Below, piece after piece: positions 1 through 64,000 of a stretch of DNA of 64,000 nucleotides (positions are counted from its first letter, which is position 1; the number at the start of each line of letters is the position of its first letter). This stretch comes from an uncultured Alphaproteobacteria bacterium. Lineage in GTDB: Bacteria > Pseudomonadota > Alphaproteobacteria > Rs-D84. The position numbers and the translations under genes were made by a program. A model generated the notes under the pieces. The model was not told the origin of the DNA, did not search any database, and was given only the letters and a program-made list of their open reading frames with translations. The stretch spans positions 7,193 to 71,192 of the forward strand of contig CALARG010000004.1 in assembly GCA_937888635.1 (NCBI GenBank), read 5' to 3'.

Positions 1-195
1 GTCTAAACTGTCTGCGCGAACCATAAATTCAGATTCTGGGATAAAGTTCGGGTCGTCTGGATATGCATAGTATGATTGCACAGGTGTTTGGGTGTATATT
101 GTTTGAAAATCCTGATTTATAACTTCTTCGGTTGCAGAAAATGCGGAAAAACCGCAAAAAACAGTTAAAAATGCAATAGATAATGGTCTTAGCAT
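1..195 (-). CDS. Partial ORF whose 3' end lies beyond the window start; small secreted hypothetical protein
   Basis: Reverse-complement reading from an ATG at 193-195 (on the complement) gives MLRPLSIAFLTVFCGFSAFSATEEVINQ..., a signal-peptide-like N-terminus. It is open to the window edge and no homolog was recognised. Confidence 0.4.
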   Translation of the reverse strand, partial: MLRPLSIAFLTVFCGFSAFSATEEVINQDFQTIYTQTPVQSYYAYPDDPNFIPESEFMVRADSLD

Positions 196-331
196 GATAT
201 GGCCTTTTGTTCTCTCGTGTTGAATATTAGAACATTTTAGATATTTGTGTAAAGTGAAAATTTTTTATTGAAATTTGATATGCGTTTGTTCTACTGTTTG
301 TGCAGAATTAAATAAGAAAGGTGGAAAAGTA

Positions 332-991
332 ATGGTTGATTTAATTATTTCTGGTGAATCAGGTAAATTGCATGCGGTGTATCATAAATCTGCCCAGCCA
401 TCGGCGCCGCTGGCGGTGGTGCTGTCGGGTAATCCGCGTCAGAAATATCATATGAACGATCGGGTTTCGTATGCTATGTTTCGTGCGTTTATGGATATTG
501 GTTTTTCGGTGGTGCGTTTTAACTATCGTGGTGTTGGCGATTCCGAAGGGGTAATTGGAACAACATCTGAAAATATGCTGGATATCGCAACGGTGATTGA
601 CTGGATTCAAAATCATAACGAAGACAGTGACAAGATTTGGTTGGCGGGACATCAATTGGGGGCATGGTATGTATTGCAGGCGATGATGCGCCGACCCGAG
701 ATTTCAGGGTTTGCATTGGTGTCGCCTGATGCGTCTGTGTCGGACTTTGCATTTTTATCACCACGGCCAAATCGTGGGTTGTTGTTGCAGGGGGCGGCAG
801 AATCAGATGAAGCGCGCGCATTTGCAACGCACCTGACCCAGGTTTTGAAAAAACAGGCGCAAATTGATTTGGAAACAATTCGTGTGCGTGGCGCAGATGC
901 AATGTACAGCCAGCCAGCAGACCTGCGCCAAATGTACAATGATTTAAAGGCCTATGTAGGACGCGAAAACGAAGAAGATAAGTTGTTGTAA
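332..991 (+). CDS. Alpha/beta-hydrolase-fold protein (esterase/thioesterase-like)
   Basis: The ORF 275..991 has a likely start at the ATG at 332, preceded by AAGGTGGAAAAG. Motifs VVLSGNP..., [12 protein letters not shown] and a nucleophile-elbow-like [10 protein letters not shown] are present. The stop overlaps the ruvB start (TAATAATG). Confidence 0.6.
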
Positions 992-993
992 TA

Positions 994-1983
994 ATGCAGA
1001 GCAAAGAACGTTTTTTAGATGCCAATATTCCAGATGAAATGGCGGCAACAATTCGTCCGCGGTCGTTGTCTGACTTTATTGGACATGAAAGTTTGAAACA
1101 AAATCTGTCGGTGTTTGTTTCGGGTGCGCGTTCGCGTGGCGAAGCAATGGATCATGTGTTGTTGTATGGTCCCCCGGGGCTTGGTAAGACAACATTGGCG
1201 CATATTGTTGCAAATGAATTGGGGACAAACTTTCGGGCGACGGCGGCACCTATGTTGACCAAGCAGGGGGATTTGGCCGCGATTTTGACGGCGTTGGAAC
1301 CGATGGATGTGCTGTTTATTGATGAAATTCATCGTTTGCCGACCGCGATAGAAGAAGTTTTGTATTCCGCAATGGAAGATTTCAAGTTGGATATTATGCT
1401 GGGCGAAGGCCCCAGCGCAAAAAGCGTGCGTATTGACCTGCCCCCGTTTACACTGGTTGGGGCGACGACGCGTACGGGGTTGCTGTCTAATCCATTGCGC
1501 GACCGATTTGGAATTGATTTAAGACTGACATTCTATTCGCCTGAAGATTTGGCGCGGATTATTATGCGCAGTGCAAATATTCTGGGAACGCCGATTGATG
1601 CAGATGGTGCGCTGATGTTGGCGCGTTCGTCCCGTGGTACGCCGCGTATTGCAAATCGGTTGCTGAAACGTGCACGTGACTTTGCGGCGGCATTGGGAAA
1701 AAATCAAATAACGGCTGATACGATTAAGACCACCTTGTTCCAGTTGCATATTGATGAATGCGGTTTGGATGAAATTGACCGTGAATACATGAATATGATT
1801 ATCAAGTTCTATGCTGGTGGACCGGTCGGAATTGAGAATTTGGCCGCTGCGTTGTCAGAGCCGGCCGATACAATTGAAGATGTGATTGAGCCTTATTTGA
1901 TGCAATTGGGATTTGTTCAACGCACACCACGCGGTCGTGTTATCACGGATGCAGGTTATAAACATCTGGGGGTGGAAAAGTAA
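994..1983 (+). CDS. ruvB: Holliday junction branch migration helicase RuvB
   Basis: Walker [15 protein letters not shown], Walker B/sensor LFIDEIHRL and the RuvB C-terminal winged-helix region are present; the size of 329 aa fits. Confidence 0.95.
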
Positions 1984-2409
1984 ATGTTTAGGCTGGTCGT
2001 TGCTTTTTGTGTTTCATTGGTGGTTGCAGGTTGCGCATCAGATGTGGTTTATAAAAATAATGCGCGTGCATATACTGTTGCAGGCAAAACATATCAACCG
2101 TTGAAGAGTGCGGACGGGTATTCTGAAACAGGTGTTGCGTCTTGGTATGGTAAAAAGTTTCATGGTCGTAAAACCGCCAGCGGCGAACGCTATAATCAAA
2201 ACAAGATGACTGCGGCGCATAAAACCTTGCCTTTTGGGACACGGGTGCGTGTTAAAAATTTAGAAAATGGAAAAACTGCAAGTGTTGTAATTAATGACCG
2301 TGGGCCGTTTACCAAGGGACGGGTTATTGATGTTTCACGTGCGGCAGCACGAAAGTTAGATATGGTTAATTCTGGTACGGCACGTGTGCGAATTAGTGTG
2401 GAGAATTAG
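1984..2409 (+). CDS. rlpA: Septal ring lytic transglycosylase RlpA-family lipoprotein (DPBB domain)
   Basis: A lipobox LVVAGCAS is followed by ASWYGKKFHGRKTASGERYN...AAHKTLPFGTRVRVKNLENGKTASVVINDRGPF, which is a RlpA-like double-psi beta-barrel. Confidence 0.85.
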   Translation: MFRLVVAFCVSLVVAGCASDVVYKNNARAYTVAGKTYQPLKSADGYSETGVASWYGKKFHGRKTASGERYNQNKMTAAHKTLPFGTRVRVKNLENGKTASVVINDRGPFTKGRVIDVSRAAARKLDMVNSGTARVRISVEN

Positions 2410-2411
2410 GG

Positions 2412-2789
2412 GTGACCAAAATACATAGATTTCCATTTACAATTGCCTATGCAGATACAGATGCCGAAGGTATCGTTTATCATGCGCGATATCTGGAAAT
2501 TGCAGAGCGTGCGCGTATGAACTGGCTGCGCGGGCATGTTGTGGTTGGCGATGATATTGGCTTTGTTATTCGCGAGTTGAATATTAAATATATGCAACCC
2601 TTGCGTGCGGCAGATGAATTTGTGGTTGAAACACAAATGGTTGATGTTGGGGCAGCACTTGTTAGGATAGAACAAAAGTTCGTGAAAGACGGTGCGGTTT
2701 GTGCTATAATCAATCTTAAGGTCGCGTATTTAGGGGCAGACATGCGCCCGAAACGGATACCTGAAGAATTTATCACAGGTTTGGTTTAA
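2412..2789 (+). CDS. ybgC: Tol-Pal-associated acyl-CoA thioesterase YbgC (4HBT family)
   Basis: GTG start. The hotdog-fold motif FTIAYADTDAEGIVYHARYLEIAERAR matches, and the gene sits immediately upstream of tolQRA as in the conserved ybgC-tolQRA order. Confidence 0.85.
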   Translation: MTKIHRFPFTIAYADTDAEGIVYHARYLEIAERARMNWLRGHVVVGDDIGFVIRELNIKYMQPLRAADEFVVETQMVDVGAALVRIEQKFVKDGAVCAIINLKVAYLGADMRPKRIPEEFITGLV

Positions 2790-2808
2790 TTAAAAAAGGG
2801 TCAGAGAG

Positions 2809-3288
2809 ATGGAAGGAAGTTTTTCGTTGTTAAGTTTATTTACAGGCGATTGGATGACGGTGTTTGTGTCAATCGTGTTGGTGATTTTTAGTGTTATTTC
2901 ATGGACGGTGATTGTAGAGAAAATTCGTCTGTGGCGGATGCAAAAAAGAACCCCAATGAAAATGAAGCCGGATGAAAATATTGATGTCTTTATTCGTCCA
3001 TTTGATAAGAATCTGTGGTTCTTGTCTATGGTGGCATATATTTCGCCGTTTATTGGTTTGTTTGGAACAGTTTGGGGGGTTATGGATTCTTTTGCTGCGA
3101 TTGGTGTTAATCAATCGGTCAGTATTGGTGTGATTGCGCCTGGGTTGGCGGTTGCGTTGGGGACAACTGCGTTGGGGTTGATTGCGGCGATTCCAGCGGC
3201 AATTGCACATCAATATTTTACAAAAAAATCAGATGATTTGTATGAACGACTGGAATGTGCATGCAAAGAACATAAAAATCAAAAATAA
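2809..3288 (+). CDS. tolQ: Tol-Pal system protein TolQ (MotA/TolQ/ExbB proton channel, compact form)
   Basis: Three predicted TM segments with the conserved GLFGTVWGVMDSF and AL.TTALGLI.AIPA motifs. At 159 aa it is shorter than the usual ~230 aa because the cytoplasmic loop is short. Confidence 0.85.
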   Translation: MEGSFSLLSLFTGDWMTVFVSIVLVIFSVISWTVIVEKIRLWRMQKRTPMKMKPDENIDVFIRPFDKNLWFLSMVAYISPFIGLFGTVWGVMDSFAAIGVNQSVSIGVIAPGLAVALGTTALGLIAAIPAAIAHQYFTKKSDDLYERLECACKEHKNQK

Positions 3289-3299
3289 TGGTGTGATAT

Positions 3300-3698
3300 A
3301 TGTCCAGACTAAGACGCAGAAATACCGACAGTTCTATTCAATTAACGCCAATGATTGATGTTATGACGGTGCTGTTGGCGGTGTTTATGGTGACAACACC
3401 TATGATGACAACCGGGATTGATTTGGAATTGCCGCGTGCGGGCGCATCGGCAATGACAGGTAATGATCATGCAATTCAAATCAGTGTGGATTCGCATGGG
3501 CGATATTTCCTGTCAGAGATGGAATTGCCAAGGGATGAAATTGTAAAACGCGCAATTGCAATGCGTGGGGAAAATCCAAATTTAACCATTATGATAAGTG
3601 GTGATACGCATGCGGATTATGGCGCGGTAATGAGCATGATGGGTAAACTGAAAGATTCAGGTTTTCAAAAGGTTGGACTGCGTACGCAACCGGAATAA
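3300..3698 (+). CDS. tolR: Tol-Pal system protein TolR (ExbD/TolR family)
   Basis: IQLTPMIDVMTVLLAVFMVTTPMM TM helix followed by a periplasmic domain; 132 aa. Confidence 0.9.
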   Translation: MSRLRRRNTDSSIQLTPMIDVMTVLLAVFMVTTPMMTTGIDLELPRAGASAMTGNDHAIQISVDSHGRYFLSEMELPRDEIVKRAIAMRGENPNLTIMISGDTHADYGAVMSMMGKLKDSGFQKVGLRTQPE

Positions 3699-3703
3699 AA
3701 TAA

Positions 3704-4495
3704 ATGACAAAATTTAACCGATTTTCATCAGAAAATATCTTGATTTCTGTTGCAGGACACCTGGTTTTGGTGGCGGTTTTAATTACTTCTTTTGCAGTGG
3801 TGGTTAATCGTGCAAAAATGGTTGCGCCAGACAGAATTCAAATTATGGAAATTGACTTAAATGATGTTGTTGTGACAGGTGATGAAACAAAACTGTATAA
3901 TGTCGGTAATGTCGCAGAATCTAAGCCAGAAGAACCAACCCCGGTCCCAGATGCTAAGCCTGATGAAAAAGAAGAAATAACAGAGAATGAACCAGAAGAG
4001 GTAAAACAACCAACATTGGTTGAAGAACCTGAAAAGAAACAAGAAGAAGCGCAAGAAGAAAAGAAAGAAGATAAAAAGGAACAGGAAAAAAAACAAGAAT
4101 CAAAACCAGTTGAACCGGCCCCTGCCCCAAAAAAGCGCAAGGTTGTTCGTGTCAATCGCGAGGTTTTATCACTGGACAGAACATTGACGGTTTCTGTTGT
4201 TGATGCGTTGCGTGTGGCAATGACGCGTTGTTGGGTGATTGATTCTGCGCGTCCAGATATAACAGATATTCGTGCAGTTGCGCATTTGACAATGCGAAAA
4301 AATGGTACAGTGCGTGATGTTTGGTTTGAATCCCAGGCGCGTGAAGAAACAGACGCGGCGTTTGCGTATGTCTTGGAAACTATACGCGCGGCGATAAATC
4401 GGTGTCAGCCATTGCGGATGCTGCCGGAAAAAGAATTTTCAAAGTGGGAGAAAATCCAGTTAACCTTTTATCCAACCCAGGGTAAGGTTATGTAG
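3704..4495 (+). CDS. tolA: TolA-like protein (N-terminal TM anchor, Lys/Glu/Pro-rich linker, C-terminal TolA domain)
   Basis: N-terminal TM helix, a strongly charged KEE repeat linker, and position directly after tolQR. Confidence 0.7.
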   Translation: MTKFNRFSSENILISVAGHLVLVAVLITSFAVVVNRAKMVAPDRIQIMEIDLNDVVVTGDETKLYNVGNVAESKPEEPTPVPDAKPDEKEEITENEPEEVKQPTLVEEPEKKQEEAQEEKKEDKKEQEKKQESKPVEPAPAPKKRKVVRVNREVLSLDRTLTVSVVDALRVAMTRCWVIDSARPDITDIRAVAHLTMRKNGTVRDVWFESQAREETDAAFAYVLETIRAAINRCQPLRMLPEKEFSKWEKIQLTFYPTQGKVM

Positions 4496-4537
4496 CATAA
4501 GGCCTGCGGGAGAGAGAAGAAAACCAAAGGCAACAGT

Positions 4538-5656
4538 ATGATTAAAGATTACTATTCAGAAAATTGGTATCAGGCAACAGATAAATTTATTAAAAATGCC
4601 CAAGGGCGTGGTGTGTTGCGGTGGTGTGTTATGCCGGGACATGAATATGATATTCCATATTTAACAATTGGTAATGGTGAAAATCGTGTGGTGATTAATT
4701 CTGGTGTTCATGGGATAGAAGGCTATTTTGGCAGCGCTGCGCAAAATATGTTTCTGGACAAGATGGTGGACAGTTTGCCAACGAAATTATTGGATAAGTA
4801 TACAATTGTTTTGGTGCATGTTGTCAATGGGTGGGGAATGCAAAATCGTATGCGTGAAGTTATGGACAAGACGCATGGCGGTTTGGTTGACTTAAATAGA
4901 AATTTTGGGGTTGATTTTGATAATAAATCTGCCCTGCCCCAAAATCCAAAGTATGATTTGGCGCATGATTTGCTGCTGTCACGACCAGATAAAGTTCAAA
5001 AGAAAAATGCAATCAAGGAATTTCGCCAAAAACATTTGCATGATGGTGTATGGAGTGCCATCAGTTATGGACAGTATAAGCATCCGTATGGGTTGTTCTA
5101 TGGTGGTGTGGCGCCTATGACAGAAAATAAGATGACATTAAGTATATACGATAATATTATGTGTGGTGCAAAATCATTGATATCTGTTGGGTTGCATACT
5201 GGTCTGGGGCGGTTTGACAAACGGCGTGCGTATGTGTCGTCGCATTTGTTGGTGTCGCATCCAAAAGCACACAAAAATACGCAATATTTTTCAGACATAT
5301 TGCATGGTACGGAAATCGTTTCTGATGAATTGGCGATAAATGGTCCAACCCTGTTGGGCGACTTAGTTGATTGTTTAGAGGCGCGATATGCAACAGCACA
5401 ATTGCCTGTATATACAGCCGACTTTGAAATTGGCACAGGCGAGTTTCCAATTATGTCGCCAATTTATAAAAGAATGGACATGGGTGATGCGCGTTATGAT
5501 TTGATAAATTATGGCAAAATTAATCCACAGACCTGGGCTAATTTAACAGAAAGTTGGTATCCATCAGATGTTAGATGGCGTGTGGGCGCATTGGAACGCG
5601 CACATATTTTGTTTAAAGAAATGTTTGATGAATTGACAAAAAAAGTACAGCGTTAA
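4538..5656 (+). CDS. M14-family zinc carboxypeptidase-like protein (DUF2817/succinylglutamate desuccinylase-like fold)
   Basis: An HxxE zinc motif in GVHGIEGY and the carboxypeptidase signature GLVDLNRNF are present. It occupies the position where tolB-pal would be expected. Confidence 0.55.
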   Translation: MIKDYYSENWYQATDKFIKNAQGRGVLRWCVMPGHEYDIPYLTIGNGENRVVINSGVHGIEGYFGSAAQNMFLDKMVDSLPTKLLDKYTIVLVHVVNGWGMQNRMREVMDKTHGGLVDLNRNFGVDFDNKSALPQNPKYDLAHDLLLSRPDKVQKKNAIKEFRQKHLHDGVWSAISYGQYKHPYGLFYGGVAPMTENKMTLSIYDNIMCGAKSLISVGLHTGLGRFDKRRAYVSSHLLVSHPKAHKNTQYFSDILHGTEIVSDELAINGPTLLGDLVDCLEARYATAQLPVYTADFEIGTGEFPIMSPIYKRMDMGDARYDLINYGKINPQTWANLTESWYPSDVRWRVGALERAHILFKEMFDELTKKVQR

Positions 5657-5793
5657 GTTGTGTCTGTGGTTGTCCAAGAAATGGTTTGTCATATCTGTAT
5701 ATACAGGCGTAAAATTTAGGTTTTTTTGTTATTTTTCACTTGCCCAAAAGGCTGTTTTTTTTCTAGGATTTATATTAATGAGAGGGTAAGTAC

Positions 5794-8700
5794 ATGAATT
5801 TGAAATGCTTAATGTCCAGAATTTCGGCGTTTTTTGCGTCATTGTTGTTTATGGTTGTTTTTGCAACCGAATCGTTTGCGGCGATGTATTTGCCTGGACA
5901 GGTGATTGAAAAGTTTAACTATATCAGTAATGTGACCTTTACGGCGCAGTATACTGCGGTGGTGTGTGACGCAGGCACGTACCTGCCCGAAGGTGGCGAA
6001 GAATGTGTTGCGTGTCCGGCGGGGTATTATTGTTTAGGTGGTGGTGCGCCTGTTGTGTGTCCGGCGGGGCGCTATTGTTTGTCTGGCACACAAAGCGCAA
6101 ATGGTTCTGGGCTGGTCGCGGCTGGGTACTATTCAACGGGTGGTGCAAAAGTTCAAAATCCTCAATTTGCAGAAGACTGTGTTGGTGATGGTAATGCGTG
6201 TGGTTTAATTGATGCGGGATACTGGGGTGCGGCTGGCGCAACAACCAGTACTGGTTCTGGAAAGGTTGCGGCTGGATACTATAATCTGGGTGGTGGTACA
6301 TCGGCAACGCCAGAGGTTCGCGGAAAAGGTTGCGTAAATGTCAGCACCACGCAATGCGGTACGGTCGCACCAGGTTATTGGGGCGAAGCGGGCGCAACAA
6401 GATATGGTGGCTCTGGGGCTGTTGCGCCGGGATACTATTCAACAGGTGGTGCAACATCCAGAACACCAAGTGCCAGTGGCTGTGCCGGCAAGGTTGCGAT
6501 TATAGAAAATGGCAAGCTGATGGGTGCATCTGATGTTGATAACACGTGTGGACAGGTTCAGGCCGGATACTGGAACAATGCATGTGGTATTAATGCAACC
6601 GGTGGTGTTTGCAGTGCCGAATACCAAGGTGGTGTAATTGCAGCAGGTCATTGGGGAACAGTGGGCGCAACAGACAGTGCTGGGTCGGGACTTCTAACCC
6701 CAGGATATTATTCAACCGGTGGTGCAACAATTGAGTTCCCAGATCCAAATCAGTGTGTCGGTAATAATACATGCGGTGCGGTTGCAGCAGGATATTGGAA
6801 TAATGGTGGTGGTACATCTGCAAATGGAACATGTGTCAGTGGCAAGTCTTGTGGTCAGGTTAATGCGGGCTACTATTCAACTGGTGGTGGTACATCTGCA
6901 ACGCCAACAGCCGCAGGTAATGGATGTTTGGCTAATAAGTCTTGTGGTACATGTGCAAACTGGACATATTCTGGTGCGGGTGCGGCATCATGTACCGCCT
7001 GTCCAGCGGTAGAGTCTGGTTATGCAAAACTGGACAGCACAGGTACAGGATGGACGACATATCAGAAGTGTGTTGAAATTGCGACAGAATCACCAGAAAA
7101 CTGTGCATCTGGTAAATTGCAGAAGATCCCAACTGCATCTGGCGCAACGACATGGGCAACAGCAACAGTTAATGCGAATAATCCGTTGGTGGCAAAGCCG
7201 GGATATATCGTAAGTGGTACGGCATGTTTGTCAGAGGGCTATGTGGTGTCGTTTGAGACCAATGGTGGCACCGATGTAGCAGATATGACATGTACGGTTG
7301 AATCAGCGGATATTACCCTGCCAACACCAACCAAGACAGGTTATACATTTGGTGGATGGTATCAGAATTCTGCTTTGACAGGTAATGCGGTATCTGTGAT
7401 TGCCAAGGGAACATGTACATCTGCGTATAAACTGTATGCAAAATGGACGGTAATTGAACGCAAGATTACTTTGAATGCAAATGGTGGCACAATTGTTGGT
7501 GGCAGCAGTGCAACACCAAGTGCGTGTACGGTTGAAACGGCGGATATTACCCTGCCGAAACCAACCAAGACAGGTTATACATTTGGTGGATGGTATCAGA
7601 ATTCTGCTTTGACTGGTACTGCGGTGACCAAAATCGCTAAGGGTGCATGTTTGTCAGATTATACACTGTATGCCAAGTGGACGGTTAATACATATACTGT
7701 TACATTGGATGCGAATGGTGGTACAGGTGGTGATACATCTGTGACGGCGACATATGGTGAATTGTTACCAGCAATTAGCGCGTTGCCAAGCCAGGACGGT
7801 TATGACTTTAATGGTTATTGGTCTGCAAAGACAGGTGGTGTTCAGTATTATAATATGTCTGGTGCCGCAATTGAAAAATGGTCAACGGATGCAGCAGGTA
7901 CATTGTATGCACAATGGGCAGCAAAGGGGACCTGTGCGGCGGGTACATATTATAACGAAGAAACAGGTGCTGTGGAAACATGCCCAGCAGGCAGTTATTG
8001 TGCCGGTGGAACATGGGGCAATGATGGAAACAACTGTGCGATAGCAAAATGTCCAAGTGACTATCCAAACAGTGTTGCAGGCGCATCAGAGGAAGGACAG
8101 TGTTATAAGGCATCTCCAAAATGCTGGTGTTCGCATGATGAGGCAGAATGTGCTTCCAAGGGGGCGAATAGTTGTATGTATAATGATGTGCGGTTCCAGG
8201 GTGTGACCTATAAGTCAAATCCTGATATGTGTGTAGCTGCGCCTGGCAGTTCCGATAATACTTATTGTGAGATAATCAAGGTGTCTTGTAAGGCGGGGAC
8301 GTATTATACCCCAACTGGAGATATTGAAGATGGCAGTTGCGTATCATGCGCCACATTGGGGGATGGTTCTTTTAAGACTTCATATCCTTCGTTGGTAAAA
8401 TATGTTGCGGATTCTGATACAGGGTCAACGGCGTGCTTCAAATCGGTTGACTTGCCATGTACAGCGCCGGTTTGTCCTTTGAGTGGGACTGGGGTATGTG
8501 CCTATGATGCAAGTCACTCTATATTAGGTGGTGGATATTTGTTTTACGGTACAGATGAGCCATTGCCTGGTTCTGCAGCAGCGTATGTGTGCCCGAATGC
8601 ATCGTTCACATGTAATACAGGGTATGACAAGAATGAAAATGCGGATATAGATCCAACAGATGGATCGGCGTCTGTGCCAGAAGAACTGTGTACGCCGCAT

Positions 8701-11700
8701 GTGTATACATTTACATTGGATCCAAATGGTGGTGAAACGGCAGTTGGTAAGATATACGAAAAGTATTCTGTAGGTTGGTATAGTAATGAAGCGGCAACCG
8801 CTAAGATTACCAAGGTTGCGGTTCCGGTGCGTCCAGGCTATACATTCGCAGGATATTATACCAAGATGACTGCATTGGAAGGGGCTGTGCCTGTAATAGG
8901 TGTTGCGGGTAATATATTGGATGAACCAGATGTGGCTGCAGATGCTGTGCTGTATGCTTGGTGGCAGGTTAATACTTACACAGTTAAGTATAATGCGGCC
9001 GGTGCATCGGGAACGATGGACAGTGTGGTTCATACCTGTGATGAACCGTTGAATTTGACACCGAATGCGTTTACATCGGCAACAAATGATCAGCAATTCA
9101 TGGGATGGGCGACAGAGCCGAATGCGGCAACGCCGGAATACACAGATGGTCAAAAGGTTGTTAATTTGACGCTGGTCAATAATGCGGTGGTTACATTGTA
9201 CCCTGTGTGGAAGGCATGTACAGCATGTGCAGCGGGTAAAGGTGCAACATGTTCACTGACGGCGCCGGTTGGGGTTTGTACATATACAACTGCGTGTGCG
9301 GCTAATTATGAAAATCTGCAAAACGCGGGCAAGTATAATCCAACATGTTCTGCAGTTAAATATGCTGTAAACATGGAAACAAACGGTGGTGAAATCAGCA
9401 GTGACTATACAATGGTGTCACAGTGTACGGTTGAATCTGGTGTGATTGTATTGCCAACTGCGGCGCAGATTTCGCGTGAAGACTATCGCTTTGAGGGTTG
9501 GTATGATAATGTTGCGACCACAGGCAGTGCGATATCATCAATCCCAGCGGGTGGATGTACGACAAATAAGACATTGTATGCAAAATGGGTGATAAATGTT
9601 GAGATGTGTCAGCCAGGCATGTACTATAATGGTACTTCGTTTGTGGCATGTCCAAAGGGATACTATTGCCCAGGTGAAGGTAAAGTGACAATGGGTGTTG
9701 CAGGATGCCGTACCGTATGTCCAAGTGGATATGATGATGGTGGTACAGGGTACAGTGATGAATCACAATGTCAGATTTCTGTGCCACAGGGTTCTTACCT
9801 GGCCACAGCCAAGGGAACCAACACGACTGTTTGCCCTGCAGGGAAGTATACATCGGGTGCGGTTTTGGTTTCGTATGGTGATACCAGCAGTTGCGCATCT
9901 TGCGAGGCAGGCAATTATTGCAGCAATGGTACAAAGCGCAGTTGTGCGACCGAAACAGACGGCGTGTTTGCAAGCAGTGTGGCAAATAGTGACAATATTA
10001 ATGATTGCTATACTGTGACGGTGGCGGGTAAATACATTGCGGACAATGCTGTTAAGACCTGTGTTGTGCCTTATTACTGTCCGGGTGATATAAAGGTATC
10101 GTATGGCAATTCTGGTGGTAATTTATCGTGCGCAGATTTGTCAGATGATGTGACATGGCAAAGTGGCGTGACAGCCAGTGGGGCAAGTACACCTGATAAG
10201 TGCTATGTAGTGGTTGCGGACGGTAAATACTGGAATGGTGATGCGTTTGCAACATGTAAGGCAGGAACATACAAGACAGAACATAATGTCTATTATGGTC
10301 AGAAAAGTAGTTGTGCGACCTGCCCTGCGGGATATACTTCTGAAGCGGGTGCATCAGAATGTTATCTGACCACGACAGCGGGCAAGTATGTTGCGACCGC
10401 TGGCAAGGGTGAAGTTGAATGTAAGGCAGGCGATTTCTGCCCAGGTGGTGTCAAGGTTATGGTCAGCGGTGTTGGTGGAAACACAGCGTGTAAGACACTG
10501 GCAGGTGGTAAATACAGTATGTCTGCAGCCGGTACAAAGAGTGCGGATATGTGCTATACAGAAAGTTGCGCGTTGGCAACCAATGCAACAACGATGAGTG
10601 GTAAAGATTACTATGGTGCGTCTGTTGCGGATACATGTGTGGCGACATTATGTAAAGCAGGCTTTACAGTTGTTGGTGGTGCATGTTCAGTATGTCCAGC
10701 GAACAATGTATGTAATCCAGCCAAAGATGCGGGTAAACCATATACTTGTTCTGAATTGACAGGTGGGGTTTATACAAAGTCTGCGGCACAGACTGGTACA
10801 GTTGATAATTGCTATCTGACCACGACGGCGGGCAAGTATGTTGCGACTGCGGGTCAAGGCGAAGTTGAATGTCTGGCAGGTGGATACTGTGCGGGTGGTG
10901 TTGATGTAAAACGCACAGGCACAGGTGGCCGTGAAGCGTGCCCAGCGGGTTATGCAATGTCTGGGACGGGGGCGTCTGAGATAAATCAGTGCTATGCGAA
11001 CTGTGCTATGTATTCACATGCAACACAGATGGCGGGTAAAGACTTCTATGGAACGGGTGTTGATACCTGTGAAGCAGTAGAGTGTGAGACAGGATTTGTC
11101 TTGGCAAATGGTACATGTGGCAGCTGTCCGGCCAATAGCGTGTGCGATCCAAACTATGATGGTGGCAAACCGCATACATGTTCTGAATTGACCAATGGTA
11201 AGTATACCTTGTCGTTAGAGAACAGTTCATCAATTGATGCGTGTTATACGATAACGACACCGGGTAAGTATGTTGCGGTTGCAGGTCAAGGCGAAGTGGC
11301 ATGTAAGGTTGGTGATTACTGTTTGGGTGGCGTAAAGGTTATGTATACGGCCACAGGTGGTAATTCAGCGTGTTCAGCATTTGGTGCGGGTTATTCATCA
11401 GATGTTGGTGCAAGTGTAGAAACCCAGTGCTATCAGCGTTGTGCGTTGGCAGCAAATGCAACCCAGATGTCAGGTCGTGATTACTATGGAACGGATGCGA
11501 CAGATACATGTGCAGTTGCATCTTGTGTGTCAGGCTATACGGTTGCAGGTGGTGTATGTTCGGTATGCCCAGCGGATCATGTGTGCGACCCTGCCAAGGA
11601 TAATGGCGCACCACATACATGTTCTGAATTGACAGACGGTGTTTATACAAAGTCTGCAATGCAGAATGGGTCGGTTGATAATTGCTATCTGATTACAACG

Positions 11701-12921
11701 GCGGGTAAGTATGTTGCGACCGCAGGTCAAGGCGAAGTTGACTGTCTGGCGGGTGGATATTGCGCCGGTGGAGCCAAGATAATGCGTGTCGGTAAAGGTG
11801 GACGCGAGGTATGTCCAAACGGCTATGCGTTATCTGATTCAGGGGCAGCAAGTGCACAGCAGTGCTATACAAGTTGCGCAATGGCAACCAATGCCCAAGA
11901 AATGTTCGGTCGCGACTATTATGCAAATGGTGTGGATACATGTGAAATAACACTGTGTCGCCCGGGGTATACTTTGAACGCTGGTGTGTGCGCAGTATGT
12001 CCGGCAAATAATATCTGTACACCAGATATTGAACGCGGTAAACCACAACTGTGTTCAGATCTGACAAAGGGAACACACCAGTTCGCATCGGCAGGCTCTG
12101 AAAAGATTTCTGATTGCTATCTGAAATGTGAAGCCTATGATATTACCTATGGAACGGCGATTCCTGTGTCGGGTACTGAAAATTATCCGCTGCAGTGCAG
12201 ATTTGACGGTTTGTCTGTCACCAAGAATCCGTGCGACATAGTTAACGGAACATGTGTAGAAAGATCATGTAACTATAACTATGAAATGATTGGTGGTAAA
12301 TGTCAGGCATGTGCACGCGAAAATGCATTGTCATACAAGAAAGATGGTGGCAACTGTGTTGTAGAGTCGTGTGTCAGCGGATTCCATCCAAATGGCCAGG
12401 CCTGCGAAGTTGATACCGTAGAATGTTCTGTTCCAAATGCGGTTGCGGCGACACGCGTTTGGGATGCATCAAAGCAAGCGTTTGGTGAATGTGTAATCAC
12501 AGAATGCGAGGAAGGATATCATCTGGGGGCAAATACATGTCAGGCAGATGAACAGGTCTGTGAATTAGAACATGGTATTGGTATACGCGAATGGAATCAC
12601 AAGAAAAATACATGGGGCGATTGTATCGCAACCAAGTGTGATCCAGGCTATACAAATGACCGCAGCCAGACCAATGAACTGTGGAAACAGTGCGGACGAT
12701 GCAACAATATGTACAGTGCGGGTGGCGAGTTGGCGGCCAGCAGCTATGTTGATGGTTGTGAGATTGCGACTTGTATGTACGAAGGTGAGTTGTACACACT
12801 GGAAAACAATGAATGTGTTCTGATATGCGATACCTATTCAGATGAGACGGGATCGCGCAGATGGAATGCATCACGCAAGAAGTGTGAACGCACATGTGAA
12901 CCAGGATATATGTCTTGGTAA
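5794..12921 (+). CDS. Giant secreted Cys-rich repeat protein (2375 aa) with mixed repeat modules: ephrin-receptor-like CxxCPxGxYC Cys repeats, Gly/Tyr/Trp-rich (AGYW/GYYSTGG) repeats, at least six Listeria-Bacteroides (Flg_new) repeats, four tandem ~150-aa Cys-rich modules and EGF-like Cys-rich C-terminal modules
   Basis: RBS GAGAGGG is followed by a signal peptide MNLKCLMSRISAFFASLLFMVVFATESFAA. CVACPAGYYCLGG repeats are present. Flg_new-type repeats include VSFETNGGTDVADMTCTVESADITLPTPTKTGYTFGGWYQNSALTG...YKLYAKWT, found twice almost identically at nt 7237-7690. Repeated CYLTTTAGKYVATAGQGEVECLAGGYCAGG modules lie at roughly nt 10320-12000. A rho-independent terminator follows the gene. Confidence 0.8.
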   Translation: MNLKCLMSRISAFFASLLFMVVFATESFAAMYLPGQVIEKFNYISNVTFTAQYTAVVCDAGTYLPEGGEECVACPAGYYCLGGGAPVVCPAGRYCLSGTQSANGSGLVAAGYYSTGGAKVQNPQFAEDCVGDGNACGLIDAGYWGAAGATTSTGSGKVAAGYYNLGGGTSATPEVRGKGCVNVSTTQCGTVAPGYWGEAGATRYGGSGAVAPGYYSTGGATSRTPSASGCAGKVAIIENGKLMGASDVDNTCGQVQAGYWNNACGINATGGVCSAEYQGGVIAAGHWGTVGATDSAGSGLLTPGYYSTGGATIEFPDPNQCVGNNTCGAVAAGYWNNGGGTSANGTCVSGKSCGQVNAGYYSTGGGTSATPTAAGNGCLANKSCGTCANWTYSGAGAASCTACPAVESGYAKLDSTGTGWTTYQKCVEIATESPENCASGKLQKIPTASGATTWATATVNANNPLVAKPGYIVSGTACLSEGYVVSFETNGGTDVADMTCTVESADITLPTPTKTGYTFGGWYQNSALTGNAVSVIAKGTCTSAYKLYAKWTVIERKITLNANGGTIVGGSSATPSACTVETADITLPKPTKTGYTFGGWYQNSALTGTAVTKIAKGACLSDYTLYAKWTVNTYTVTLDANGGTGGDTSVTATYGELLPAISALPSQDGYDFNGYWSAKTGGVQYYNMSGAAIEKWSTDAAGTLYAQWAAKGTCAAGTYYNEETGAVETCPAGSYCAGGTWGNDGNNCAIAKCPSDYPNSVAGASEEGQCYKASPKCWCSHDEAECASKGANSCMYNDVRFQGVTYKSNPDMCVAAPGSSDNTYCEIIKVSCKAGTYYTPTGDIEDGSCVSCATLGDGSFKTSYPSLVKYVADSDTGSTACFKSVDLPCTAPVCPLSGTGVCAYDASHSILGGGYLFYGTDEPLPGSAAAYVCPNASFTCNTGYDKNENADIDPTDGSASVPEELCTPHVYTFTLDPNGGETAVGKIYEKYSVGWYSNEAATAKITKVAVPVRPGYTFAGYYTKMTALEGAVPVIGVAGNILDEPDVAADAVLYAWWQVNTYTVKYNAAGASGTMDSVVHTCDEPLNLTPNAFTSATNDQQFMGWATEPNAATPEYTDGQKVVNLTLVNNAVVTLYPVWKACTACAAGKGATCSLTAPVGVCTYTTACAANYENLQNAGKYNPTCSAVKYAVNMETNGGEISSDYTMVSQCTVESGVIVLPTAAQISREDYRFEGWYDNVATTGSAISSIPAGGCTTNKTLYAKWVINVEMCQPGMYYNGTSFVACPKGYYCPGEGKVTMGVAGCRTVCPSGYDDGGTGYSDESQCQISVPQGSYLATAKGTNTTVCPAGKYTSGAVLVSYGDTSSCASCEAGNYCSNGTKRSCATETDGVFASSVANSDNINDCYTVTVAGKYIADNAVKTCVVPYYCPGDIKVSYGNSGGNLSCADLSDDVTWQSGVTASGASTPDKCYVVVADGKYWNGDAFATCKAGTYKTEHNVYYGQKSSCATCPAGYTSEAGASECYLTTTAGKYVATAGKGEVECKAGDFCPGGVKVMVSGVGGNTACKTLAGGKYSMSAAGTKSADMCYTESCALATNATTMSGKDYYGASVADTCVATLCKAGFTVVGGACSVCPANNVCNPAKDAGKPYTCSELTGGVYTKSAAQTGTVDNCYLTTTAGKYVATAGQGEVECLAGGYCAGGVDVKRTGTGGREACPAGYAMSGTGASEINQCYANCAMYSHATQMAGKDFYGTGVDTCEAVECETGFVLANGTCGSCPANSVCDPNYDGGKPHTCSELTNGKYTLSLENSSSIDACYTITTPGKYVAVAGQGEVACKVGDYCLGGVKVMYTATGGNSACSAFGAGYSSDVGASVETQCYQRCALAANATQMSGRDYYGTDATDTCAVASCVSGYTVAGGVCSVCPADHVCDPAKDNGAPHTCSELTDGVYTKSAMQNGSVDNCYLITTAGKYVATAGQGEVDCLAGGYCAGGAKIMRVGKGGREVCPNGYALSDSGAASAQQCYTSCAMATNAQEMFGRDYYANGVDTCEITLCRPGYTLNAGVCAVCPANNICTPDIERGKPQLCSDLTKGTHQFASAGSEKISDCYLKCEAYDITYGTAIPVSGTENYPLQCRFDGLSVTKNPCDIVNGTCVERSCNYNYEMIGGKCQACARENALSYKKDGGNCVVESCVSGFHPNGQACEVDTVECSVPNAVAATRVWDASKQAFGECVITECEEGYHLGANTCQADEQVCELEHGIGIREWNHKKNTWGDCIATKCDPGYTNDRSQTNELWKQCGRCNNMYSAGGELAASSYVDGCEIATCMYEGELYTLENNECVLICDTYSDETGSRRWNASRKKCERTCEPGYMSW

Positions 12922-12945
12922 TGTGCAAGGAATCAAGGAAGGAAA

Positions 12946-12972
12946 AACCCGCCAATTGGCGGGTTCTTTGTT
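12946..12972 (+). terminator. Rho-independent terminator downstream of giant gene 1
   Basis: cccgccaattggcggg hairpin plus a T-run. A second hairpin, aatcccaattaagggatt, lies in the convergent region (terminator of the minus-strand ORF). Confidence 0.7.
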
Positions 12973-13000
12973 ATAAAAAAAATCCCAATTAAGGGATTGG

Positions 13001-13264
13001 TTATTTGGCGCCCTGGGTGCGCGCAGAATGCAGCGCGTGTCGCAATGCCTGTTCGGCAATTTGGCGAATTTTTGGTGCGAATGTGCGCATGTTCATTGTG
13101 TCAGCAACAGTGTTGCCAAACAAGCGCGCGATATATTCAATTTGTGTTGGTGCGATAATGTAAACATCACTGGTGATATCTTTTGGATTTAAGTTATGAA
13201 TTTGTTCTTGCATAATGCTAATTCCCCCTGCTTTGCCATGGTATTTTATCAGATTTTTTTGCAT
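13001..13264 (-). CDS. Small hypothetical protein (87 aa)
   Basis: ORF between convergent terminators and the secA promoter region. No recognisable motif; coding status is uncertain. Confidence 0.3.
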   Translation of the reverse strand: MQKNLIKYHGKAGGISIMQEQIHNLNPKDITSDVYIIAPTQIEYIARLFGNTVADTMNMRTFAPKIRQIAEQALRHALHSARTQGAK

Positions 13265-13363
13265 TTTGCACTTGTTTAATTTAAATAATGTTATTATATC
13301 ATAAAGTGATTGACCGAAAGGTGCAAAGTTGCTATATATTGCGTGATAAAATAAGGAAGAAAA

Positions 13364-15976
13364 ATGATTAAAAATGTAATTGGTAAATTGTTAGGTTCTG
13401 CAAATGACAGATTGGTAAAAAGTTATGACAAGACGGTGTCTTTGATTAATGATTTGGAACCAAAATATCATGCAATGAGTGATGATGAATTGCGTGCGCA
13501 AACAGTATCCCTGCGCGAGCGTTTAATTGCAGGTGAACGCGAAAAAGATATTTTGCCAGATGCCTTTGCTTTGGTGCGCGAGGCATCGGTGCGTACGATT
13601 GGGTTGCGCCACTTTAATGTTCAGATGATTGGCGGTATGGTGTTGACCAATGGCCAGATTGCAGAAATGAAAACCGGTGAAGGTAAAACGTTGGTTGCGA
13701 CATTGGCTATGTTTTTAAAGGCACTGCATGGTAAAGGTGCACATCTGATTACAGTAAATGATTATTTGGCGTCGCGCGATGCAAACTGGATGGGGGAAAT
13801 TTATCGTTTCTTAGGTCTGACAGTTGGGATTGTTCAACATGATATGACCGATGAAGAAAGACGCGCTGCCTATGCGTGCGATATCACATATGTGACAAAT
13901 TCAGAGTTGGGTTTTGACTATCTGCGCGATAATATGAAATTCAGCAAGGCACAACAGGTATTGCGGCCGTTCTTTTATGCGATTGTTGACGAAGTTGATA
14001 GTATTTTGATTGACGAAGCGCGTACCCCATTGATTATTTCTGGGCCGGCCGAAGATACAAGTGAACTGTACGCCAAGGTTGATGCGGTTGTTGCCCAGTT
14101 TACAGAAAGTGATTTTAAGAAAGACGAAAAAGACCGTCATGTGACATTGACAGAATCAGGGGTTGATACGGCAACGCGTCTGTTAAAAGAAGCAAATTTA
14201 TTGATTGGGGACAATTTGTATGCATCTGAAAATGCGCCATTGGTTATGCATATTCAACAGGCGTTGTTGGCGCATCATTTGTATCAGTTGAATGTAAACT
14301 ATGTTGTACGTAATGGCGAAATCTTGATTGTTGATGAATTTACAGGTCGTGTTATGACTGGGCGTCGCTTTGGCAAGGGGTTGCACCAGGCGATTGAAGC
14401 CAAAGAACATGTACCGGTTCAGCCAGAAAACCAGACAGTATCCAGTATTTCATATCAGAATTTGTTCCGGTTGTATCCAACTTTGTCGGGTATGACGGGT
14501 ACTGCCATGACCGAGGCGGCGGAATTTGAAGAAATTTACAAGTTGCGCGTGGTTTCAATCCCAACAAATCGCCCGGTCGCGCGTGTTGACCATCATGACG
14601 AGATTTATCGTAATAAAGATGAAAAGTACGAAGCAATTTTAAAACAGATTTCAGATTGTGTCGCGCGCAAACAGCCGGTCTTGGTTGGTACTGTTTCAAT
14701 TGAAAAGTCAGAAGAATTGGCGGAAATTGTGCGTAAAAAGTTAGGGATTAATCCGGCTGTTTTGAATGCAAAGCACCATCAGTCCGAAGCAAAAATTGTT
14801 GCCCAGGCGGGTGCCCCGGGCGCAGTGACAATTGCAACGAATATGGCAGGACGCGGTACAGATATTAAGTTGGGTGGTAATGCAGAAGAATTGATTGCAG
14901 AATTAGATGCCGAGGCACCTGACTATGAAGAAAAAAAGAAAGAAATCTATTATACAATAGAAGCCAACAAAAAATTGGTTTTGGATGTTGGCGGGTTGTA
15001 TGTTATTGGTACAGAACGGCATGAATCACGCCGTATTGATAATCAGTTGCGTGGTCGTTCAGGTCGTCAGGGCGACCCAGGTGATTCTAAGTTCTTTTTG
15101 GCGTTGGATGATGATTTAATGCGTATATTTGGCGCGGCGCGTTTGCAGGGTATGTTGACAACACTGGGGTTGAAGCCGGGTGAAGCAATTACACACCCGT
15201 GGATTACAAAAGCGTTGGAAAAAGCCCAGAAACGCGTAGAAGCACGCTATTTTGAAGCGCGTAAAGAATTGCTGAAATATGACGATGTTGCAAATGAACA
15301 GCGTACGGTTATCTATAAGCAGCGTGATGATTTGATGACCAGTGAAGATTTGTCTGATTTGGCACGCGAAATGATTGGTGATGTTGTTGAACTGATTTGT
15401 GAAAACAATATTCCAGAAAAAGGGACATCGGCGGATTGGAATATTGATGGTATTCGCAATTCTATGTTGCGTGTGTTTGCATTGGATATTACCGATGTAG
15501 AACGTTGGAAGACAGATGAAAACATTACAGAACGCAAGGCGTTTGAAGTGTTGCAAAAATTGGGATTGTATCGTTTTGAACAGCAGAAACAAAAGTATGG
15601 CCCAGAATTGATGCAGTTGGCAATGCGCCAGATGATGCTGGGGGCGTTGGACAGTGTATGGAAAAAGCATTTGCAACAGATGGATTATCTGCAAAGTGCA
15701 ATTGGATTGCGTGGTTATGCCCAGAAAAATCCGTTGTATGAATACAAGCGTGAAGCACTGGATTTGTTCAAGAATACAGTGACGAACTTTAAGGTGTTCT
15801 CGGTATCAACGATTTGTCGTATGGAACTGACGCGTGAACAGGTTGATGCAACCGAGGCAGAACGTCAAAAGCATGACCAAGAACTGAATCAAGAGGCATT
15901 AAATTCGCGTCGCAATGCGCCCTGCCCGTGCGGTTCAGGTCAAAAGTTCAAACATTGCTGTGGTAAATTGCACTAA
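13364..15976 (+). CDS. secA: Preprotein translocase ATPase SecA
   Basis: DEAD-motor motifs (MKTGEGKTLVATL, DEVDSILIDEARTPLIIS) and the C-terminal zinc finger CPCGSGQKFKHCCG; 870 aa. Confidence 0.97.
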   Translation: MIKNVIGKLLGSANDRLVKSYDKTVSLINDLEPKYHAMSDDELRAQTVSLRERLIAGEREKDILPDAFALVREASVRTIGLRHFNVQMIGGMVLTNGQIAEMKTGEGKTLVATLAMFLKALHGKGAHLITVNDYLASRDANWMGEIYRFLGLTVGIVQHDMTDEERRAAYACDITYVTNSELGFDYLRDNMKFSKAQQVLRPFFYAIVDEVDSILIDEARTPLIISGPAEDTSELYAKVDAVVAQFTESDFKKDEKDRHVTLTESGVDTATRLLKEANLLIGDNLYASENAPLVMHIQQALLAHHLYQLNVNYVVRNGEILIVDEFTGRVMTGRRFGKGLHQAIEAKEHVPVQPENQTVSSISYQNLFRLYPTLSGMTGTAMTEAAEFEEIYKLRVVSIPTNRPVARVDHHDEIYRNKDEKYEAILKQISDCVARKQPVLVGTVSIEKSEELAEIVRKKLGINPAVLNAKHHQSEAKIVAQAGAPGAVTIATNMAGRGTDIKLGGNAEELIAELDAEAPDYEEKKKEIYYTIEANKKLVLDVGGLYVIGTERHESRRIDNQLRGRSGRQGDPGDSKFFLALDDDLMRIFGAARLQGMLTTLGLKPGEAITHPWITKALEKAQKRVEARYFEARKELLKYDDVANEQRTVIYKQRDDLMTSEDLSDLAREMIGDVVELICENNIPEKGTSADWNIDGIRNSMLRVFALDITDVERWKTDENITERKAFEVLQKLGLYRFEQQKQKYGPELMQLAMRQMMLGALDSVWKKHLQQMDYLQSAIGLRGYAQKNPLYEYKREALDLFKNTVTNFKVFSVSTICRMELTREQVDATEAERQKHDQELNQEALNSRRNAPCPCGSGQKFKHCCGKLH

Positions 15977-16056
15977 ATTTGTTTAGTGCAATTTATTGCG
16001 TTTTTATTTTGGTATTGTTTTCTTGCTGGTGATTTAAAGGTTAAAGGAAAGGGGTT

Positions 16057-19000
16057 ATGCAGCAATTTATTCATCTTCGTACACATTCGCGTTTTTCGGT
16101 TGGGGCAAGTACACTGACGGTTAAGGGAATACCAGGGTTGTGTCAAGGCGCGGGAATGAGTGCGTGTGCATTAACAGATACAAATCTGATGTCGGGGTGC
16201 GCCGAATTTTCAGATGTTATGCCCAAGAATAAATTGCAACCAATTATTGGGGTTGAAATAACACTAAATCATCATAATGCGGATCCAAAAATACTGCGGG
16301 CCGAGGCGTTGTCTAAAATTGTTTTGTTGGCCCAGAATCATGCCGGATATTTGAATTTGTGTGAATTGAACCGTGTGATGTATATGCGTACAGAAAATCA
16401 TCATCTGGGACCGTATATTTCTTTTGATGAATTGACCAGTCACAGTGATGGGTTGATTTGTCTGTCAGGGGCGCATTTAGGGCCGATTGGTATGGCGATT
16501 TTGAATAATCAGGATGAACTGGCCCGGGGGTATGCAAAGCGATTTTTAGAAATATTTGGCGACCGGTTTTATATGGAAATTCAGCGGCACGGTTTGGAAA
16601 ATGAGATAAAGACTGAACCGGAATTCTTGAATATTGCCCAGGAATTAAATATTCCAATTGTTGCGACAAACGATGTATGCTTTGCGTCTGATAAGGACTA
16701 TGAGCCGGCAGATGCGTTAAGTTGTGTGTTGGGACAGACCAAGGTTATTGACCCAGAGCGTCCCAGAAAATCTTCGGAACAATATTTTAAATCGTACCAG
16801 GAAATGTCTGAAATATTTTCTGACCTGCCCGAGGCGATTGAAAACACTGTTGTTATTGCACGGCGTTGTGGTTTTATGGTTAATGTGCATGAAAAACCTT
16901 TGTTGCCCCGATTTGGTGATGATTTAGAAACCGAATGTCAGATGTTGCGCGATAATACCATGAATGGGCTAAAGCGCAGATTGGAACAGCATAATATTAC
17001 AGATACTGCGCCATACTATGAACAGGCTGAATTTGAATTAGGTGTTATTATCGGTATGGGATTCCCGGGGTATTTCTTGATTGTGGCGGACTATATTGAT
17101 TGGTGCAGGAATAACGATGTTTTGACCGGCCCTGGGCGTGGTTCAGGGGCGGGTTCAATTGTGGCATGGGCACTGGGGATTACAAATGTTGACCCGTTAA
17201 AGTATGGGTTGCTGTTTGAACGATTTTTGAATCCAGACCGTATTTCTATGCCGGACTTTGACGTTGACTTTGAACCGACCGGAATTGAACGCGTTTTGGC
17301 GTATGTTTGTGATAAATATGGGCATGATTCAGTGTGTCGCATTATTACATTTGGTTCGTTGCAGGCGCGCGGTGCAATTCGCGATATTGGGCGTGTGTAT
17401 GGTATGCCCTATTCTAAATCTGATAGATTGTCAAAGTTAATTCCACAGGATGCAAAGACACTGAAAGATGCGGTTGGTATGTCAACGGAAATTCAGGATA
17501 TATTGAATAACGACGAAGATTTAAGCAAGGTTGTAACCGTCGCCGAAGAATTAGAAGGCAGTTTGCGAAACCTGGGGCAACATGCGTGCGGTGTTGTTAT
17601 TGGGGACAGACCAACAACCAAGATTGCGCCGGTCTATCGTGACCCAGCCAACCCGTTGCCGTCATGTCAATTTGATGGTAAATATTTGGAAAAGTCGGGG
17701 TTGATTAAGTTTGACTTTTTGGGATTGGAAACTTTGGTGGTGCTGAAATATGCAACACGGTTAATTCAGCAAACACGTGGGATTAACATTGACCTGGACC
17801 AAATCCCAACAGATGATGCGAAAACAATGAAATTGTGGCAACAGGGGTTGACCGAAGGTATATTCCAATTTGATGCCCCGTTTGTTCAGCAGACCCTGCG
17901 CAAGATGCATCCGACAAATTTCTTGGAAATATCGGCGTTGAATGCGTTAAATCGTCCGGGGCCAATTGCGTTTATTCCGCAATTTATTGCTCGTATGCAT
18001 GGGGAAGAAAAAATTGAATATGTGCATCCGCGCGCAGAACCTATATTAAAAGAATCATACGGCATTATCGTTTATCAAGAACAGGTTATGCAGTTGACGC
18101 GCGTTCTGGCCGGGTTTACACGTGGACAATCAGACAATGTGCGCAAGGCAATGGGTAAAAAAATCATTGCTATGTTGGATGAACTGGAAGGTAAATTCTA
18201 TGAAGGGTGCGAAAAGGAAGGAACGCTGGACCGCGCCACTGCCAAGGATTTGTGGGAAAAGTTCAAGGATTTTGCAAAATACGCATTTAATAAATCACAT
18301 GCTATCGCCTATTCAATTGTGGCAAATCAGTGCGCCTATCTAAAGGCAAACTATACTCCAGAATTTTTGGCGGCCTCTATGTCCAGTAATTTGAATGATA
18401 CCGACCAATTGGCGATATTTGTGGATGATGCCAAGACTAATTTTGGTATTCAGATTGTCGCGCCAGATATTAATCAAAGTGAATCACTGTTTACAGTGCG
18501 TGACGGTAAAATTATCTATGGATTGGCAGCACTGAAGGGGGTTGGTACGGTCGCGACAGATGCAATCGTCGCAGAACGAAATGCAAATGGTAAGTTCAGG
18601 AATTTAACAGACTTTGCAAAGCGTTGTGCGCCAATTATGAACAAGCGTATTTTAGAGGCCTTTGCTAAGACGGGTGTTCTGGATTCATTAGAGCCAAATC
18701 GGGCGCTGATTTACCTGAATGCGGATGCGATTTTATCGTATGCGGCAAAGTCAAAAGATGGTGCTAATATGCTGTCACTGTTTGCAAATACGACCGAAGA
18801 TGATGTTGACGAGGACAGGCTGCGCAAGAATTTGCCCAAGACTGACCCATGGACATTCGGGCAAAAATTGGAAAATGAATTGTCTGCGTTGGGGTTCTAT
18901 ATCTCGGCACATCCGTTGGATCAGTACAAGCACTTAATCCAACGATCTAATTTGGCAACCAGCGCAACTTTAGAGAAGATGGGCGACAGAAAACCGGTGC

Positions 19001-19464
19001 AAATTGCCGCAAATGTAAATAGTTTTGGGCGCCGCCGTACCAAGACGGGCAAGGAAATGATAACTATTAATGCGTCGGACAGCCATGGTAATATTGATGC
19101 GGTGGCATTTGGCGATGCGTCTATTGAATTTGCCCAGATATTAGCGAATGAAAATGCGGTTGTTATTTCAGGAAAAACATCAAATCGTGATGACAGGGTG
19201 TCTATATTTGTGGACTCTATTACGCCGTTGACAGAATGGGTGGCAAAAATTGCCAAGAAGTTAACACTGGACATACGGGATCAGACTGTGTTGCAGGATG
19301 TGAAAAAGGCTTTGGTTGCCCTGCCCCGTGGATATACGCGTGTAGAATTAGTCCTGCATGGCGCAGAAAAAACGGCGACTGTTGCATTGCCAGGCGGTGT
19401 TGAATTAGGGGCGACGACGGTTGCGGACTTAACAGCATTGGGTTTAAAGGTAGAGGTGGAATAA
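16057..19464 (+). CDS. dnaE: DNA polymerase III alpha subunit
   Basis: N-terminal PHP domain (IHLRTHSRFSVGAS), polymerase core motifs (FPGYFLIVADYIDW, PDFDVDF) and a C-terminal OB-fold region; 1135 aa. Confidence 0.95.
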   Translation: MQQFIHLRTHSRFSVGASTLTVKGIPGLCQGAGMSACALTDTNLMSGCAEFSDVMPKNKLQPIIGVEITLNHHNADPKILRAEALSKIVLLAQNHAGYLNLCELNRVMYMRTENHHLGPYISFDELTSHSDGLICLSGAHLGPIGMAILNNQDELARGYAKRFLEIFGDRFYMEIQRHGLENEIKTEPEFLNIAQELNIPIVATNDVCFASDKDYEPADALSCVLGQTKVIDPERPRKSSEQYFKSYQEMSEIFSDLPEAIENTVVIARRCGFMVNVHEKPLLPRFGDDLETECQMLRDNTMNGLKRRLEQHNITDTAPYYEQAEFELGVIIGMGFPGYFLIVADYIDWCRNNDVLTGPGRGSGAGSIVAWALGITNVDPLKYGLLFERFLNPDRISMPDFDVDFEPTGIERVLAYVCDKYGHDSVCRIITFGSLQARGAIRDIGRVYGMPYSKSDRLSKLIPQDAKTLKDAVGMSTEIQDILNNDEDLSKVVTVAEELEGSLRNLGQHACGVVIGDRPTTKIAPVYRDPANPLPSCQFDGKYLEKSGLIKFDFLGLETLVVLKYATRLIQQTRGINIDLDQIPTDDAKTMKLWQQGLTEGIFQFDAPFVQQTLRKMHPTNFLEISALNALNRPGPIAFIPQFIARMHGEEKIEYVHPRAEPILKESYGIIVYQEQVMQLTRVLAGFTRGQSDNVRKAMGKKIIAMLDELEGKFYEGCEKEGTLDRATAKDLWEKFKDFAKYAFNKSHAIAYSIVANQCAYLKANYTPEFLAASMSSNLNDTDQLAIFVDDAKTNFGIQIVAPDINQSESLFTVRDGKIIYGLAALKGVGTVATDAIVAERNANGKFRNLTDFAKRCAPIMNKRILEAFAKTGVLDSLEPNRALIYLNADAILSYAAKSKDGANMLSLFANTTEDDVDEDRLRKNLPKTDPWTFGQKLENELSALGFYISAHPLDQYKHLIQRSNLATSATLEKMGDRKPVQIAANVNSFGRRRTKTGKEMITINASDSHGNIDAVAFGDASIEFAQILANENAVVISGKTSNRDDRVSIFVDSITPLTEWVAKIAKKLTLDIRDQTVLQDVKKALVALPRGYTRVELVLHGAEKTATVALPGGVELGATTVADLTALGLKVEVE

Positions 19465-19465
19465 T

Positions 19466-20311
19466 ATGAAGCATATTCCTGTGTTATTGGATGCGGTGTT
19501 GGACGGTCTGGGCGATATTTCTGGCAAGACAGTTGTTGATTGTACTTTTGGTGCCGGTGGGTATTCGCGGGCCTTTTTGGCGCGTGGTGCAAATGTTATT
19601 GCGTTTGACCGCGATCCAAATGTTGTGGCGGATGCCGCCGCGCTGGCAGGTGAGTTCCCAGGGCGATTTGAATTTGTGGCGGCGCCTTTTTCAAAAATTG
19701 CAGATTTGGACAAAACGGTTGATGCGATTGTGTTTGATTTAGGGATATCTTCTATGCAGATTGATGTGGCGGCGCGAGGGTTTTCTTTTCGTATGGATGC
19801 GCCATTAGATATGCGTATGGCGCAAAGTGGTATGACCGCCCAGGATTTAATCAAAGAAAAATCTGTTGGTGAATTGGCAGAAATTCTGCGTATTTATGGC
19901 GATGTTAAAAAAGCAAATATATTGGCGCGCGCGATAAAAGAGGCGTTGCCCCAAACAACATTTGAACTGCGTGATTTAATTCATAACCCAAAGGATGTTG
20001 CGCCGGTCTTTCAGGCATTGCGTATTGCGGTAAACGATGAAATGGGCGAAGTTGAACGCGCATTGGCGGTGGTGCCTGGGTTGTTGGCAGATGGTGGCAG
20101 GTGCATATGTGTGACCTTTCATTCATTAGAAGACAGAATTGTAAAAAATACTTTTCGTACATGGACGACGCCGCGTGGAGATCCGCGTATGCCGGTGGTT
20201 GAAGATGCGCCGTTTAAGATGATAAAACCGGTTGTGCCATCACAGGACGAATTGGCAAACAATCCACGTGCCCGGTCGGCGCACATGCGGGGCGTTATAA
20301 AAACATGTTGA
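19466..20311 (+). CDS. rsmH: 16S rRNA (cytosine1402-N4)-methyltransferase RsmH
   Basis: SAM-binding motif GKTVVDCTFGAGGYSRAFL plus RsmH-specific motifs (GISSMQID, DMRM). The start overlaps the dnaE stop. Confidence 0.9.
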   Translation: MKHIPVLLDAVLDGLGDISGKTVVDCTFGAGGYSRAFLARGANVIAFDRDPNVVADAAALAGEFPGRFEFVAAPFSKIADLDKTVDAIVFDLGISSMQIDVAARGFSFRMDAPLDMRMAQSGMTAQDLIKEKSVGELAEILRIYGDVKKANILARAIKEALPQTTFELRDLIHNPKDVAPVFQALRIAVNDEMGEVERALAVVPGLLADGGRCICVTFHSLEDRIVKNTFRTWTTPRGDPRMPVVEDAPFKMIKPVVPSQDELANNPRARSAHMRGVIKTC

Positions 20312-20357
20312 CCGTCTGTGTTGATTTTTTGTACGATTTTATAAAAGGAAGAAAGGA

Positions 20358-20855
20358 ATGAGTAAGTTATTTGTGGCATTATCGGCTTTTTTGTGTGCAA
20401 TTTGCGCGGCAGATGCGGTCTGCCCGGTGTGCACAATTGCGGTTGGTGCAGGACTGGAAGGGGCGCGCCTGTTAGGGGTTGATGATGTTATTACCGGTAT
20501 TTGGGCGGGTGGATTGACATTGTCTTTGTATTTCTGGACGGTTGGTTGGCTGAAAAAGCGTGGTGTTAATAATTTCTGGTGGCAGATTGTTGTGCCTTTT
20601 GTAGTGTACTATGCGTTATTGGGGATGGTTTATTTGATGCCAGGGGTTGATTTTGGGGCGGTGACCTTGTGGGGGATTGATAAATTCTTGTTAGGGGTGA
20701 TTGTTGGTACGGTCGCGTTCTATTTCGGGGCGCGTTGGTATGTAAAGATAAAACGCAATAATGGCGGTCGTGCAATGTTCCCTTTTCAAAAGGTTGTTGT
20801 GCCGTTGTCGTTATTGGCGGTTATGACGGCGGTGTTTTGGTTTATAACTAAATAA
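20358..20855 (+). CDS. Hypothetical integral membrane protein (4 predicted TM segments, N-terminal CPVC motif)
   Basis: Hydrophobic segments are spread through the whole ORF. It sits where ftsL/ftsI would follow rsmH in a canonical dcw cluster. Confidence 0.5.
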   Translation: MSKLFVALSAFLCAICAADAVCPVCTIAVGAGLEGARLLGVDDVITGIWAGGLTLSLYFWTVGWLKKRGVNNFWWQIVVPFVVYYALLGMVYLMPGVDFGAVTLWGIDKFLLGVIVGTVAFYFGARWYVKIKRNNGGRAMFPFQKVVVPLSLLAVMTAVFWFITK

Positions 20856-20867
20856 TGGTGGGTTGTA

Positions 20868-21079
20868 TGGCACAAAAGAAAGAATTGTTTGATATCGGTT
20901 CAGATAATGATTTGCAGGTGGCGATGATGAATTTGCATATGGCAATGCAATGCGCAACGGAAAATGTCGGGGTTGTGCCATTGTTACAGGAAGTTCGTGC
21001 GGTGTTGGGACAGTATGCAAAGTGTTCTGATGCAGATATAGCAAAACAGTGCGATAAGTATTTTTATAAAAAAAGTTAA
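20868..21079 (+). CDS. Small hypothetical protein (about 70 aa)
   Basis: ORF 20855..21079, with the likely start at ATG 20868 (MAQKKELFDIG...); no homolog recognised. Confidence 0.3.
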
Positions 21080-21128
21080 AGGATTTTATAAAAAGATGTA
21101 ATTTGCTGTTGATTTAAAATGGCAAAAA

Positions 21129-23696
21129 ATGTTAAAATGCAAAAAAGAGAGAATTGACGTGAAACAAATATTAACACATTTTTGTAAGTTTTCTGCAGTT
21201 TTAGCGACAATTGGTGGCGTCGGCTTTGCACATGCTGATCAGGCGCCAAATCCGCGCAGTGCGACGGTGACAAATGTTGCGTCGGGGCGCAGCGAGGGAC
21301 GCGTTGTTAAACGCGGTGCGGGGACAAATGCAAATGTTGTGGCAAATACTTCGCGCAGTGCGGTGCGTCGTGATATATCGGTTGCGTCACGTGATGTTGC
21401 AATGGATAAAAAGAAAACTGCACGCAGCGCGACAGCTGCTCGTGTGCAACCAGGACGCAGTGCGACGGTGGCACGCAGTGGTGCGATTAATGCGGGTCGT
21501 GCCGCAATGCCGGGTGTTGGTGCGAATGCAGCGCGCAGTGCAGCCAGTGTAATTAGCGGTTTGGCACGTGCGGCGTCGCGTGCACGTGCAACGGCGGTGT
21601 TTTCAGATATTTCCAAGATTGGTGGTGGATATTCAGAATGTCGTGATGCATACGCAACATGTATGGATCAGTTTTGTGCAAATGCAAATGATACATATCG
21701 TCGCTGTTTCTGCAGTTCCAGATTTACAGAATTTCGTGATATGGAATGGGCCATGGATCAGGCCAAGGTTCTGTTGCAGAAATTTGAAGACAATAATTTA
21801 AATGCAGTTGACAAGACGGCAGCCGAAGTTAATGCAATGTACACTGCAACAGTTGGTGAAGCGGCGATTAAAAACGATACCAGTGGTGCGCAAAGCATTT
21901 TGAATGAAATTGGCGATTTGTTGTCTGGAAAAAAGAAAGCGACATCGTCAAATGCGGCAGCTTCTTCTTCATCTATGGGGATTATGTCATTGGACTTTTC
22001 AACCGATATCGGCGATGTTTGGGGCGAAGGTGGCGCAGATCCGTTTGACAGTGGTTCTATATTCAGCACAGGTGGCGGTGTGGATTTGACCACATTAGAA
22101 GGTCAGGCGTTGTACAATGAATCTAATAAGCAGTGCGTTCAGTTGATTAAGGAAAATTGTGAAAGCAATGCGGTTCTGAACATGGCGACCAGTGCGTACA
22201 ATATCATGATTTCCCAGGATTGTAATGCGTATGAAAAAAGTGTTAACAAAAAGCGTGAACAGGTTATGTCAACGGTTCGCCAGGCGGAAAAGATTCTGCG
22301 TGACGCCCGTCTGGAAGAATACCGTGCGCATAATTCGCGTGATGTAAACGAATGTATCGCCAAGGTCCAGGCCGCTTTGTTGGCGGATACAGCGTGCGGT
22401 CCGAATTATAAACGTTGTTTGGATTATAGTGGTGCGTATGTAAATCAGTCAACGGGTGAACCGATTTATTCCCAGCGTTTGTTTGAATTGACAAACATTA
22501 TTACCCTGGCCGGGGCTGGTGGTGATATGGATGTTTTGGGACAGAATCCAAAGTTTGACCAGTTCTTGGATTCCAAGAAGATGTATGCGGAATCAGCATT
22601 GGATTCATGTCGTGGTATTGCAGATAATGTTTGGACAGAATTTAAACGCATGGCGTTGATTGAAATCGCCCAGGCACAAGATGCCAAGATTGAAGAAGTC
22701 AAAATGTCGTGTGTTAATACAATGAAAGAATGTTATGATACACAGTCCAGTGCATTGAAAAGCTTTGATGATACAACCGCCAAAACATCGGGTGCGATGT
22801 CGGCATATGCAGCCAAGGCAATGTGCGAAGACAAGGTTATTGCGTGCGCATCATTGTATGGCGATACAACGGGATGTGAATTTGATGGCAATGGTCGTTT
22901 GACAGCGGGAACCAAAAAGGCAGATGGGACAGCATCAACACGTTGTGGTTTGACATCATTGTTGGCGTTTGTTGATACGGTTGACAATGTCCGTGTTGCC
23001 GAAGGTTGTGATGCCGCAATTGAAACCCAATTAAAGGAATGGTGCACCCCAACAGATGGCAGTGGCGAAGCATATCCATGGAATTGCCGTCAGTGGGGAC
23101 TGGATGAATTAAGTGTAAATGTGTACAAGTTTGCGGCAAATTCATGCGCAGATCCAACAAAGGCAAAACCACAGATTGCAAGCAATGCAACAGCGGCGGC
23201 GGCGCGTCAGGCCCTGACAGCGACGGGTGCGGTACCATTGGATACATTGAACAAGATTGACCAGGCAATTAATGAAATTAAATGGCAGATGGAATATGTA
23301 TTTATTGAAAAATGTGAAGAATTAGAGGGGTATTGGGTTGATGCGGAAATTGTTGCAGAAAACAAAGATTCAAACAGAGGCTTGTTGAATGCGCCGGATT
23401 TGATTGGATTCTATAATGCAATATATGGTACCGGCAGCAGCAGCACAACCAAAGGGGCCGCAACATGGGGCAAGTGTGTGCAAAACACAACCCGTGTATT
23501 GTGCGAGGCATATAATTCAAATATCGTATCTGATAAAGATGATGTAGGTGGCACCACAGAGACGAAGTTGTTGGCAAAGTATAATGCGGACAAGGATGAA
23601 TGTGAATTTAGTGCCGAATGGTATGAAAACCAGTGTAAGTTGCTGGGGAATGGGTATTATGAAAATGGCGTATGCTATGTTGCACCGGAGAATTAA
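21129..23696 (+). CDS. Secreted hypothetical protein with an N-terminal Arg/Ser/Ala-rich low-complexity region and a Cys-rich C-terminal part (855 aa)
   Basis: Signal-peptide-like FSAVLATIGGVGFAHA; an alternative in-frame GTG start lies at 21159. Degenerate ARSATVARSGA repeats and many Cys residues are present; no known domain recognised. Confidence 0.55.
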   Translation: MLKCKKERIDVKQILTHFCKFSAVLATIGGVGFAHADQAPNPRSATVTNVASGRSEGRVVKRGAGTNANVVANTSRSAVRRDISVASRDVAMDKKKTARSATAARVQPGRSATVARSGAINAGRAAMPGVGANAARSAASVISGLARAASRARATAVFSDISKIGGGYSECRDAYATCMDQFCANANDTYRRCFCSSRFTEFRDMEWAMDQAKVLLQKFEDNNLNAVDKTAAEVNAMYTATVGEAAIKNDTSGAQSILNEIGDLLSGKKKATSSNAAASSSSMGIMSLDFSTDIGDVWGEGGADPFDSGSIFSTGGGVDLTTLEGQALYNESNKQCVQLIKENCESNAVLNMATSAYNIMISQDCNAYEKSVNKKREQVMSTVRQAEKILRDARLEEYRAHNSRDVNECIAKVQAALLADTACGPNYKRCLDYSGAYVNQSTGEPIYSQRLFELTNIITLAGAGGDMDVLGQNPKFDQFLDSKKMYAESALDSCRGIADNVWTEFKRMALIEIAQAQDAKIEEVKMSCVNTMKECYDTQSSALKSFDDTTAKTSGAMSAYAAKAMCEDKVIACASLYGDTTGCEFDGNGRLTAGTKKADGTASTRCGLTSLLAFVDTVDNVRVAEGCDAAIETQLKEWCTPTDGSGEAYPWNCRQWGLDELSVNVYKFAANSCADPTKAKPQIASNATAAAARQALTATGAVPLDTLNKIDQAINEIKWQMEYVFIEKCEELEGYWVDAEIVAENKDSNRGLLNAPDLIGFYNAIYGTGSSSTTKGAATWGKCVQNTTRVLCEAYNSNIVSDKDDVGGTTETKLLAKYNADKDECEFSAEWYENQCKLLGNGYYENGVCYVAPEN

Positions 23697-23700
23697 GAGC

Positions 23701-24942
23701 ATGAAACGAATTGGACAATTTTTTGTTGTGGGATTGTTGTGTGTTGCGACACAGACGTCTGCGTATGCGATAAGTGTTGTTTCAGATGCCCTGTCGGCTA
23801 AGTGGGGATATACCAAGGCAACAAGCATAACCAGTGCGGGCGGTCGTGGTGAATTTATTATTGATGGTTATTTGTCTTTGGGCAGTAGAGGGTCACATGG
23901 CGACGAAGGTGCAATTGTTGGGGTTATCGCACAACAAATTGTTGAGCATGGTGGTTGGTTTTGTCCGTATCATATACAATGTGGAAACGGGAAAAGAAAT
24001 CAGTTGTCCTGGTTATTATACTATCGTCCATATGGGTATGCGGATTCAAAGTGCGCATGGTTGTGTGAAAAAGGCTATTCTGGTCCGAATTGTGAAAAGC
24101 AGTATACAGAAGATGGCAGCAAAAAGAATGTAAATGTTATTTCAAATATGCGTTCCGGTATTGCGCGTTGGCAAGAAGGTGGCAACCGAAGTGACCTTTC
24201 CGGCCAGGTTCAGGGTTTTTATTCATGGGAATATCATTTTAAACCGACTGCAAAGAACGATCGTGGGGAACACAATGTTTTGCTGGGGGTTGTTGATTTC
24301 TTGAAAAATGGTGTAAAGGTGGCGCCGGTTCAGGTTGGTTGTCAGTGGAACAATTGGAGATATATTGATTCTTGGGTTCAGCGTGCAGATGCTATGACGA
24401 CAAAGTACACACTGTTATGTAAACAGGGTTTTCAACCAAATGCAACAAATACGGATTGTGAATATGCAACGGCGGATATGTTGGAAGACATTAATCCGAT
24501 ATTCTGTGGTAATTTCCCAGAAGAATATTATAAACCAGAACTGCATCGTTTGAAAAAGAATGAGGAGGCAGGTTGTTATATTTATTTGTGCAAAGATCCA
24601 ACCAAAGCATTTACCGCCCTAGGGAAGGTGGATGTTTGTGAAGATTGTGCGACAAGTATTCGTGGTGGCCCCAGTTTGGTTGATGGAACATGCGTTGTTT
24701 GTAATCGGCCTGGTCAATATTTTGATGCAAACAGTAGCACATGTAAGAGCGCCCAGGGATATTCCAGTCAGGATTTGCAATATGGTAAAGGTCAAGGTAA
24801 GGGGTCATACAAGAATGATATCTATGGACAGTGTTGGACCAAAACTTCACCCGCGGATTATAGGATTTGTGTAAAGTCGGGCGGTAAGTTGACTGTTGAA
24901 GATTTGGAAGAGGCACAAGAAGGTTTTAGCAATATTAAGTAA
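23701..24942 (+). CDS. Secreted Cys-rich hypothetical protein (413 aa)
   Basis: The ORF track begins at 23548, but the sensible start is ATG 23701 right after the upstream stop, giving MKRIGQFFVVGLLCVATQTSAYA (signal peptide). Many conserved-looking Cys pairs; no homolog recognised. A terminator follows. Confidence 0.55.
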   Translation: MKRIGQFFVVGLLCVATQTSAYAISVVSDALSAKWGYTKATSITSAGGRGEFIIDGYLSLGSRGSHGDEGAIVGVIAQQIVEHGGWFCPYHIQCGNGKRNQLSWLLYYRPYGYADSKCAWLCEKGYSGPNCEKQYTEDGSKKNVNVISNMRSGIARWQEGGNRSDLSGQVQGFYSWEYHFKPTAKNDRGEHNVLLGVVDFLKNGVKVAPVQVGCQWNNWRYIDSWVQRADAMTTKYTLLCKQGFQPNATNTDCEYATADMLEDINPIFCGNFPEEYYKPELHRLKKNEEAGCYIYLCKDPTKAFTALGKVDVCEDCATSIRGGPSLVDGTCVVCNRPGQYFDANSSTCKSAQGYSSQDLQYGKGQGKGSYKNDIYGQCWTKTSPADYRICVKSGGKLTVEDLEEAQEGFSNIK

Positions 24943-24950
24943 TTAAAATT

Positions 24951-24977
24951 CCGCCCATGTGGCGGTTTTTTTTTTTA
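24951..24977 (+). terminator. Rho-independent terminator
   Basis: ccgcccatgtggcgg hairpin plus an 11-T run. Confidence 0.75.
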
Positions 24978-24980
24978 GTG

Positions 24981-25330
24981 ATAAGTTGCTAGTGTAAGTG
25001 GTTAGTGGTGGTCCCTGCGGGGCAATGGATACCGGCCTGCGCCGGTATGACGAAGAGGAAAAATGACCTGGGGCCTGCGGCCCGACCGCGGGATGACAGA
25101 AATGTTTAATTTTTTGCGGATACTAACAACTATTAACAACTAATATAAACTTTTATTTATCACAGTAAAAATAAGTCCGTCATACCGGCGCAGGCCGGTA
25201 TCCATTGTAATCATAAAACACAGTGGACCCCGACCTTCGCACGCGTGACGATTTTTTCCCGACACTAATCACTTACAACTTACACTAACAACTAACATAA
25301 ACTTTTATTTATCTGTAAAAATTGAAATAA
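24981..25330. repeat. Composite intergenic palindromic repeat locus (modules A/B/C/D), including an inverted duplication of module B
   Basis: Module A is a GT-rich tagtgtaagtggttagtggtgg run. Module B is gtccctgcggggcaatggataccggcctgcgccggtatgacg at 25018-25062 (the 8-bp-stem hairpin ataccggc-ctgc-gccggtat is at 25039-25058), and its reverse complement appears at 25186-25216. A reverse-orientation module A/D lies at 25260-25320. The same modules recur at 27410-27545 and 36716-37060. Confidence 0.8.
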
Positions 25331-25372
25331 AAAAAACCGCCGGGGCGGTTTGTCAGAATGTGGAAATGTGCC

Positions 25373-25792
25373 CTATTCCTGGCCGTTTAGGGCGCGCAAC
25401 ATTTTCATTACCATTTCGCGTTGTTCATCGTTTGGTAATTTCCAATACAGATTTATTAATTGTAATGATTCATTTTTACCCAATGGGTCGGCCGGCCGAT
25501 TGTCGCGCAGATATGTTTTTGGTAAATGACCGTTGCGGGGTTCGCGTTCAATATGCCCCGGCAGGCCCGCAAAGAAAAATGAAACCGGGGTTTCCAGTGC
25601 GGCACTTAGTTCAAACAGGCGCGATGCAGATATGCGATTGCCCGCGGATTCGTATTTTTGAATCTGTTGGAATGTGACCCCACAGATTTTTGCCAAATCT
25701 TTTTGAGACATGCCCATCATAATACGGCGCAGTTGCATACGCTGGCCAATGTGTTCGTCAATTGAATTTGGTTTAAATGGTTTGCCACTCAT
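25373..25792 (-). CDS. XRE-family helix-turn-helix transcriptional regulator (139 aa)
   Basis: HTH motif IGQRMQLRRIMMGMSQKDLAKICGVTFQQIQKYESAGNRISASRLFELSAAL. A terminator hairpin ccgccggggcgg lies downstream on the minus strand. Confidence 0.8.
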   Translation of the reverse strand: MSGKPFKPNSIDEHIGQRMQLRRIMMGMSQKDLAKICGVTFQQIQKYESAGNRISASRLFELSAALETPVSFFFAGLPGHIEREPRNGHLPKTYLRDNRPADPLGKNESLQLINLYWKLPNDEQREMVMKMLRALNGQE

Positions 25793-25907
25793 TTCCTAGT
25801 CTCCATATTGATTTCCTATAGGAATATTTTATACAATTTTTCTTTTGCTTTTGCAATTAAAAAACGGTTATGATATCTTGAATTTTAATCTAATTAAGGG
25901 GAAAAAT

Positions 25908-27380
25908 ATGAACAAACCGTTGGTTTTATGTATTATGGATGGCGTTGGTATAGATGGCGCATCAGAATATAATGCCGTTACACGGGCAAAAATGCCTTTC
26001 TTTAACGAATTGTTGGCAAAATATCCACATTCGCGACTGAATGCCAGTGGGGTGGCGGTTGGCCTGCCGGATGGAACAATGGGAAATTCTGAGGTTGGTC
26101 ATATCACCATGGGTGCAGGACGGGTTGTAAACCAGTTCTTGCGCAGGTTTCAAATTGAAGACTGGGCAAAAAATGTCCCGTTGAATGAATTTATTTCGTC
26201 TGTAAAAAATGACGGCGGTATTGTGCATGTCGCAGGATTAATGAGTGACGGTCGTGTTCATTCCGATATTGGGGACATTTTGATAATTGTGGAACGAATT
26301 GTTGATGCTGGGTTGCGTGTGTGTATTCACTTTATCGCAGATGGGCGTGATACCCTGCCCCAGTCTGCGCCAGAATATATTGCGATGATAAAAAATCGCA
26401 TGGCGGCGGCAATTGATGATGGGCGTGTGTTCTTTGGGACTTTGTCGGGGCGTTATTATGCAATGGACAGAAATCAAAATATGGACCGGACACAGTTGGC
26501 AATTGATGCAATTGCAAATGCAAAATCTGAATTCTGTGCGTCAACAATTGATGCGGCGTTGGCCGATGCATATGCCCGCGGTCAAACAGACGAATTTATC
26601 GTGCCAACTGTCATTGATGGCGATGTGCCGATTCGTTCTTGTGATGGGGTGCTGTTTGGGAACTATCGCAGTGACCGTGCACGCCAAATTATGCGCGAAT
26701 TGTTAAAGACAGGTGCGCATGTGTTGTGCTTTTCACAATATGGCGAAGGATTGAATGAATTATGCCCTGCACTGTTGCCAGATGAAAGTATAGAAAATAC
26801 ACTGGGGGATGTGTTGGCGAATAATGGTTTGTCGCAACTGCGCATTGCCGAGACGGAAAAGTATAATCATGTGACATATTTCTTTGATGCGGAACGCAAT
26901 GTTGACTTTGATAATGAAAAGAAAATCTTAATCCCGTCGCCCGATGTTGCGACATTTGATATGAAACCAGAAATGTCTGCGATTGAAATTACAGATGCCT
27001 TAATCCCAGAATTGGGAAATTGGGATGTTGTAATATTAAATTGGGCAAATGGTGATATGGTTGGACATACGGGTAATGTTGATGCAACGATTCGTGCAAT
27101 GGAAACACTGGATGCGCAATTGGCGCGACTGGTGCCGGCGGTGCTGGCGCGGGGTGGTGCGTTGCTGATAACGGCAGATCATGGAAACGCAGAAAAACTG
27201 TGGGATGCGGATAATAATCTGCCGTGGACGGCGCATACGACCAATCCGGTAAACTTGATTGTTGTTTCTGATGATATTCGGGCGGTGCGTGATGGCGGGC
27301 TGGCCGATATTGCGCCAACAATGCTGAAAATGCTGGGGGTGGAAATCCCACCAGAAATGACAGGTGTGTCATTAGTATAA
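25908..27380 (+). CDS. gpmI: 2,3-bisphosphoglycerate-independent phosphoglycerate mutase
   Basis: Start set to ATG 25908 (GGGGAAAAAT ATG; MNKPLVLCIMDGVGI). Motifs MGNSEVGHITMGAGRV and TADHGNAE are present; 490 aa. Confidence 0.93.
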   Translation: MNKPLVLCIMDGVGIDGASEYNAVTRAKMPFFNELLAKYPHSRLNASGVAVGLPDGTMGNSEVGHITMGAGRVVNQFLRRFQIEDWAKNVPLNEFISSVKNDGGIVHVAGLMSDGRVHSDIGDILIIVERIVDAGLRVCIHFIADGRDTLPQSAPEYIAMIKNRMAAAIDDGRVFFGTLSGRYYAMDRNQNMDRTQLAIDAIANAKSEFCASTIDAALADAYARGQTDEFIVPTVIDGDVPIRSCDGVLFGNYRSDRARQIMRELLKTGAHVLCFSQYGEGLNELCPALLPDESIENTLGDVLANNGLSQLRIAETEKYNHVTYFFDAERNVDFDNEKKILIPSPDVATFDMKPEMSAIEITDALIPELGNWDVVILNWANGDMVGHTGNVDATIRAMETLDAQLARLVPAVLARGGALLITADHGNAEKLWDADNNLPWTAHTTNPVNLIVVSDDIRAVRDGGLADIAPTMLKMLGVEIPPEMTGVSLV

Positions 27381-27387
27381 AAAAAAA

Positions 27388-27411
27388 GTCCCCGTAAAGG
27401 GGATTTTTTAG
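27388..27411 (+). terminator. Rho-independent terminator after gpmI
   Basis: tccccgtaaaggggat hairpin plus a T-run. Confidence 0.7.
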
Positions 27412-27545
27412 TTGTAAGTTGTTAGTGTAAGTGATTAGTGTCGGTTTTTATTTTCTTAGCCCCTGTTCCCGCGATGGCCGGAATGACAAATATGATGAAT
27501 CGTTTACTGCGATAAACTTTTATTTGTTTAAGAAAACGGAAATTT
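27410..27545. repeat. Intergenic palindromic repeat locus (modules A, C, D)
   Basis: tagttgtaagttgttagtgtaagtgattagtgtcgg (module A), ccctgttcccgcgatggccggaatgacaaa (module C) and gataaacttttatttg (module D), matching the copies at 24981-25330 and 36716-37060. Confidence 0.75.
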
Positions 27546-27660
27546 ATCGGCGAAAAAATACTGTCAAAAAAATTATTGCTGTGTTGGGGGAATTTTTTAC
27601 TTGTGCAAAATTGCTGGTTTTTCTATGATAAAGACAAAAGAGAAAAAGAAAGTGGGAAGA

Positions 27661-30600
27661 ATGTCTAGATTTCTGCGGTTTTACGCATTTTTATCTGTTT
27701 TGTTTTTTACCGGTAATTTGATGGCGGCGGGGTATACCTGCAGCACAACGGCGAGATATACTTCGTGTAAAGAAGGCTATTATATGTCCGATTGTGGCAG
27801 TACAGCCGCGAATTGGACTGGGCAGACAGTGGACGCAACCAATGGTAACACTTGTATTGCGTGCCCTGACGGATATGCGTGTGAAGGTGACAATGTGTGT
27901 CCTGTGCGGAATGGTATTAACTGTGCCGCGGGGACATATATCAAGGCGAATACAACAACATGTACCGCATGTCCGGCTGGGAATTATTGCCCAGGCATAA
28001 CCACAGATTCTGTGACCAGTACTTCATCAGATCGTGGTATAACACAATGTCCGGCGGGTTCCTATTGTCCCGCGGGCAGTAGCAATCCAAAGTCATGTCC
28101 AACAAATTATGGAAACAGTGCAGCCGGTTCAGATGCGGCATCAGATTGCTATGCCACTTGTGGGGTTGGTGCAGTGGTGACTGCGCCAATGACACCGTGC
28201 GTTACACCAGCGGGGGCATGGTATTCCCCATCGGCACATAATGTTTACTATGGCAAAATTTCACCAATTGGGTATTGTCAGTATGGGTCAGATTCCCGCA
28301 ATGGGGTAACCAGTTTGCATGATCAGGGGGCCGACTGTTTGGTGACAGTGCCGGCGGGGTACAGTTCCGCGGTCACAACCAGCACTGCACGTTATATCCG
28401 AATCAGTTCTGAAACAGGCGTATTCCCGTTGGCAGAGGTTCAGGCATATAATAATTCTTTGGGCCAGCTGAGTTTGGCATTGGGCAGCAGTGTGACAAAT
28501 GGTGTGAATGCATTGGATGGTTCTTTGGCGACACAGGCGGGCGTAACCACAGAATCGGCTGTTGGGGCGTATGCGATATTTGATTTGGGCAGTGCCAAGA
28601 CGATTACGAATATTAAGTTTGCATTGGGTAATGTGACCAGTGGATATAATATTGTAATTGCAATATCGTCTGATAAATCAAACTGGACAACTGTATTTAA
28701 TCAGACCGTTTTTGGTGTTTCGGTATTGCCGGGCGTGTTGCAAAATGTACCGCTTAACACCCGGACAAATACCAAGTGTACAGCCGGCACATATCATGGT
28801 TCAACGACGGTTGCTGCAACAAATGGTGTGACCTGTTCGGAGTGTCCGGCAGCGGTATGTAATGGAGAAACAAATTGTGCCAGTGGTTTTTCAACCCACA
28901 GAAATACATATCCTGCTAATTACCATTCTGATGATAATTTGAAATTGGTTAAGGCATGGTTCGCAACATCGTCAAATACAGGAAATACATCCATAGAGGA
29001 ATGTAAGCTGTCTTATACGTATACCAACAATCGTGGTACATTTAATCAGGATTCAGTTCGGTATCAATCCAGTACGGGACGCTATGATGGTGTGGGTGGT
29101 TCTGTTTACTATACTGTTTTGAATCCTGGTTATTATGGTTCTGGCAAAATGCCAGATGGGTACTGTGATACTGATACAAATACTCGTCGGCATTATTATC
29201 AGGATGCAGTATTATGTCCTGCGGGGAAATACTGTTCAGGATATACACAGATGCCATTGTGTTCTTCTGGAACTTATAATGATACAATGGGAATTGATGG
29301 TTTGTTATCTGGGGGATACTTTTCAACTGGTGGTGCGACAAAAGCTGCACCGACATCGGCAGATTGCGTTGGGGTTGTTGGAGCCGATATCTGGAGTTCA
29401 TCTGTTTCCCCGGTAAAAAATGTCTGTGGTCAACTCTTGCCTGGATATTATTCCATAGAGGGTGCTATCTTGCCTGCGCCGGGTGAATTGGGTGCAAAAA
29501 ATACCGCGGCATTGGGCTTTAGTATTGATTATTTGAATCAGGGGCTGGATTCTGTTCGGGCGGGATGCCTTGGAAGTGACAAATGCGGTATGGTTGCTGC
29601 GGGGTATTTTTCATCGGGCGCTGCAACTTATCCAAGGCCATCGTCTACAGGTTGTGTGAGTGGGACATGTGGCATTTGTCCGGCAGGTGCATATTCTGCC
29701 GCAGGCGCGACCAGTTGTACAGCATGCCCTGCCCTGGGTGGATCAAATTGGACCTGGAATATGTCACAGGGTGCCGGATCATTGTCTGCCTGTAAGCGTA
29801 AGGGTGTGCCCGATGGGTGCAGCGCCGGTACGGTGACGGATACTGCAACATCGGCAACAACATGGGGAAATCGTGTGCTGAACGAATGGGCGGCGCCTGG
29901 GAATACGCAAATCTTTGCACAACGGGGATATCAGATAGATGTGACCAATCTAAAATGTACAATATGCCCAAATGGACATTATAGTGGGGGATATACGAGC
30001 AGTTGCGCCCCAGTTAATGCTGGATATTATGCAACAGGCGCTGCAACTTCACCAGCCCCTTCGTCATCAGAAGATTGTGTGACTGGAACATGTGGCAAAG
30101 TTCAAAAGAATTGTTATGGCGCATCAGGGGCGACATCAGCATGCCCAAACAAATGTTCTGATTTGGCATATGGTACATACCCACAGTCGGATGAGGGCGC
30201 GGATTCACCGAATAAATGTTTCACATCGGGCAGCGCGATGGGCGGTGGATATATTGCAACAGCCGGTGGCCCACGCCGTGATTGTCCGTTGGGAACATAT
30301 AAGGAATATCATACTGTGTATTATGGTCAAACATCTCGGTGTACAGTCTGTCCAAGTGGGACCACCACAGCGACACAAGGCGCTCATAATACATCCAGCG
30401 CGTCATGCAGTGCTGAATGTACAAATGCTGATGGTGTGTATGAATGGCAAATGCCAGAATTGTCTTCGGATGGAGGAACAGTGTTAAAATTGTGTCAGGC
30501 GGCCAGTTGCAAGGCAGGAAACGCTTTGGGAACAACAAGCCAATGTAACGAATGTCCGGCGGGACATTATCAACCCGTTGATGGTTATTCCGACAGCATA

Positions 30601-33600
30601 TGTAGCATAACACCCGATGGATATTACAACAACGAGCCCGGCGCAACAGAGCCACTGCCGTGTCCCGCAGGGCAATGGTCGGTGGCGCAATCTAAATCAT
30701 GTACGACCTTGCCTGCTGGATACTGGAATAATGGTTGTGGTACTGATAACAAGGGTTCTGTACGTGAAGGTTATCTGGGTGGCGAGATTGCTGCGGGTTA
30801 TTGGGGCGAAGCTGGTGCGACAACTGCAACGGGTTCTGGTATGGTTAATGCAGGTTACTGGAACGATGGTTGTGGTATAAATGCAACAGGTGGCGTTTGC
30901 GACACAACCCATAAGGGTGGCCAGGTAAATGCCGGATACTATAACCTGGGTGGTGGTACATCGCCAACACCAGAGGTTCGCGGAAAAGGTTGCGCAAATG
31001 TCAGCACCACGCAATGTGGTACGGTTGCACCAGGCTATTGGGGGGCTGCGGGTGCAACACAATATGGGGGCTCTGGGGCCGTTGCGCCGGGATATTTTTC
31101 AACAGGTGGTGCAACATCCAGAACACCAAGTGCAAGTGATTGCGCCGGCAAGGTTGCGATTATAGAAAATGGCAAGCTGATGGGTGCATCTGATGTTAAT
31201 AACACATGTGGACAGGTTCAGGCCGGATACTGGAACAATGCATGTGGTATTAATGCAACTGGTGGTGTGTGCAGCACTAGTTACCAAGGTGGTATAATCG
31301 CAGCTGGATATTGGGGAACGGTGGGCGCAACGGACAGTGTTGGCTCAGGGCGCATTGCCCCAGGATATTATTCAACCGGTGGTGCAACAATTGAGTATCC
31401 AGATCCAAATCAGTGCGTTGGTAATAATACATGTGGTGCAATTGCGGCAGGATATTGGAATAATGGTGGTGGTACACTGGCCGCGCCAACGGCCCCAGGC
31501 AATGGGTGCCACAGTGATAAATCGTGTGGCACGGTTAACGGCGGATACTATTCAACTGGTGGTGGTACATCCGCAACGCCAACAGCCGCAAGTAATGGAT
31601 GTTTGGCTAATAAGTCTTGTGGTAAATTAAGTGCGATATACTATTCAAATGGTGGCAGCACATCTGATGGTGCGACATGTGTTAGTGGTAAAACATGCGG
31701 TACATGTAATGCAAATTATCGTGCAAATACCACAACAGGTAAGACATCCGCAAGCCAGTGTCAGGCATCTTGTGCGGCAGGCACGCGTGTTGCAACAGTG
31801 AATGCAGCATGTACATCGCCGGCGGGCGGATGGTTTAGTGCGGCCCATCTGGTAAATTATGGTCAGATATCACCGGTAAATTACTGTATGTCTGGTTATA
31901 CATCAGCCAGCACATCGGCCAGTGGTCACGATGCAAAATCTGATTGTGTCCAGACGGTTGCAGGTGGTAAATATGTGCCGTCGTCAAAGATTAATGCACG
32001 GTATATTAAGATTACATCTGATGGCAGTGTTAGTGTAAGCGGTTCTACAAATCCAAGTACACACTTGCTAGAAATGCAGGCGTTTGCATCCAGTGATGGT
32101 ACAGGCACAAATCTGCTGTCAGGTAAAGGAGCGGTTGCAGGTGATAAGATGTCTGCGGTGACAAATGGCAACTGGACACGTGGCGATGGGTATTCCTATG
32201 GCGAAGGGTCACCAATGATATTGGATTTAGGTTCTGTTCAGGCGTTGGGCAGTTTGAAGTTTGCGATGTATACTGATGGTCGTGAATATCAGAATGTTGC
32301 AATTGCGGTGTCTGAAGATAACACGACATATACAACAGTGTTTACAGCGAATAAACTGTTAACCCAGAATACAACCACCCCAACAGGCGAACTGGTTGTA
32401 TTAAGTGCAGCACCAAAATCATGTGCGGCCGGTACATCTAAGGCATCAGGTACGGTTGCGTTGGGCAACACAACGACATGCGGTACATGTGCAAACTGGA
32501 CATATTCTGGTGCGGGTGCGGCATCATGTACCGCCTGTCCAGCGGTAGAGTCTGGTTATGCAAAACTGGACAGCACAGGTACAGGATGGACGACATATCA
32601 GAAGTGTGTTGAAATTGCGACTGCATCGCCAGCAAACTGTAAGTCTGGTAAATTGCAGAAGATTCCAACTGCATCTGGTGCAACGACATGGGCAACAGCA
32701 ACAGTTAATGCGAATAATCCGTTGAATGCAAATCCGGGATATATCGTAAGTGGCACAATGTGCTCACAATGTACTGGTGCGACCTACTCTGCTGGTGGCA
32801 GTGCAACATCGTGTTCGGCCTGTGATCCAAATTATCAGGCGGATACCACTGCAGGTAAATCGGCTGCAACTCAGTGCCAGATTTCATGTGCGCCTGGTAC
32901 AGCAGTTGTAGAAAAGAACAAGGCATGTGCAGTGCTGTCAGGTGGTAAGTATAAGACGGGCACGGCATTGGTAAAATATGGTTCGTTATCGCCAACCGCA
33001 ACTGATAAAACATCAGGATGGGCGGTGGATACAGTGTATAGTTGCCCAAGCAGCTATGGCATTAGTGGCACAGCGGCGGCCAATCATGATGCACGCACGG
33101 ATTGCACTATTAGCTGTCCGGCGGGAACCCAGGTTGCAAGTACGAACGCAACATGCACAACACCAAGTGGCACAACATGGTACACATCTGGACACAGTGT
33201 TGCGGCGGGCTCAACATCTGGAACAAATGTAAAAAGCTGTAATTCTGGTTATACGACGCCGAATACAACAACACAATCTGATCACGACGCGGCAGCGGAT
33301 TGTAAGATTAGTTGTGATGCTGGATACTATGTTCCAAATGCAGGTCAAGGATGTAAGATTTGTGCGCCGGGTAAGTATTGTGAGGCTGTGTCAGATATTG
33401 ATCAGACAAAGATATCGGCTGTGACCGGCGATGTGACGGCGGGATACTATTCCAGTGCGGGCGGTACATCGGCAACGGGTACATGTTTGTCTGGCAATTC
33501 TTGTGGCAGTTGTTCAACCGGAACAGGTTCTAATGGGCGTCTGTTGTATTCAAATGCTGGGGCGGCATCATGTTCGGAATGTCCAGCGGCAACAGGCACA

Positions 33601-36600
33601 TTGGCCAGCCGTGTGACGGGGTATAGTGGATGGTGGTCAAATAATATCCATAACAAAATTGGTGGGTGCTATGCGAATTTCTCTGACAGTGATGATACTG
33701 CAACATACCGAACAATGTGTTATTACAACGCAACAGATGGCACATATGGTGGCGAAAACAGCAGTTGTCAGTTCTATGCCCCAACGGCATGCAGTGGCGG
33801 ATACTATTCAGTTATTGATAAAACATCTGAATGGAGCACGTATGGATATGCGTACTGTAAGGGTGTGGATTGCATGAAGGGTAAGGTTTGTGGTCTGACC
33901 GATGCTGGTTCATACAGTCCAGATGGCGCAACAACACAGACCAAGTGTGTAATGGGTTCGTATACCGACACAACAGGTCAAAGCGCATGTAAGGCATGTG
34001 CAGGTGGCAAGACAAACAGCGCAGATGGTGCAACATCGTGTACAGCAACCTGCTCTAATGCGACGGGTGTGACAGGTTGGGAAACACCGGTTTGGGACAA
34101 CACAACCAACAAGATGACCAATTTGTGCACGGTTAAGGCAACAGCGGGCTGTTCGGCAAATTATTACAAGAACAGCAATGCGTGCACTGCATGCCCAAGT
34201 GCGACCTATCCATATAGTGTGGCAGGCGCAACAGCACAAACACAGTGCTATGCAAATGTGACATTGAACAAGAATGGATTTAGTGGTTCTATTGCGGCTG
34301 GTTTGGGCACAGGGTGCAAGGTTGTATCTGCTGCGACAGGTACAAATAATGCGACACTGCAGGTGTATTACAATACAGAATGTACATTGCCAACAATCAG
34401 CGGATTTACCCAGACGGGTTATACTGCGGCCAGCGGTTGGGCATCTGTGAATACGATTGGTGCAAGTGCAGTGACCAAGTTGCCGGCATCAACATCAAAA
34501 CCTGCGGCGACATATTATGCGCGCAAGACAACATGTGGTGCAGATTACTATAAGAAAGATGCAACGACATGCAGCACATGTGCAAGTGGTACGGATGGCA
34601 ACTATACCAAGTCTGCAGCAGGCACGGCCAGTGATGTGAATGTATGTTATCTGAATACAACGGCCAAGAACTTTGTTAAGACACCGGGCGCAGGTCAAAC
34701 AACATGTGAGAAAGGCAACTATTGCCCAGGTTCGGTCAAGGTGTATTATGGCGGAACAGCATCTGATACACACCCAACAACCGGTGGCAGTACACAATGT
34801 CCGGCAAACAGCTATTGCGTGGCGGGTGTAAGCGAACCAGTTGCGTGTTCAACACTGGGTGGTGGTTTGTATAAGAACAGTACAGCAGGTGCAAGCGCGG
34901 CAGAAGATTGCAACTTTACAACAACGGCGGGTAAGTACATGGTTGCGAATACCGATACTGCACAGACAACATGCCCAGCCAAACAGTACTGCACAGCAGA
35001 AACGCTGAACTGGCCAAATGTCAGTGTGCTGAACGACGGCGGTTGGAATGACTGTCCAGATGCAGCAACGCATAAACGTACATCGTTCCCTGCGGATTAC
35101 TATAGCCCGACGTTTGCAAGCACCAGTGTGACAAGTTCTACAGGTAAAGGATCTATAAGTGGGTGCCAGGTATTAAACTGGTTGGATTCAGCAACGCATG
35201 GTGGATTATACGAATATGTGAACTATAATCCAAACTCTGGCAAGTATGATACAACATACACATACAGATGGCATAGTGCAAAGCCTGGTTATTATCTGAC
35301 TGATAAAAATGGTTGTGGAGGATATGCATATTATCAGACCATCAAAGAATGCGAGCCAGGTTCGTACTGTCCGGGTAAAAACAAGGTTTCATGTAATAAA
35401 GATAACCAGGCAACGGTTCATACGGATACATTTGGTATATATTCGTGTTCGGCGGATACAGATGGCAACTATGAACTGTCATCTGGTGGGGTGGCGGCGA
35501 ACAGCATTAACAAATGCTATCTTGTGACCGATGTTGGTGATTGGGTGGCCACAGCGAACGCAGCCCAGACAGATTGTCAGGCAGATGGTTGGTGTCCTGG
35601 TAATGCGACCGTGTACTATGGCAGTACCGGTGGACGCACAGCATGTGTGGCACCATATGGATTGGCCGCAGCGGGGTCAGATGATGCGAATGATTGCTAT
35701 CTGAAGACCACGGCGGGACAGTATGTTGAGACCGCGGGCGCAGGTCAGACAGTATGCCCGGCAGGATACTGGTGCGTTGGTAAAGTCACCATATATAAGG
35801 GCGGTTCGGTCACCGGTCGCAGCACAAAGGGTGGCAGTGAACAATGCCCCGCCGGTTATCGTGATGGCACAACAGGATACAGTTTACAGTCACAGTGCAC
35901 AATGAATGTTCTGGGCGGTAAGTATGTTAAAGTTGTCAACGAAAGCAGTGCCAGTGGTACATGCGATTTAGGAACATATAAACCTGCACACCCGGTCACA
36001 TATGGCAAGACATCCAGCTGTATTCCTTGTCCGAATGCAACATATGCAGCACAGGAAGGCATGAGCGCATGTGAAGCATGTCCGACGGCAACAAAGTATG
36101 CGGATAAGGTTGTGTCGTATGGATCAAACAAAAAAGCGCGTTCAGGGTGTTATGCCAGATTTGAAGATACAGTAAAAAACGGCGAAACAACGTATTTTAG
36201 TTGTTATCTGCGGTCTGGTGATGATTATGGAACACTGACCAGTGGTAATAATTGTTGGACGCATGGGGCGCGCACAAAGTGTGACGCAGGGTATTATTCA
36301 CCGGTTGTACCAAACGCCCAATATGATGAAATGTGGTACATGAATTATTCAACAGTTGTTAATAATTTGTGTATGCCAGTAGAATCTGGATACTGGTCGG
36401 GGGCGGACAGCCTGACCCGTACGGCGTGCGAAACAGGCCTGGTGACATGTGGTGCGGGGTTGTGCGCGAACGAGGCCGGCGACTGTGGACGCAAGTTGCA
36501 TGCAGGTGATAATGTAATCTATCTGCGCAGCCAAAAGCGTACGACACCATCGCTGAATGTGAAAATTGGTGATAAGATGTTCTATGGAAACCTGGGGGAT

Positions 36601-36669
36601 GTTATTGCGAACAGTCTGCGGGTTAAGAATGGAACAAAGAATTACTCGGTTGTTAATGATAACCAATAG
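27661..36669 (+). CDS. Giant secreted Cys-rich repeat protein, paralog of 5794..12921 (about 3000 aa): ephrin-receptor-like Cys repeats, two discoidin-like (F5/8 type C) domains, Gly/Tyr/Trp-rich repeats, Cys-rich modules
   Basis: The likely start is ATG 27661 (AAGTGGGAAGA ATG; signal peptide MSRFLRFYAFLSVLFFTGNLMAAG); the ORF track starts at 27601. There are CxxCPAGxYCPG repeats. Discoidin-like segments are ARYIRISSETGVFPLAEVQAYNN... (about nt 28380-28740) and ARYIKITSDG...LLEMQAFAS... (about nt 31985-32350). A block of about 230 aa is near-identical to gene 1. The same 3' flank and terminator motif as gene 1 are present. Confidence 0.8.
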   Translation: MSRFLRFYAFLSVLFFTGNLMAAGYTCSTTARYTSCKEGYYMSDCGSTAANWTGQTVDATNGNTCIACPDGYACEGDNVCPVRNGINCAAGTYIKANTTTCTACPAGNYCPGITTDSVTSTSSDRGITQCPAGSYCPAGSSNPKSCPTNYGNSAAGSDAASDCYATCGVGAVVTAPMTPCVTPAGAWYSPSAHNVYYGKISPIGYCQYGSDSRNGVTSLHDQGADCLVTVPAGYSSAVTTSTARYIRISSETGVFPLAEVQAYNNSLGQLSLALGSSVTNGVNALDGSLATQAGVTTESAVGAYAIFDLGSAKTITNIKFALGNVTSGYNIVIAISSDKSNWTTVFNQTVFGVSVLPGVLQNVPLNTRTNTKCTAGTYHGSTTVAATNGVTCSECPAAVCNGETNCASGFSTHRNTYPANYHSDDNLKLVKAWFATSSNTGNTSIEECKLSYTYTNNRGTFNQDSVRYQSSTGRYDGVGGSVYYTVLNPGYYGSGKMPDGYCDTDTNTRRHYYQDAVLCPAGKYCSGYTQMPLCSSGTYNDTMGIDGLLSGGYFSTGGATKAAPTSADCVGVVGADIWSSSVSPVKNVCGQLLPGYYSIEGAILPAPGELGAKNTAALGFSIDYLNQGLDSVRAGCLGSDKCGMVAAGYFSSGAATYPRPSSTGCVSGTCGICPAGAYSAAGATSCTACPALGGSNWTWNMSQGAGSLSACKRKGVPDGCSAGTVTDTATSATTWGNRVLNEWAAPGNTQIFAQRGYQIDVTNLKCTICPNGHYSGGYTSSCAPVNAGYYATGAATSPAPSSSEDCVTGTCGKVQKNCYGASGATSACPNKCSDLAYGTYPQSDEGADSPNKCFTSGSAMGGGYIATAGGPRRDCPLGTYKEYHTVYYGQTSRCTVCPSGTTTATQGAHNTSSASCSAECTNADGVYEWQMPELSSDGGTVLKLCQAASCKAGNALGTTSQCNECPAGHYQPVDGYSDSICSITPDGYYNNEPGATEPLPCPAGQWSVAQSKSCTTLPAGYWNNGCGTDNKGSVREGYLGGEIAAGYWGEAGATTATGSGMVNAGYWNDGCGINATGGVCDTTHKGGQVNAGYYNLGGGTSPTPEVRGKGCANVSTTQCGTVAPGYWGAAGATQYGGSGAVAPGYFSTGGATSRTPSASDCAGKVAIIENGKLMGASDVNNTCGQVQAGYWNNACGINATGGVCSTSYQGGIIAAGYWGTVGATDSVGSGRIAPGYYSTGGATIEYPDPNQCVGNNTCGAIAAGYWNNGGGTLAAPTAPGNGCHSDKSCGTVNGGYYSTGGGTSATPTAASNGCLANKSCGKLSAIYYSNGGSTSDGATCVSGKTCGTCNANYRANTTTGKTSASQCQASCAAGTRVATVNAACTSPAGGWFSAAHLVNYGQISPVNYCMSGYTSASTSASGHDAKSDCVQTVAGGKYVPSSKINARYIKITSDGSVSVSGSTNPSTHLLEMQAFASSDGTGTNLLSGKGAVAGDKMSAVTNGNWTRGDGYSYGEGSPMILDLGSVQALGSLKFAMYTDGREYQNVAIAVSEDNTTYTTVFTANKLLTQNTTTPTGELVVLSAAPKSCAAGTSKASGTVALGNTTTCGTCANWTYSGAGAASCTACPAVESGYAKLDSTGTGWTTYQKCVEIATASPANCKSGKLQKIPTASGATTWATATVNANNPLNANPGYIVSGTMCSQCTGATYSAGGSATSCSACDPNYQADTTAGKSAATQCQISCAPGTAVVEKNKACAVLSGGKYKTGTALVKYGSLSPTATDKTSGWAVDTVYSCPSSYGISGTAAANHDARTDCTISCPAGTQVASTNATCTTPSGTTWYTSGHSVAAGSTSGTNVKSCNSGYTTPNTTTQSDHDAAADCKISCDAGYYVPNAGQGCKICAPGKYCEAVSDIDQTKISAVTGDVTAGYYSSAGGTSATGTCLSGNSCGSCSTGTGSNGRLLYSNAGAASCSECPAATGTLASRVTGYSGWWSNNIHNKIGGCYANFSDSDDTATYRTMCYYNATDGTYGGENSSCQFYAPTACSGGYYSVIDKTSEWSTYGYAYCKGVDCMKGKVCGLTDAGSYSPDGATTQTKCVMGSYTDTTGQSACKACAGGKTNSADGATSCTATCSNATGVTGWETPVWDNTTNKMTNLCTVKATAGCSANYYKNSNACTACPSATYPYSVAGATAQTQCYANVTLNKNGFSGSIAAGLGTGCKVVSAATGTNNATLQVYYNTECTLPTISGFTQTGYTAASGWASVNTIGASAVTKLPASTSKPAATYYARKTTCGADYYKKDATTCSTCASGTDGNYTKSAAGTASDVNVCYLNTTAKNFVKTPGAGQTTCEKGNYCPGSVKVYYGGTASDTHPTTGGSTQCPANSYCVAGVSEPVACSTLGGGLYKNSTAGASAAEDCNFTTTAGKYMVANTDTAQTTCPAKQYCTAETLNWPNVSVLNDGGWNDCPDAATHKRTSFPADYYSPTFASTSVTSSTGKGSISGCQVLNWLDSATHGGLYEYVNYNPNSGKYDTTYTYRWHSAKPGYYLTDKNGCGGYAYYQTIKECEPGSYCPGKNKVSCNKDNQATVHTDTFGIYSCSADTDGNYELSSGGVAANSINKCYLVTDVGDWVATANAAQTDCQADGWCPGNATVYYGSTGGRTACVAPYGLAAAGSDDANDCYLKTTAGQYVETAGAGQTVCPAGYWCVGKVTIYKGGSVTGRSTKGGSEQCPAGYRDGTTGYSLQSQCTMNVLGGKYVKVVNESSASGTCDLGTYKPAHPVTYGKTSSCIPCPNATYAAQEGMSACEACPTATKYADKVVSYGSNKKARSGCYARFEDTVKNGETTYFSCYLRSGDDYGTLTSGNNCWTHGARTKCDAGYYSPVVPNAQYDEMWYMNYSTVVNNLCMPVESGYWSGADSLTRTACETGLVTCGAGLCANEAGDCGRKLHAGDNVIYLRSQKRTTPSLNVKIGDKMFYGNLGDVIANSLRVKNGTKNYSVVNDNQ

Positions 36670-36693
36670 TTCGGCAAATCAAGGAAGGAAAAA

Positions 36694-36718
36694 TCCCGCC
36701 CATGTGGCGGGGTTTTTA
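36694..36718 (+). terminator. Rho-independent terminator after giant gene 2
   Basis: cccgcccatgtggcggg hairpin plus a T-run, preceded by the aatcaaggaaggaaaaa motif shared with the gene 1 3' flank. Confidence 0.75.
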
Positions 36719-37060
36719 GTGGTTAGTGTTGGTCCCTGCGGGGCAATGGATACCCACCTGTGTGGGTATGACGGACTTATTTTTACTGTGATAAATAAAA
36801 GTTTATATTAGTGGTTAGTGTAAGTTGTAAGTGGTTAGTGGTGGAAATAAATTAAGAATCTTCGTCATTCCCGCGAATGCGGGAATCCACTGCGTCGCAG
36901 ACATTTTCTTACTTGTCCCTGCGGGGCAATGGATACCCACCTGCGTGGGTATGACGGAGGGTGCGCGTTGCGCACGGTTTGGGGACCCTGTTCCCGCCTT
37001 CGCGGGAATGACAAAGGGGGGGCGTGGTTTGTGCCCTGCCCGTGTTTAGGGATAAATTTA
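36716..37060. repeat. Intergenic palindromic repeat locus (modules A, B x2, C x2, D)
   Basis: Module B occurs twice: tccctgcggggcaatggatacccacctgtgtgggtatgacgga at 36729-36771 and tccctgcggggcaatggatacccacctgcgtgggtatgacgga at 36907-36949. Its stem is atacccac/gtgggtat, versus ataccggc/gccggtat at 25039-25058, which is a compensatory change. Module C hairpins are attcccgcgaatgcgggaat and ttcccgccttcgcgggaa. Module D is gataaataaaagtttat, and the GT-rich module A is also present. Confidence 0.8.
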
Positions 37061-37145
37061 TTTAAGAAAATGTGTCTATTGCCACTTGAAATCATTTTCT
37101 GGTTAACTATATGGTGGGTAAGCAAAAATTTAAGGAGTATGAAAA

Positions 37146-39041
37146 ATGGGAAAAGTTATTGGTATTGATTTAGGAACAACTAATTCCGCCATGGCATTTA
37201 TGGACGGAACAGATCCAAAAATTATTGAAAATGCCGAAGGACAACGCACAACACCGTCTGTTGTTGCATTAACCAGTGGTGGTGAACAGTTGGTCGGTAT
37301 TACCGCAAAAAACCAGGCAGTGACAAATCCTGAAAATACAATTTATGAAATTAAACGACTGATGGGGTTGCGCTTTGACAGCCCTGCGGTCAAGGAAATT
37401 GCTGCGCGCGTTCCATACAAAATTGTTGCCGGGGAAAATGGTGACGCATGGGTTGAAATGGATGGTAAAAAATATGCCCCTTCACAGATTTCTGCAATGA
37501 TTTTAGCAAAACTGAAAAAAGACGCGGAAAGTTATTTGGGCGAAACAGTGACCGATGCAGTTATCACGGTTCCTGCGTACTTTAACGATTCACAACGCCA
37601 GGCAACAAAAGACGCAGGGCGTATTGCAGGGCTGAATGTGTTGCGTATCGTAAATGAACCAACCGCCGCGGCGTTGGCATATGGCCTGGACAAGGGTAAA
37701 GACGGCGTTATTGCAGTATACGACTTGGGTGGTGGTACATTTGACGTGTCCATCTTGGAAATTGTAGATGGCGTGTTTGAAGTAAAATCAACAAACGGTG
37801 ATACGGCGTTGGGTGGTTCAGACTTTGACGCGCGTATCTTGGAACACTTAATCGCAGAATTTAAAGCCCAGACGGGAATTGACCTGACCGGTGATAAATT
37901 AGCATTACAGCGTTTAAAAGAAGCCGCAGAAAAAGCCAAGATTGAATTGTCTTCTAAGACATCAACTGATATTAACCTGCCTTATTTAACGGCAGATGCA
38001 ACGGGGCCAAAGCACTTTAACACAACATTGACACGCGCAAAGTTGGAATCGCTGGTTGCGGATTTGATTGAACGCACAATTGAACCATGCAAAAAGGCCT
38101 TGAAAGATGCAGGTTTGGAAAAATCACAGATTAACGAAGTTATCTTGGTCGGTGGTCAGACACGCATGCCAAAGGTTGCAGAAACAGTAAAAGAATTCTT
38201 TGGTCGCGAACCACACAAGGGTGTTAACCCAGACGAAGTTGTCGGTATGGGCGCAGCCATTCAGGGTGGTGTTTTAAAAGGCGATGTAAAAGATGTTCTG
38301 TTGTTGGATGTGACACCTTTGTCTTTGGGTATTGAAACATTGGGCGGTGTGTTTACACGACTGATTGACCGCAACACAACAATTCCAACCAAGAAATCAC
38401 AGGTGTTTAGTACCGCAGAAGATAACCAGTCAGCCGTGACAATTCGCGTATTCCAGGGCGAACGCGATATGGCGGCAGACAATAAATTGCTGGGGCAATT
38501 TAACCTGGAAGGGATTGCACCTGCCCCACGCGGTATGCCACAGATTGAAGTGTCTTTTGATATTGACGCAAACGGCATTGTTCATGTGTCTGCAAAAGAT
38601 AAAGGCACCGGCAAAGAACAGGCGATTTCTATTAAGTCTGATGGTGGGTTGAGCGAGGAAGAAATCAAACGCATGGTTGATGAAGCCGCACAAAATGCCG
38701 AAGCAGACAAAAAGAAACGCGAATTAGCCGAAGCGAGAAACACTGCGGAAACGGCCGTGTTCAGTATTGAAAAATCACTGAAAGAACATGGTGATAAAAT
38801 TAGCGAAGAAGAAAAGAAAGCGATTGAAGATGCTAAGAAAGAATTGGCCGACGAATTGGCCAAGGTTGAGGCAACAGCAGAATCGCTGAAAGAAAAGACA
38901 GATGCGTTAACAGAAAAAGCCATGAAGTTAGGCGAAGCGGTATATAAAGCCGCCCAGGCAGAACAACAGGCAAACAGCGAAGCCGGCGACAAGAAAAATG
39001 ACGACGGTACAGTTGATGCAGACTTTTCTGAAAAGAAATAA
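37146..39041 (+). CDS. dnaK: Molecular chaperone DnaK (Hsp70)
   Basis: Hsp70 signatures [16 protein letters not shown] and VGGQTRMP; 631 aa. There is no adjacent grpE or dnaJ. Confidence 0.97.
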
Positions 39042-39043
39042 AA

Positions 39044-39070
39044 ATAATCCCCCGTTTGGGGGATTTTTAT
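39044..39070. terminator. Bidirectional rho-independent terminator between dnaK (+) and the phosphoesterase gene (-)
   Basis: atcccccgtttgggggat hairpin flanked by A- and T-runs. Confidence 0.7.
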
Positions 39071-39594
39071 TAGCGTGAAAATTTGCGCGATTGGGTAATA
39101 AATGGATTAACCAATGGCACAGGTCGGTAATCCGTTTTTTCAACACATACATTTATGCAATGCGCGTGGTCTGGGAAATCATAATCTTGGATATGAATAT
39201 GACCATGAATATTCGCAATGTTTGGCAGGTTGCCAAATTCTGGCAATGGTTCGTGCGACAGCATGATATAATTTTCTGCATCATATATCGGATGTGAATA
39301 AACGCGATCAAACCCGGCCGACAGCCACCAGTGTTCTGAATGCCCGCGGTCGTGATTGCCCATAATCAGATATTTGCGGCCACGCATCTGTTGCAGAATC
39401 TTTTTTACTTTATCGGGGGTCGCACCATACATAATGTCGCCCAGCCAATAGCATATATCTTGTTTGGAAATGACAGAATTATAATTTTCTATCAATTTTG
39501 CGTTCATTTCGGCAATGTTTGCAAATGGACGATTGCCATTTCTGATGATAGATTCAGAATCAAAATGCGGATCCGAGAATACAAATTTTGCCAT
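39070..39594 (-). CDS. Calcineurin-like metallophosphoesterase (about 174 aa)
   Basis: Start set to the ATG at 39592-39594 (complement; MAKFVFSDPHF...); the ORF track extends upstream to 39669. Canonical MPE motifs are present: SDPHF (DxH), LGDIM (GD), MGNHD (GNHD) and HGHIH (GHxH). It lies 5 nt downstream of the stop of the NTase gene, so the two are translationally coupled. Confidence 0.75.
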   Translation of the reverse strand: MAKFVFSDPHFDSESIIRNGNRPFANIAEMNAKLIENYNSVISKQDICYWLGDIMYGATPDKVKKILQQMRGRKYLIMGNHDRGHSEHWWLSAGFDRVYSHPIYDAENYIMLSHEPLPEFGNLPNIANIHGHIHIQDYDFPDHAHCINVCVEKTDYRPVPLVNPFITQSRKFSR

Positions 39595-39599
39595 GTGTA

Positions 39600-40535
39600 T
39601 CACCTTTGATATGCGATTTGCTTTAGGTCTTGGGATAATTGTTCCAGACGCTGAACAATTAAATTCCACGATGTTTTTGGGGCAGTAAATGTTTGTTGCG
39701 CCATATTGTCATAGTCTGATTCCAGGGCGTATAAAACCGGATCCGACGGAATCAAAATAGCATCGCGTGGTGTTATATCTGTTCCCAATCGCTTGGTTGT
39801 ATATTTTTCCTGGTACTGTGCAACATCTGACAGCATGTGCGCGGTTTTGTCTAAATCAACGTATCCTGCCAGTCTGGCAACATCAAAATAGTGGCGCGAA
39901 TAAAATGCGTCTGTGTGTGGGCGTGCCGATATAGCGTTTGAATGCAAGGCAAAAACCTTGTCCCAGAAGGTTTGTTCATAGGCAACGGTTGGGATATGCC
40001 CAAATCGGGTGCCCCGTAATGCATACGGCATTACAGAATGAAAAGACAGCGCAGACGATGAGTATTTGCGCGGAATTATTTCAATGTGAATTTCTTCGGG
40101 CCTGTCACAAAATGCAGAATTATAGAATATATGAATTGTTGGTGATGACAGCCATTGTTCTTTGTTGCTTCTTATACAGTGTTCACGGTCTGTTTGTATT
40201 TGGAAATTATTGTCTGTGGCAATCAGGGCCGATATTCGGGGGGCAACAGTTTCAAAAATAAATGTTTTAAACCGTTTGCGAAATTTTTTTAACTGATTTC
40301 GCGATGGGGTGTCGGGAATATCGCAAAATACAGTGCATGCCAAATCCAGGTCCTGGCTGACGCGTGGGCTGAACGCATATGATTTTGTAATAGAGCCACC
40401 ACCTGCAAACACAAAATTTTCCGCGAAGAATTTATCTTGGAATAATTTGACCAAGATTGCACATTCCAGGAAATCTTTTTCCGCCATGGCAGGGTTTTTG
40501 GCGCCTGCAAAAATATCGTACCGTTTTTCTATCAT
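39600..40535 (-). CDS. Pol-beta-superfamily nucleotidyltransferase, AbiEii/DUF1814 (MenT-like) toxin family
   Basis: The N-terminal motif AEKDFLECAILVKLFQDK...FVFAGGGSITKSYAFSPRVSQDLDLA matches the AbiEii/DUF1814 signature (KD..ILk.l...FvFKGGTaL.k.y...RfSeDiDf; hG[GS]x9-13DhD). 311 aa. No AbiEi-type antitoxin ORF is adjacent. Confidence 0.65.
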   Translation of the reverse strand: MIEKRYDIFAGAKNPAMAEKDFLECAILVKLFQDKFFAENFVFAGGGSITKSYAFSPRVSQDLDLACTVFCDIPDTPSRNQLKKFRKRFKTFIFETVAPRISALIATDNNFQIQTDREHCIRSNKEQWLSSPTIHIFYNSAFCDRPEEIHIEIIPRKYSSSALSFHSVMPYALRGTRFGHIPTVAYEQTFWDKVFALHSNAISARPHTDAFYSRHYFDVARLAGYVDLDKTAHMLSDVAQYQEKYTTKRLGTDITPRDAILIPSDPVLYALESDYDNMAQQTFTAPKTSWNLIVQRLEQLSQDLKQIAYQR

Positions 40536-40634
40536 GCGCTGATTATAGCCAGTAAGTGCATTTTGTCAATAAAATGATAAAAAACTTGTGTTTATGGGTT
40601 TGACATAATGGTGTGCGATGGGTATTATGTAGGT

Positions 40635-40979
40635 ATGAAAAAAATTATTTTGTCTTGGTTGTTTTGCGCCCTGCCCGTGGTGGCGGATGCGTATGTTAAC
40701 CGCAATGCGGCGGTTGTTAAAATTATGAACAAAGACGCCGGCAAGGTTCAGCAGGTGGTAATTCCTGTGAATCAAGAGGTGCAATTTGAAAAAATCTTTA
40801 TAAATGTGCGGTCTTGTAAACAAACTGACCCGTTCCAGGCAGAAGATTTCTTTGCGTTCTTGGAAATTTCAGAACGCGACAAGGGCCAGGTTTTTGGCGG
40901 TTGGATGTCACGAAATGAACCAGGGCAAAATCCGTTGCAACATCCAGACTATGATGTGTGGTTGGTAAAATGCGAATAA
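40635..40979 (+). CDS. Small secreted protein, DUF2155-like (alphaproteobacterial periplasmic protein)
   Basis: Likely start ATG 40635 (MKKIILSWLFCALPVVADA, signal peptide). The C-terminal region resembles my recollection of the DUF2155 consensus (HP.YDVWlv.C). This is a family-level guess only. Confidence 0.45.
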   Translation: MKKIILSWLFCALPVVADAYVNRNAAVVKIMNKDAGKVQQVVIPVNQEVQFEKIFINVRSCKQTDPFQAEDFFAFLEISERDKGQVFGGWMSRNEPGQNPLQHPDYDVWLVKCE

Positions 40980-40998
40980 AGTTTTAAGGATTTATAAA

Positions 40999-41391
40999 AT
41001 GAAAGTATCAAATATTGTTGGATATATGTTGGGAAATGAAAACCATGTGGTTGCACGTGGTGACCAATGGTGCGATGCGGGTGAACAGGTTTATATTTGC
41101 ACAAATAAAGAAGTTGCCAAGGCGATATTAGAATCTTCGCAAATGGGGGTGGGAAATATTGTATGGACGACGATATATCGTGTGCATGCCAATGATATCA
41201 ATATTGATGCATATACGGATTTGCGAAATCTGGCGTGGACCAAGGAAGGAAATAAAATAATTGTAGACAGACCTGTTCTGTACCGTTCTGTACAAAAAAT
41301 GTTAGAACAACATTTATTGCAAAATGCGGCACAAATTCGCCCAGATTATTTTAAACTGGTTAACGGAGTACAAAGAGGGAAAAGAAAATGA
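40999..41391 (+). CDS. Hypothetical protein (130 aa)
   Basis: Coding-like ORF with no signal peptide; no homolog recognised. Confidence 0.4.
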   Translation: MKVSNIVGYMLGNENHVVARGDQWCDAGEQVYICTNKEVAKAILESSQMGVGNIVWTTIYRVHANDINIDAYTDLRNLAWTKEGNKIIVDRPVLYRSVQKMLEQHLLQNAAQIRPDYFKLVNGVQRGKRK

Positions 41392-41693
41392 ATTTTGCAA
41401 AAAAATATTTCAAGATTTTTATTGGTGTTGGGGTTTTACTGCTGGTAATTGTTGTGTTCTTTTTCGCACAGCGCAGTGATGCGTTGGAAACTGCGACACT
41501 GAAAGATTGGCGTGCGGCACCAATGGAACGCCGGGTTGCGTCCGCACAAATTATGACGGGGGCGACAGAAAATGTTGATATATTGGTCGCATGCATAGAT
41601 AAAATGGCCACACTGCCAGACAGTGGTCAAATGGCGGTGCGTGATGCGGCATCGCTGTGCCATACGGGAATTAAGTTAAAGCAAAATCTGTAA
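41388..41693 (+). CDS. Small membrane-anchored hypothetical protein (101 aa)
   Basis: N-terminal TM helix IFIGVGVLLLVIVVFFFA. The start overlaps the upstream stop (ATGA) and its own stop overlaps the next start. Confidence 0.45.
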   Translation: MNFAKKYFKIFIGVGVLLLVIVVFFFAQRSDALETATLKDWRAAPMERRVASAQIMTGATENVDILVACIDKMATLPDSGQMAVRDAASLCHTGIKLKQNL

Positions 41694-42376
41694 TGTGGAA
41701 ATTGTTTGTCGTTTTGTTCTTGGTCGGGTGTGGCATGGTGCCACGATTGCCCGGCCATGATTTTTTGGGTGCACGATATATAAATTCGCCCTTGGGTGAA
41801 GGGTGCGCGCCAGATTCTGATCCGCTGATACGATTTGATGCATTTGACTGTACCACATTTGTGGAAACGGTGATGGCAAATGATGATATAGAAACACTGA
41901 ATCAAATCCGATACAAGGATGGTCAAATTGGGTTCTTGAACCGAAATCATTTTATTGAATCTGATTGGCTGGTCAATAATTCAGATCGCGTGCAAAATGT
42001 CAGCGCTGATTACGCACAAACAAAAATACGCAGTGTTATAATTGATAAACGGTCTTGGTTTAAAAAAGTTCACAATATTGATACAGATTTTAAGTCGGTT
42101 GCAGTTGAGTTGGAATATATTCCATACGAATTTGCAAAAGATTTAAATATTGAAAAAACTATGATTGTGTTGTTTATTACTGACAATGCCGATTTTCGTG
42201 ATAAGATAGGAACTGATTTGGCGGTGGTACACATGGGCCTGATAATGCCAAATGGCGTTTTGCGGCACGCATCCAGTGAACGCGGCGCGGTTGTAGATGT
42301 GCCATTTGAAGAATATGTGAATGCGCGCAAAAAGAATAAAAATAACCTGGGGATAGCATTGGTGGAAATAAAATGA
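41693..42376 (+). CDS. Lipoprotein, possibly a permuted papain-like (DUF1460/NlpC-P60-like) hydrolase
   Basis: Lipobox LFLVGCG. A candidate catalytic Cys lies in DAFDCTTFVETVMA and a candidate His in AVVHMGLIM. The family assignment is tentative. Confidence 0.4.
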   Translation: MWKLFVVLFLVGCGMVPRLPGHDFLGARYINSPLGEGCAPDSDPLIRFDAFDCTTFVETVMANDDIETLNQIRYKDGQIGFLNRNHFIESDWLVNNSDRVQNVSADYAQTKIRSVIIDKRSWFKKVHNIDTDFKSVAVELEYIPYEFAKDLNIEKTMIVLFITDNADFRDKIGTDLAVVHMGLIMPNGVLRHASSERGAVVDVPFEEYVNARKKNKNNLGIALVEIK

Positions 42377-43494
42377 GTGATGAAAAATTAATTCGTATGG
42401 ATATGGGCACAATTGATTCTGAAACACACAGTGTGCGCCCCACCCTGTGTCTGGGAATTGAATCTTCGTGCGATGAAACATCTGCGGCAATTGTAGACAG
42501 CGACAAAAATATTTTGGCGCATATTATATATTCGCAAATACCAGAACATCAAAAATACGGTGGCGTTGTGCCGGAACTGGCAGCGCGCGCGCACATATTG
42601 GCAATTGAAGATGTTGTAAAACAAACCCTGGCCAAGGCCGGCAAAACAATTGATGATATAGATGTTGTTGCAGCAACTGCGGGACCGGGGTTAATCGGTG
42701 GTGTGTTGGTCGGTTGGATGGCAGCCACCGGTATCGCCCAGGCAACCGGAAAACCATTGGTTGCGGTCAATCACCTGGAAGGGCATGCACTGGTGCCACG
42801 GTTGTGCGCAACAATGGCAGATGGTACAAATGGAAATGTTCAGGTGGACTTTCCATATCTGTTGATGCTGGCATCTGGTGGGCATTGTCAGATTTTATTG
42901 GTGCGCGGTGTTGGACAATATGAAATGATTGGGCAAACATTAGACGACAGCGCAGGTGAAGCATACGACAAAGTGGCAAAAATGCTGGGACTGGGGTATC
43001 CAGGTGGGCCGATTGTTGATAAACGCGCGCAATGTGGTAATTCAAAGGCGTTTGCCTTTCCGCGTCCATTGTGTGATAAGCCGGGGTGCGATTTCTCGTT
43101 CAGCGGAATTAAAACGGCCGCGCGAACATTCTTGGACCGTGCCGCACAACCACTGACCGATGAATACATCAATGATTTTTGCGCATCGTTCCAGGCATCG
43201 GTTGTAGATTGCATAATTAATCGTTTAAATAACGCCCTGCGTGATTCGCGTGTACGCGATTGTATGCCAAAAACACTGGTTGTGGCAGGGGGTGTTGCAA
43301 AAAACAGCGCAATTCGCAGCGCAATGGAAAAATTTGCCCAGAAAAACAAAATGATATTTGCTGCCCCACCAATGAGTCTGTGTACAGACAACGGCGCAAT
43401 GATTGCATGGGCAGGATTGGAAAATTATAAGATTGGTAAAGTCGTGTCTGAACCTGTTGCACCGCGCCCGCGTTGGCCACTGACCGAATTGTAA
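42373..43494 (+). CDS. tsaD: tRNA N6-adenosine threonylcarbamoyltransferase TsaD
   Basis: LGIESSCDETSAAIV..., HLEGH metal-binding motif and the C-terminal LVVAGGVAKN. About 10 extra N-terminal residues suggest the true start may be the ATG at 42400-42409. Confidence 0.9.
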   Translation: MSDEKLIRMDMGTIDSETHSVRPTLCLGIESSCDETSAAIVDSDKNILAHIIYSQIPEHQKYGGVVPELAARAHILAIEDVVKQTLAKAGKTIDDIDVVAATAGPGLIGGVLVGWMAATGIAQATGKPLVAVNHLEGHALVPRLCATMADGTNGNVQVDFPYLLMLASGGHCQILLVRGVGQYEMIGQTLDDSAGEAYDKVAKMLGLGYPGGPIVDKRAQCGNSKAFAFPRPLCDKPGCDFSFSGIKTAARTFLDRAAQPLTDEYINDFCASFQASVVDCIINRLNNALRDSRVRDCMPKTLVVAGGVAKNSAIRSAMEKFAQKNKMIFAAPPMSLCTDNGAMIAWAGLENYKIGKVVSEPVAPRPRWPLTEL

Positions 43495-43530
43495 TTGATA
43501 TAGAAAAACTGTTGTGATATAGTTCGCGTT

Positions 43531-44046
43531 ATGGAAGCAAGGAAGAAAGAACAATTATTTGAAGGCGCAACGAAGAAATTAATCGGCCAACTGGATACGA
43601 TGGGGCTGGACAAGCGGTCGCGTATGCAGGCTAAGAATTTTGTGTTGCTGTTTCGCGACAGTTTTAAGTTAGATACAGTTAAACGCGCGACCTTTTCACG
43701 CGTAATTGGTGATGATTACAAGAATTTTCCGTATGATGCGTATGGTTTCTGCAAGGCCGCCAGTTGTTCTTTTGTCGGGCTGATGAACAATCCAAAAGAA
43801 TGGCGGGTTATGTATATAAACGAGGTCTGGGCATACGGACCACACTATTATGTTCAACATATCCCCAGCGGACAGACATTTGACCTGACATACGATCAAT
43901 ATGAACATGACATGCTGACTGTGCCGTATCATATGGGACGACCAATAAAAATTAATCGTGAAGCCCAGGATACAGTTGTTAGATTTCTGCACTCAATTGG
44001 TATAGACTTTATGGAATTTGTGAAAAACAATAATGCAAAAGAGTAA
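43531..44046 (+). CDS. Hypothetical protein (171 aa)
   Basis: Coding-like ORF; no recognisable domain. Confidence 0.4.
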   Translation: MEARKKEQLFEGATKKLIGQLDTMGLDKRSRMQAKNFVLLFRDSFKLDTVKRATFSRVIGDDYKNFPYDAYGFCKAASCSFVGLMNNPKEWRVMYINEVWAYGPHYYVQHIPSGQTFDLTYDQYEHDMLTVPYHMGRPIKINREAQDTVVRFLHSIGIDFMEFVKNNNAKE

Positions 44047-44051
44047 GTGAT

Positions 44052-45284
44052 ATGCAAAAACCTGAACCGTTTGTAAATGGCGATACTGTTTTTAGCGTGA
44101 CCGATGCGTCCGCCCTGTTAAAAGGTGTGGTTGAAACCGCATTTCCGCGCATAAAAATTCGCGGGGAATTATCACAAATAACACGTGCGACTTCGGGGCA
44201 TATGTATATGACGATTAAGGATTCAGGCGCGGCAATATCTGTGATTATATGGCGTGGGACACCTGTTTCTTTTAAATTGGAAGAAGGGATGGAGGTTATC
44301 CTGACTGGACGCTTTACAACATATCCTGCACGCAGTAATTATCAAATTGTCGCCAGTGAAATTGAGATGGCGGGCGTGGGCGCAATCTTGAAAATGCTGG
44401 AAGAACGCAAAAGAAAACTGGCTGCCGAAGGTTTGTTTGACGAAAACAGGAAAAAGCCCCTGCCCCGATTACCACAAAGAATTGGTGTTGTTACCAGTCC
44501 GACCGGTGCTGCATTTCAAGACATTCAAAACAGGTTGCGCGAACGCTTTCCGGTGCATGTGTTGTTATATCCGGCGACTGTCCAAGGCACAACTGCCGCA
44601 GCCGAGGTTGCCGCCGGCATTGAATACTTTAACAAAATACGCAATGTTGATGTTATTATTGTTGCGCGTGGTGGTGGCGCATTGGAAGATTTGCTGCCGT
44701 TTTCAGAAGAAATTGTTGTGCGTGCCGCAGCCGCCAGTGAAATACCACTGATATCTGGCGTTGGGCATGAACCAGACTGGATGCTGATTGATTTTGCCGC
44801 CGACTATCGCGCGCCAACACCAACCGGTGCCGCCGAAGCAGTTGTGCCAACAAAACTGGCACTGATTCAAGAATTAGATAATATGTGGGTCAGATTGTCA
44901 GGTAACTTTACAACCCGTCTGATAAATGCAAAACAGCGAATAGAGGCCATTAATATAAAAAGCCCAAAACAGGTCGTTATGGAACACGCCCAGCGATTAG
45001 ATGACATAGGGCGCACAATGAATGTTATTATTAACGCAAAATTGACCACGGCGCGACAAAAGATGGATATAGTTTCTGCGTTTCCAAATATTCTGCAAAA
45101 TCAGATAAATGTATTGACCCAGGGACTGAACCATATGGGACAGATGTTAAATTCACTTAGTTATAAAAGTGTTTTGTCACGCGGATATGCAATTGTGCGT
45201 GATGCAAACAATCAAATAGTCAGCCGCAGCGATGCGGGCGCGCCCGCAACAATTGAATTTGCGGACGGCGTAATTACACTGTAA
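44052..45284 (+). CDS. xseA: Exodeoxyribonuclease VII large subunit
   Basis: N-terminal OB-fold (FSVTDASALLKGVVETAFPRIKIRGELSQITRATSGHMYMTIKD) and the catalytic domain GVVTSPTGAAFQDI...IIVARGGGALEDL; 410 aa. Confidence 0.92.
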   Translation: MQKPEPFVNGDTVFSVTDASALLKGVVETAFPRIKIRGELSQITRATSGHMYMTIKDSGAAISVIIWRGTPVSFKLEEGMEVILTGRFTTYPARSNYQIVASEIEMAGVGAILKMLEERKRKLAAEGLFDENRKKPLPRLPQRIGVVTSPTGAAFQDIQNRLRERFPVHVLLYPATVQGTTAAAEVAAGIEYFNKIRNVDVIIVARGGGALEDLLPFSEEIVVRAAAASEIPLISGVGHEPDWMLIDFAADYRAPTPTGAAEAVVPTKLALIQELDNMWVRLSGNFTTRLINAKQRIEAINIKSPKQVVMEHAQRLDDIGRTMNVIINAKLTTARQKMDIVSAFPNILQNQINVLTQGLNHMGQMLNSLSYKSVLSRGYAIVRDANNQIVSRSDAGAPATIEFADGVITL

Positions 45285-45313
45285 AAAACAAGGCCCCATT
45301 ACGGGGCGTTTTT
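45285..45313. terminator. Bidirectional terminator between xseA (+) and recN (-)
   Basis: ggccccattacggggc hairpin with flanking A- and T-runs. Confidence 0.65.
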
Positions 45314-46964
45314 ATTGCTTTAACAATGTTTTTGCCATTGTTATAGATTCAGGCGTTATTTCAGCACCACTGATTATTCGTGCGATTTCATTTATGCGTT
45401 CGTCAGATTTTATTTCGCATACACTGGTTGTGGTTTTTTCATCGTGAACCGACTTTGATATTTTAAAGTGCCGGTCAGCAAAGCCTGCAACCTGGGCAGA
45501 ATGCGTTATAACCAATGCCTGGGATTGGTGCGCCAGACGATTAAGGCGCGCCCCGACCGCAGACGCAGTGGCACCACTGATACCGGTATCAATTTCATCA
45601 AAAACAAACGAACACATATCGTCTGTGCCGGTTAAAACAACACGCATTGCCAGCATTAAACGCGCCAATTCACCACCTGATGCCGCCCGATGCAGGGGCG
45701 CAAATGGCGAACCAGGATTTGTCTTTATCATAAATGTAATGTCGTCCGTACCGGTTGATGATGCATCAGTTGCGTTGATTTCAACCATAAAATCAGCAGA
45801 CCCCAGTTTTAAATCAGGCAATTCACGCAGTAATGCATCGCGCAATATATTGGCGCCATGGACGCGCGCATTATGCAATTGTGTGGCAGATGCATCAAAA
45901 TCAGCCCGCGCCACCTTTAACGCGGCAGATAATTTTTGTAATTGCGCATCCGAATTATCAATCGCATCAAGTTGTGCAGACATTTTTTCCAGTAATGCCG
46001 GCAGTTCGTCCGCAGGCGTGCGATGTTTGCGTGACGCAGCACGAATTGCGAACAGTCGTTCTTCTATTGCGTCCATGTCATCCATATCGGATACTTCGGC
46101 GGTTAATGAATCAGATATTTGCGCAACGGTTTCTGCAATCTGGTACAATTTATCAATTTGTTCTGAATACGGGTTTTCATCGCCTTTGATTCTTTGTAAT
46201 ATGTGTGCGACCGCAAACAGTTGCGAATCAATTGAATTGCCACGCGGCGATAGGGCCTGTTGAGCCTCGGTCAAAATGGCGGCGTTTTTTTCGGCATTCA
46301 TCATATTGGCGCGACGGGTTGCCAGTTCTTCTTCTTCGCCGGGTTGAACATTCAGATTACGCAATTCTGCGACATTGTGTTCTAAAAATTCGCGTTCAGA
46401 TTCACTGCGTGCCAGCATTTCTTGCAACTGGGCCAATTGTTTTTTTGTTGTGTTATATAGCGAATATTTTTCTTTAACTTGTTCCAACAACTGTTTGTAA
46501 TCAGGTATATTATTTTGCAAAAACAAATCCAGCGTCGGACGGTGCGTTGACTGATTTAACAATGTATGATTTGCAAATTGGCCATGTATTTCAACCAAAC
46601 TGTCGCCAACCGACTTTAATGTCTTTACAGACACCGGCACATCATTAATCCACGCCCTGCTTTTACCATCGGCTGACAATGTACGACGCAGAATCAGACC
46701 GTCTGAACAATCAATATCATTTTCTGCCAATATGTTTTTAACCGCGTTTGGCACCATATCAAATTCAGCCGTTGCAGACGCTGTGTCGCAACCGTGGCGT
46801 ACCAACCCCGCATCAGAACGCGCGCCCAACGCCAGCGACAGCGCATCCATCAAAATACTTTTGCCCGCACCCGTTTCCCCGGTCAGCACATTCAGTCCCG
46901 CACCGAATTCCAGATTCAGTTTTTCAATTAAAACAATATTTGAAATATTTAAACCAACTAACAT
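45312..46964 (-). CDS. recN: DNA repair protein RecN
   Basis: N-terminal Walker A LNVLTGETGAGKSIL, a coiled-coil middle section and C-terminal signature/Walker B motifs; 550 aa. Confidence 0.93.
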   Translation of the reverse strand: MLVGLNISNIVLIEKLNLEFGAGLNVLTGETGAGKSILMDALSLALGARSDAGLVRHGCDTASATAEFDMVPNAVKNILAENDIDCSDGLILRRTLSADGKSRAWINDVPVSVKTLKSVGDSLVEIHGQFANHTLLNQSTHRPTLDLFLQNNIPDYKQLLEQVKEKYSLYNTTKKQLAQLQEMLARSESEREFLEHNVAELRNLNVQPGEEEELATRRANMMNAEKNAAILTEAQQALSPRGNSIDSQLFAVAHILQRIKGDENPYSEQIDKLYQIAETVAQISDSLTAEVSDMDDMDAIEERLFAIRAASRKHRTPADELPALLEKMSAQLDAIDNSDAQLQKLSAALKVARADFDASATQLHNARVHGANILRDALLRELPDLKLGSADFMVEINATDASSTGTDDITFMIKTNPGSPFAPLHRAASGGELARLMLAMRVVLTGTDDMCSFVFDEIDTGISGATASAVGARLNRLAHQSQALVITHSAQVAGFADRHFKISKSVHDEKTTTSVCEIKSDERINEIARIISGAEITPESITMAKTLLKQ

Positions 46965-46986
46965 GCCTGGATTATAGCCATTTTAC

Positions 46987-47427
46987 TTATATTTTTTCCA
47001 GCGAAAAATCATGCGTCCATAAAATATAGCCTTTGATTGCATAATCCGGATAAACCGCATGCAACAAGGCGATATATTCGCGAACCTGGAAAATATATTT
47101 GTCGCGATTAATCGTTTTGTCTATGTCTGTTTTATAATCCAGCACAGACACCGTCTTGTCTGATGCGTTTACAACCAATCGGTCAATGCGACGACTGATA
47201 AAACGCCCTTTTATCGTGCCGGCAATTGGAACCTCGGTTTTGGCAGATACGCAAAAGAAAGGCAGCAATTCGGATTTTGCAGAAATACGCGCAACCACAT
47301 CTGGGTCGCCCGATGTTTTATCGGCTTCAATCATGACCCGTTGCAATCTTTTATGCATTTGGGTGCCGGCATCGGTTGCAAAACGCGTGCGTTCACACTG
47401 ATTTAAAATGTCATGCAATGTCTTCAT
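46987..47427 (-). CDS. PD-(D/E)XK (RecB-family) nuclease domain; C-terminal fragment of a split AddA-like helicase-nuclease
   Basis: The nuclease motif IDRLVV...VSVLDYKTD...Y is present. The start overlaps the upstream helicase ORF in a different frame (the ORFs overlap at 47411-47427). Confidence 0.6.
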   Translation of the reverse strand: MKTLHDILNQCERTRFATDAGTQMHKRLQRVMIEADKTSGDPDVVARISAKSELLPFFCVSAKTEVPIAGTIKGRFISRRIDRLVVNASDKTVSVLDYKTDIDKTINRDKYIFQVREYIALLHAVYPDYAIKGYILWTHDFSLEKI

Positions 47428-50029
47428 TTGTTATCCTGATAAATTCTGGGGCGTCAGAGCCTGCAAAAACACGCCATAATTGGGTGTGCCATGCGTTTTC
47501 TGGGGCGTTCTTGTGCGGCGTATAGCCATATATATACAATTCGTCACGCGCACGTGTCATTGCCACATACAGCAAACGATAATATTCTGCCATACGCACA
47601 TGCATTAAGTTGTCGCGTGCATCGGCAGATTCACCAACCTGGGCCCCACGCGGTGTCCACAACCATACAGGCATATCATTGCGCGATTCAATCGGCAATA
47701 TATTTTCAGACTTTGGCGTGCGCACGGTGTCAATCAAGAACACAACACGCGATTCCAGCCCCTTGCTGCCGTGTACGGTCACAATACGAACGCCGGCGGA
47801 CGCGTCCATGTCGCGCTTTATCTCGCTGGCACCGGTTATAAACCATTTTAAGAAATGATGCAAAGTTCCGGGCTGGGTTCGTTCGTACGACAAGCATATT
47901 GTCATAAATTCTTCCAGCGGATCAATTACCTGATCGCCCAGGGCCGAAATAAATTTATGACGCGTATCATTTGTGCTTAGCACATACGAAAAGAATGTAT
48001 AGGCGGACGCCGTTTCGGACAAATTCTTGATATCTGTTAGTTGTTTGTAAATATCGGGTCGTTCGTTTTCTAAGATTTCAAAAACAGTTATTGGGGTTGC
48101 GGCTTTATCTTCGCGTTTGCGCGCACTGTTTATGTCATTTTTTATTTTGCACAAATCAAAAATATCATGTTCGGTCAAATAGAAAAAAGGACTTTTTAAT
48201 ACACAACATAAACTAAAATCATCCGTCGGATTCAGGCACCAACGAACCAGATTTAACATGTCACGAATGGCCGGATAGTTTGGCAAAACGATGCGGTCAC
48301 TGCCCGCAACATCTATGCCGCGTTTTTTCAACTGATAAATCAGAGGCGCCGCCATCGGGTTGCGCTGTTGCACCAACACCATAATATCGCCGGCCGTGTA
48401 TTTGCCAGAATCAATTAACATCTTTATTCTGTCGGCAATTGTGGCCGCATATTGATCAATCGTTGTGTCGGCGTCTTGTTTTGCGGTCAACGCATGTAAT
48501 TCAACAGCGCCAGGCGCATCAATACGAAAGCATTTGTGCGGATTGTTTGCAAAATCAGATATCGCAATTACCGTATCATCTGCAAAGAAACGATCAACGG
48601 TATTTAATACCGGTAAAGCAGAGCGAAAACTCTGTGCCAGGGGCACTTCACGAATGGTACGCACATTGTTTTCAATTTGTTTAGATATAACTTCGCGACT
48701 GTACGCAAATGCCGCAGGATCTGCACCCTGAAAGCCGTAAATTGACTGTTTAGTATCACCAACAACAAACAGCGAATGCGGCATATCGCCCGTGTCACCT
48801 TCGGTAAAAAAGTCACCAGACAGCATTCGCAATATATCCCATTGTAATGGCGATGTGTCCTGGGCTTCGTCCACCAAAATATGCGACAGCGACACATCCA
48901 ATTGAGACAACACCCACCCCATTGTTTCACGATTAGAAAACAATTTACGGGTATAAAGTATCAAATCTTCAAAATCCAGCAGATTGCGCGCACGTTTTTC
49001 ATCCCTGTATCGCGTTGCAAACGCTGCGGACAAATCAAATAAAGCCATCGTGTCCGCAAACACCAAAGCGTTGGTATTATACAGATTTTGGTCGTATACA
49101 CGCTGTTGCTCGGCGGACAAATATTCTTTTTTTGAAACGACGGATTTTTTGTTGCCTTCGGCCGTTAAGTATGCAGATTTATATTCTTCAAAATCTATTG
49201 TTTTATCAATATACTGTTTTGTTAGATTAATAATTTCCGTTAAGTACTTTGCCGGCTTTTTTGATGTTTTTTGTTCATCAGATGCTAAATCTATGATTTT
49301 TTGCAACAAAACTGGGTCAGCCACAGTATTTTTTGCCGAATCTATATTTAAAAACTTTTTAGTTGTATCAATAAAGTATTCGCGATATTTAACAATGTTT
49401 TCAATTTGAAAAAAATGTTTATATTGCGCGCTTAATATCGCCAACAGGTCAGTCATATATGTTTCAGAAACACGACCGACAATATGCGCAAAGGCATCAT
49501 AAACACGACCGTCTGAAGTTGGGGAATTTATCAGTTTATCAAACGCATCTTGCAATAATATGCGTTGAGCACTGTCGGACACCAGTAACCATGATGGCGA
49601 TACGCCCGCCTCTATCGGGAAACGATGCAATATTTCTTCACAAAAACCGTGAAGAGTTTTTATTTTTAGCATTTCAGGCGCATCAATATATCGGAAAAAT
49701 ATTTCACGCGCATGCGCAATGTCTGAATCTGTTATCGGGCGCGACAATGCAACCCCGTCCAGCATTTCTGCCAATTCATCATCAGATGCCAGCGCCCATT
49801 TTCGCAATGCGACCAATATACGATTACGCATCTCGCCCGCCCCGGCATTGGTGTATGTCAGGCACAATATTCCCGTAGCCGCACAATCAGGACTGCGAAA
49901 TAAAATACGCAGTAAACGCTGGACCAGGACACTGGTTTTACCGGTACCTGCATTTGCCTGGACCCATACATTCTCGCGCGGGTTGGCCGCACAATCTTGT
50001 TCAGGGGAAAGAGTGTGTTTTTTTGTCAT
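47411..50029 (-). CDS. UvrD/Rep-family ATP-dependent helicase (AddA-like N-terminal and helicase core, 872 aa), apparently separated from its nuclease domain
   Basis: Walker A ANAGTGKTSVLVQR; helicase motifs DEAQDTSPLQW, VGDTKQSIYGFQGAD, VHGSKGLE and VAMTRA. No addB-like gene is adjacent. Confidence 0.75.
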   Translation of the reverse strand: MTKKHTLSPEQDCAANPRENVWVQANAGTGKTSVLVQRLLRILFRSPDCAATGILCLTYTNAGAGEMRNRILVALRKWALASDDELAEMLDGVALSRPITDSDIAHAREIFFRYIDAPEMLKIKTLHGFCEEILHRFPIEAGVSPSWLLVSDSAQRILLQDAFDKLINSPTSDGRVYDAFAHIVGRVSETYMTDLLAILSAQYKHFFQIENIVKYREYFIDTTKKFLNIDSAKNTVADPVLLQKIIDLASDEQKTSKKPAKYLTEIINLTKQYIDKTIDFEEYKSAYLTAEGNKKSVVSKKEYLSAEQQRVYDQNLYNTNALVFADTMALFDLSAAFATRYRDEKRARNLLDFEDLILYTRKLFSNRETMGWVLSQLDVSLSHILVDEAQDTSPLQWDILRMLSGDFFTEGDTGDMPHSLFVVGDTKQSIYGFQGADPAAFAYSREVISKQIENNVRTIREVPLAQSFRSALPVLNTVDRFFADDTVIAISDFANNPHKCFRIDAPGAVELHALTAKQDADTTIDQYAATIADRIKMLIDSGKYTAGDIMVLVQQRNPMAAPLIYQLKKRGIDVAGSDRIVLPNYPAIRDMLNLVRWCLNPTDDFSLCCVLKSPFFYLTEHDIFDLCKIKNDINSARKREDKAATPITVFEILENERPDIYKQLTDIKNLSETASAYTFFSYVLSTNDTRHKFISALGDQVIDPLEEFMTICLSYERTQPGTLHHFLKWFITGASEIKRDMDASAGVRIVTVHGSKGLESRVVFLIDTVRTPKSENILPIESRNDMPVWLWTPRGAQVGESADARDNLMHVRMAEYYRLLYVAMTRARDELYIYGYTPHKNAPENAWHTQLWRVFAGSDAPEFIRITNEDIA

Positions 50030-50120
50030 TTCTGCCCTTGCATTATCAATTAGATTTTAGTATAAATCCAAAAGAACTGCAAGATTTATAAAATCAGCAT
50101 GTCTATAGGGGAGAAAGGAA

Positions 50121-52046
50121 ATGGAAATCACACAAACTTGGCTAATTATCAGCAGTATTTTCGCAGGATTATTTTTTATTACACTGATGGTTTTGTTCTT
50201 TGTTTCGCGCAAAACACAAAAGGTTATGCAATCATTGCTGACCATTATAACACGACCAGAGCGCGCAAAAATCGCCGATGCAACCCGGGTACTAAATACC
50301 ATTTTAGCCGATGAAATTTACAAAATTGAACAAAGTTTCCAGACAATGCGCGACACGCTGAATGCGCAAATCGCATCTGCAGATGAATTAAAAAAAATAT
50401 TGGGCGAACAAAATGAAAAATTAGTCACATTGGCAGATGACGCAACAAAAAAACTGGCCAATATGTCGGGGCGTTTGGACAACACAGTTGCAGGACTGGG
50501 GAACATTGTGGAATCTCAATCATGGAAGGATGTAGAAAATTCAACAGACCGATTCAGCAATACTGTAAACGATCTGTTGGGGCGGATTGATGGCACCAGC
50601 CAAGATGTGACAGAACGCACAACACAAATACAGACACAGATTGATTCTTGGATTGAAAGCGAAAAGGAATTATCTGCACATCTGAAAAACGAATTTAGCA
50701 ATAACGAACAACAGATGAAGACAATTATCGGCGAGGCTGAAAATACACAAAACAAATTGTCTGAATTGGCAAAATCTACGACCGACGGATTTAATGAGGT
50801 AAAGACAGCCGCCGCAAACTATGAAGATATTATGGTGCGCAACGACAGATTGCTGGATGGGTATCTGGAAAAACTGGATTTGTTCGGCAAACAATCCAAG
50901 AAGCAACTGACAGGCCAGATGAACACATTAACAAATACTGCAAATGTTGTTGCCGGACAGGTACGATTGGCCGAGTCTTCTATTGACAAACAAACACAGC
51001 GACTGACAGACGCGGTTGAAACATTGATGTCTTCGGCGACAGCCACAGAAAATTCAGTTCGCGGAATATCATCGGAATTGGCAACGCTGACCAACAGATT
51101 TGATGGCGAAATTAAGGAATTTGCAACAGGCGTTGTATCAGAATTAAAGACTGTGTCTGGCGTTGCAAACGCAACACTGGAAAACACCAAAACCGCGGCA
51201 AGTGCGTTCAGTGAATCCGTCAAGGCGATGGCAACAGGCGTGCGCGAAACACTGATTGAAATGAATACTGCGCACACACAATTGTCGGGACAATCGGCGA
51301 ATCTGATTAAGATGTCAAATGACACAACCGCACAATTGCAACCGCTGTCCGCGCTGATTGAACGGTATTATTCCGCCCTGCCCGACCTGTCACGCGGCAG
51401 TGTAGAAGCCAGTGCAACATTGGAAAAAATTGTCACCAGTTTGAATGAAAAACTGAATCTGATGAATGCGACGGTTGCAGAATCTACGACTGCGATTTCT
51501 GAATCTGCGGTAAAATTAGAAGATTTGGCCGGCGCATCGCGTCAGCAAATGATTGATTTGATGTCTGACTATGCCAAGGCGGTAAATACAATGCAGACAT
51601 TAAATAAACAGATGATGGTCGCGCGCGCGTCTGCGCCAATGGACGCAATCAAAACCGCCCCAACAGAAATCTTTGGCCATGTCAGCGGACAAGATTTTCT
51701 GAACCAAAGCGAAAAAATGTTTGATAAATTGCATGAACTGTCCATGGATTTAACACGGGCGGTTGGCGCAGAAATACCAGATGTTGTGTGGAAAAAATAC
51801 CACAGTGGTGACAAAACAATCTTTTCAAAATGGTTGGCCAAGATGCTGAATGCGGCAGAAAAGAAGCAAGTGCGCGATATGATGAAGAACGACGCCGTAT
51901 TTCGTTCCCAGGCCACACAATTTGTTCGCAGTTTTGACAAGATTTTAACCGGCGCACAACAAACAGACGCGCCTGACAAAACATCTGCAACATTAATCAA
52001 GACCGAACCAGGTCAGATATATATAATATTGAAGAATTATGTCTAA
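50121..52046 (+). CDS. Membrane-anchored coiled-coil protein (641 aa), function unknown
   Basis: N-terminal TM helix IISSIFAGLFFITLMVLFFV, followed by long Gln/Glu/Thr/Ala-rich heptad-like sequence. A terminator follows. Confidence 0.5.
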   Translation: MEITQTWLIISSIFAGLFFITLMVLFFVSRKTQKVMQSLLTIITRPERAKIADATRVLNTILADEIYKIEQSFQTMRDTLNAQIASADELKKILGEQNEKLVTLADDATKKLANMSGRLDNTVAGLGNIVESQSWKDVENSTDRFSNTVNDLLGRIDGTSQDVTERTTQIQTQIDSWIESEKELSAHLKNEFSNNEQQMKTIIGEAENTQNKLSELAKSTTDGFNEVKTAAANYEDIMVRNDRLLDGYLEKLDLFGKQSKKQLTGQMNTLTNTANVVAGQVRLAESSIDKQTQRLTDAVETLMSSATATENSVRGISSELATLTNRFDGEIKEFATGVVSELKTVSGVANATLENTKTAASAFSESVKAMATGVRETLIEMNTAHTQLSGQSANLIKMSNDTTAQLQPLSALIERYYSALPDLSRGSVEASATLEKIVTSLNEKLNLMNATVAESTTAISESAVKLEDLAGASRQQMIDLMSDYAKAVNTMQTLNKQMMVARASAPMDAIKTAPTEIFGHVSGQDFLNQSEKMFDKLHELSMDLTRAVGAEIPDVVWKKYHSGDKTIFSKWLAKMLNAAEKKQVRDMMKNDAVFRSQATQFVRSFDKILTGAQQTDAPDKTSATLIKTEPGQIYIILKNYV

Positions 52047-52049
52047 ATA

Positions 52050-52076
52050 CCCCGCCCAATGTGGCGGTTTTTTTAT
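52050..52076 (+). terminator. Rho-independent terminator
   Basis: ccgcccaatgtggcgg hairpin plus a T-run. Confidence 0.7.
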
Positions 52077-52100
52077 TATGATAATATTTCTATATTTACA

Positions 52101-52129
52101 ATTGACACAGCCCGGGAACTTTTGTTAAA
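52101..52129 (+). promoter_or_regulatory. Candidate sigma70-like promoter (TTGACA-N18-TAAAAT) in a 380-bp intergenic region
   Basis: TTGACA at 52101-52106 and TAAAAT at 52125-52130, found by visual match to the consensus. Two terminator-like hairpins lie downstream, at about 52204-52232 and 52318-52352. Confidence 0.3.
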
Positions 52130-52459
52130 ATAATCATGTCGCGATGTGTTGTCGTGATGGGGTGTAGTGACCTCTGCCATAGCGTCGGAATACATACTTG
52201 TGGCGCATATTATGCGCTGTTTTTATTATAAGACCGACGAAAAACTCCTGATCCCGGGTCAGGAGGGTTGCGAATATAATGAATAAGCACACAATTCTAT
52301 GGATTGTCACTAACCTCCTGACCACTTTGAATTTAATTCTGGTGGTTTTTTTTGTTGTGGTGATGCGACCCATTTTAATGACCCGTTGTGGTTATTAAAA
52401 TACACTCTATTCACAATCCGCATCACCACCAAGATTTGAACAGAAAGGGAGAGATTCGT

Positions 52460-53392
52460 ATGCCATACGATTTTAAGAAATTTATATTTTCCGTATCATT
52501 GTGCGCCATGTTGGCGGTCAACCCGGTATTGGCAACCGCACCAACAAACGATGAAGACCTGGGCACAACGCATGATGTATATGTTGAATCAACATTAAAC
52601 CAGGCAACAAATGGTATTGCGGGTGTCAGTTATGTAAATCGTATGGTAAATGCGGCGGGCAACGCCGCCGATGCGGCCGAAGCACATGCAGCCGCCGCAG
52701 GCGCACATGCCTTAAGTGCCGCCCAATCCGCAGACGAGGCGCACAAGGTTTTGGCAGATAAAGTTAATATTGACCAGGGTGAAAACAAGAAAAATCTGGC
52801 CATGGTGACGGATGATAAAGGGACGGTCTATGCGGGGTATGTTGCGCCAGGTATGATTGCCGACGGTGGCAAGATAGACGATGTTAAAACCAGTCCATAT
52901 TCAGGTTTTGTTTTATGGAGTGATCGTGACGGTAATGTGTCATGGAAAACTGTGGATAATGAAGTTCTTGCCAGTGGCGCGGTAACGGCAAGTAGAATTG
53001 CCGATGGTGCGGTGGGTGCTGATAAATTATCTGCTGGTATTCCTGATGATTTTTCTAGTACGGGTTTTTTGGCATATTCTGGCATTGATGGTGATGATAA
53101 AGGAGGAATGATATGGCGCCAGGTTTGGGCCGATGATATTGCCGATAGTGCGGTGACATTAGATAAAATTGCCGCAGAAAAATATGAACAACCCCAAAGC
53201 ACCGCAGGCACTGATGGTGTATTATTAACATGGTCAATGTCCGGCGACACCAATCAGCTTCAATGGCGCAAAATTCGCGCAGGCGATATAGGTGATGGTG
53301 CGGTGACGATTGAAAAAACCGAAGGTGTTGTTGGTATGGTGCCGGTGGGCTCAGCAGACGCCACCACATATGGGCAATTTTGGATTGAATAG
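52460..53392 (+). CDS. Secreted repeat protein (about 310 aa) with reiterated ADGAVT/DKI motifs (tail-fibre/adhesin-like repeats)
   Basis: Start ATG 52460 (RBS AAGGGAGAG; signal peptide MPYDFKKFIFSVSLCAMLAVNPVLATA). Repeats include RIADGAVGADKLSAG, IADSAVTLDKIAAE and IGDGAVTIEKTEG. Confidence 0.5.
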   Translation: MPYDFKKFIFSVSLCAMLAVNPVLATAPTNDEDLGTTHDVYVESTLNQATNGIAGVSYVNRMVNAAGNAADAAEAHAAAAGAHALSAAQSADEAHKVLADKVNIDQGENKKNLAMVTDDKGTVYAGYVAPGMIADGGKIDDVKTSPYSGFVLWSDRDGNVSWKTVDNEVLASGAVTASRIADGAVGADKLSAGIPDDFSSTGFLAYSGIDGDDKGGMIWRQVWADDIADSAVTLDKIAAEKYEQPQSTAGTDGVLLTWSMSGDTNQLQWRKIRAGDIGDGAVTIEKTEGVVGMVPVGSADATTYGQFWIE

Positions 53393-53444
53393 GTTATGGC
53401 AGTGGTTAGTGGTTGAAAAATTATATATAACAACAATACAAAAA

Positions 53445-53480
53445 AATAAAATAAAGGGGGCGGTTTATCGCCCCTTTAAA
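53445..53480. terminator. Bidirectional terminator between 52460..53392 (+) and smpB (-)
   Basis: ggggcggtttatcgcccc hairpin flanked by A- and T-runs. A copy of GT-rich repeat module A (agtggttagtggttg) lies just upstream at 53396-53415. Confidence 0.6.
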
Positions 53481-53935
53481 ATTCGTGCCTTGTTTTTATC
53501 CCATTCGCGTTGTTTTATTGTTTCGCGCTTGTCTACCTTGTTCTTACCATAGCCAACGCCCAGCAAAACCTTTAATTTACCCCGATTGTTAAAATATAAC
53601 TTTAACGGCACAATTGTTGCGCCTTTTTCCTGTAATTTTCCAATCAGGCGGTTTATTTGATTGCGGTGCAACAACAGTTGGCGACTGCGCCGTTCATCAA
53701 AATTTACAATACGCGCCGCCGTGGGCAGTTTTTGAATTTCAACACCCGCCAGAAACAGATTGTCGCCACGACGCTGAACAAAACCGTCAACAATCGTTAC
53801 CAGGCCATATCGTATTGATTTTATTTCAGCCCCGGTTAATGACAAACCAGCCTCTATCGTATCATCAATAGAGTAATTAAATCGCGCCTTGCGATTTTCT
53901 GAAACCTGACCTGATTTTATAATTTGTCTTGCCAT
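53465..53935 (-). CDS. smpB: SsrA-binding protein SmpB
   Basis: ENRKARFNYSIDDTIEAGLSLTGAEIKSIR and the C-terminal basic tail; 156 aa. Confidence 0.93.
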   Translation of the reverse strand: MARQIIKSGQVSENRKARFNYSIDDTIEAGLSLTGAEIKSIRYGLVTIVDGFVQRRGDNLFLAGVEIQKLPTAARIVNFDERRSRQLLLHRNQINRLIGKLQEKGATIVPLKLYFNNRGKLKVLLGVGYGKNKVDKRETIKQREWDKNKARILKGR

Positions 53936-54097
53936 AATGCGCCAATTCTACAACAAAACCCCAGCAATTGCAAATTTTTAAGTTATTTATCAGATGATTT
54001 TTATTCCCCTTGCTTTATGTCGCCAAAAATGTAAAAATTAAATCAGGTTCTTGTTGGATTTATCAGAACCATAACTGCATAAGGAAAGGATAGGATT

Positions 54098-54439
54098 ATG
54101 CGTCAAGGAAAAGTAAAATGGTATAATGGCAAAAAGTGTTTTGGCTTTATTAGTCCAGACACCCCAAACGCGGATGGCAACACAGATGATGTATTCGTTC
54201 ATTCCAGTTCATTAAAGGCCGCCGGAATCAGATTCTTGAACGAAAACGACATTGTTGAATTTGAAGAAGAAGTTCGCAATGGTAAATTGTCTGCAACCAC
54301 AATCGCCGTTGTTCAACGCGACGAAGAATCCGCCCGTCGTTTCCAGGAACGCCGTGCAGAACGCCGTCGTGCAATTGAAGAACGCAAACAACGCGAAGAA
54401 AAATCTTCACGCCGTGGATTTGCATTCTGGAAAAAATAA
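54098..54439 (+). CDS. cspA: Cold-shock domain protein with a C-terminal Arg/Glu-rich extension
   Basis: CSD motifs GKVKWYNGKKCFGFI and DVFVHSS, followed by an RRFQERRAERRRAIEERKQREEK tail. A long A/T-rich 5' leader and a terminator hairpin at 54447-54474 are present. Confidence 0.85.
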   Translation: MRQGKVKWYNGKKCFGFISPDTPNADGNTDDVFVHSSSLKAAGIRFLNENDIVEFEEEVRNGKLSATTIAVVQRDEESARRFQERRAERRRAIEERKQREEKSSRRGFAFWKK

Positions 54440-54530
54440 TTTCGTTTCGCGCCCCGTACGGGGCGTTTTTTTATTGCAGTTGGCATTTTGCCAATGTAAA
54501 ATACCCGCATATAAAAAAGGAGTTTAAATT

Positions 54531-55070
54531 ATGTGGACAACAATTGCTGTTATTGCGGTCTTGTTATTATACTTTATTGCGGTTTACAATGGACTGATTG
54601 CGCGTCGCAACCAGGTACGCGAAGCGTGGGCAACCGTTGACACACAATTAAAACGCAGATATGACCTGATTCCAAACCTGATTGAAACTGTGCGCGGCGC
54701 TGCAAAGCATGAATCTGAAACATTGGCAGCAGTGACAAATGCGCGCAATGCGGCGATGTCTGCAACGGGACCAATGTCTGCAGATGCACAAAACAAATTA
54801 ACCCAAACGCTGAAAAGCCTGTTCGCAGTGGCGGAAAGTTATCCAGATTTGAAGGCAAATCAGAATTTCTTGGAATTACAGCGCGAATTAGCAGATACGG
54901 AAAACAAGATTCAGGCTACACGCCAGTTTTATAATACTGTTGTTATGGGGCTGAACACCCAGATTGAACAATTTCCATCAAATATTATTGCGAACATGTT
55001 TAATATAACCCCAGAAAAAATGTTTGAAATTGACGAGGCCGAAAAAGTCGCACCAAAGGTTCAGTTTTAA
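54531..55070 (+). CDS. lemA: LemA family protein
   Basis: N-terminal TM helix plus RNQVREAWATVDTQLKRRYDLIPNLIETVRG, the LemA signature. Confidence 0.85.
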   Translation: MWTTIAVIAVLLLYFIAVYNGLIARRNQVREAWATVDTQLKRRYDLIPNLIETVRGAAKHESETLAAVTNARNAAMSATGPMSADAQNKLTQTLKSLFAVAESYPDLKANQNFLELQRELADTENKIQATRQFYNTVVMGLNTQIEQFPSNIIANMFNITPEKMFEIDEAEKVAPKVQF

Positions 55071-55915
55071 TGCCCCAGGATTTTACATTACATACACACA
55101 CAATTGGATGCGACGGCAAAAATACGCCTGCAGAAATGGTTGCGCGTGCCACAGAAATGGGAATGCAGGCGATTGGGATTTCAAACCATTTCATTGTACA
55201 CCCCAAAATTCGCGAATCAAACTTCTATCCGCATGCGCTGCGTGGCGGGTACAGCCAAATATACAATGCGTCTTTTGATGAAATAATGGCGCGATTTATT
55301 CCGATTTACCAAGAAATTGAACACGTGGCAAAAAATGCGCCGATACGGGTTCTGCGCGGGCTAGAGGTGGACTTTTTCCCAGATGATAAGTGGCGGCAAA
55401 ATTTTGAACGCGCAATTGGCGTTTTAAAACCAGACTATTTAATCGGCGCATGTCATTTTATTGAATATGATGGCGGTTTACGCAATGTGCACGATATGGC
55501 AAACGCCAATCCAGAAGAACGCGCGCATATGCTGAATGCGTACTGGCGCAAGATTGGAATGGCGGCGGAATCGGGTCTGTTTACATGGATGGCGCATTTG
55601 GACCTGCCCCGCAAAGTTGGGATTGGAATTGGCGACGAATGGCGGATTCGCGAATATGATACAATTGCAAAATTGGCAAAAAATAATACCCCAATTGAAA
55701 TTAATACTGCATTACAGCCAATGCCATATCCATCGCATCGCATATTACAGATGGCGGCGCGTGCAAATCTACCAGTTCTTATCAGTGATGATGCACATCG
55801 CGCAGAACAAATTGGTCGCTTTTTTGACGGCGCAGAACAACTGTGTGCGCAAATCGGCATAAAAAATCGCCTGTCGTTGCAGAAAATACTTGATTTTTCA
55901 AACAAAACACTATAG
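55070..55915 (+). CDS. PHP-domain phosphoesterase (histidinol-phosphatase HisK-like family)
   Basis: HTHTIGCDGKNTPAEMVARA...GISNH and later His/Asp metal-ligand motifs (MAHLDLP, DDAH). The start overlaps the lemA stop. Confidence 0.65.
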   Translation: MPQDFTLHTHTIGCDGKNTPAEMVARATEMGMQAIGISNHFIVHPKIRESNFYPHALRGGYSQIYNASFDEIMARFIPIYQEIEHVAKNAPIRVLRGLEVDFFPDDKWRQNFERAIGVLKPDYLIGACHFIEYDGGLRNVHDMANANPEERAHMLNAYWRKIGMAAESGLFTWMAHLDLPRKVGIGIGDEWRIREYDTIAKLAKNNTPIEINTALQPMPYPSHRILQMAARANLPVLISDDAHRAEQIGRFFDGAEQLCAQIGIKNRLSLQKILDFSNKTL

Positions 55916-56035
55916 AATGCGCACCGCTGGGTAACCAGAACTGATTAAACAATGGTGCTGTTTTGGTCCCATTTGTGATAAGGATTCTGTTCTAAACCAC
56001 CCGGCACCTAAAAAACCAAAATAAAAGGATAAATT

Positions 56036-56668
56036 ATGGCAAGAGCTGGCGCAAAACGCAGCACACGCAAATTAAAAATCGGACGTAGTCTGGGCGTGAA
56101 CCTGTGGGGACAGGCAAAATCTCCATTTAACAAACGCAAATATAAACCTGGTCAGCATGGGCCAACATCTCGTGGTGGTAACTCTTCGGATTACGCAAAA
56201 CAGATGCGTGCCAAGCAGACACTGAAAGGTTATTATGGCAATGTCGGCGAAAAGAAGTTCCGCAAATATTATCTGGAAGCAGCCAATATGAAGGGCGACA
56301 CACCAGAAAATTTGATTGGTTTGTTGGAACGCCGTTTGGACGCAGTTGTATATCGTGCAAAGTTGGCACCAACTGTATTCTCGGCCCGTCAGTTAATCAG
56401 CCACGGTCATATCAATGTTAACGGTAAACGCGTTAAGGTTGCATCATACCAGGTTAAACCAGGCGATGTTATCACAGTCAGCGAAAAAGCAAAACAGATG
56501 CCATTGGTTGTATTGGCCCTGGAATCTGCAGAACGCAACTTTGCAGACTATGTTTCTGTTGACAGTGCAAACTTTACTGCGACATTTGTCCGCGTACCTG
56601 CATTTGCAGATGTACCATATCCGGTTCAGATGTTCCCAGAATTGGTTGTTGAATTCTATTCTCGTTAA
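56036..56668 (+). CDS. rpsD: 30S ribosomal protein S4
   Basis: [25 protein letters not shown]... and the S4 domain [34 protein letters not shown]; 210 aa. Confidence 0.95.
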
Positions 56669-56682
56669 TAGACGGGAGAAAG

Positions 56683-56708
56683 AAGAACAAAAACCGCCGT
56701 TTGGCGGT
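56683..56708. terminator. Bidirectional terminator after rpsD
   Basis: aaccgccgtttggcggtt hairpin plus a T-run. Confidence 0.7.
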
Positions 56709-56729
56709 TTTTTGTTTTTTTATAATGAA

Positions 56730-57176
56730 TTATTTTTCCAGTTTATCCAGTATTCGGTTCAGCATACGAATTGAACTGTTCGCACAGCCACGACCGCGCC
56801 AGGTCATGATTTCTGTGCCTGTTTTCTGATCTGCGATTGACATATTAAAATTCCACCACCAAAAACCATTCAGCACACACCATATGGGACGAAATTTTTC
56901 ACTGCGTTCTGATACCTTGACAACATATTTGGCATCTGTTGGGATTTTGGTTTTATCACGATCAATCGTTTCGGACATTTCATTAGATTCCACTGTTCCG
57001 ACTAGAACCGTGTAGCCCCGCCCTTCTAGCGATTCTTTGACACTGCGGCGCATAGTGTATCCGCCACGGTCGGCATATATAGTTGATTTCGCATCCATTG
57101 TGTTTGGTTTTAAATAAACGCTGTTGCATGCGGTCAAAGGAATTAAAATTGGTATTAGTTTTAAAATTTTATTCAT
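56730..57176 (-). CDS. Hypothetical lipoprotein (about 148 aa)
   Basis: Start set to the ATG at 57174-57176 (complement; MNKILKLIPILIPLTACNS, lipobox LTAC). Confidence 0.5.
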   Translation of the reverse strand: MNKILKLIPILIPLTACNSVYLKPNTMDAKSTIYADRGGYTMRRSVKESLEGRGYTVLVGTVESNEMSETIDRDKTKIPTDAKYVVKVSERSEKFRPIWCVLNGFWWWNFNMSIADQKTGTEIMTWRGRGCANSSIRMLNRILDKLEK

Positions 57177-57311
57177 AAAATCCCCCGGATAATCTTTGCA
57201 CAAATTTTATCCCAGCAAACAATGCAAAACAAGGGAAAATATTCCCTTTACATTCAAGGGAATGTATCATAAGATTGCGACATAGATTTATGTGGTTCAA
57301 GGGGTGTATTA

Positions 57312-58391
57312 ATGCCAAAAATTTCAGTTGTTTTACCATGCTTTAATGTCGGTCGTTATATTGGTCGTTGCCTGGATTCGCTGTTGAATCAAACCCTGCG
57401 TGATATAGAGATTATATGTGTTGATGATAAATCTGGCGATAATACGGTGGAGGTTATAAAGCAATATGTGGCAAAGGATGCGCGCGTACGACTGATTGAG
57501 CAGAAGAAGAACGGTGGCGTATCAATTGCACGCAATACAGGTATTGATGCAGCAAATGGTGAATATATTGGGTTTGTTGACCCTGATGACTGGGTTGATG
57601 CAGATTACTATGAAAAACTGTACAACAAAATTGTTGCAGAAAACGCAGATGTTTGCGCCGGCAACACCAAAGAACATTATACAAACGGCAAGATTAAGGT
57701 CAGAAACGATATAATAAATAATATCATTCGTGCAAAATGCCATTTCTGTTATACAGTATGGTGCGCGATTTATAAGACATCTTTTATTCGTGAAAATAAA
57801 ATATACTGTCCGGTCGGTATTACAAATGGCGAAGACACCGTGTTTTGCATACAATGCGCACTGACGGCAGACAAGGTTGTTGGCGTTAAAAATGCCTATT
57901 ACCATTATATTCGTTATGAAAATTCTGCAGAAGGCAAATACTATCATGAACGGCATATTAATTCGCGTATTCAGGTGGCAAATATGGTTGTTGATATGAT
58001 TAATAAACAAGAAAACATTTCGCCATCTGATTATGTTTCTTATTTTAGCAAAGTCTTTCGTCAGGTTTGTTGGGATGTGTTTGAAAAGACCACGCGTCGC
58101 GATTTGCTGATGCGTTCGCTGGAATGTGCGATGAAATTATATCATGTGAACAAACACAAATCATATATAGACAAAACATATATTGCGCCGTATTTGCGTT
58201 GCGATGATATTGATGGCCTGTATGAAATACAAAAGAAAATGTACACGCGCCCCAGCAAGGTGTTTATAAAACTGTTTAACAAAATACATATTGTCAGAAT
58301 CAGATATTATGACAACAGTATAAAGATATCAGTATTCGGTATACCAATGATTTATATAAGAAATATAAAACAAGGAATTTATAATGTCTGA
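57312..58391 (+). CDS. Family-2 glycosyltransferase
   Basis: ISVVLPCFNVGRYIGRCLDSLLNQT...IICVDDKSGDNT...ARNTGIDAANGEYIGFVDPDD (GT-A DxD fold). Confidence 0.9.
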   Translation: MPKISVVLPCFNVGRYIGRCLDSLLNQTLRDIEIICVDDKSGDNTVEVIKQYVAKDARVRLIEQKKNGGVSIARNTGIDAANGEYIGFVDPDDWVDADYYEKLYNKIVAENADVCAGNTKEHYTNGKIKVRNDIINNIIRAKCHFCYTVWCAIYKTSFIRENKIYCPVGITNGEDTVFCIQCALTADKVVGVKNAYYHYIRYENSAEGKYYHERHINSRIQVANMVVDMINKQENISPSDYVSYFSKVFRQVCWDVFEKTTRRDLLMRSLECAMKLYHVNKHKSYIDKTYIAPYLRCDDIDGLYEIQKKMYTRPSKVFIKLFNKIHIVRIRYYDNSIKISVFGIPMIYIRNIKQGIYNV

Positions 58392-60435
58392 TATAAAAAT
58401 ATCAATTGTTGTACCATGTTATAATGTTGAAAAATATTTGTCCAGATGCATGAACAGTCTGGTTGGTCAGACAATACAAGACATTGAGATAATCTGCATT
58501 GATGACAAATCAACCGACGGAACATTAGACATTCTGCACGATTTTGCCAAACGCGATTCCCGTATATCTGTTATCAGTTTTCCTGAAAACCGTGGTGTGG
58601 CGGTGGCACGCAACATCGGATTGCAAAGGGCGCGTGGGCAATATGTTGGTTTTATTGATCCAGACGATTATATAGATACTGATTTTTATGAAAAGTTATA
58701 TAATAAAATAGAAAACACAAAGGCAGACCTGGTCAAGGCGGCGGTTTATGTCACAAATGCAAAGACAAATGAACGCAGTCTTAGTGATTTGAACGACAGA
58801 ATGCGCGACAATCACAAACATTTCACATGGCAATTTTGGTCGGCATTGTATAAACACGAATTTTTAACAAAGCACCAGATTGAATTTCCTGCGGGCGTTA
58901 TCACAGGACAGGATTCTGTATTTTTAACACATGTGACACTGAAAACAGATAATATTCAATTTGTTGACGATACTTTCTATCACTATTTTATGTTTAATAC
59001 GGGTTCTCTGGATTCAGAATATTTGCCAAAACACAAATCACAATCCAAACTGGATATGTTTAACCGTAAGATTCAACTGATTTTGGACGAAAATTTATCG
59101 CATGATAGATATATAGACTTTATAAAAATTCAGATTATACCAACCCTGTATTACGAGTTAAACAAATCTTTTGAATCCCAAACAGATAAAAGAAAAATCT
59201 TTGATATATTAGTCGGGCTGAACAACCAATGTGAATTTAGCGAATGTATTTTACGCACCTTTGGCAAGAAATTGTATAGATATATAGCCAAAGGCAAATT
59301 ATTCCCTGATGCCAAACGGAAAATAATATGGAAGAAACGATTCCCGGATGGGCGGCGACATGTTTATTTCTTGGGGATAAAGATTCTATCATACAACAAG
59401 CATCACCGTCGCCAACCTATTCCGGCCCTGCGGAAATGTAAGTATGTTCATATTATGTATAATGATAAATTTATTGCGCCATTTGTTGATTTTATGAACC
59501 GTAACTTTAACCCGGACGAGCATTTGTTTTTGTGTATGCATATATACACGCAGTTTCCATTCCCAAATGGAAAGAATGTGGTCAAAATACGTCATTTATC
59601 TGGGATTGATTTATCACATAAAAATATTAAACAGGTTATCTGTCATTCGTTGTTTGTCCCTGGCATCGTAGAGTATCTGTATAAACACCAGGACGTGTTA
59701 CAGACCAAGGCATACTGGTGCATGTGGGGTGGTGATTTGTATAACGCGCCACGTGATGCTGTAAATGACTTTGTTCGCAAAAACTTCTATGCATACATTG
59801 GGTTAATAGATCGCGAGTATGCACTGAATAAATATGGTATGCGTGATAATTTCCATGGGGCCTGCTATATCTTCCCAACATTGTTTGGAAATGATGATGT
59901 TAACGTGACCAAGCAATCAAACCCAATTCGGATTCAGGTAAATAATTCAGCAGATGATTCAACATTGGAAATGTTGGATGTGTTGTCTAAATTCCGTGAT
60001 CAAGACATAGAAATTTATACTGTCTTGTCATATGGCAAAATGGAATATCGCGACCAAATCATTGCCCGTGGAACGGAATTGTTTGGTGATAAATTTAATT
60101 ATCTGGGCGATTATTTGGCCCCTGATGAATACAAAGAATTTGTAAAGAAAAATCATATTTTGATTTTAAATCAGAATCGCCAGCAAGGCGTTGGCAACAC
60201 AATTTTGAATATTCAGTATGGCAACAAAGTCTTTATCCGTGGCGATGTCAGCACATATAAATACCTGAACGATGTTGACGGTGTAAAGATTTTTGACAGC
60301 CGAAGGATTGGCAACATGACCTTTGATGAATTTATCCGCAATGACTATGTTGCCCAAAACCGCAAAAACATCCGCAATCATACAGATGAATCTGTTATTG
60401 CACAACGTTGGAGGAATATTTTCAATGCCAAATAA
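58384..60435 (+). CDS. Bifunctional glycosyltransferase: N-terminal GT2 domain fused to a C-terminal WecF-like (TDP-Fuc4NAc / 4-alpha-L-fucosyltransferase family) domain
   Basis: The N-terminus has ISIVVPCYNVEKYLSRCMNSL...ICIDDKSTDGT...FIDPDD. In the C-terminus, WCMWGGDLY and the segment around IQVNNSADDS align by eye with WecF WHIWGADLY and ILVGNSGDRS. Confidence 0.75.
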   Translation: MSDIKISIVVPCYNVEKYLSRCMNSLVGQTIQDIEIICIDDKSTDGTLDILHDFAKRDSRISVISFPENRGVAVARNIGLQRARGQYVGFIDPDDYIDTDFYEKLYNKIENTKADLVKAAVYVTNAKTNERSLSDLNDRMRDNHKHFTWQFWSALYKHEFLTKHQIEFPAGVITGQDSVFLTHVTLKTDNIQFVDDTFYHYFMFNTGSLDSEYLPKHKSQSKLDMFNRKIQLILDENLSHDRYIDFIKIQIIPTLYYELNKSFESQTDKRKIFDILVGLNNQCEFSECILRTFGKKLYRYIAKGKLFPDAKRKIIWKKRFPDGRRHVYFLGIKILSYNKHHRRQPIPALRKCKYVHIMYNDKFIAPFVDFMNRNFNPDEHLFLCMHIYTQFPFPNGKNVVKIRHLSGIDLSHKNIKQVICHSLFVPGIVEYLYKHQDVLQTKAYWCMWGGDLYNAPRDAVNDFVRKNFYAYIGLIDREYALNKYGMRDNFHGACYIFPTLFGNDDVNVTKQSNPIRIQVNNSADDSTLEMLDVLSKFRDQDIEIYTVLSYGKMEYRDQIIARGTELFGDKFNYLGDYLAPDEYKEFVKKNHILILNQNRQQGVGNTILNIQYGNKVFIRGDVSTYKYLNDVDGVKIFDSRRIGNMTFDEFIRNDYVAQNRKNIRNHTDESVIAQRWRNIFNAK

Positions 60436-61126
60436 AAAGGTTGCAATTTTACAGTCTAACTATATCCCGTGGAAAGGATACTTTGATATAATTGCATCTG
60501 TTGATGAATTTATATTCTATGATGAAATGCAATATACCAAGAACGATTGGCGCAATCGTAATAAAATCAAGACACCTGATGGCGCCAAATGGTTGTCTAT
60601 CCCTGTATCTACGCGGGGACACCTGACTAACAATGTCCGAATAATGGATGCGCGCATCAGTGATAAAAAATGGGCGATTGCACACTGGAATACTATAAAG
60701 CAGTTCTATAAAAATGCGCCGTATTTCAATATGTATCGTGATATTTTTGAATCTTTGTACACAGAATGCGCGAATGAAGAATTTTTATGTAATGTAAATT
60801 ACAAGTTTATTAATGCAATAAACAAAATTCTGGGGATAACTACCAAAATATCGTTCAGCCAAGATTATGGCCTGATAGACGGTAAAACAGAGCGTTTGGT
60901 TGATTTAGTACGTAAGGCGGGTGGCACAGAATACCTATCGGGACCTGCGGCACGTGATTATATCCAAGACGAACTGTTTGATGCCGCGGGTATAAAATTG
61001 TCGTGGATGGATTATTCGGGCTATCCAGAATACCCCCAGTTATATCCACCATTTGAACATGGTGTGTCTGTGCTGGATTTGATATTTAACTGTGGTCCCA
61101 ATGCCAGAAAGTTTATGAAGAATTAA
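60425..61126 (+). CDS. WbqC-family protein (O-antigen/amino-sugar modification)
   Basis: Start at ATG 60425 (MPNKKVAILQSNYIPWKGYFDIIASVDEFIFYDEMQY...), which overlaps the stop of the upstream gene. This is a WbqC-like N-terminal signature. Confidence 0.8.
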   Translation: MPNKKVAILQSNYIPWKGYFDIIASVDEFIFYDEMQYTKNDWRNRNKIKTPDGAKWLSIPVSTRGHLTNNVRIMDARISDKKWAIAHWNTIKQFYKNAPYFNMYRDIFESLYTECANEEFLCNVNYKFINAINKILGITTKISFSQDYGLIDGKTERLVDLVRKAGGTEYLSGPAARDYIQDELFDAAGIKLSWMDYSGYPEYPQLYPPFEHGVSVLDLIFNCGPNARKFMKN

Positions 61127-61138
61127 AAAGGGGGAACA

Positions 61139-61813
61139 ATGCGTAAAAAACTAGTAGTTTTTGGCAATACTAATTATGCAGAAATGGTATGTGATTATTT
61201 TACAGATTATAGCGATTATGATGTTGTTGCTTTTACTGTGGATTCTGCATATGTTTCATCAGACCAATTTTATGGGCGGCCCCTAGTGGATTTTACAGAT
61301 ATAGAAAAGGTATATAGTCCAAATGATTATGATATGTTTGTTGCTGTTGGTTCAGCACAATTAAACCACCTAAGGGAACGTATTTGTAATCAAGCCAAAG
61401 CAAAGGGGTATCACTTGGCGACATTTGTTCATCCCAATGCGTATGTTGCGCGTGATGTATCAATTGGTGAAAACTGTATCCTTATGGAATGCAGTCGTGT
61501 GCTGACCAGAACGAAAATATGCGATAATGTGATAATATGGCCTACGGGTTTTGTATCTCATAATTGTATTGTTGGTAATAATTGCTACATTGTAGGTTCT
61601 GTGAACGGATTTGTTGATGTCGGCGATAATTGTTTTTTAGGTGCTGGGGCAATGATTGCAGATGGTGTGCATATTGCTAAAGACAATTTTATTGCGATGG
61701 GGGCTGTGGTTCGCAAGGATACAGAGCAGGATTCTTTGTATGATGGGTATCCCGCTACAAAGCATCCAAGAATAACGGCATCAATGTTCGCAAAACTAAA
61801 TAAAAAATACTAG
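61139..61813 (+). CDS. Sugar N/O-acetyl(acyl)transferase, NeuD/PglD/WbbJ-like hexapeptide-repeat family
   Basis: N-terminal Rossmann-like KKLVVFGNTNYAEMV followed by left-handed beta-helix hexapeptide repeats (IGENCIL, IGDNCFLGAGAMI). Confidence 0.8.
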   Translation: MRKKLVVFGNTNYAEMVCDYFTDYSDYDVVAFTVDSAYVSSDQFYGRPLVDFTDIEKVYSPNDYDMFVAVGSAQLNHLRERICNQAKAKGYHLATFVHPNAYVARDVSIGENCILMECSRVLTRTKICDNVIIWPTGFVSHNCIVGNNCYIVGSVNGFVDVGDNCFLGAGAMIADGVHIAKDNFIAMGAVVRKDTEQDSLYDGYPATKHPRITASMFAKLNKKY

Positions 61814-61821
61814 GAGATATA

Positions 61822-62889
61822 ATGGCAAAACTATCATTTAATCATGCAAAAATAACATGTGTTTGTACCGTTGTACCTCAACAGCGCATCTATTTGGATG
61901 ACGAGGTCTGTTACTATGATGACGCAACAAAGTTACAGCGATTGAAGATAGTTGTTGGATTAAATTCGCGTACTGTGGCACCTTGTGATGTTACGCCATC
62001 TGATTTAATGTATGACGCGGCGCGTCGGCTGATAACAGACATGGGGATAGATTCATCCAGTATTGATGCATTGGTTTGTGTATTGGATAATCCAGACTAC
62101 AAGTGTCCACCTACCGCATGCATATTACAGGGGCGATTGGGTTTGTCTGAACATTGTATGTCGTTTGACATAACCCATGGTTGCGCTGGTTATGTATACG
62201 GGCTAAGTGTTGCCAGTTCTTTGATTGAAAGTGGTCTGAAACGTGTCTTGCTGCTGGTTGGCGATACCAAGACACATACAATTAATATAAAAGACCGTGT
62301 TTCTGCACCCATTTTTGGCGATGGTGCCGCCGCAACATTGGTTGAATTTTCAGAAAAGCCAACGCCGTCGTGGTTTGTATTGGGGACAGTTGGAAAATCT
62401 TTTGAAAATATCATGATACCTGCTGGTGGGGCGCGTATTCCGTATTCATCTGATACCGCCCAAGAAACCACAGATGAATTTGGTAATGTGCGCAGTTTAA
62501 ATCAATTTCGTATGAATGGCAGAAATGTATTTGATTTTACCATGACCTATGTACCACAAAACATCAAATCAGTAATGGATTTTGCAGGCAAAAATACGGA
62601 TGAAATTGACTTTTTTATTCTGCACCAGGCAAACAAGAGCATAATAAAAAATATCACCAGTCGCGCTGGCGTTACCGACCCCGAAAAGGTTCCGACCCGT
62701 GCACTGTCAGAATATGGAAATTTGGCAGTTGCATCTATCCCCAGTGCAATATCAAATGAATTGTTTGGCCAGATTGAAAATAAAACTATATTACTGTCTG
62801 GGTTTGGTGTTGGGTTATCTTATGGTTCGGCAATCATTCATACAGACAGCATATTTGCCCCAGAAACATTTATTTACCAAGGAGAATAA
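61822..62889 (+). CDS. 3-oxoacyl-ACP synthase III (FabH-like KAS III) within the polysaccharide cluster
   Basis: Thiolase-fold catalytic triad context: an active-site Cys in ITHGCAGYVYGL, a His in FFILHQAN and an Asn in EYGNLAVASIP; 355 aa. Confidence 0.8.
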   Translation: MAKLSFNHAKITCVCTVVPQQRIYLDDEVCYYDDATKLQRLKIVVGLNSRTVAPCDVTPSDLMYDAARRLITDMGIDSSSIDALVCVLDNPDYKCPPTACILQGRLGLSEHCMSFDITHGCAGYVYGLSVASSLIESGLKRVLLLVGDTKTHTINIKDRVSAPIFGDGAAATLVEFSEKPTPSWFVLGTVGKSFENIMIPAGGARIPYSSDTAQETTDEFGNVRSLNQFRMNGRNVFDFTMTYVPQNIKSVMDFAGKNTDEIDFFILHQANKSIIKNITSRAGVTDPEKVPTRALSEYGNLAVASIPSAISNELFGQIENKTILLSGFGVGLSYGSAIIHTDSIFAPETFIYQGE

Positions 62890-62891
62890 AA

Positions 62892-63116
62892 ATGACCGTA
62901 CAAGATTTTTTAACCGAATTAAAAACTGCTATTAATTGTGACCAAGACCTATCGCCTGAAACAGTCTTGTCAAATATTCCCCAATGGGACTCACTGGCGG
63001 TAATTTGTGTAATAACATTGTTCGAAGAAAAATTACAAAAACACATTTCTTTTGAGCAGTTACAAGATGTTACAACTGTTCAATCTTTGATAGATTTGGC
63101 CGGAAATTTACAATAA
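62892..63116 (+). CDS. Acyl carrier protein
   Basis: 74 aa with the phosphopantetheine-attachment motif QWDSLAVICV (DSL). Confidence 0.8.
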   Translation: MTVQDFLTELKTAINCDQDLSPETVLSNIPQWDSLAVICVITLFEEKLQKHISFEQLQDVTTVQSLIDLAGNLQ

Positions 63117-63141
63117 ACATATATAAAATTCAGGAAAACAT

Positions 63142-64000
63142 ATGTCGGGAATATTTGGCTTTTTCAGAAACACATCGCAATCCAAGATTGATTCAATGTT
63201 GGGGTTACTAAATCAGTATCCAAACAATCGTGTATTGCATCATTTCTGTGATGACAATGTTTGTATTGCTAATATTGGTTTGTCGCACCACAAAGATTGT
63301 AAATATTCTGATAAAGATATAGAGTTGTCTATTGCAGGCAATTGTTACAATTTGTGTGATTTTTCCGCTGACACTTTTGCAGATTTAATTGTTTCGTCAT
63401 ATCGTGACGGCAATCTGACCGATACATTGGCCCAGGTTGATGGTTGTTTTCATTTTTGCTTATATGACAAAAAGAATCAAAAAGTCATAATTGCTTGTGA
63501 TCGCTTTGGTCTGTATCCGTTGTTTATTTATAGCCAGGATGGAAATTTTGCCTTTGGTGCAGAATCTAAGTCTCTTTTGAAACTGGACTTTGTTAATACT
63601 ACGATTGACCCAGATTCCTTTTCTGTTTTCGAAAAAATGGGCTATCTACTTGGGTCGTCCACTTGGTTTAAGTACATAAAGCGTATCAAACCCGCCACAA
63701 TAATGACATTTGATATGCAAACTCACGAATTAACATCGTGTTATTATTGGACATTTGCCAGTATAAGAAAGTCCGATATATCTTTTGATGATGCGGTTGA
63801 AATTGCCCACAGGCTGTTTTCTGATTCTGTTCGTCGCCAGGTTAATCCATTGATAAAATCTGTTATTCCAATCAGTGCCGGATATGATTCACGATTAATC
63901 TTAGCGGCAGCAAAAGAATTGTACCCAAATTATAATCCATATACGACGACATTTGGTGTAAAGAATTGTTTGGATATAATTACTGCGCGCAAAGTATGCA
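63142..64000 (+). CDS. Asparagine synthetase (AsnB)-family amidotransferase-like protein, running off the window end; Ser replaces the usual Cys2 nucleophile
   Basis: Manual translation from ATG 63142 gives MSGIFGFF...ACDRFGLYPLFIY...PISAGYDSRLI, matching the AsnB glutaminase-domain and PP-loop (SGGxDS-like) regions. The N-terminal residue 2 is Ser rather than Cys. The ORF is open to position 64000. Confidence 0.7.
   Translation, partial: MSGIFGFFRNTSQSKIDSMLGLLNQYPNNRVLHHFCDDNVCIANIGLSHHKDCKYSDKDIELSIAGNCYNLCDFSADTFADLIVSSYRDGNLTDTLAQVDGCFHFCLYDKKNQKVIIACDRFGLYPLFIYSQDGNFAFGAESKSLLKLDFVNTTIDPDSFSVFEKMGYLLGSSTWFKYIKRIKPATIMTFDMQTHELTSCYYWTFASIRKSDISFDDAVEIAHRLFSDSVRRQVNPLIKSVIPISAGYDSRLILAAAKELYPNYNPYTTTFGVKNCLDIITARKVC

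Follow-up and report, generated by a model that had tools for sequence, protein, structure and literature searches.

Two giant cysteine-rich modular proteins of Candidatus Enterousia with conserved ends and mosaic middle regions, candidates for surface attachment

Introduction

Giant repetitive adhesins of Gram-negative bacteria, namely type I secreted RTX adhesins (LapA, SiiE, MpIBP) and Bap-like proteins, comprise thousands of residues, present ligand-binding (often carbohydrate-binding) modules on an extended stalk of tandem modules, are exported or retained through conserved terminal regions, and vary strongly in length and repeats from strain to strain. The two genes considered here, g1 and g2, resemble them in these respects, but differ in their N-terminal Sec-type signal and ~6% cysteine, lack RTX repeats and a type I secretion signature, and have other terminal domains, unmatched in Pfam and NCBIfam.

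Reiterated CxxC..G.Y modules are shared with the cysteine-rich variant surface proteins (VSPs) of Giardia and the surface antigens of ciliates, which carry CxxC/Ephrin_rec_like (GCC2_GCC3) repeats and likewise form multigene families with conserved ends and a variable middle, suited to antigenic or specificity switching. However, g1 and g2 exceed them about fivefold in size, include Flg_new and discoidin modules, and have neither a VSP match in Pfam at E <= 1 nor a C-terminal transmembrane helix or CRGKA tail; neither the Pfam scan at this threshold nor inspection of the tails gave any sign of common descent.

A third parallel is provided by genome-reduced, partner-dependent microbes (Nanohaloarchaeota, Omnitrophota, and CPR bacteria such as Vampirococcus), where a tiny genome likewise devotes 1–2% of its DNA to giant secreted proteins, one or two in number, with a presumed role in cell–cell contact. 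Enterousia differs from them in phylum (Alphaproteobacteria, diderm), domain content, and cysteine-rich chemistry. Finally, individual modules resemble the InlB B-repeat, or Listeria-Bacteroides repeat (Flg_new, TIGR02543), of Firmicutes and Bacteroidota proteins, with six bona fide copies in g1, and the F5/8 type C (discoidin)/CBM32 domain, two of which occur in g2. In contrast to the InlB B-repeat proteins, g1 has the repeat over only ~20% of its length and g2 lacks it, the remaining architecture and the termini show no relation, and both proteins belong to a Gram-negative host.

Gene structure and domain content

The window (the whole analysed stretch of 64,000 nucleotides) comes from Candidatus Enterousia (order Rs-D84), an alphaproteobacterium of the gut whose genome is smaller than 1 Mb and whose lifestyle is predicted to depend on a partner, in agreement with the reduced gene set assumed in the original prediction. 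Enterousia genomes measure 0.75–1.0 Mb and lack respiration and standard uptake transporters, from which dependence on a partner has been predicted (PMC12306168); the words giant, adhesin, cysteine, and surface are absent from that paper.

The features of g1 are as follows.

5686–5715, + strand: promoter-like site TTGTCA-18-TAAAAT upstream of g1 (consensus scan, 10/12 matches; weak)
5794–12921, + strand: g1, uninterrupted ORF of 2375 aa, giant secreted Cys-rich protein (class 2, with the g1-type C-terminal region)
5794–5883, + strand: signal-peptide-like N-terminus, aa 1–30, ...ESFA|A (Kyte–Doolittle 19-residue window, 2.03)
6091–6963, + strand: GYY/GYW Gly-Tyr-Ser-Thr-rich repeat region, aa ~100–390 (ten GY[YWF] motifs spaced by 19–46 aa)
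6271–6952, + strand: shared block A, g1 copy (blastn, 87% nucleotide identity to 30931–31627 of g2)
6943–7220, + strand: shared block B, g1 copy, ~85-aa beta-rich module TCANWTYS...GYIVSGTAC (blastn)
7240–7917, + strand: three Flg_new repeats (PF09479, 119.7 bits on the segment, three stretches)
8716–9588, + strand: three further Flg_new repeats (PF09479, 63.4 bits, three stretches)
10360–11784, + strand: reiterated Cys-rich modules of ~150 aa (self-blastn, 64–72% identity, ~450-nt period)
12019–12918, + strand: conserved g1-type C-terminal Cys-rich region, ~290 aa, ending ...DETGS..WN...KKC.RTC.PGY.SW
12946–12965, + strand: terminator-like hairpin downstream of g1 (8-bp stem with six GC pairs, 25 nt past the stop codon)

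The features of g2 are listed in the same way.

27490–27660, + strand: 5' leader, near-invariant in three strains (alignment A2), purine-rich immediately before the ATG
27661–36669, + strand: g2, intact ORF of 3002 aa, giant secreted Cys-rich protein (class 1, with conserved N-terminus and conserved C-terminal domain)
27661–27885, + strand: family-conserved signal peptide and first module, MSRFLRF...NLMA|AGYTC....YTSC..GYY
28381–28767, + strand: discoidin/CBM32-like module 1 (PF00754, 28.2 bits on the isolated segment; PF22633, 27.9)
30703–31650, + strand: main GYY/GYW repeat region, holding the block A copy at 30931–31627 (motif positions, blastn)
31981–32415, + strand: discoidin-like module 2 (PF00754, 30.0 bits in native order; 34.8 or 42.1 bits re-permuted)
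32479–32756, + strand: shared block B, g2 copy (blastn, 94.6% nucleotide identity to 6943–7220)
36010–36102, + strand: best Ephrin_rec_like stretch (PF07699, three stretches)
36382–36666, + strand: conserved beta-rich C-terminal domain, ~95 aa (alignment A1, 15 invariant columns)
36695–36711, strand unassigned: terminator-like GC-rich hairpin, 26 nt past the stop codon

The presence of two giant intact ORFs holds, both frames being uninterrupted and the same architectures recurring in independent assemblies; together the genes occupy 25.2% of the window, against the predicted ~25%. The exact sequence of g1 and orthologues 94–99% identical to it are found in independent assemblies, its cluster consisting of members of 2369–2375 aa on separate contigs, while an orthologue of g2 with 97% identity is present in two other samples, the order gpmI-g2-dnaK being retained. 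The g2 frame is open from TTG 27601 to 36669; the best start is ATG 27661, which is supported by a Shine–Dalgarno-like GGGAAG 5 nt upstream and by homologues that begin at MSRF, an in-frame KEKKKVGR preceding MSRF in many species.

Each N-terminus resembles a signal peptide, as had been proposed, and forms the only hydrophobic segment of its protein (that of g2, ...NLMA|A, scores 1.46 in the same 19-residue window); hydropathy reveals no further membrane segments in either. Richness in Cys, Gly, Thr, and Ala is likewise borne out: the composition is G 12.6, A 12.1, T 10.2, and C 6.5% in g1, and G 12.8, T 12.2, A 11.7, S 10.2, and C 5.8% in g2. As a counter-point, it is not obvious how a fermentative anaerobe that lacks a respiratory chain would oxidise the ~155–174 cysteines. 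Codon usage correlates with that of housekeeping genes at 0.86 (g1) and 0.90 (g2) in terms of RSCU, individual housekeeping genes reaching 0.71–0.94, and hence looks native, as expected from the original prediction.

The domain searches that it had proposed place Flg_new, F5_F8_type_C, and Ephrin_rec_like all above cut-off somewhere in the two proteins. Flg_new scores 164 bits over the whole of g1 (cut-off 27) in six stretches with six LYA.W repeat ends, those of the second trio lying at aa 1053, 1135, and 1261; TIGR02543 also matches g1, and the Pfam scan finds no Flg_new in g2, in line with the claim of at least six such repeats in gene 1 only. For Ephrin_rec_like the claim is upheld in g2 (whole protein 28.0 bits, cut-off 23.1) but not in g1 (11.6 bits, E = 0.25, below cut-off), the literal motif CxxCPxGxY occurring four times and once, respectively. 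The announced Gly/Tyr/Trp-rich repeats are present as 11 GY[YWF] motifs in g1 and 22 in g2, and the ~150-aa Cys-rich modules are visible as the DNA repeats at 10360–11784; neither these modules nor the GYY/GYW region of g1 have Pfam matches, and the latter is modelled by AlphaFold2 at pLDDT ~25, so that its fold is predicted without confidence.

F5_F8_type_C reaches 41.4 bits in g2 (cut-off 28.2) with two copies, and both isolated modules attain the cut-off (28.2 and 30.0 bits). Their strand order, compared with canonical F5/8 type C/CBM32 domains, appears to be circularly permuted, as the canonical-end strands ARYIRI...E.QAY come first; moving ARYIRI...EVQAY of module 1 to the C-terminal end raises its PF00754 score up to 36.0 bits and extends the profile coverage from 15–85 to 15–113. 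Module 1 also has a weak match in PDB, AlyQ chain 7d29 (E = 0.003). The Pfam scan finds no such domain in g1, and thus discoidin is restricted to gene 2 in this genome, as predicted, but not in general, since a gene at the g1 locus of another MAG contains the same discoidin cassette as g2.

A family defined by its C-terminal domain

The absence of a known C-terminal signature was only partly correct. Motif and profile scans of g1 and g2 detect neither RTX nor LPXTG motifs nor an autotransporter family match, with GGxGxD occurring 0–1 times; however, both C-termini are conserved and family-specific, which had been overlooked. The consensus of the g2-type domain is ...TRT.C..GL.T.G.G..A.E..DCGR.LH.G...IYLRS.K.TTPSLNVK.G...FYGN......L.VK.G...YSV..D..-COOH. 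It is found in 613 cluster representatives at E <= 1e-3, nearly all matches being C-terminal, with the stop codon at most 7 aa downstream in 69 out of 80 genome loci. AlphaFold2 predicts six strands (pLDDT 74), and searches of Pfam, NCBIfam, and PDB yield zero matches. In the survey of related genomes, which had also been suggested, orthologues were found and each MAG carries one to three copies of this domain.

The g2-type N-terminus is confined as well, as 189 out of 194 homologous matches sit at the protein N-terminus, and one family member of 249 aa consists of nothing but a signal peptide, one Cys-rich module, and the C-terminal domain. The g1 N-terminus is conserved in just five close clusters, and the g1-type C-terminal region, which has no match in Pfam, forms the very C-terminal end in at least 25 other clusters (48–85% identity), most of which have g2-like N-termini. 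Homologues at E < 1e-5 number 143 and 240, and among the matches listed most are of 1.4–5.1 kaa; several relatives are named "InlB B-repeat-containing protein" by NCBI. All homologues with a named source are bacterial, nearly always MAGs of uncultured gut Alphaproteobacteria, and two source names outside this class are probably mis-binned contigs. Thus g2 is a member of a large unnamed family whose proteins start with a conserved signal peptide/AGYTC segment, continue with a mosaic middle, and end with the ~95-aa C-terminal domain.

Cassette exchange and strain mosaicism

The description of the two genes as paralogous holds mainly for two cassettes (87% and 95% nucleotide identity), the N-termini and C-terminal regions being different and the identity outside the blocks only ~23–30%; on this comparison g1 and g2 are partial paralogs only. 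Block A has dS 0.36 over 232 codons. Block B, with dS 0.116, holds the longest exact match between the genes (140 nt), and its module is modelled as beta strands (AlphaFold2, pLDDT 55–96). Both blocks have been exchanged recently between g1 and g2; for comparison, housekeeping orthologues between the two strains have dS 0.03–0.14. In g2 they are separated by ~850 nt (31627–32479) that contain discoidin module 2 and are absent from g1, and the block coordinates lead us to infer an insertion.

Strains differ as well. Genes flanking g2 are 92–97% identical to those of strain L003, yet only ~59% of g2 aligns (86–96% identity) and the remaining ~41% is replaced, while g1 is 94% identical to and collinear with P0003, apparently from the same strain. 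Part of the mosaicism among public MAGs may be an assembly artefact: one contig in the public data, L086, joins g1 to g2 at the shared cassette and lacks 25 kb including secA and dnaE.

Discussion

Taken together, g1 and g2 belong to a lineage-specific family of giant Cys-rich modular proteins in Ca. Enterousia and its relatives, which on balance are probably Sec-exported and serve in surface attachment; an adhesin function is plausible, and the partner could be the host or, equally, another microbe. The signal peptide would carry the protein through SecYEG/SecA into the periplasm, and the Cys-rich modules would fold, in the periplasm or once exported, into long arrays shaped like rods or fibres, the shape being an assumption, as the GYY repeat region is modelled at pLDDT ~25 only. 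The conserved C-terminal region, that is, the ~95-aa beta-hairpin domain of g2 or the ~290-aa Cys-rich region of g1, may then drive passage to, or hold at, the cell surface, where the variable middle would present the discoidin/CBM32-like carbohydrate-binding modules, Flg_new repeats, and 85-aa beta module for attachment to host mucus or epithelium or to another microbe.

The signal peptide, great size, repeats, and hypervariability would equally fit proteins that are released or coat the cell, whether as an envelope resembling an S-layer, as extracellular matrix, or as protection from phage or host immunity, with variation as evasion; the conserved termini could then serve self-assembly or anchoring. 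We regard this as a less probable main role, although one compatible with attachment: adhesins, rather than lattice-forming coats, typically carry discoidin modules of carbohydrate-binding type and Flg_new repeats, and there are only one to three copies per genome, where a coat protein would be expected to be highly expressed. Permanent residence in the periplasm, as structural or scaffold components of the envelope, is rather improbable. It would agree with the motif and profile scans, which find no outer-membrane translocation signal, with the gene content of the window, where only TolQ/TolR/TolA-like genes and secA were seen and no machinery for outer-membrane secretion or anchoring, and with the commonest position of the family, directly upstream of secA and beside tolQ/R/A-like genes (31 out of 80 loci). 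However, this synteny may just mirror the stable gene order of reduced genomes, a folded rod of 2400–3000 aa fits the periplasm poorly, and strain-level hypervariability and cassette exchange are hard to square with an internal structural protein.

The best-known members of the Ephrin_rec_like and F5/8 type C families are eukaryotic, and weak TNFR_ELAPOR1 matches (E = 0.002–0.011) point in the same direction, so that the modules could have been acquired from eukaryotes and mimic host ligands (ephrin-receptor, TNFR, or discoidin ligands). No test supports this part of the original prediction, which we consider very unlikely given that the named homologues are bacterial MAG proteins with zero eukaryotic ones among the matches listed, the codon usage is native, Ephrin_rec_like is marginal in g2 and sub-cut-off in g1, the discoidin modules seem to have a permuted strand order, and the sole sequence match in PDB, AlyQ, is bacterial. 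Least credible of all is that short-read assembly has produced the ORFs as chimeras or collapsed repeats, or that they are pseudogenes in decay. The genes are repeat-rich, lie on a MAG contig, and are fused in at least one public contig (L086); still, open frames of 7.1 and 9.0 kb are not a chance product, the architectures recur in independent samples, the longest exact match between the genes is 140 nt, and the termini are conserved over hundreds of representatives.

For the proposed attachment proteins, the middle would diversify as cassettes are exchanged, inserted, or lost among the paralogous loci and from strain to strain, which may alter binding specificity, antigenicity, or both. What is new is an uncharacterised family of hundreds of proteins, defined by a conserved C-terminal domain that carries no annotation.

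Two intact giant genes

Both of the genes compared here code for giant, cysteine-rich, signal-bearing proteins:

5794-12921 (+): g1, 2375 aa
27661-36669 (+): g2, 3002 aa

As the original prediction had stated, both frames are intact: g1 comprises 2375 uninterrupted codons, and the frame of g2 is open at 27601-36669, the ATG at 27661 being the best start given a Shine-Dalgarno-like site (GGGAAG) 5 nt upstream and homologues starting with MSRF. Promoter-like and terminator-like sites, defined as consensus matches only, occur on the flanks of both genes. The proteins contain 155–174 cysteines each (g1: G 12.6, A 12.1, T 10.2, C 6.5%; g2: G 12.8, T 12.2, A 11.7, S 10.2, C 5.8%), and the sole hydrophobic segment of each is N-terminal and is followed by an A-x-A-like site, in agreement with the proposed signal peptides. 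The codon usage is housekeeping-like, again as expected (RSCU correlation with housekeeping genes 0.86 for g1 and 0.90 for g2; range for the housekeeping genes 0.71–0.94), and the slightly raised GC content of both genes is due to their Gly/Ala-rich composition.

Phase variation at the 5′ end of g2 was suspected, as two related proteins, P0067 and P0069, start 41 aa downstream, and was rejected; at the P0067 locus the DNA shows no disruption and hardly differs from the window, and thus the different start of P0067 reflects the choice of the gene caller. The leader of g2 (27490-27660) is almost invariant in three strains with a 3–8% difference in their coding flanks, and in many distant species its purine-rich end reads in frame as KEKKKVGR before the start; it may act as a conserved leader in translation or regulation, or extend the n-region of the signal peptide. 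An Rfam scan of the whole window, leaders included, yielded 0 matches.

Domains and repeats

The Pfam and NCBIfam scans assign different modules to the two proteins. Six stretches of g1 match Flg_new (PF09479, 164.2 bits, cut-off 27 bits), and the Listeria-Bacteroides repeat TIGR02543 scores 79.5 bits (cut-off 20.95), with no Flg_new match in g2; F5_F8_type_C (PF00754) matches the whole g2 protein in two copies (41.4 bits, cut-off 28.2), and the Pfam scan finds none in g1. The proposed restriction of at least six Flg_new repeats to g1 and of the discoidin domains to g2 is thus borne out for this genome. Ephrin-receptor-like cysteine repeats, suggested for both proteins, are recognized in g2 (PF07699, Ephrin_rec_like or GCC2_GCC3, 28.0 bits, three stretches, cut-off 23.1), but g1 remains below the cut-off (11.6 bits, E = 0.25), and the CxxCPxGxY motif, taken literally, is found four times in g2 but only a single time in g1; hence, this claim was overstated, especially for g1. 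The reiterated modules of about 150 aa are present in g1 as DNA repeats with a period of about 450 nt at 10360-11784.

No Pfam family matches about 40% of g1 (aa 1429–2375) or most of g2. The same is true of the GYY/GYW repeats, which are spaced by 19–46 aa and contain 0–2 cysteines per unit; an AlphaFold2 model of g1 aa 95–480 (19-row alignment) has pLDDT of about 25 across them, and so no structural conclusion is drawn from it. The only part that folds in this model is the following module of about 85 aa, a beta domain with pLDDT 55–96. A Foldseek search of the PDB with the model, this module included, gave nothing below E = 5, and a sequence search of the PDB with g1 produced no match.

Relatives outside the lineage, P0148 and P0335, have the same cysteine-rich repeats of about 50 aa, preceded by an N-terminus of prepilin type (GFTLIE for P0148, PF07963 for P0335); other bacteria thus present the repeat modules on different anchors.

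Apparently permuted discoidin-like modules

Taken in isolation, the two discoidin-like modules of g2 score 28.2 and 30.0 bits against PF00754 and span profile positions 15–85 and 4–95 of 127, respectively; neither native module yields a full-length match to this profile in the canonical strand order. The segment ARYI[RK]I...E[VM]QA[YF], normally the end of an F5/8 type C domain, precedes the Pfam-matched part in g2. We moved this N-terminal segment (ARYI.I...E.QA[YF]) in silico to the C-terminal end and rescanned the modules, which gained 5–12 bits. For copy 1, the PF00754 score went up from 28.2 to 36.0 bits and coverage reached position 113, and PF22633 was matched over its full length (1–91 of 91). 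For copy 2, which started at 30.0 bits, the score became 34.8 bits, and 42.1 bits once a copy-specific insert had been trimmed; coverage ran to position 114. Judged by these profile scores, the discoidin-like modules of g2 look circularly permuted. The first of them also has a weak sequence match to AlyQ (chain 7d29, E = 0.003), the sole pointer to their structure.

Exchange between the two genes and variation among strains

Overall, g1 and g2 are about 23–30% identical, through common repeat types. Two stretches of DNA are far more similar:

6271-6952 in g1, 30931-31627 in g2: block A, 86.8% nucleotide identity, dS 0.36
6943-7220 in g1, 32479-32756 in g2: block B, coding for the beta-rich module of about 85 aa, 94.6% nucleotide identity with a 140-nt exact match, dS 0.116

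The blocks abut in g1 and are separated in g2 by about 850 nt containing the second discoidin-like module. Since dS of housekeeping orthologues between this strain and the related strain L003 is 0.03–0.14, the dS values of the blocks indicate recent exchange between g1 and g2 and not protein-level constraint alone. The description of the genes as paralogous therefore holds for the two exchanged blocks and the common repeat types, but not for the different termini and the remaining sequence.

The comparison with L003 was done at the DNA level, as blastp coverage at ≥80% identity is uninformative for orthologues of g2, long gapped alignments diluting the identity. The upstream and downstream flanks of g2 are 92% and 96.9% identical, respectively; within the gene about 59% aligns (86–96% identity) and the remainder has been replaced. 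The g1 product is collinear with and 94% identical to P0003, which appears to come from L003. The g2 of the nearest strain, seen in two independent samples, shows 97% identity along 99% of its length. More distant relatives have a g2-type gene in the g1 position. In one MAG (L087), the gene at the g1 locus, between DUF2817 and secA, carries block A, a discoidin cassette and block B, and this stretch is collinear with g2 of the window at 85.7% identity, the level of the flanks.

Public assemblies of these loci can mislead. The 19-kb contig L086 (ENA ERZ27317734 k141_40326) aligns to window positions 1-6312, then 32479-36774, then 36915-42831; inside block B it passes directly from the 5′ portion of g1 into the 3′ portion of g2, and the intervening 25 kb, which carry secA, dnaE, rsmH, gpmI and two hypothetical genes, are missing. 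The contig is almost certainly chimeric, misassembled through the repeat. For this reason, namely that its contig joins the genes within the shared cassette with secA and dnaE missing, P0197, which combines the g1 N-terminus with the g2 C-terminal domain, was rejected as a terminus swap at one locus. Mosaicism in public MAGs should thus be read with caution; some published cases may be assembly errors, possibly including the discoidin cassette of L087.

Conserved termini and the protein family

At E < 1e-5, we found 143 homologues of g2 and 240 of g1; those listed are mostly 1.4–5.1 kaa long, and those with a source name are called “hypothetical” or “InlB B-repeat-containing protein” and come nearly always from alphaproteobacterial MAGs. 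Proteins of the g2 type combine a common N-terminus (MSRFLRF...NxxA|AGYTC....YTSC..GYY, with which the protein begins in 189 of 194 local matches), a mosaic middle and a strongly conserved C-terminal domain. This undescribed domain is the most distinctive feature of the finding. It comprises about 95 residues with six predicted strands, and 15 columns are invariant among 23 diverse members (alignment A1, seeded with g2); the alignment has no credible Pfam match, and g2 matches 0 NCBIfam families at E ≤ 0.01. Its profile retrieves 613 proteins at E ≤ 1e-3 (403 at E ≤ 1e-10) from 1.84 billion cluster representatives, almost always with the match at the extreme C-terminus.

Among 80 species-level genome loci, from hosts that include yak, sheep, deer, goat, buffalo, mouse and human, the stop codon lies no more than seven residues after the domain in 69, and a few members have an additional tail of 110–136 aa; the number of such genes per MAG is 1–3. 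One member, of 249 aa, consists of a signal peptide, a cysteine-rich module and the C-terminal domain, and nothing else.

We define two classes by their termini. Class 1 has the N-terminus M(S/G)R(F/I)LR...A|AGY(T/S)C....YTSC..GYY and the C-terminal domain of alignment A1; g2 has both and g1 neither. Class 2 has a cysteine-rich C-terminus of about 290 aa ending in ...DETGS..WN...KKC.RTC..GY..W-COOH, seen in g1 (...DETGS..WN...KKC.RTC.PGY.SW) and absent from g2. Over its last 300 aa, g1 matches C-termini from at least 25 clusters (48–85% identity), most of them with g2-like N-termini, and the N-terminus of g1 is confined to five close clusters.

Genomic surroundings and secretion

No type V autotransporter beta-barrel (about 250–300 aa) is found by Pfam or NCBIfam; the C-terminal domain of g2 has only about 95 aa and the C-terminus of g1 is cysteine-rich. 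The motif scan gives 0–1 GGxGxD matches and no LPXTG, so that the predicted lack of RTX repeats and of a barrel stands. Known C-terminal sorting domains (T9SS CTD TIGR04183, PEP-CTERM, LPXTG) are likewise not matched in NCBIfam, Pfam or motif searches, and no outer-membrane secretion machinery is visible in the window or beside the related loci. A dedicated secretion partner beside the genes was sought by clustering the downstream neighbours of the 80 loci and rejected, as only housekeeping synteny emerged: secA follows in 31 of 80 (same strand, about 630 nt) and dnaE in 19. In the window the slot before secA (gap 12921-13364) is taken by g1. The adjacency of giant genes and secA may reflect merely conserved synteny in reduced genomes.

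The chromosomal neighbours in the window are ruvB, tolQ/R/A-like genes, DUF2817, secA, dnaE, rsmH, gpmI, dnaK, tsaD, xseA and recN, ordinary genes for which exact sequence matches lead to MAGs of uncultured Alphaproteobacteria. Several other features were observed among them:

21129-23696 and 23743-24942, between rsmH and gpmI: secreted-looking cysteine-rich proteins of 855 and 399 aa, no Pfam or NCBIfam match
24984-25322, 27411-27440, 36712-37016, 53398-53411: intergenic clusters of GTAAGTG/GTTAGTG-type heptamers
25023-25052 with 25178-25207, and 36732-36775 with 36915-36958: GC-rich palindromes accompanying the heptamers
39600-40535 (−), just downstream of dnaK: AbiEii-family nucleotidyltransferase toxin (78.9 bits), also in L003 and L086
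50121-52046: protein of 641 aa, membrane segment at the N-terminus, only weak sub-threshold Pfam matches that resemble coiled-coil similarity
57312-62889: GC content 0.36–0.41 (about 0.45 elsewhere), ORFs with glycosyltransferase-like motifs identified by eye

The 855- and 399-aa proteins may be part of the same surface repertoire; L003 has genes of matching size in the same position (845 and 399 aa; dS of the larger 0.136). The heptamers (11 matches, 0.41 expected by chance) lie on both sides of g2 and are REP-like in appearance. The AbiEii family belongs to type IV toxin–antitoxin and abortive infection systems. The low-GC region may be a surface-polysaccharide island.

Discussion

Candidatus Enterousia is an uncultured genus widespread in the guts of humans, ruminants, mice and birds, placed by NCBI in Alphaproteobacteria incertae sedis. 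Its genomes (order Rs-D84, 0.75–1.0 Mb) lack the TCA cycle, respiration, part of glycolysis and the standard uptake transporters, and a partner-dependent lifestyle has been predicted (PMC12306168); the words giant, adhesin, cysteine and surface do not occur in that paper. Rs-D84 MAGs are found in flagellate-free termites too, so that a partner other than a protist is conceivable.

We lean, with some reserve, towards a role of g1 and g2 in attachment, as proteins that are exported and displayed on the surface and whose variable middle recombination reshuffles. This reading draws on signals of the Sec type in proteins that lack a membrane anchor, modules of the binding type, termini conserved within the family, fast turnover of cassettes, the recent exchange between the two loci and the predicted dependence of the organism on a partner. 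A coat or matrix role seems rather unlikely, and an envelope-internal role is improbable.

Mimicry of eukaryotic proteins is very improbable. An assembly artefact, of which L086 is an example elsewhere, is barely credible for the window itself, where the frames are uninterrupted and g2 recurs in two independent samples. The nearest known systems operate in a similar way but differ in their defining features. Type I secreted RTX adhesins have GGxGxD nonapeptide repeats, a C-terminal signal that is not cleaved and few cysteines, and they lack a Sec signal, unlike g1 and g2, with their N-terminal Sec-like signal, many cysteines and no RTX repeats; autotransporters differ in having the C-terminal beta-barrel. 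Giardia VSPs have a C-terminal transmembrane helix and a CRGKA tail; ten segments scanned here gave no match to their model (PF03302) at E ≤ 1, and g1 and g2 are hydrophobic at the N-terminus only. In episymbionts among the CPR, DPANN and Omnitrophota, giant surface proteins follow the same logic with other domains.

Beyond the attachment reading, we offer as a doubtful speculation that the ~95-aa C-terminal domain and the g1-type terminus might mark an unrecognised route by which a genome-reduced diderm exports and anchors giant disulfide- or metal-stabilised surface fibres, an attachment organelle of an episymbiotic alphaproteobacterium whose specificity would be reprogrammed by gene conversion among two or three expression loci. 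If true, it would be a bacterial counterpart of the VSP-type antigenic variation of protists.

In practical terms, care is needed with these loci in MAGs built from short reads, as the assemblies can be chimeric. The unannotated C-terminal domain provides a handle for retrieving the whole family and seeking its export or anchoring partner, the conserved termini can serve as primers or probes for strain-level variation, and the carbohydrate-binding-type modules lend themselves to expression and ligand screening. Together, g1 and g2 occupy about 1.8% of a genome of about 0.9 Mb, and this share, their intactness and their active diversification make them obvious candidates for the partner-contact machinery of Enterousia.

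Follow-up and report, generated by a model that had tools for sequence, protein, structure and literature searches.

Two giant modular genes of Candidatus Enterousia share internal modules probably kept alike by recurrent gene conversion

The window, i.e., the whole 64-kb stretch of DNA analysed here, is a part of the chromosome of Candidatus Enterousia, a member of the Alphaproteobacteria with reduced genomes. For this bacterium, a genome below 1 Mb has been reported, and its dependence on a partner in the animal gut is presumed (PMC12306168). The window harbors two large genes lying in the same orientation 24.7 kb apart and comprising together 16 kb. Gene 1 (5794..12921, forward strand; ORF list and translation) codes for a cysteine-rich product of 2375 aa, composed of a signal-peptide-like N-terminal leader, a Gly-Tyr repeat array, a domain designated B2, four Listeria-Bacteroides (Flg_new) repeats (Pfam, E = 7e-49), and C-terminal repeats of ~290 aa. 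Its orthologues in L001, L007, and L029 are located between a DUF2817 gene and secA. Gene 2 (27601..36669, forward strand; ORF list) yields 3022 aa if counted from TTG, the likely start being at 27625 or 27661. Its cysteine-rich product combines a signal-peptide-like leader, two discoidin domains, Gly-Tyr repeat arrays, B2-type domains, and ephrin-receptor-like repeats (Pfam matches F5_F8_type_C and Ephrin_rec_like), and terminates in a conserved C-terminal end (...YSVVNDNQ). The internal repeats of these giant proteins were revealed by chunked searches; BLASTP of the whole proteins against themselves returned the identity match only. Both genes encode giant cysteine-rich modular proteins, probably secreted and presumably exposed at the cell surface.

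The comparison set included the syntenic locus of another species (L001) and several strains of the same species, all represented by metagenome-derived assemblies; the window strain is referred to below as W, strain S2 corresponds to L007/L008, and S4 to L029/L010. S2 is 98.8% identical to the window over 22.9 kb. When the strains are compared along a 36-kb stretch, the gene pair turns out to change faster than any other part of it, and within the 35.8 kb compared between W and S2, the strongest hot spots of substitution fall in the repeat modules of gene 1 and gene 2. The alleles of gene 2 in other strains encode products of 2803–3041 aa and differ by whole modules between strains with flanks of 96–97% identity, and in two strains, L013 and L016, this gene is missing. 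The products of three neighbors of the locus, an HTH protein, ExbB, and an 87-aa ORF, are identical in other strains, whereas exact look-ups with the DnaK, ExbD, and gene 1 products of the window returned no record. The recombination genes found inside the window are ruvB, recN, and a gene of an UvrD/AddA-like helicase; recA was not seen within its 64 kb. Scanning the window for Rfam families and tRNA genes gave no hits.

Two blocks of similar sequence are shared by the genes, adjacent in gene 1 and split in gene 2, as was proposed in the sequence-only reading of this locus and borne out by BLASTN of the window against itself. Block 1 covers 6271..6942 in gene 1, where 224 codons encode the array of GYY/GYW Gly-Tyr repeats common to both genes, and 30931..31627 in gene 2, where 229 codons extend to 31617 and are followed by a junction overlap of 10 nt. 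Block 2 covers 6943..7220 in gene 1 and 32479..32756 in gene 2, and codes for B2, a 96-aa domain in which five cysteines are invariant; all four segments lie on the forward strand. The BLASTN match of block 1 (6271–6952 vs 30931–31627) is 86.8% identical over 698 columns, with 75 mismatches and four gap openings (E = 0), and that of block 2 (6943–7220 vs 32479–32756) is 94.6% identical over 278 columns without gaps (E ~1e-123). In the global alignment, the respective values are 588/687 (85.6%) and 263/278 (94.6%), so the similarity is indeed high, but the figures of 90–95% and 96% read earlier from the sequence were too generous. Block 1 is not uniform in this respect: identity is 89.4% in 6271–6800, falls to 50.7% in an indel patch (6801–6860), and rises to 92.7% in 6861–6942. 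The two matches share 10 nt of gene 1 (6943–6952) at a junction with the motif TG(T/C)GGTA. The longest exact match between the genes, 140 nt on the forward strand, spans 6946..7085 and 32482–32621 (exact-match scan).

The edges of the blocks are sharp. In 60-nt windows, gene 1 and gene 2 are ~90% identical inside the blocks and 35–55% identical outside them, with steps near 6268 and 7222 beyond which the flanks are unalignable, in line with the much stronger divergence of the flanks noted at the outset. Comparing gene 1 with gene 2 by BLASTN confirmed that identity in the blocks exceeds that in the rest of the paralogs and gave no further nucleotide match exceeding 106 nt at 74.5%; no extra copy of either block was found when the 64-kb window was searched against itself. 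The gene 2 blocks lie 851 nt apart (31628..32478, forward strand; ~860 bp by the first estimate), and this insert codes for an additional Gly-Tyr repeat, a linker rich in cysteine, and the second discoidin domain, the last of which had been recognized from the letters alone. The insert-bearing segment taken by itself matches the F5/8 type C domain with 25.9 bits (E = 1.2e-5), just below the curated cut-off of 28.2, and the whole gene 2 protein matches Pfam PF00754 in two stretches with 41.4 bits against the same cut-off (E = 1.9e-10). The insert is 96–98% identical in gene 2 of S2, S4, and L009. The split layout does not represent a recent insertion into gene 2, as judged from relatives in other species, where both layouts occur.

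The same two-gene layout is present in independent assemblies of S2 (L007/L008) and S4 (L029/L010). Block 1 of gene 2 is 97.5% identical to that of S2 gene 2, and block 2 of gene 2 differs from S2 gene 2 at two sites, from gene 1 at 15–18, and from the L001 orthologue at 45–47. The B2 domain recurs throughout the protein family, and its AlphaFold2 model has a pLDDT of 91.4. No match to the shared cassette was found in Pfam, NCBIfam, or the PDB sequences and folds, or in a scan of a metagenome contig collection; a word-indexed search of proteins yielded no more than four weak matches to it. The family carrying the cassette is an undescribed one, and both B2 and the Gly-Tyr array are absent from the family libraries.

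In block 2, dS is 0.13 between the paralogs of the window and 0.92 and 0.74 between orthologues (Fisher 2e-7), the genome baseline being 0.73–1.2. The site patterns agree: at 39 sites, the copies of the window agree with each other and not with the orthologue, and at eight, the pairing is the opposite (binomial 5.5e-6). Within the 140-nt identical run, the L001 orthologue departs at 22 sites, and among 100000 permutations, 73 gave a difference-free run as long as the longest one in block 2. When fecal_MAG_67 serves as the outgroup, the counts of sites in block 2 are too even to give the direction of the transfer.

In block 1, the signal of exchange resides in short patches and not in the block as a whole. 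Overall, its paralogs are not closer to each other (dS 0.36) than gene 1 is to the orthologue from the other species (dS 0.185); the patches are. When gene 1 of the window is compared with that of S2, 17 of the 21 differences in block 1 are crowded within 88 nt (6411..6498, forward strand), although the gene-wide rate is 1.5%, and none of 20000 permutations produced clustering as extreme. In this stretch, the copy of gene 1 carried by the window strain is of the gene-2 type: it has the base of S2 gene 2 at 14 of the 17 sites, and S2 gene 1 agrees with the L001 orthologue at 16 of 17. Gene 2 of S2 is 98% identical to the window over 103 nt (6438–6540). On the map of diagnostic sites, gene-2-type patches at ~6411–6498 were seen in gene 1 of W, S3, L019, and L025. 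In S4, gene 1 carries gene-2-type patches at 6357–6400 and 6609–6660, and gene 2 carries gene-1-type sequence at 6357–6498. Some of the patches (S4, 6357–6400; W, 6474–6480) look reciprocal, with ancestral states that these data do not fix. All four gametes are present at 1678 of 5778 site pairs. In the last 250 nt of block 1 (6690–6942), no exchanged sites were found in any copy examined. Individual patches of gene 1 could have arrived by allelic recombination from gene 1 of another strain and not from the resident gene 2; still, no patch type can be accounted for without one or more transfers between the two genes. Between the species, pS of block 1 is 0.16, compared with ~0.5 elsewhere in gene 1, and this similarity is not explained by gene conversion within the genome.

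Collectively, the tracts exist, their donor type is identifiable, and the exchange has proceeded in both directions and continued after the split of the species and of the strains. The explanation which we consider highly probable is that the blocks are homologous modules of two intact paralogs kept alike by recurrent ectopic gene conversion. Stretches of ~40–140 nt would be repeatedly copied or swapped between the genes via homologous recombination, and recombination between the strains would then disperse the resulting patches. The modules would remain similar because of this repeated copying or swapping, and the edges of the blocks would be sharp because the adjoining modules are not homologous, so that the tracts cannot extend past them. 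The process presumably relies on the general recombination machinery, and its benefit may be a varied binding or antigenic surface. The initial suggestion of recent conversion or segmental exchange, as opposed to uniform divergence after duplication, is thereby upheld, with the edges, dS values, site patterns, and strain patches all in agreement. The accompanying idea of a cassette-based variation mechanism holds in part: ordinary recombination between two intact genes fits the data, but neither dedicated machinery nor a silent-cassette system was found in the window.

Other readings of the locus have been considered. Sharply bounded blocks of high identity can also result from one copy event, i.e., a single recent segmental duplication between the genes with ordinary divergence afterwards and no continuing exchange. 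This scenario is improbable, since the blocks differ in age (dS 0.36 vs 0.13), both layouts are old (B2 follows a discoidin domain in P0016 and P0019 and a Gly-Tyr repeat in P0015), and the patches run in both directions and differ among strains which are 97–99% identical; the strain-specific patches refute it. The near-identity might, in principle, have been generated by a collapsed or chimeric metagenome assembly, since the longest exact repeat, at 140 nt, falls one base short of k = 141, the value that several related assemblies carry in their contig names; at this module, an identical 141-nt sequence opens two contigs from another Enterousia genome; and there are hybrid contigs. Such an origin is very unlikely: the copies are non-identical (15 and ~84 differences) and each gene retains its own flanks; S2, with metaSPAdes-style scaffold names, and S4, with k141 contig names, share the layout and bear their own substitutions; and four further assemblies likewise show the gene-2-type tract within gene 1. 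Moreover, none of the patches reaches k in length, and the exact runs on either side of them do not exceed 54 nt; a k = 141 walk should therefore have been unable to create them. We ascribe a similarly small likelihood to conservation by selection on the peptide or the DNA without any exchange. It would accord with the strong similarity of block 1 between the species in terms of pS (see above) and with low dN/dS (0.05–0.29), but constraint at the protein level does not hold synonymous sites, cannot make paralogs of the same genome closer than orthologues, as in block 2, and cannot produce strain-specific patches matching the other gene. A diversity-generating retroelement, with one block as the template repeat and the other as the variable repeat, has in its favor two similar repeats in genes resembling those of surface proteins and nothing further. 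The mismatches show no adenine bias (gene 1 bases T24/G21/C20/A19 in block 1 and A5/G4/T3/C3 in block 2), and the Pfam scan of the window ORFs revealed no reverse-transcriptase domain; with the flat mismatch spectra and without the transcriptase, this candidate was rejected for the window, its likelihood being next to nil.

The strongest, although still doubtful, competitor is programmed variation, i.e., a dedicated device for cassette exchange switching at high frequency within a clone, possibly with silent donors elsewhere, in which the blocks serve as homology arms for shuttling the discoidin domain. The exchange is indeed recurrent, bidirectional, and at times reciprocal-looking, and gene 2 varies by whole modules despite the near-identical flanks. 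Furthermore, in the L019 and L025 assemblies, gene 1 carries a discoidin insert between the blocks, and L005 and L022 are gene-1/gene-2 hybrids with the crossover in block 2. The insert-bearing and hybrid contigs could nevertheless be wrong walks via the shared repeat. In the case of L005, its status as an assembly chimera is made less secure by the second hybrid, obtained from a different sample and with a different assembler, because it has the same junctions but differs by four substitutions in block 2. Against a dedicated device, both exchange partners are full-length ORFs, each with its own leader, with no further copies in the 64-kb window, and genes of a recombinase or a reverse transcriptase were not found nearby. 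An expression site accompanied by truncated or promoterless donor cassettes was not found in the 64-kb window either, both partners being complete.

Ectopic gene conversion between intact paralogs, the reading favored here, is an already known kind of process. Short segmental gene conversion gives rise to mosaic surface-protein genes in Neisseria (pilE/pilS), Borrelia (vlsE), Mycoplasma genitalium (mgpB/MgPar), and Anaplasma (msp2), and the mgpB/MgPar exchange in M. genitalium can be reciprocal. In these silent-cassette systems, a single expression site is accompanied by an archive of donors that are truncated and not expressed; unlike them, the Enterousia locus has complete genes as both partners and no archive found in the window. 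Another parallel is provided by babA/babB/babC of Helicobacter pylori, intact paralogs of outer-membrane adhesins at separate chromosomal loci, among which intrachromosomal recombination or gene conversion yields mosaic and chimeric alleles and gene loss or replacement at a locus (PMC4271554). Both cases involve intact paralogs at separate loci exchanging segments, although the protein families are unrelated, the bab genes are homologous at the 5′ and 3′ ends with a variable middle while the Enterousia pair shares two internal modules between unrelated ends, and the bab exchange was seen experimentally and in serial isolates whereas that in Enterousia is deduced from metagenome assemblies. In Porphyromonas gingivalis, the kgp, rgpA, and hagA genes display a combinatorial, strain-variable order of domains, and their repeats break short-read assemblies (PMC5266723). 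Neither the Gly-Tyr array nor B2 is related to the cleaved adhesin domains, DUF2436, or the type IX secretion C-terminal signal of that system, and the repeats there are similar enough to defeat automated assembly, whereas the Enterousia blocks are 86–95% identical. In Mycobacterium PE_PGRS, a duplicated pair of repetitive surface-associated genes is reported to have been reshaped by gene conversion and rearrangement (PMC1762029); that pair is adjacent, glycine-rich, GC-rich, and of a family unrelated to that of the Enterousia pair.

Variation of surface proteins by such swaps is familiar in host-associated bacteria, and the novelty here is the protein family. One may speculate further, with little likelihood of being right, that the gene pair, with or without further members of the family, constitutes a cassette-exchange system varying a host- or partner-binding surface, in which blocks 1 and 2 act as homology arms moving the discoidin (sugar-binding) module, crossovers in block 2 give hybrid genes, and block-1 cassettes pass between Enterousia species. 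The shared cassette is of sufficient length to break or mislead short-read assemblies, so the gene models of this family in metagenome-derived genomes need care. As to the organism itself, the pair is the fastest-changing part of the stretch compared, its members exchange sequence with each other and vary by modules, and gene 2 may be missing altogether; these features suggest that the pair is likely an interface with the host or a partner cell and a source of strain individuality.

Two giant paralogous genes, gene 1 (5794–12921) and gene 2 (27601–36669), both on the forward strand, have two modules in common. The first (block 1) was recovered by BLASTN of the window against itself as 6271–6952 matching 30931–31627 (86.8% over 698 columns), and the second (block 2) as 6943–7220 matching 32479–32756 (94.6% over 278 gap-free columns). 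Global alignment of the two genes gave an overall identity of 85.6% for block 1, where a 60-nt indel patch (6801–6860) is only 50.7% identical, with 89.4% before and 92.7% after it. The copies differ at 15 sites in block 2 and at about 84 in block 1; the longest exact run comprises 140 nt (6946–7085 = 32482–32621). In 60-nt windows, the identity of the genes rises from an unalignable 35–55% to ~90% at 6268 and drops back at 7222, and beyond the blocks BLASTN revealed no nucleotide match between them above 106 nt at 74.5%. In gene 1, the blocks adjoin and overlap by 10 nt at the motif TG(T/C)GGTA; in gene 2, 851 nt (31628–32478) lie between them, encoding an additional Gly-Tyr repeat, a linker rich in cysteine, and the second of two F5/8 type C (discoidin) domains. 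The match coordinates and the abutting versus split layout proposed in the sequence-only reading were thereby reproduced, and its more diverged flanks and intervening discoidin-like domain were borne out; the high similarity stood as well, at values lower than it had stated.

Both encoded proteins are cysteine-rich and, by inspection of the translations, begin with a hydrophobic signal-peptide-like leader. The gene 1 product bears Flg_new repeats, and the gene 2 product carries two discoidin domains and ephrin-receptor-like repeats. Block 1 encodes an array of (A/P)GY(Y/W)...GG(A/G)T...C...CG units, and block 2 encodes a domain of 96 residues with five invariant cysteines (B2), present in 25 of 50 analysed members of the family, e.g., P0017 and P0022, in up to eleven or more copies per protein. 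Neither block has a match in Pfam, NCBIfam, or PDB sequences; the AlphaFold2 model of B2 is confident (pLDDT 91.4) and has no structural neighbour in the PDB. When 1.84 billion representative proteins were searched exhaustively and without a profile, only 48 clusters of cassette relatives were recovered, nearly all of them giant proteins. One relative from another species, P0021 (3594 aa), has an N-terminus resembling that of gene 2 and a C-terminus resembling that of gene 1 (...CERSCNPGFISW), so the end types would have recombined elsewhere in the family. Gene 1 also contains internal repeats, i.e., Flg_new units at 7291–7491 and 7525–7725 (80.6% identical) and C-terminal repeats of about 290 aa (10360–11830).

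The window is a segment of a bacterial chromosome with the gene order ruvB, tolQ/tolR-like genes, a DUF2817 gene, gene 1, secA, dnaE, mraW, unknown ORFs, iPGM, gene 2, and dnaK, followed by recN and a UvrD-like helicase gene. Scanning a single genome for each species revealed a syntenic locus (L001, about 82% nucleotide identity) in a genome of Candidatus Enterousia, an uncultured gut lineage of the order Rs-D84 (Alphaproteobacteria) with genomes mostly <1 Mb (PMC12306168); in L001, the gene-1 orthologue sits between DUF2817 and secA. Weaker relatives were found by the same scan in two further genomes of the Enterousia lineage. Almost all long ORFs of the window lie on the forward strand, which displays a strong excess of G over C (16383 vs. 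11841). Downstream of dnaK, there is a gene for an AbiEii-type nucleotidyltransferase toxin (39600–40535, reverse strand; Pfam E = 7e-22), kept in other strains.

The orthologue in L001 made it possible to date the blocks by a three-way alignment with the two copies from the window. In block 2, the two window copies agree against the orthologue at 39 sites, the orthologues agree at 8, and a further 5 are private to gene 1 of the window. The Nei–Gojobori dS is 0.13 between the paralogs and 0.92 and 0.74 between paralog and orthologue, the species baseline being 0.73 for ruvB, 0.76 for DUF2817, 1.2 for secA, and 0.76–1.0 for the rest of gene 1. The paralog-grouping sites are in excess (binomial 5.5e-6), the synonymous differences between the paralogs are in deficit (Fisher 2e-7), and the first 140 nt hold 22 consecutive variable sites without a paralog difference, a run reached in 73 of 100000 permutations. 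Taken together, the low paralog dS, the grouping of sites, and the long identical run argue that block 2 was homogenised within the lineage of the window, well after this lineage and the L001 species had diverged.

Block 1 follows another pattern: its dS is 0.36 between the paralogs and only 0.185 between the orthologues (6271–6942 vs. L001 10241–10912), which suggests that all its copies coalesce more recently than the species. It is the sole part of gene 1 >90% identical between the two species, with a synonymous divergence four to six times below that of its surroundings; within 6411–6498, a single site differs between L001 and S2, another strain of the window's species. Such low divergence between species cannot be explained by conversion within a genome, and the simplest reading suggested by these comparisons is that block-1 cassettes may have been exchanged among Enterousia species. 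Low pS relative to the L001 species (0.20–0.38 vs. about 0.5 elsewhere) was also recorded for the tolQ/tolR-like genes and the next 263-aa ORF (2809–4495).

DNA of further strains was obtained via look-ups of proteins related to the cassettes and of small neighbour proteins. Strain S2 is represented by one 93-kb scaffold (loci L007, L008, and L028), which matches the window at 98.8% identity across 22.9 kb and is collinear with it through both giant genes. Comparison of the two strains over 35.8 kb gave 504 differing sites (1.4 per 100 nt), and the densest clusters all fall within repeat modules of the giant genes, at 6206 (13 per 100 nt), 6406 (17), 30509 (15), and 30727 (27); smaller clusters start at 10851, 11724, 30911, 31100, and 35654. 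The 100-nt windows from 10851, 11724, and 35654 are near or inside repeat motifs of gene 1 and gene 2, and a 49-nt motif is common to gene 1 (10805–10853, 11678–11726) and gene 2 (35690–35738) at 83.7%. The densest difference in the 35.8 kb, with 15 and 27 substitutions per 100 nt and 57 nt of indels, occupies 30500–30850, i.e., the GYW repeat units that immediately precede block 1 in gene 2; no donor sequence for it turned up in either strain.

Of the 21 differences between these strains in block 1 of gene 1, 17 are confined to 6411–6498, a clustering matched in 0 of 20000 permutations. At these 17 sites, gene 1 of the window agrees with S2 gene 2 at 14 and with its own gene 2 at 13, and S2 gene 1 agrees with the L001 orthologue at 16. 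Over 6438–6540, S2 gene 2 is 98% identical to gene 1 of the window (2 mismatches in 103 nt) and less similar to gene 2 of the window (93.4%) and to its own gene 1 (89.3%). Hence, 6411–6498 in gene 1 of the window is a tract of gene-2 type.

Similar patches were traced in further strains with 71 diagnostic sites at which the gene-1 type (S2 and L001) differs from the gene-2 type (the window and S2). Gene-2-type sequence occupies about 6411–6498 in gene 1 of the window, strain S3, and loci L019 and L025; the version of the window is closest to S2 gene 2 and that of S3 to gene 2 of the window, so at least two separate events are needed. Strain S4 carries gene-2-type patches in gene 1 (6357–6400 and 6609–6660) and gene-1-type sequence in gene 2 across 6357–6498. 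As these mosaics show, the exchange runs both ways, and it is reciprocal-looking at two places (6357–6400 in S4 and 6474–6480 in the window strain). All four combinations are present in 1678 of 5778 pairs of biallelic informative sites. No exchange was detected in the last 250 nt of block 1 in any copy examined.

The split and contiguous layouts themselves are both old. In relatives from other species, B2 either follows a discoidin domain after 14–15 residues (P0016, P0019) or directly adjoins a Gly-Tyr repeat (P0015, P0026), and the 851-nt insert is kept in gene 2 of S2, S4, and locus L009 at 96–98% identity. A recent insertion as the source of the high identity of the blocks was, therefore, rejected; the age of both layouts argues for separate homogenisation of two modules residing for long in different contexts. 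In two gene 1 alleles, from L019 (11297–13092; a SPAdes node with coverage 7) and L025 (8919–9960; Logan), a discoidin insert is found between block 1 and block 2, 86% and 93% identical, respectively, to the gene 2 insert of the window. L019 reads in frame from block 1 through the insert and block 2 into gene-1 sequence, and the L025 contig stops inside the insert; an A-to-G change at window-equivalent 6938 (LANK to LANR) is private to both. These alleles could be wrong walks through shared ends.

The layout of the window is not an assembly artefact, a possibility raised for the blocks at the outset: both genes retain their own flanks, and the same layout, with its own substitutions, is replicated in two other strains assembled with different programs. 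Still, the 140-nt exact run is one base under the k = 141 in the names of related contigs, and the repeat is at the limit of short-read resolution. Two contigs from another Enterousia species (fecal_MAG_67; L002 and L003) share positions 1–141, which code for the start of B2, and then diverge; this graph branch at the B2 module reflects either strain variants or a repeat spanning 141 nt or more. In L005 (k141 contig name) and L022 (metaSPAdes-style scaffold name), from differing samples and assemblers, the 5' part of gene 1 is joined to the 3' part of gene 2 with a crossover inside block 2, near 7100–7130 (L005 7070–11923, 1617 aa; L022 7070–12415, 1781 aa). Most of block 1 is missing from these hybrids (window 6312 joined to 6849), which lie between DUF2817 and dnaK with 21 kb including secA and dnaE, as well as iPGM, omitted. 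Both junctions are common to the two hybrids, which differ at 4 sites in block 2, and short contigs from their samples (L032, L036) have secA adjacent to the 3' end of gene 1. The hybrids represent either an assembly walk that went wrong more than once or a lineage that is truly rearranged and carries the essential genes at another place.

Plasticity extends to whole genes. The gene 2 product varies from 2803 to 3041 aa among strains, and gene 2 is missing from two same-species contigs (L013 and L016; different samples and assemblers), where iPGM leads directly to dnaK (window 27426–37017). Their identical junction sequence lies in a TTAGTG-rich spacer after terminator-like hairpins (27410–27444 after iPGM, 36713–36732 after gene 2). 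A short gene 1 allele of 1097 aa (L026 5494–8787; L027), originating in L026 from the same sample as L013, retains the leader and Flg_new repeats and lacks both blocks. Short palindromic intergenic elements surround gene 2 (25011, 27466, 36732, 36864, 36915, 36991), including three copies each of GTCCCTGCGGGGCAATGGAT and TTCCCGC-N4-GCGGGAATGAC; shuffled sequence yielded none.

Recurrent ectopic gene conversion together with recombination between strains would, on these comparisons, best explain the shared blocks, and the gene conversion or segmental exchange between paralogs initially claimed is supported by the sharp edges, the block 2 dS, and the strain-specific tracts. The partners are two intact, co-oriented paralogs 24.7 kb apart, with tracts limited to the two homologous modules. 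Since secA and dnaE lie between the two genes, which are direct repeats, essential genes would be lost in a simple crossover, so non-crossover outcomes should dominate. A single duplication with no later exchange fails, as the blocks differ in age and the patches are strain-specific, and selective conservation of similarity is contradicted by both the synonymous sites and the paralog grouping.

An origin by a retroelement of the DGR type is at odds with the flat mismatch spectrum, and no reverse transcriptase gene was found in the window. As to the suggested cassette-based variation, exchange of short stretches between the two complete genes holds, and a dedicated programmed device is less likely, with nothing specific in its favour: truncated donors are absent from the window, and there is no recombinase gene nearby. 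By process, the putative conversion resembles that in the bab adhesin paralogs of Helicobacter pylori (PMC4271554) and the adhesin-domain cassettes shared by kgp, rgpA, and hagA of Porphyromonas gingivalis (PMC5266723), unlike silent-cassette systems (pilE/pilS, vlsE), since both partners here are complete genes. If the insert-bearing gene 1 alleles are real, the blocks can serve as homology arms moving the discoidin module between the genes. The process itself is already known; novelty lies in the organism, in a protein family so far undescribed, and in how plastic the genes are between strains.

Follow-up and report, generated by a model that had tools for sequence, protein, structure and literature searches.

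NIME-like arrays of SRM hairpins, probable DNA-level recognition sites of an Ssn nuclease, in an uncultured gut alphaproteobacterium

We analysed a 64-kb stretch of DNA (the window), the nearest genomes to which are Candidatus Enterousia and gut Alphaproteobacteria MAGs; its host, an uncultured gut alphaproteobacterium, probably belongs to the Candidatus Enterousia group. Three intergenic loci in it are very probably NIME-like mosaic arrays of Ssn-related motif (SRM) hairpins and lineage-specific spacers, in which the hairpins serve as Ssn recognition sites acting as DNA. The hairpin family is already known. This reading is built on the identity of the motif, the covariation of its stem, the linkage of ssn and SRMs in relatives, the mosaicism of strains and a gene presence/absence junction that lies inside a module.

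Array modules and the identity of the hairpin

The three arrays (array A, ~24943-25372; the second, ~27381-27600; array C, ~36670-37145) are built from common modules (Table 1). The first-pass annotation had described a modular palindromic intergenic family at these loci, and all four of its modules were recovered, far above chance. The pattern of module 2 (CAATGGATACC-N10-GGTATGAC) occurs at 25023(+), 25179(-), 36744(+) and 36927(+) with an expected number of 0, and the inverted copy (25179-25207) had been overlooked. The pattern of module 3 (TCATTCCCGC-N4-GCGGGAA) lies at 36865(+) and 36991(-), with a degenerate copy at 27466(-). The AT module GATAAATAAAAGTTTAT has three exact copies in the window and one with two mismatches; the GT-rich module has five copies, and the short GT-rich copy annotated at 53396-53415 is indeed one. 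The GT-rich and AT-rich modules serve as spacers that are specific to the lineage. The window holds nine SRM hairpins (five intact, one partial and three decayed), all of them intergenic. Within arrays the SRMs are 28-91 bp apart and occur in both orientations, the intervening modules recur at other loci, and the 25113-25177 region forms a 74-nt inverted repeat (92%) with 36744-36817. Every array starts directly at a canonical intrinsic terminator, past its end, and stops ahead of the next promoter; the terminator itself is part of the repeated module. Spurious small ORFs arise from the SRM hairpins, and a literature search with peptides from mistranslated hairpins (IPAFAGMT and similar) returned nothing relevant.

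Table 1. Positions of array modules and neighbouring features in the window.
Feature	Position	Strand	Remarks
Intrinsic terminator of the 464-aa gene	24949..24976	+	Stem CCGCCCATGTGGCGG and T-run; identical stem at 36696
GT-rich spacer module (agtgataagttgctagtgtaagtggttagtggtgg)	24977..25011	+	Directly past the T-run
Mini hairpin GTCCCTGCGGGGC	25011..25023	+	Lineage-specific extension, 3' of the SRM in its forward orientation
SRM, A-type, GGC/GCC stem top (CGTCATACCGGCGCAGGCCGGTATCCATTG)	25022..25052	-	Exact match to published SRM consensus
Degenerate SRM-like copy (TGTCATCCCGCGGTCGGGCCGCAGGCCCCAG)	25067..25097	-	
GT-rich and AT modules, inverted copy	25113..25177	-	AT module 25145-25161; inverted repeat with 36744-36817
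SRM, A-type, GGC/GCC	25178..25208	+	Inverted partner of 25022-25052; exact SRM consensus match
Decayed NTS-like copy (cgtcacgcgtgcgaaggtcggggtccactg)	25221..25250	-	
GT-rich (25259-25295) and AT module (25297-25313)	25259..25313	-	Adjoins HTH gene terminator 25334-25351
Intrinsic terminator of the iPGM gene	27389..27409	+	
GT-rich module	27410..27444	+	Holds the left junction (~27426/27427) of the giant-gene presence/absence polymorphism
Degenerate T-type SRM (TGTCATTCCGGCCATCGCGGGAACAGGGG)	27459..27487	-	
AT-module variant (AACAAATAAAAGTTTAT)	27512..27528	-	
Giant Cys-rich repeat protein gene, 3022 aa	27601..36669	+	Array on either side
Intrinsic terminator of the giant gene	36695..36717	+	Stem identical to 24951
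Short GT-rich module	36718..36732	+	Right junction of the giant-gene indel
Mini hairpin and SRM, A-type, CAC/GTG stem top (CGTCATACCCACACAGGTGGGTATCCATTG)	36732..36773	-	
AT module (GATAAATAAAAGTTTAT, 36790-36806), then GT-rich module (36808-36845)	36775..36845	+	
SRM, T-type (CGTCATTCCCGCGAATGCGGGAATCCACTG)	36863..36893	+	NTS equivalent, 2 mismatches; exact SRM consensus match
Exact dRS3 (ATTCCC-N8-GGGAAT)	36868-36887		Inside the T-type SRM 36863..36893
Mini hairpin and SRM, A-type, CAC/GTG (CGTCATACCCACGCAGGTGGGTATCCATTG)	36915..36956	-	
Small GC hairpin GGTGCGCGTTGCGCAC	36960..36975	+	Kept in L019, L132, L134 and L136
Partial T-type SRM (TGTCATTCCCGCGAAGGCGGGAACAGGGTC)	36983..37012	-	Synteny with L019 (related species) ends inside its loop
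Promoter-like site upstream of dnaK, CTTGAA-N16-CTATAT	37085..37112	+	Past the array, kept in all strains; probably sigma-32-like; context, outside the repeat
Short GT-rich module	53396..53415	+	After accessory ORF 52388-53392

Modules 2 and 3, listed separately at first and left without the name of their closest known family, represent a single hairpin in its A.T and T.A forms, the SRM (synonyms NTS and dRS3). SRM/NTS hairpins and the SsnA GIY-YIG ssDNA nucleases were described by Chenal et al., Nat Commun 2025 (PMC11893778). The SRM regular expression published there, HGTCWYN(0-2)YYVSBRHN(0-5)WNVSBRGN(0-2)RNCYNB, matches the window at 25025-25052(-), 25178-25205(+) and 36863-36890(+), with 0 matches in 30 shuffles; two more intact copies miss it at one S position because of their CAC stem. 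The copy at 36863-36890 differs from the Neisseria NTS CGTCATTCCCGCGMAVGCGGGAATCYRG at two positions. In its forward orientation the hairpin reads (C)GTCAT[A/T/C]CC-NNN-loop4-NNN-GG[T/A/G]ATCC. The intact window copies are inverted repeats within the 20-50 nt of the SRM definition and form hairpins as single-stranded DNA, and non-palindromic flanks, GTC before the palindrome and C after it, give them an orientation. In the published system, the three nucleotides 5' of the palindrome matter for cleavage and the C just after it for binding, and Ssn acts on the hairpin of one strand, which it binds in single-stranded DNA alone, and its cut falls a few nucleotides to the 5' side (PMC11893778). By homology with that system, the window hairpin would be recognised by Ssn, a small GIY-YIG nuclease with a single domain.

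Stem covariation and the level of action

Five copies fold as ssDNA hairpins with an 8-bp stem and a 4-nt loop (-7.7 to -9.5 kcal/mol, z -2.6 to -4.2). The stems annotated for module 2 are present, with coordinates that had to be shifted by 1 to 10 nt: ATACCGGC/GCCGGTAT lies at 25029-25048 and again at 25182-25201, and ATACCCAC/GTGGGTAT at 36750-36769 and 36933-36952; one loop is CTGT, not CTGC. Covariation was scored in 129 distinct copies, taken from the window and 115 genome loci, on the three stem pairs that the search pattern did not fix. At these pairs 98.7% of cells were paired, and slid controls dropped to 20-33%. Double changes filled 64 cells against 13.9 in shuffles, and 0 of 500 shuffles reached 64. 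The pair adjoining the fixed CC/GG was found as A.T, T.A and C.G, and all intact copies read CGTC-AT...AT-C. The search left the base 5' of GTC unconstrained; C predominates there and T accounts for most of the remainder, in keeping with the H at this place of the SRM consensus. Modules that occurred only once outside the window would have spoken against a repeat family; more than 115 genome stretches, from many phyla, contain the hairpin, and its covariation across phyla is real.

Compensatory change, as first proposed from the stems of the window, therefore holds for the larger sample of 129 copies, but the GGC/GCC and CAC/GTG stems of the window itself are swapped variants. In-situ compensatory evolution between these two stems was rejected, as strains 95-97% identical have either type at the same site. 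The presence of either stem type at one orthologous position in near-conspecific strains indicates that whole hairpin variants have been swapped by recombination. Covariation of the stem together with invariant flanks (GTC before the palindrome, C after it) would be expected because an extruded or single-stranded DNA hairpin is required.

Stem covariation is likewise expected of RNA structure, and the arrays lie just downstream of genes, where read-through transcripts could contain them. E. coli REP elements, for example, can stabilise upstream mRNA. The hairpins could thus be thought to function as RNA, as 3'-UTR stabilisers or terminators, sRNAs or riboswitch-like structures, an option that the first-pass annotation had retained. 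However, the arrays sit after intrinsic terminators and before the next promoter, the hairpins have no T-runs, and both orientations are found inside single arrays. Departures from pairing are strand-symmetric (6 G.T and 7 C.A), and their near equality means that neither strand is favoured. Furthermore, a scan of the whole window against Rfam at gathering thresholds returned no family, and SsnA acts on ssDNA without action on RNA (PMC11893778). A function as RNA is thus highly unlikely, and the arrays, placed between terminator and next promoter, would act at the DNA level.

ssn-like genes, strain mosaicism and rearrangement

When ORFs lying up to 600 bp from a hairpin were clustered at 115 loci, the most frequent family was a GIY-YIG protein of ~100 aa (7 loci), whose members match Pfam PF01541 with E values of 1e-12 to 1e-16; no transposase family recurs within the same distance at these loci. 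Putative single-domain GIY-YIG ssn genes are found in relatives (L061, L066, L072, L073, L142-L161 and L173-L189), part of these loci having been retrieved by protein identity alone, independent of hairpins. At L173, L177, L183, L184 and L188, inverted SRMs lie 52 nt upstream and 13 nt downstream of the ssn-like gene, and at L142, L144 and L152 one SRM lies 16 nt downstream. At least five related lineages have the gene at the same syntenic site, rpmJ-ssn-ychF, and in relatives it is syntenic beside virB3/virB4. Strict and relaxed regular-expression searches found no GIY-YIG ORF in the 64-kb window. The strict GIY...YIG expression matched nothing anywhere, the family starting with YVYIL...LYIG, and the relaxed one matched ORFs in relatives. 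The closest Ssn homologues (P0003, P0046, P0058, P0063, P0071 and P0068) were all traced to species or samples other than the source, and sequence searches of NCBIfam and PDB with the Ssn-like protein matched neither a specific family nor a structure. A genome with SRMs typically encodes an Ssn flanked by the motif, and the biochemistry and transformation phenotype of N. meningitidis SsnA (CDD cd10448) are published; Ssn/NTS has been functionally characterised only in Neisseria, and its role elsewhere, according to the authors, remains to be elucidated (PMC11893778). By analogy, a putative Ssn of the source organism would bind and cut the window copies.

The architecture also resembles that of REP or REPIN elements, spread by a RAYT (an IS200/IS605-like Y1 transposase) and forming BIME-like clusters: the palindromes are short and GC-rich, inverted doublets occur (25022 with 25178; L060, L029), and clusters are intergenic with mosaic spacers. 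RAYT-associated REPs carry a GTAG-type head, unlike the conserved 5' flank (C)GTCAT of the window hairpin. The exact SRM consensus match likewise counts against a RAYT, the sole protein family recurrent within 600 bp of the hairpins at the 115 loci is GIY-YIG and not a Y1 transposase, and REP families are lineage-specific whereas the SRM hairpin is nearly identical across phyla. Spread by a RAYT is therefore highly improbable, while the earlier placement in the same broad class as REP/BIME elements stands; the Ssn paper draws the REP parallel too (PMC11893778).

Use of the hairpins as attachment or target sites of an IS110/Piv-family recombinase has its precedent in dRS3, a documented phage-recombinase target in Neisseria (PMC1797815, PMC11893778). 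Such a role, comparable to that of dRS3 for neisserial filamentous phages and of REPs for IS110-family IS, would suit the end of L019 synteny inside a hairpin loop. However, the window holds no such recombinase or prophage, none recurs within 600 bp of the hairpins at the 115 loci, and 2.9 million viral contigs gave only 11 matches. We consider this role extremely unlikely, and it would supplement the Ssn link, not replace it.

Among near-conspecific strains (91-98% identity), the mosaic at each array differs, as does the unit number. The length of array C, 274-689 bp across strains, follows the number of units, and one and the same position may hold swapped stem types; array A measures 179-431 bp with a different module order in every strain. 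The window has an extra 183 bp relative to L132, a tandem unit running from one SRM to the next identical SRM, without terminal inverted repeats (TIR) or target-site duplication (TSD). L128, L133 and L137 lack the giant gene, whose product in other strains has 2803-3041 aa. The junction of this 9-kb indel lies inside the GT-rich module, not at an SRM; RecA-type recombination between any repeats would suffice without Ssn. The 464-aa neighbour gene of array A is allelic (398-464 aa, three 3'-end allele types). At the site of accessory ORF 52388-53392, L118 and L123 have a two-SRM array, and the ORF is absent in other strains. The arrays had been said to flank accessory genes; this is true of the giant gene, which is present or absent, and of the allelic neighbour, but dnaK and the XRE-type gene belong to the conserved core. 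A run of N interrupts the array of L134, and the hairpins break metagenome assemblies.

Presence or absence of units among strains, the long inverted repeats between copies (74 nt, 92%) and the insertion-sequence-like look of ssn between inverted SRMs could point to composite units that move as non-autonomous transposons, MITEs of the type of Correia or Rickettsia palindromic elements (RPE), and insert as discrete units. Against this, the 183-bp extra unit is tandem and lacks TIR or TSD, the strains show recombinant orders of the same modules and not filled and empty sites, all credible copies are intergenic with no coding sequence interrupted, and the single syntenic site of ssn in at least five related lineages is not IS-like. 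Insertion as MITEs is thus very unlikely, and the initial analogy with Correia elements and RPE does not fit extra units without TIR/TSD-bounded ends.

Most likely, the arrays are DNA-level Ssn recognition sites and recombination joints, and neither RNA elements nor classical MITEs. As such they would be hot spots of rearrangement, where units multiply, disappear, change orientation or are exchanged and where entire accessory genes come and go. These rearrangements may be driven by Ssn cutting or by simple homologous recombination between the repeats. An orientation bias relative to GC skew, the cleavable strand avoiding the G-rich strand (lagging-strand template), was suggestive when counted per copy (47:28, p = 0.04) but not per locus (23:14, p = 0.19), and was rejected as unproven. 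It is a doubtful though conceivable extension that the package of terminator, GT-rich module, mini hairpin and SRM, in this order, is a joint for swapping accessory-gene cassettes between strains, with a chromosomal Ssn processing incoming or replicating ssDNA at SRMs. If so, the cassettes would include 9-kb giant secreted-protein genes, and Ssn/SRM would be a general NIME-like cassette exchange outside Neisseria, beyond a transformation brake.

Comparison with known systems

An unrelated uncultured gut alphaproteobacterium thus has the same kind of hairpin-plus-spacer arrays as Neisseria, which extends the NIME concept beyond the genus to which it was thought specific. The arrays border strain-variable giant secreted-protein genes, and array content, hairpin variants and the 9-kb gene differ by strain, so that natural variants are at hand to ask whether Ssn hairpins drive or delimit gene exchange. 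For annotation, SRM hairpins explain spurious small ORFs and metagenome assembly breaks.

With REP/BIME elements and REPINs the arrays share extragenic palindrome clusters, mosaic spacers and inverted doublets, and a domesticated nuclease or transposase that probably recognises them in the form of ssDNA hairpins; the enzyme family is GIY-YIG, not HUH/Y1, the conserved head differs, and the hairpin sequence is conserved across phyla, unlike that of the lineage-specific REPs. Correia and Rickettsia palindromic elements are likewise short repeated palindromic DNA of host-associated bacteria with small genomes. Unlike them, the window has no TIR-bounded unit, no target-site duplication and no copies inside coding sequences, and its units vary by recombination between shared hairpins, not by insertion.

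The SRM/NTS system agrees in the CGTCAT head, the 8-bp stem, the 4-nt loop and the C after the palindrome, in its multiple copies (nine in the 64-kb window, all intergenic) clustered around surface or secreted-protein genes, and in ssn-like genes between inverted copies, which are found in relatives of the window species. The dominant window variant, however, has A.T (ATACC/GGTAT) where Neisseria NTS has T.A, and window copies bear a lineage-specific extension (CCATTG and mini hairpin GCCCCGCAGGGAC). The host also differs, being an uncultured gut alphaproteobacterium.

NIMEs consist of dRS3 hairpins flanking RS elements (Parkhill 2000; Bentley 2007, PMC1797815). As in NIMEs, conserved 20-30-nt hairpins form arrays with reusable spacer families of ~30-90 bp, AT-rich spacers lie between GC-rich hairpins, syntenic arrays vary among strains in length and number of units, and the flanking genes encode variable surface-type proteins. 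One hairpin is an exact dRS3 (36868-36887), the others being ATACC/GGTAT variants. With its GT-rich and AT-rich modules as lineage-specific spacers, the whole resembles NIMEs. In contrast to NIMEs, described as Neisseria-specific, the window arrays are short (1 to 4 or more units) and start directly at an intrinsic terminator that belongs to the repeated module, and their spacers, GT-rich (TAGTG/TAAGT)n and GATAAATAAAAGTTTAT, have no relation to the RS families of Neisseria. Given these different spacer families and the gut-alphaproteobacterial nearest genomes, we call the arrays NIME-like rather than NIMEs.

Modules of the arrays and identity of their hairpin

The three intergenic loci were read and each module was then searched for with mismatches allowed. 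All modules of the first-pass annotation, which had described three loci assembled from shared parts, were re-found: the hairpin CAATGGATACC-N10-GGTATGAC in four copies in the window against zero expected, TCATTCCCGC-N4-GCGGGAA in three places, the AT module GATAAATAAAAGTTTAT in four copies and the GT-rich run in five. An independent repeat finder agreed, as inverted repeats of 74 nt and 63 nt link the loci at 25.1 kb and 36.8 kb, and the first locus (~25 kb) contains a perfect 30-nt inverted pair. A generic scan of the window detected nine hairpin copies, of which five are intact, one is partial and three are decayed, all confined to the three regions. The earlier stem description was accurate apart from coordinates 1 to 10 nt off and an overlooked inverted hairpin.

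A full-text literature search with the sequence of this hairpin pointed to Chenal et al. 2025 (PMC11893778), which gives the 28-nt Neisseria Transformation Sequence (NTS) as CGTCATTCCCGCGMAVGCGGGAATCYRG, with the classical dRS3 repeat ATTCCC-N8-GGGAAT inside it, and defines a degenerate Ssn-related motif (SRM). The small single-domain GIY-YIG protein SsnA binds the hairpin, and cuts just 5' of it, exclusively in ssDNA and on a single strand, and the motif commonly flanks ssnA genes across bacteria (PMC11893778). Three window copies match the published SRM expression exactly (zero in 30 shuffles), and one hairpin is an NTS with two mismatches and an exact dRS3 inside. The N10 and N4 hairpins, formerly listed as separate modules, are thus one family; the pair beside the CC/GG core is A.T in the former and T.A in the latter, a compensatory flip. 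Related species have a third form, C.G, on the flanks of ssn, and one strain has it in the dnaK array. Sequence, structure and context place the element in the SRM/NTS family, as a putative Ssn site.

A species-representative genome collection was scanned for both fixed arms separated by any 10-mer, and more than 115 genome stretches matched, which is a lower bound. Among the matches listed, many were gut Alphaproteobacteria MAGs, including Candidatus Enterousia, with the extended module GTCCCTGCGGGGCAATGGATACC in common; the hairpin alone was also present in Chloroflexota, Nitrospirota, Desulfobacterota, Beta- and Gammaproteobacteria, Endomicrobia and others. In non-alphaproteobacterial loci (L029, L060, L069, L079 and others) it often forms a tail-to-tail doublet, with a GTCATTCC...GGAATCCA copy followed within ~10 nt by CAATGGATACC...GGTATGAC, reminiscent of REPIN doublets. 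Spurious ORFs cross the hairpin arrays of two loci (L008 2645-2857, L075 2146-2406), with peptides such as IPAYAGIH and WIPACAGMT; in annotation, such repeats give rise to false small proteins.

Coordinates of the arrays and associated features in the window
Feature	Position	Strand	Detail
Array A	~24943-25372		by HTH gene
Array between iPGM and giant gene	27381-27600		
Array C	36670-37145		giant gene to dnaK
Terminator stem CCGCCCATGTGGCGG	24951-24965		
Terminator stem CCGCCCATGTGGCGG	36696-36710		
Sigma-70-like site in AT module	25142-25169	-	
Sigma-70-like site in AT module	36782-36809	+	
Inverted hairpin	25179-25207		overlooked at first pass
NTS-type hairpin	36863-36890		
Giant Cys-rich repeat protein gene, first	5794-12921		2375 aa
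Giant Cys-rich repeat protein gene, second	27601-36669		3022 aa
AbiEii-family gene	39600-40535	-	just downstream of dnaK
Accessory ORF	52388-53392		334 aa

Stem covariation and position relative to transcription signals

Covariation was scored in an alignment of 129 distinct copies at the three stem pairs left free by the search pattern. Pair 15-24 was GC in 79, CG in 30, UA in 7 and AU in 4; pair 16-23 was GC in 108 and AU in 16; pair 17-22 was CG in 119 and UA in 5. There were 64 double-change cells compared with 13.9 in shuffles, none of 500 shuffles reached the observed value, and sliding the partners lowered pairing to 20-33%. A separate count gave 91% pairing among distinct variants versus 68% when shuffled. 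Preservation of the stem through compensatory changes, first proposed from the window copies, therefore holds family-wide. The structure could have been kept as a strand-specific RNA, but this is unlikely because the departures from pairing are strand-symmetric (6 G.T versus 7 C.A).

Every array begins immediately past an intrinsic terminator. The same terminator stem ends two different variable genes, and thus the terminator seems to move along with the repeated package, as one of its parts. Array C stops ahead of a conserved promoter-like site for dnaK, which is probably sigma-32-like. This placement between terminator and promoter-like site, together with window hairpins that have no T-runs and are present in both orientations, favours a DNA-level role. 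The AT module carries a sigma-70-like TTTACT-N16-TATATT (9/12 matches), so this spacer could supply an outward-facing promoter. GC skew is unusually strong over 1-44 kb of the window (+0.2 to +0.3) and drops to ~0 or below past 45 kb, where genes change to the minus strand.

Ssn-like genes near the hairpins

The 64-kb window contains no GIY-YIG ORF. In loci recovered through the hairpin (L016, L020, L040, L046, L060, L061, L066, L072 and L073), ORFs of ~100 aa with the form YVYIL...GTLYIG...LVYYE...REKQLKKW lie at most 400 bp from hairpins; they match the Pfam family GIY-YIG with E-values of 1e-12 to 1e-16. When all ORFs no more than 600 bp from a hairpin were clustered without bias, the GIY-YIG family ranked first and no transposase family emerged. 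More telling are loci fetched purely by protein identity, which have the published ssn/motif layout: four groups have inverted copies of CGTCATCCCGGCGCAGGCCGGGATCCATTG 52 nt upstream of the ssn-like start and 13 nt downstream of its stop, and a fifth has a single copy 16 nt after the ssn-like stop. These loci come from relatives, none from an assembly of the window's own species. The gene keeps one place, between rpmJ and ychF and adjoining the type IV secretion genes virB3/virB4, in five or more related lineages of gut Alphaproteobacteria whose sources include pig and ruminant (L142-L161, L173-L189). A second Ssn-like type (YYYVYILASS...) has another class of hairpin on its flanks, TGTCATCCCGTGGCTTGACCACGGGACCCAGG with a 5-nt loop, in sheep-rectum Alphaproteobacteria MAGs with ATACC-type hairpins in the same loci (L016, L020, L040), which would fit cognate enzyme-hairpin pairs.

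The best-supported reading is that the hairpins would be recognised by an Ssn-family ssDNA nuclease, and an Ssn may act on the window copies in the source organism. The cleavable strand may tend to avoid the lagging-strand template, at a level that is not statistically robust.

Strain variation and comparison with known repeats

Comparison contigs from many gut metagenomes were found via three identically encoded window proteins (SmpB, the HTH protein and the DUF2155 protein) and were 91-98% identical to the window over aligned parts. Array C consists of tandem units of GT-rich module, mini hairpin, SRM and AT module, with one unit in strains L132, L135 and L136, two plus an inserted NTS-type hairpin in the window, and four or more, interrupted by an assembly gap, in L134. 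At the same orthologous hairpin the stem is GGC/GCC in L134 and L136 and CAC/GTG in the window, L132 and L135. The stem difference noted at first pass is real, but as strains carry either stem at one site, it represents exchange of hairpin variants there rather than point-by-point compensation in situ. Downstream of the HTH gene, array length varies between 179 and 431 bp and the mosaic differs in essentially every strain; the gene neighbouring this array has three allele types at the 3' end. Synteny with a related species (L019, 89% identity) stops inside the hairpin loop at ~37000.

The 9-kb giant gene is wholly absent from L128, L133 and L137, where dnaK comes 236 bp after iPGM. The junction, ...agttgtaagttgttag joined to aggttagtgttgg..., lies inside GT-rich modules, which stand as direct repeats on both sides of the giant gene. 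Since this main indel has its junction in a spacer module, ordinary homologous recombination between repeats is sufficient for it; Ssn nicking may contribute to array rearrangements. The arrays are best read as sites that would behave as recombination joints. Strains L118, L119 and L123 carry the accessory ORF, which has no Pfam match; L122 has a 93-aa ORF in its place, and L116, L117, L120 and L121 lack it. GT-rich and SRM modules lie at the end of the ORF, and in strains without it the gap contains a half-SRM and an AT module.

The two giant genes have 280-300-nt segments in common at 90-95% identity, and precomputed Pfam matches of their proteins are only faint (Ephrin_rec_like, F5_F8_type_C). 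The second protein is 2803-3041 aa long in other strains and missing from some. The AbiEii-family (toxin/abortive-infection type) gene is kept in all strains examined.

As for known repeat classes, the window element has no TIR/TSD-bounded units and thus does not qualify as a MITE, and it shows no RAYT association among the ORFs within 600 bp of the hairpins. Neisserial intergenic mosaic element (NIME) arrays are strain-variable at syntenic positions beside variable surface-protein genes (PMC1797815), and the window arrays match this variability. Because genus and spacer families differ from the neisserial ones, they are NIME-like rather than NIMEs; they extend the NIME-type architecture to gut Alphaproteobacteria and provide natural variants tying Ssn hairpin arrays to gain and loss of giant secreted-protein genes.
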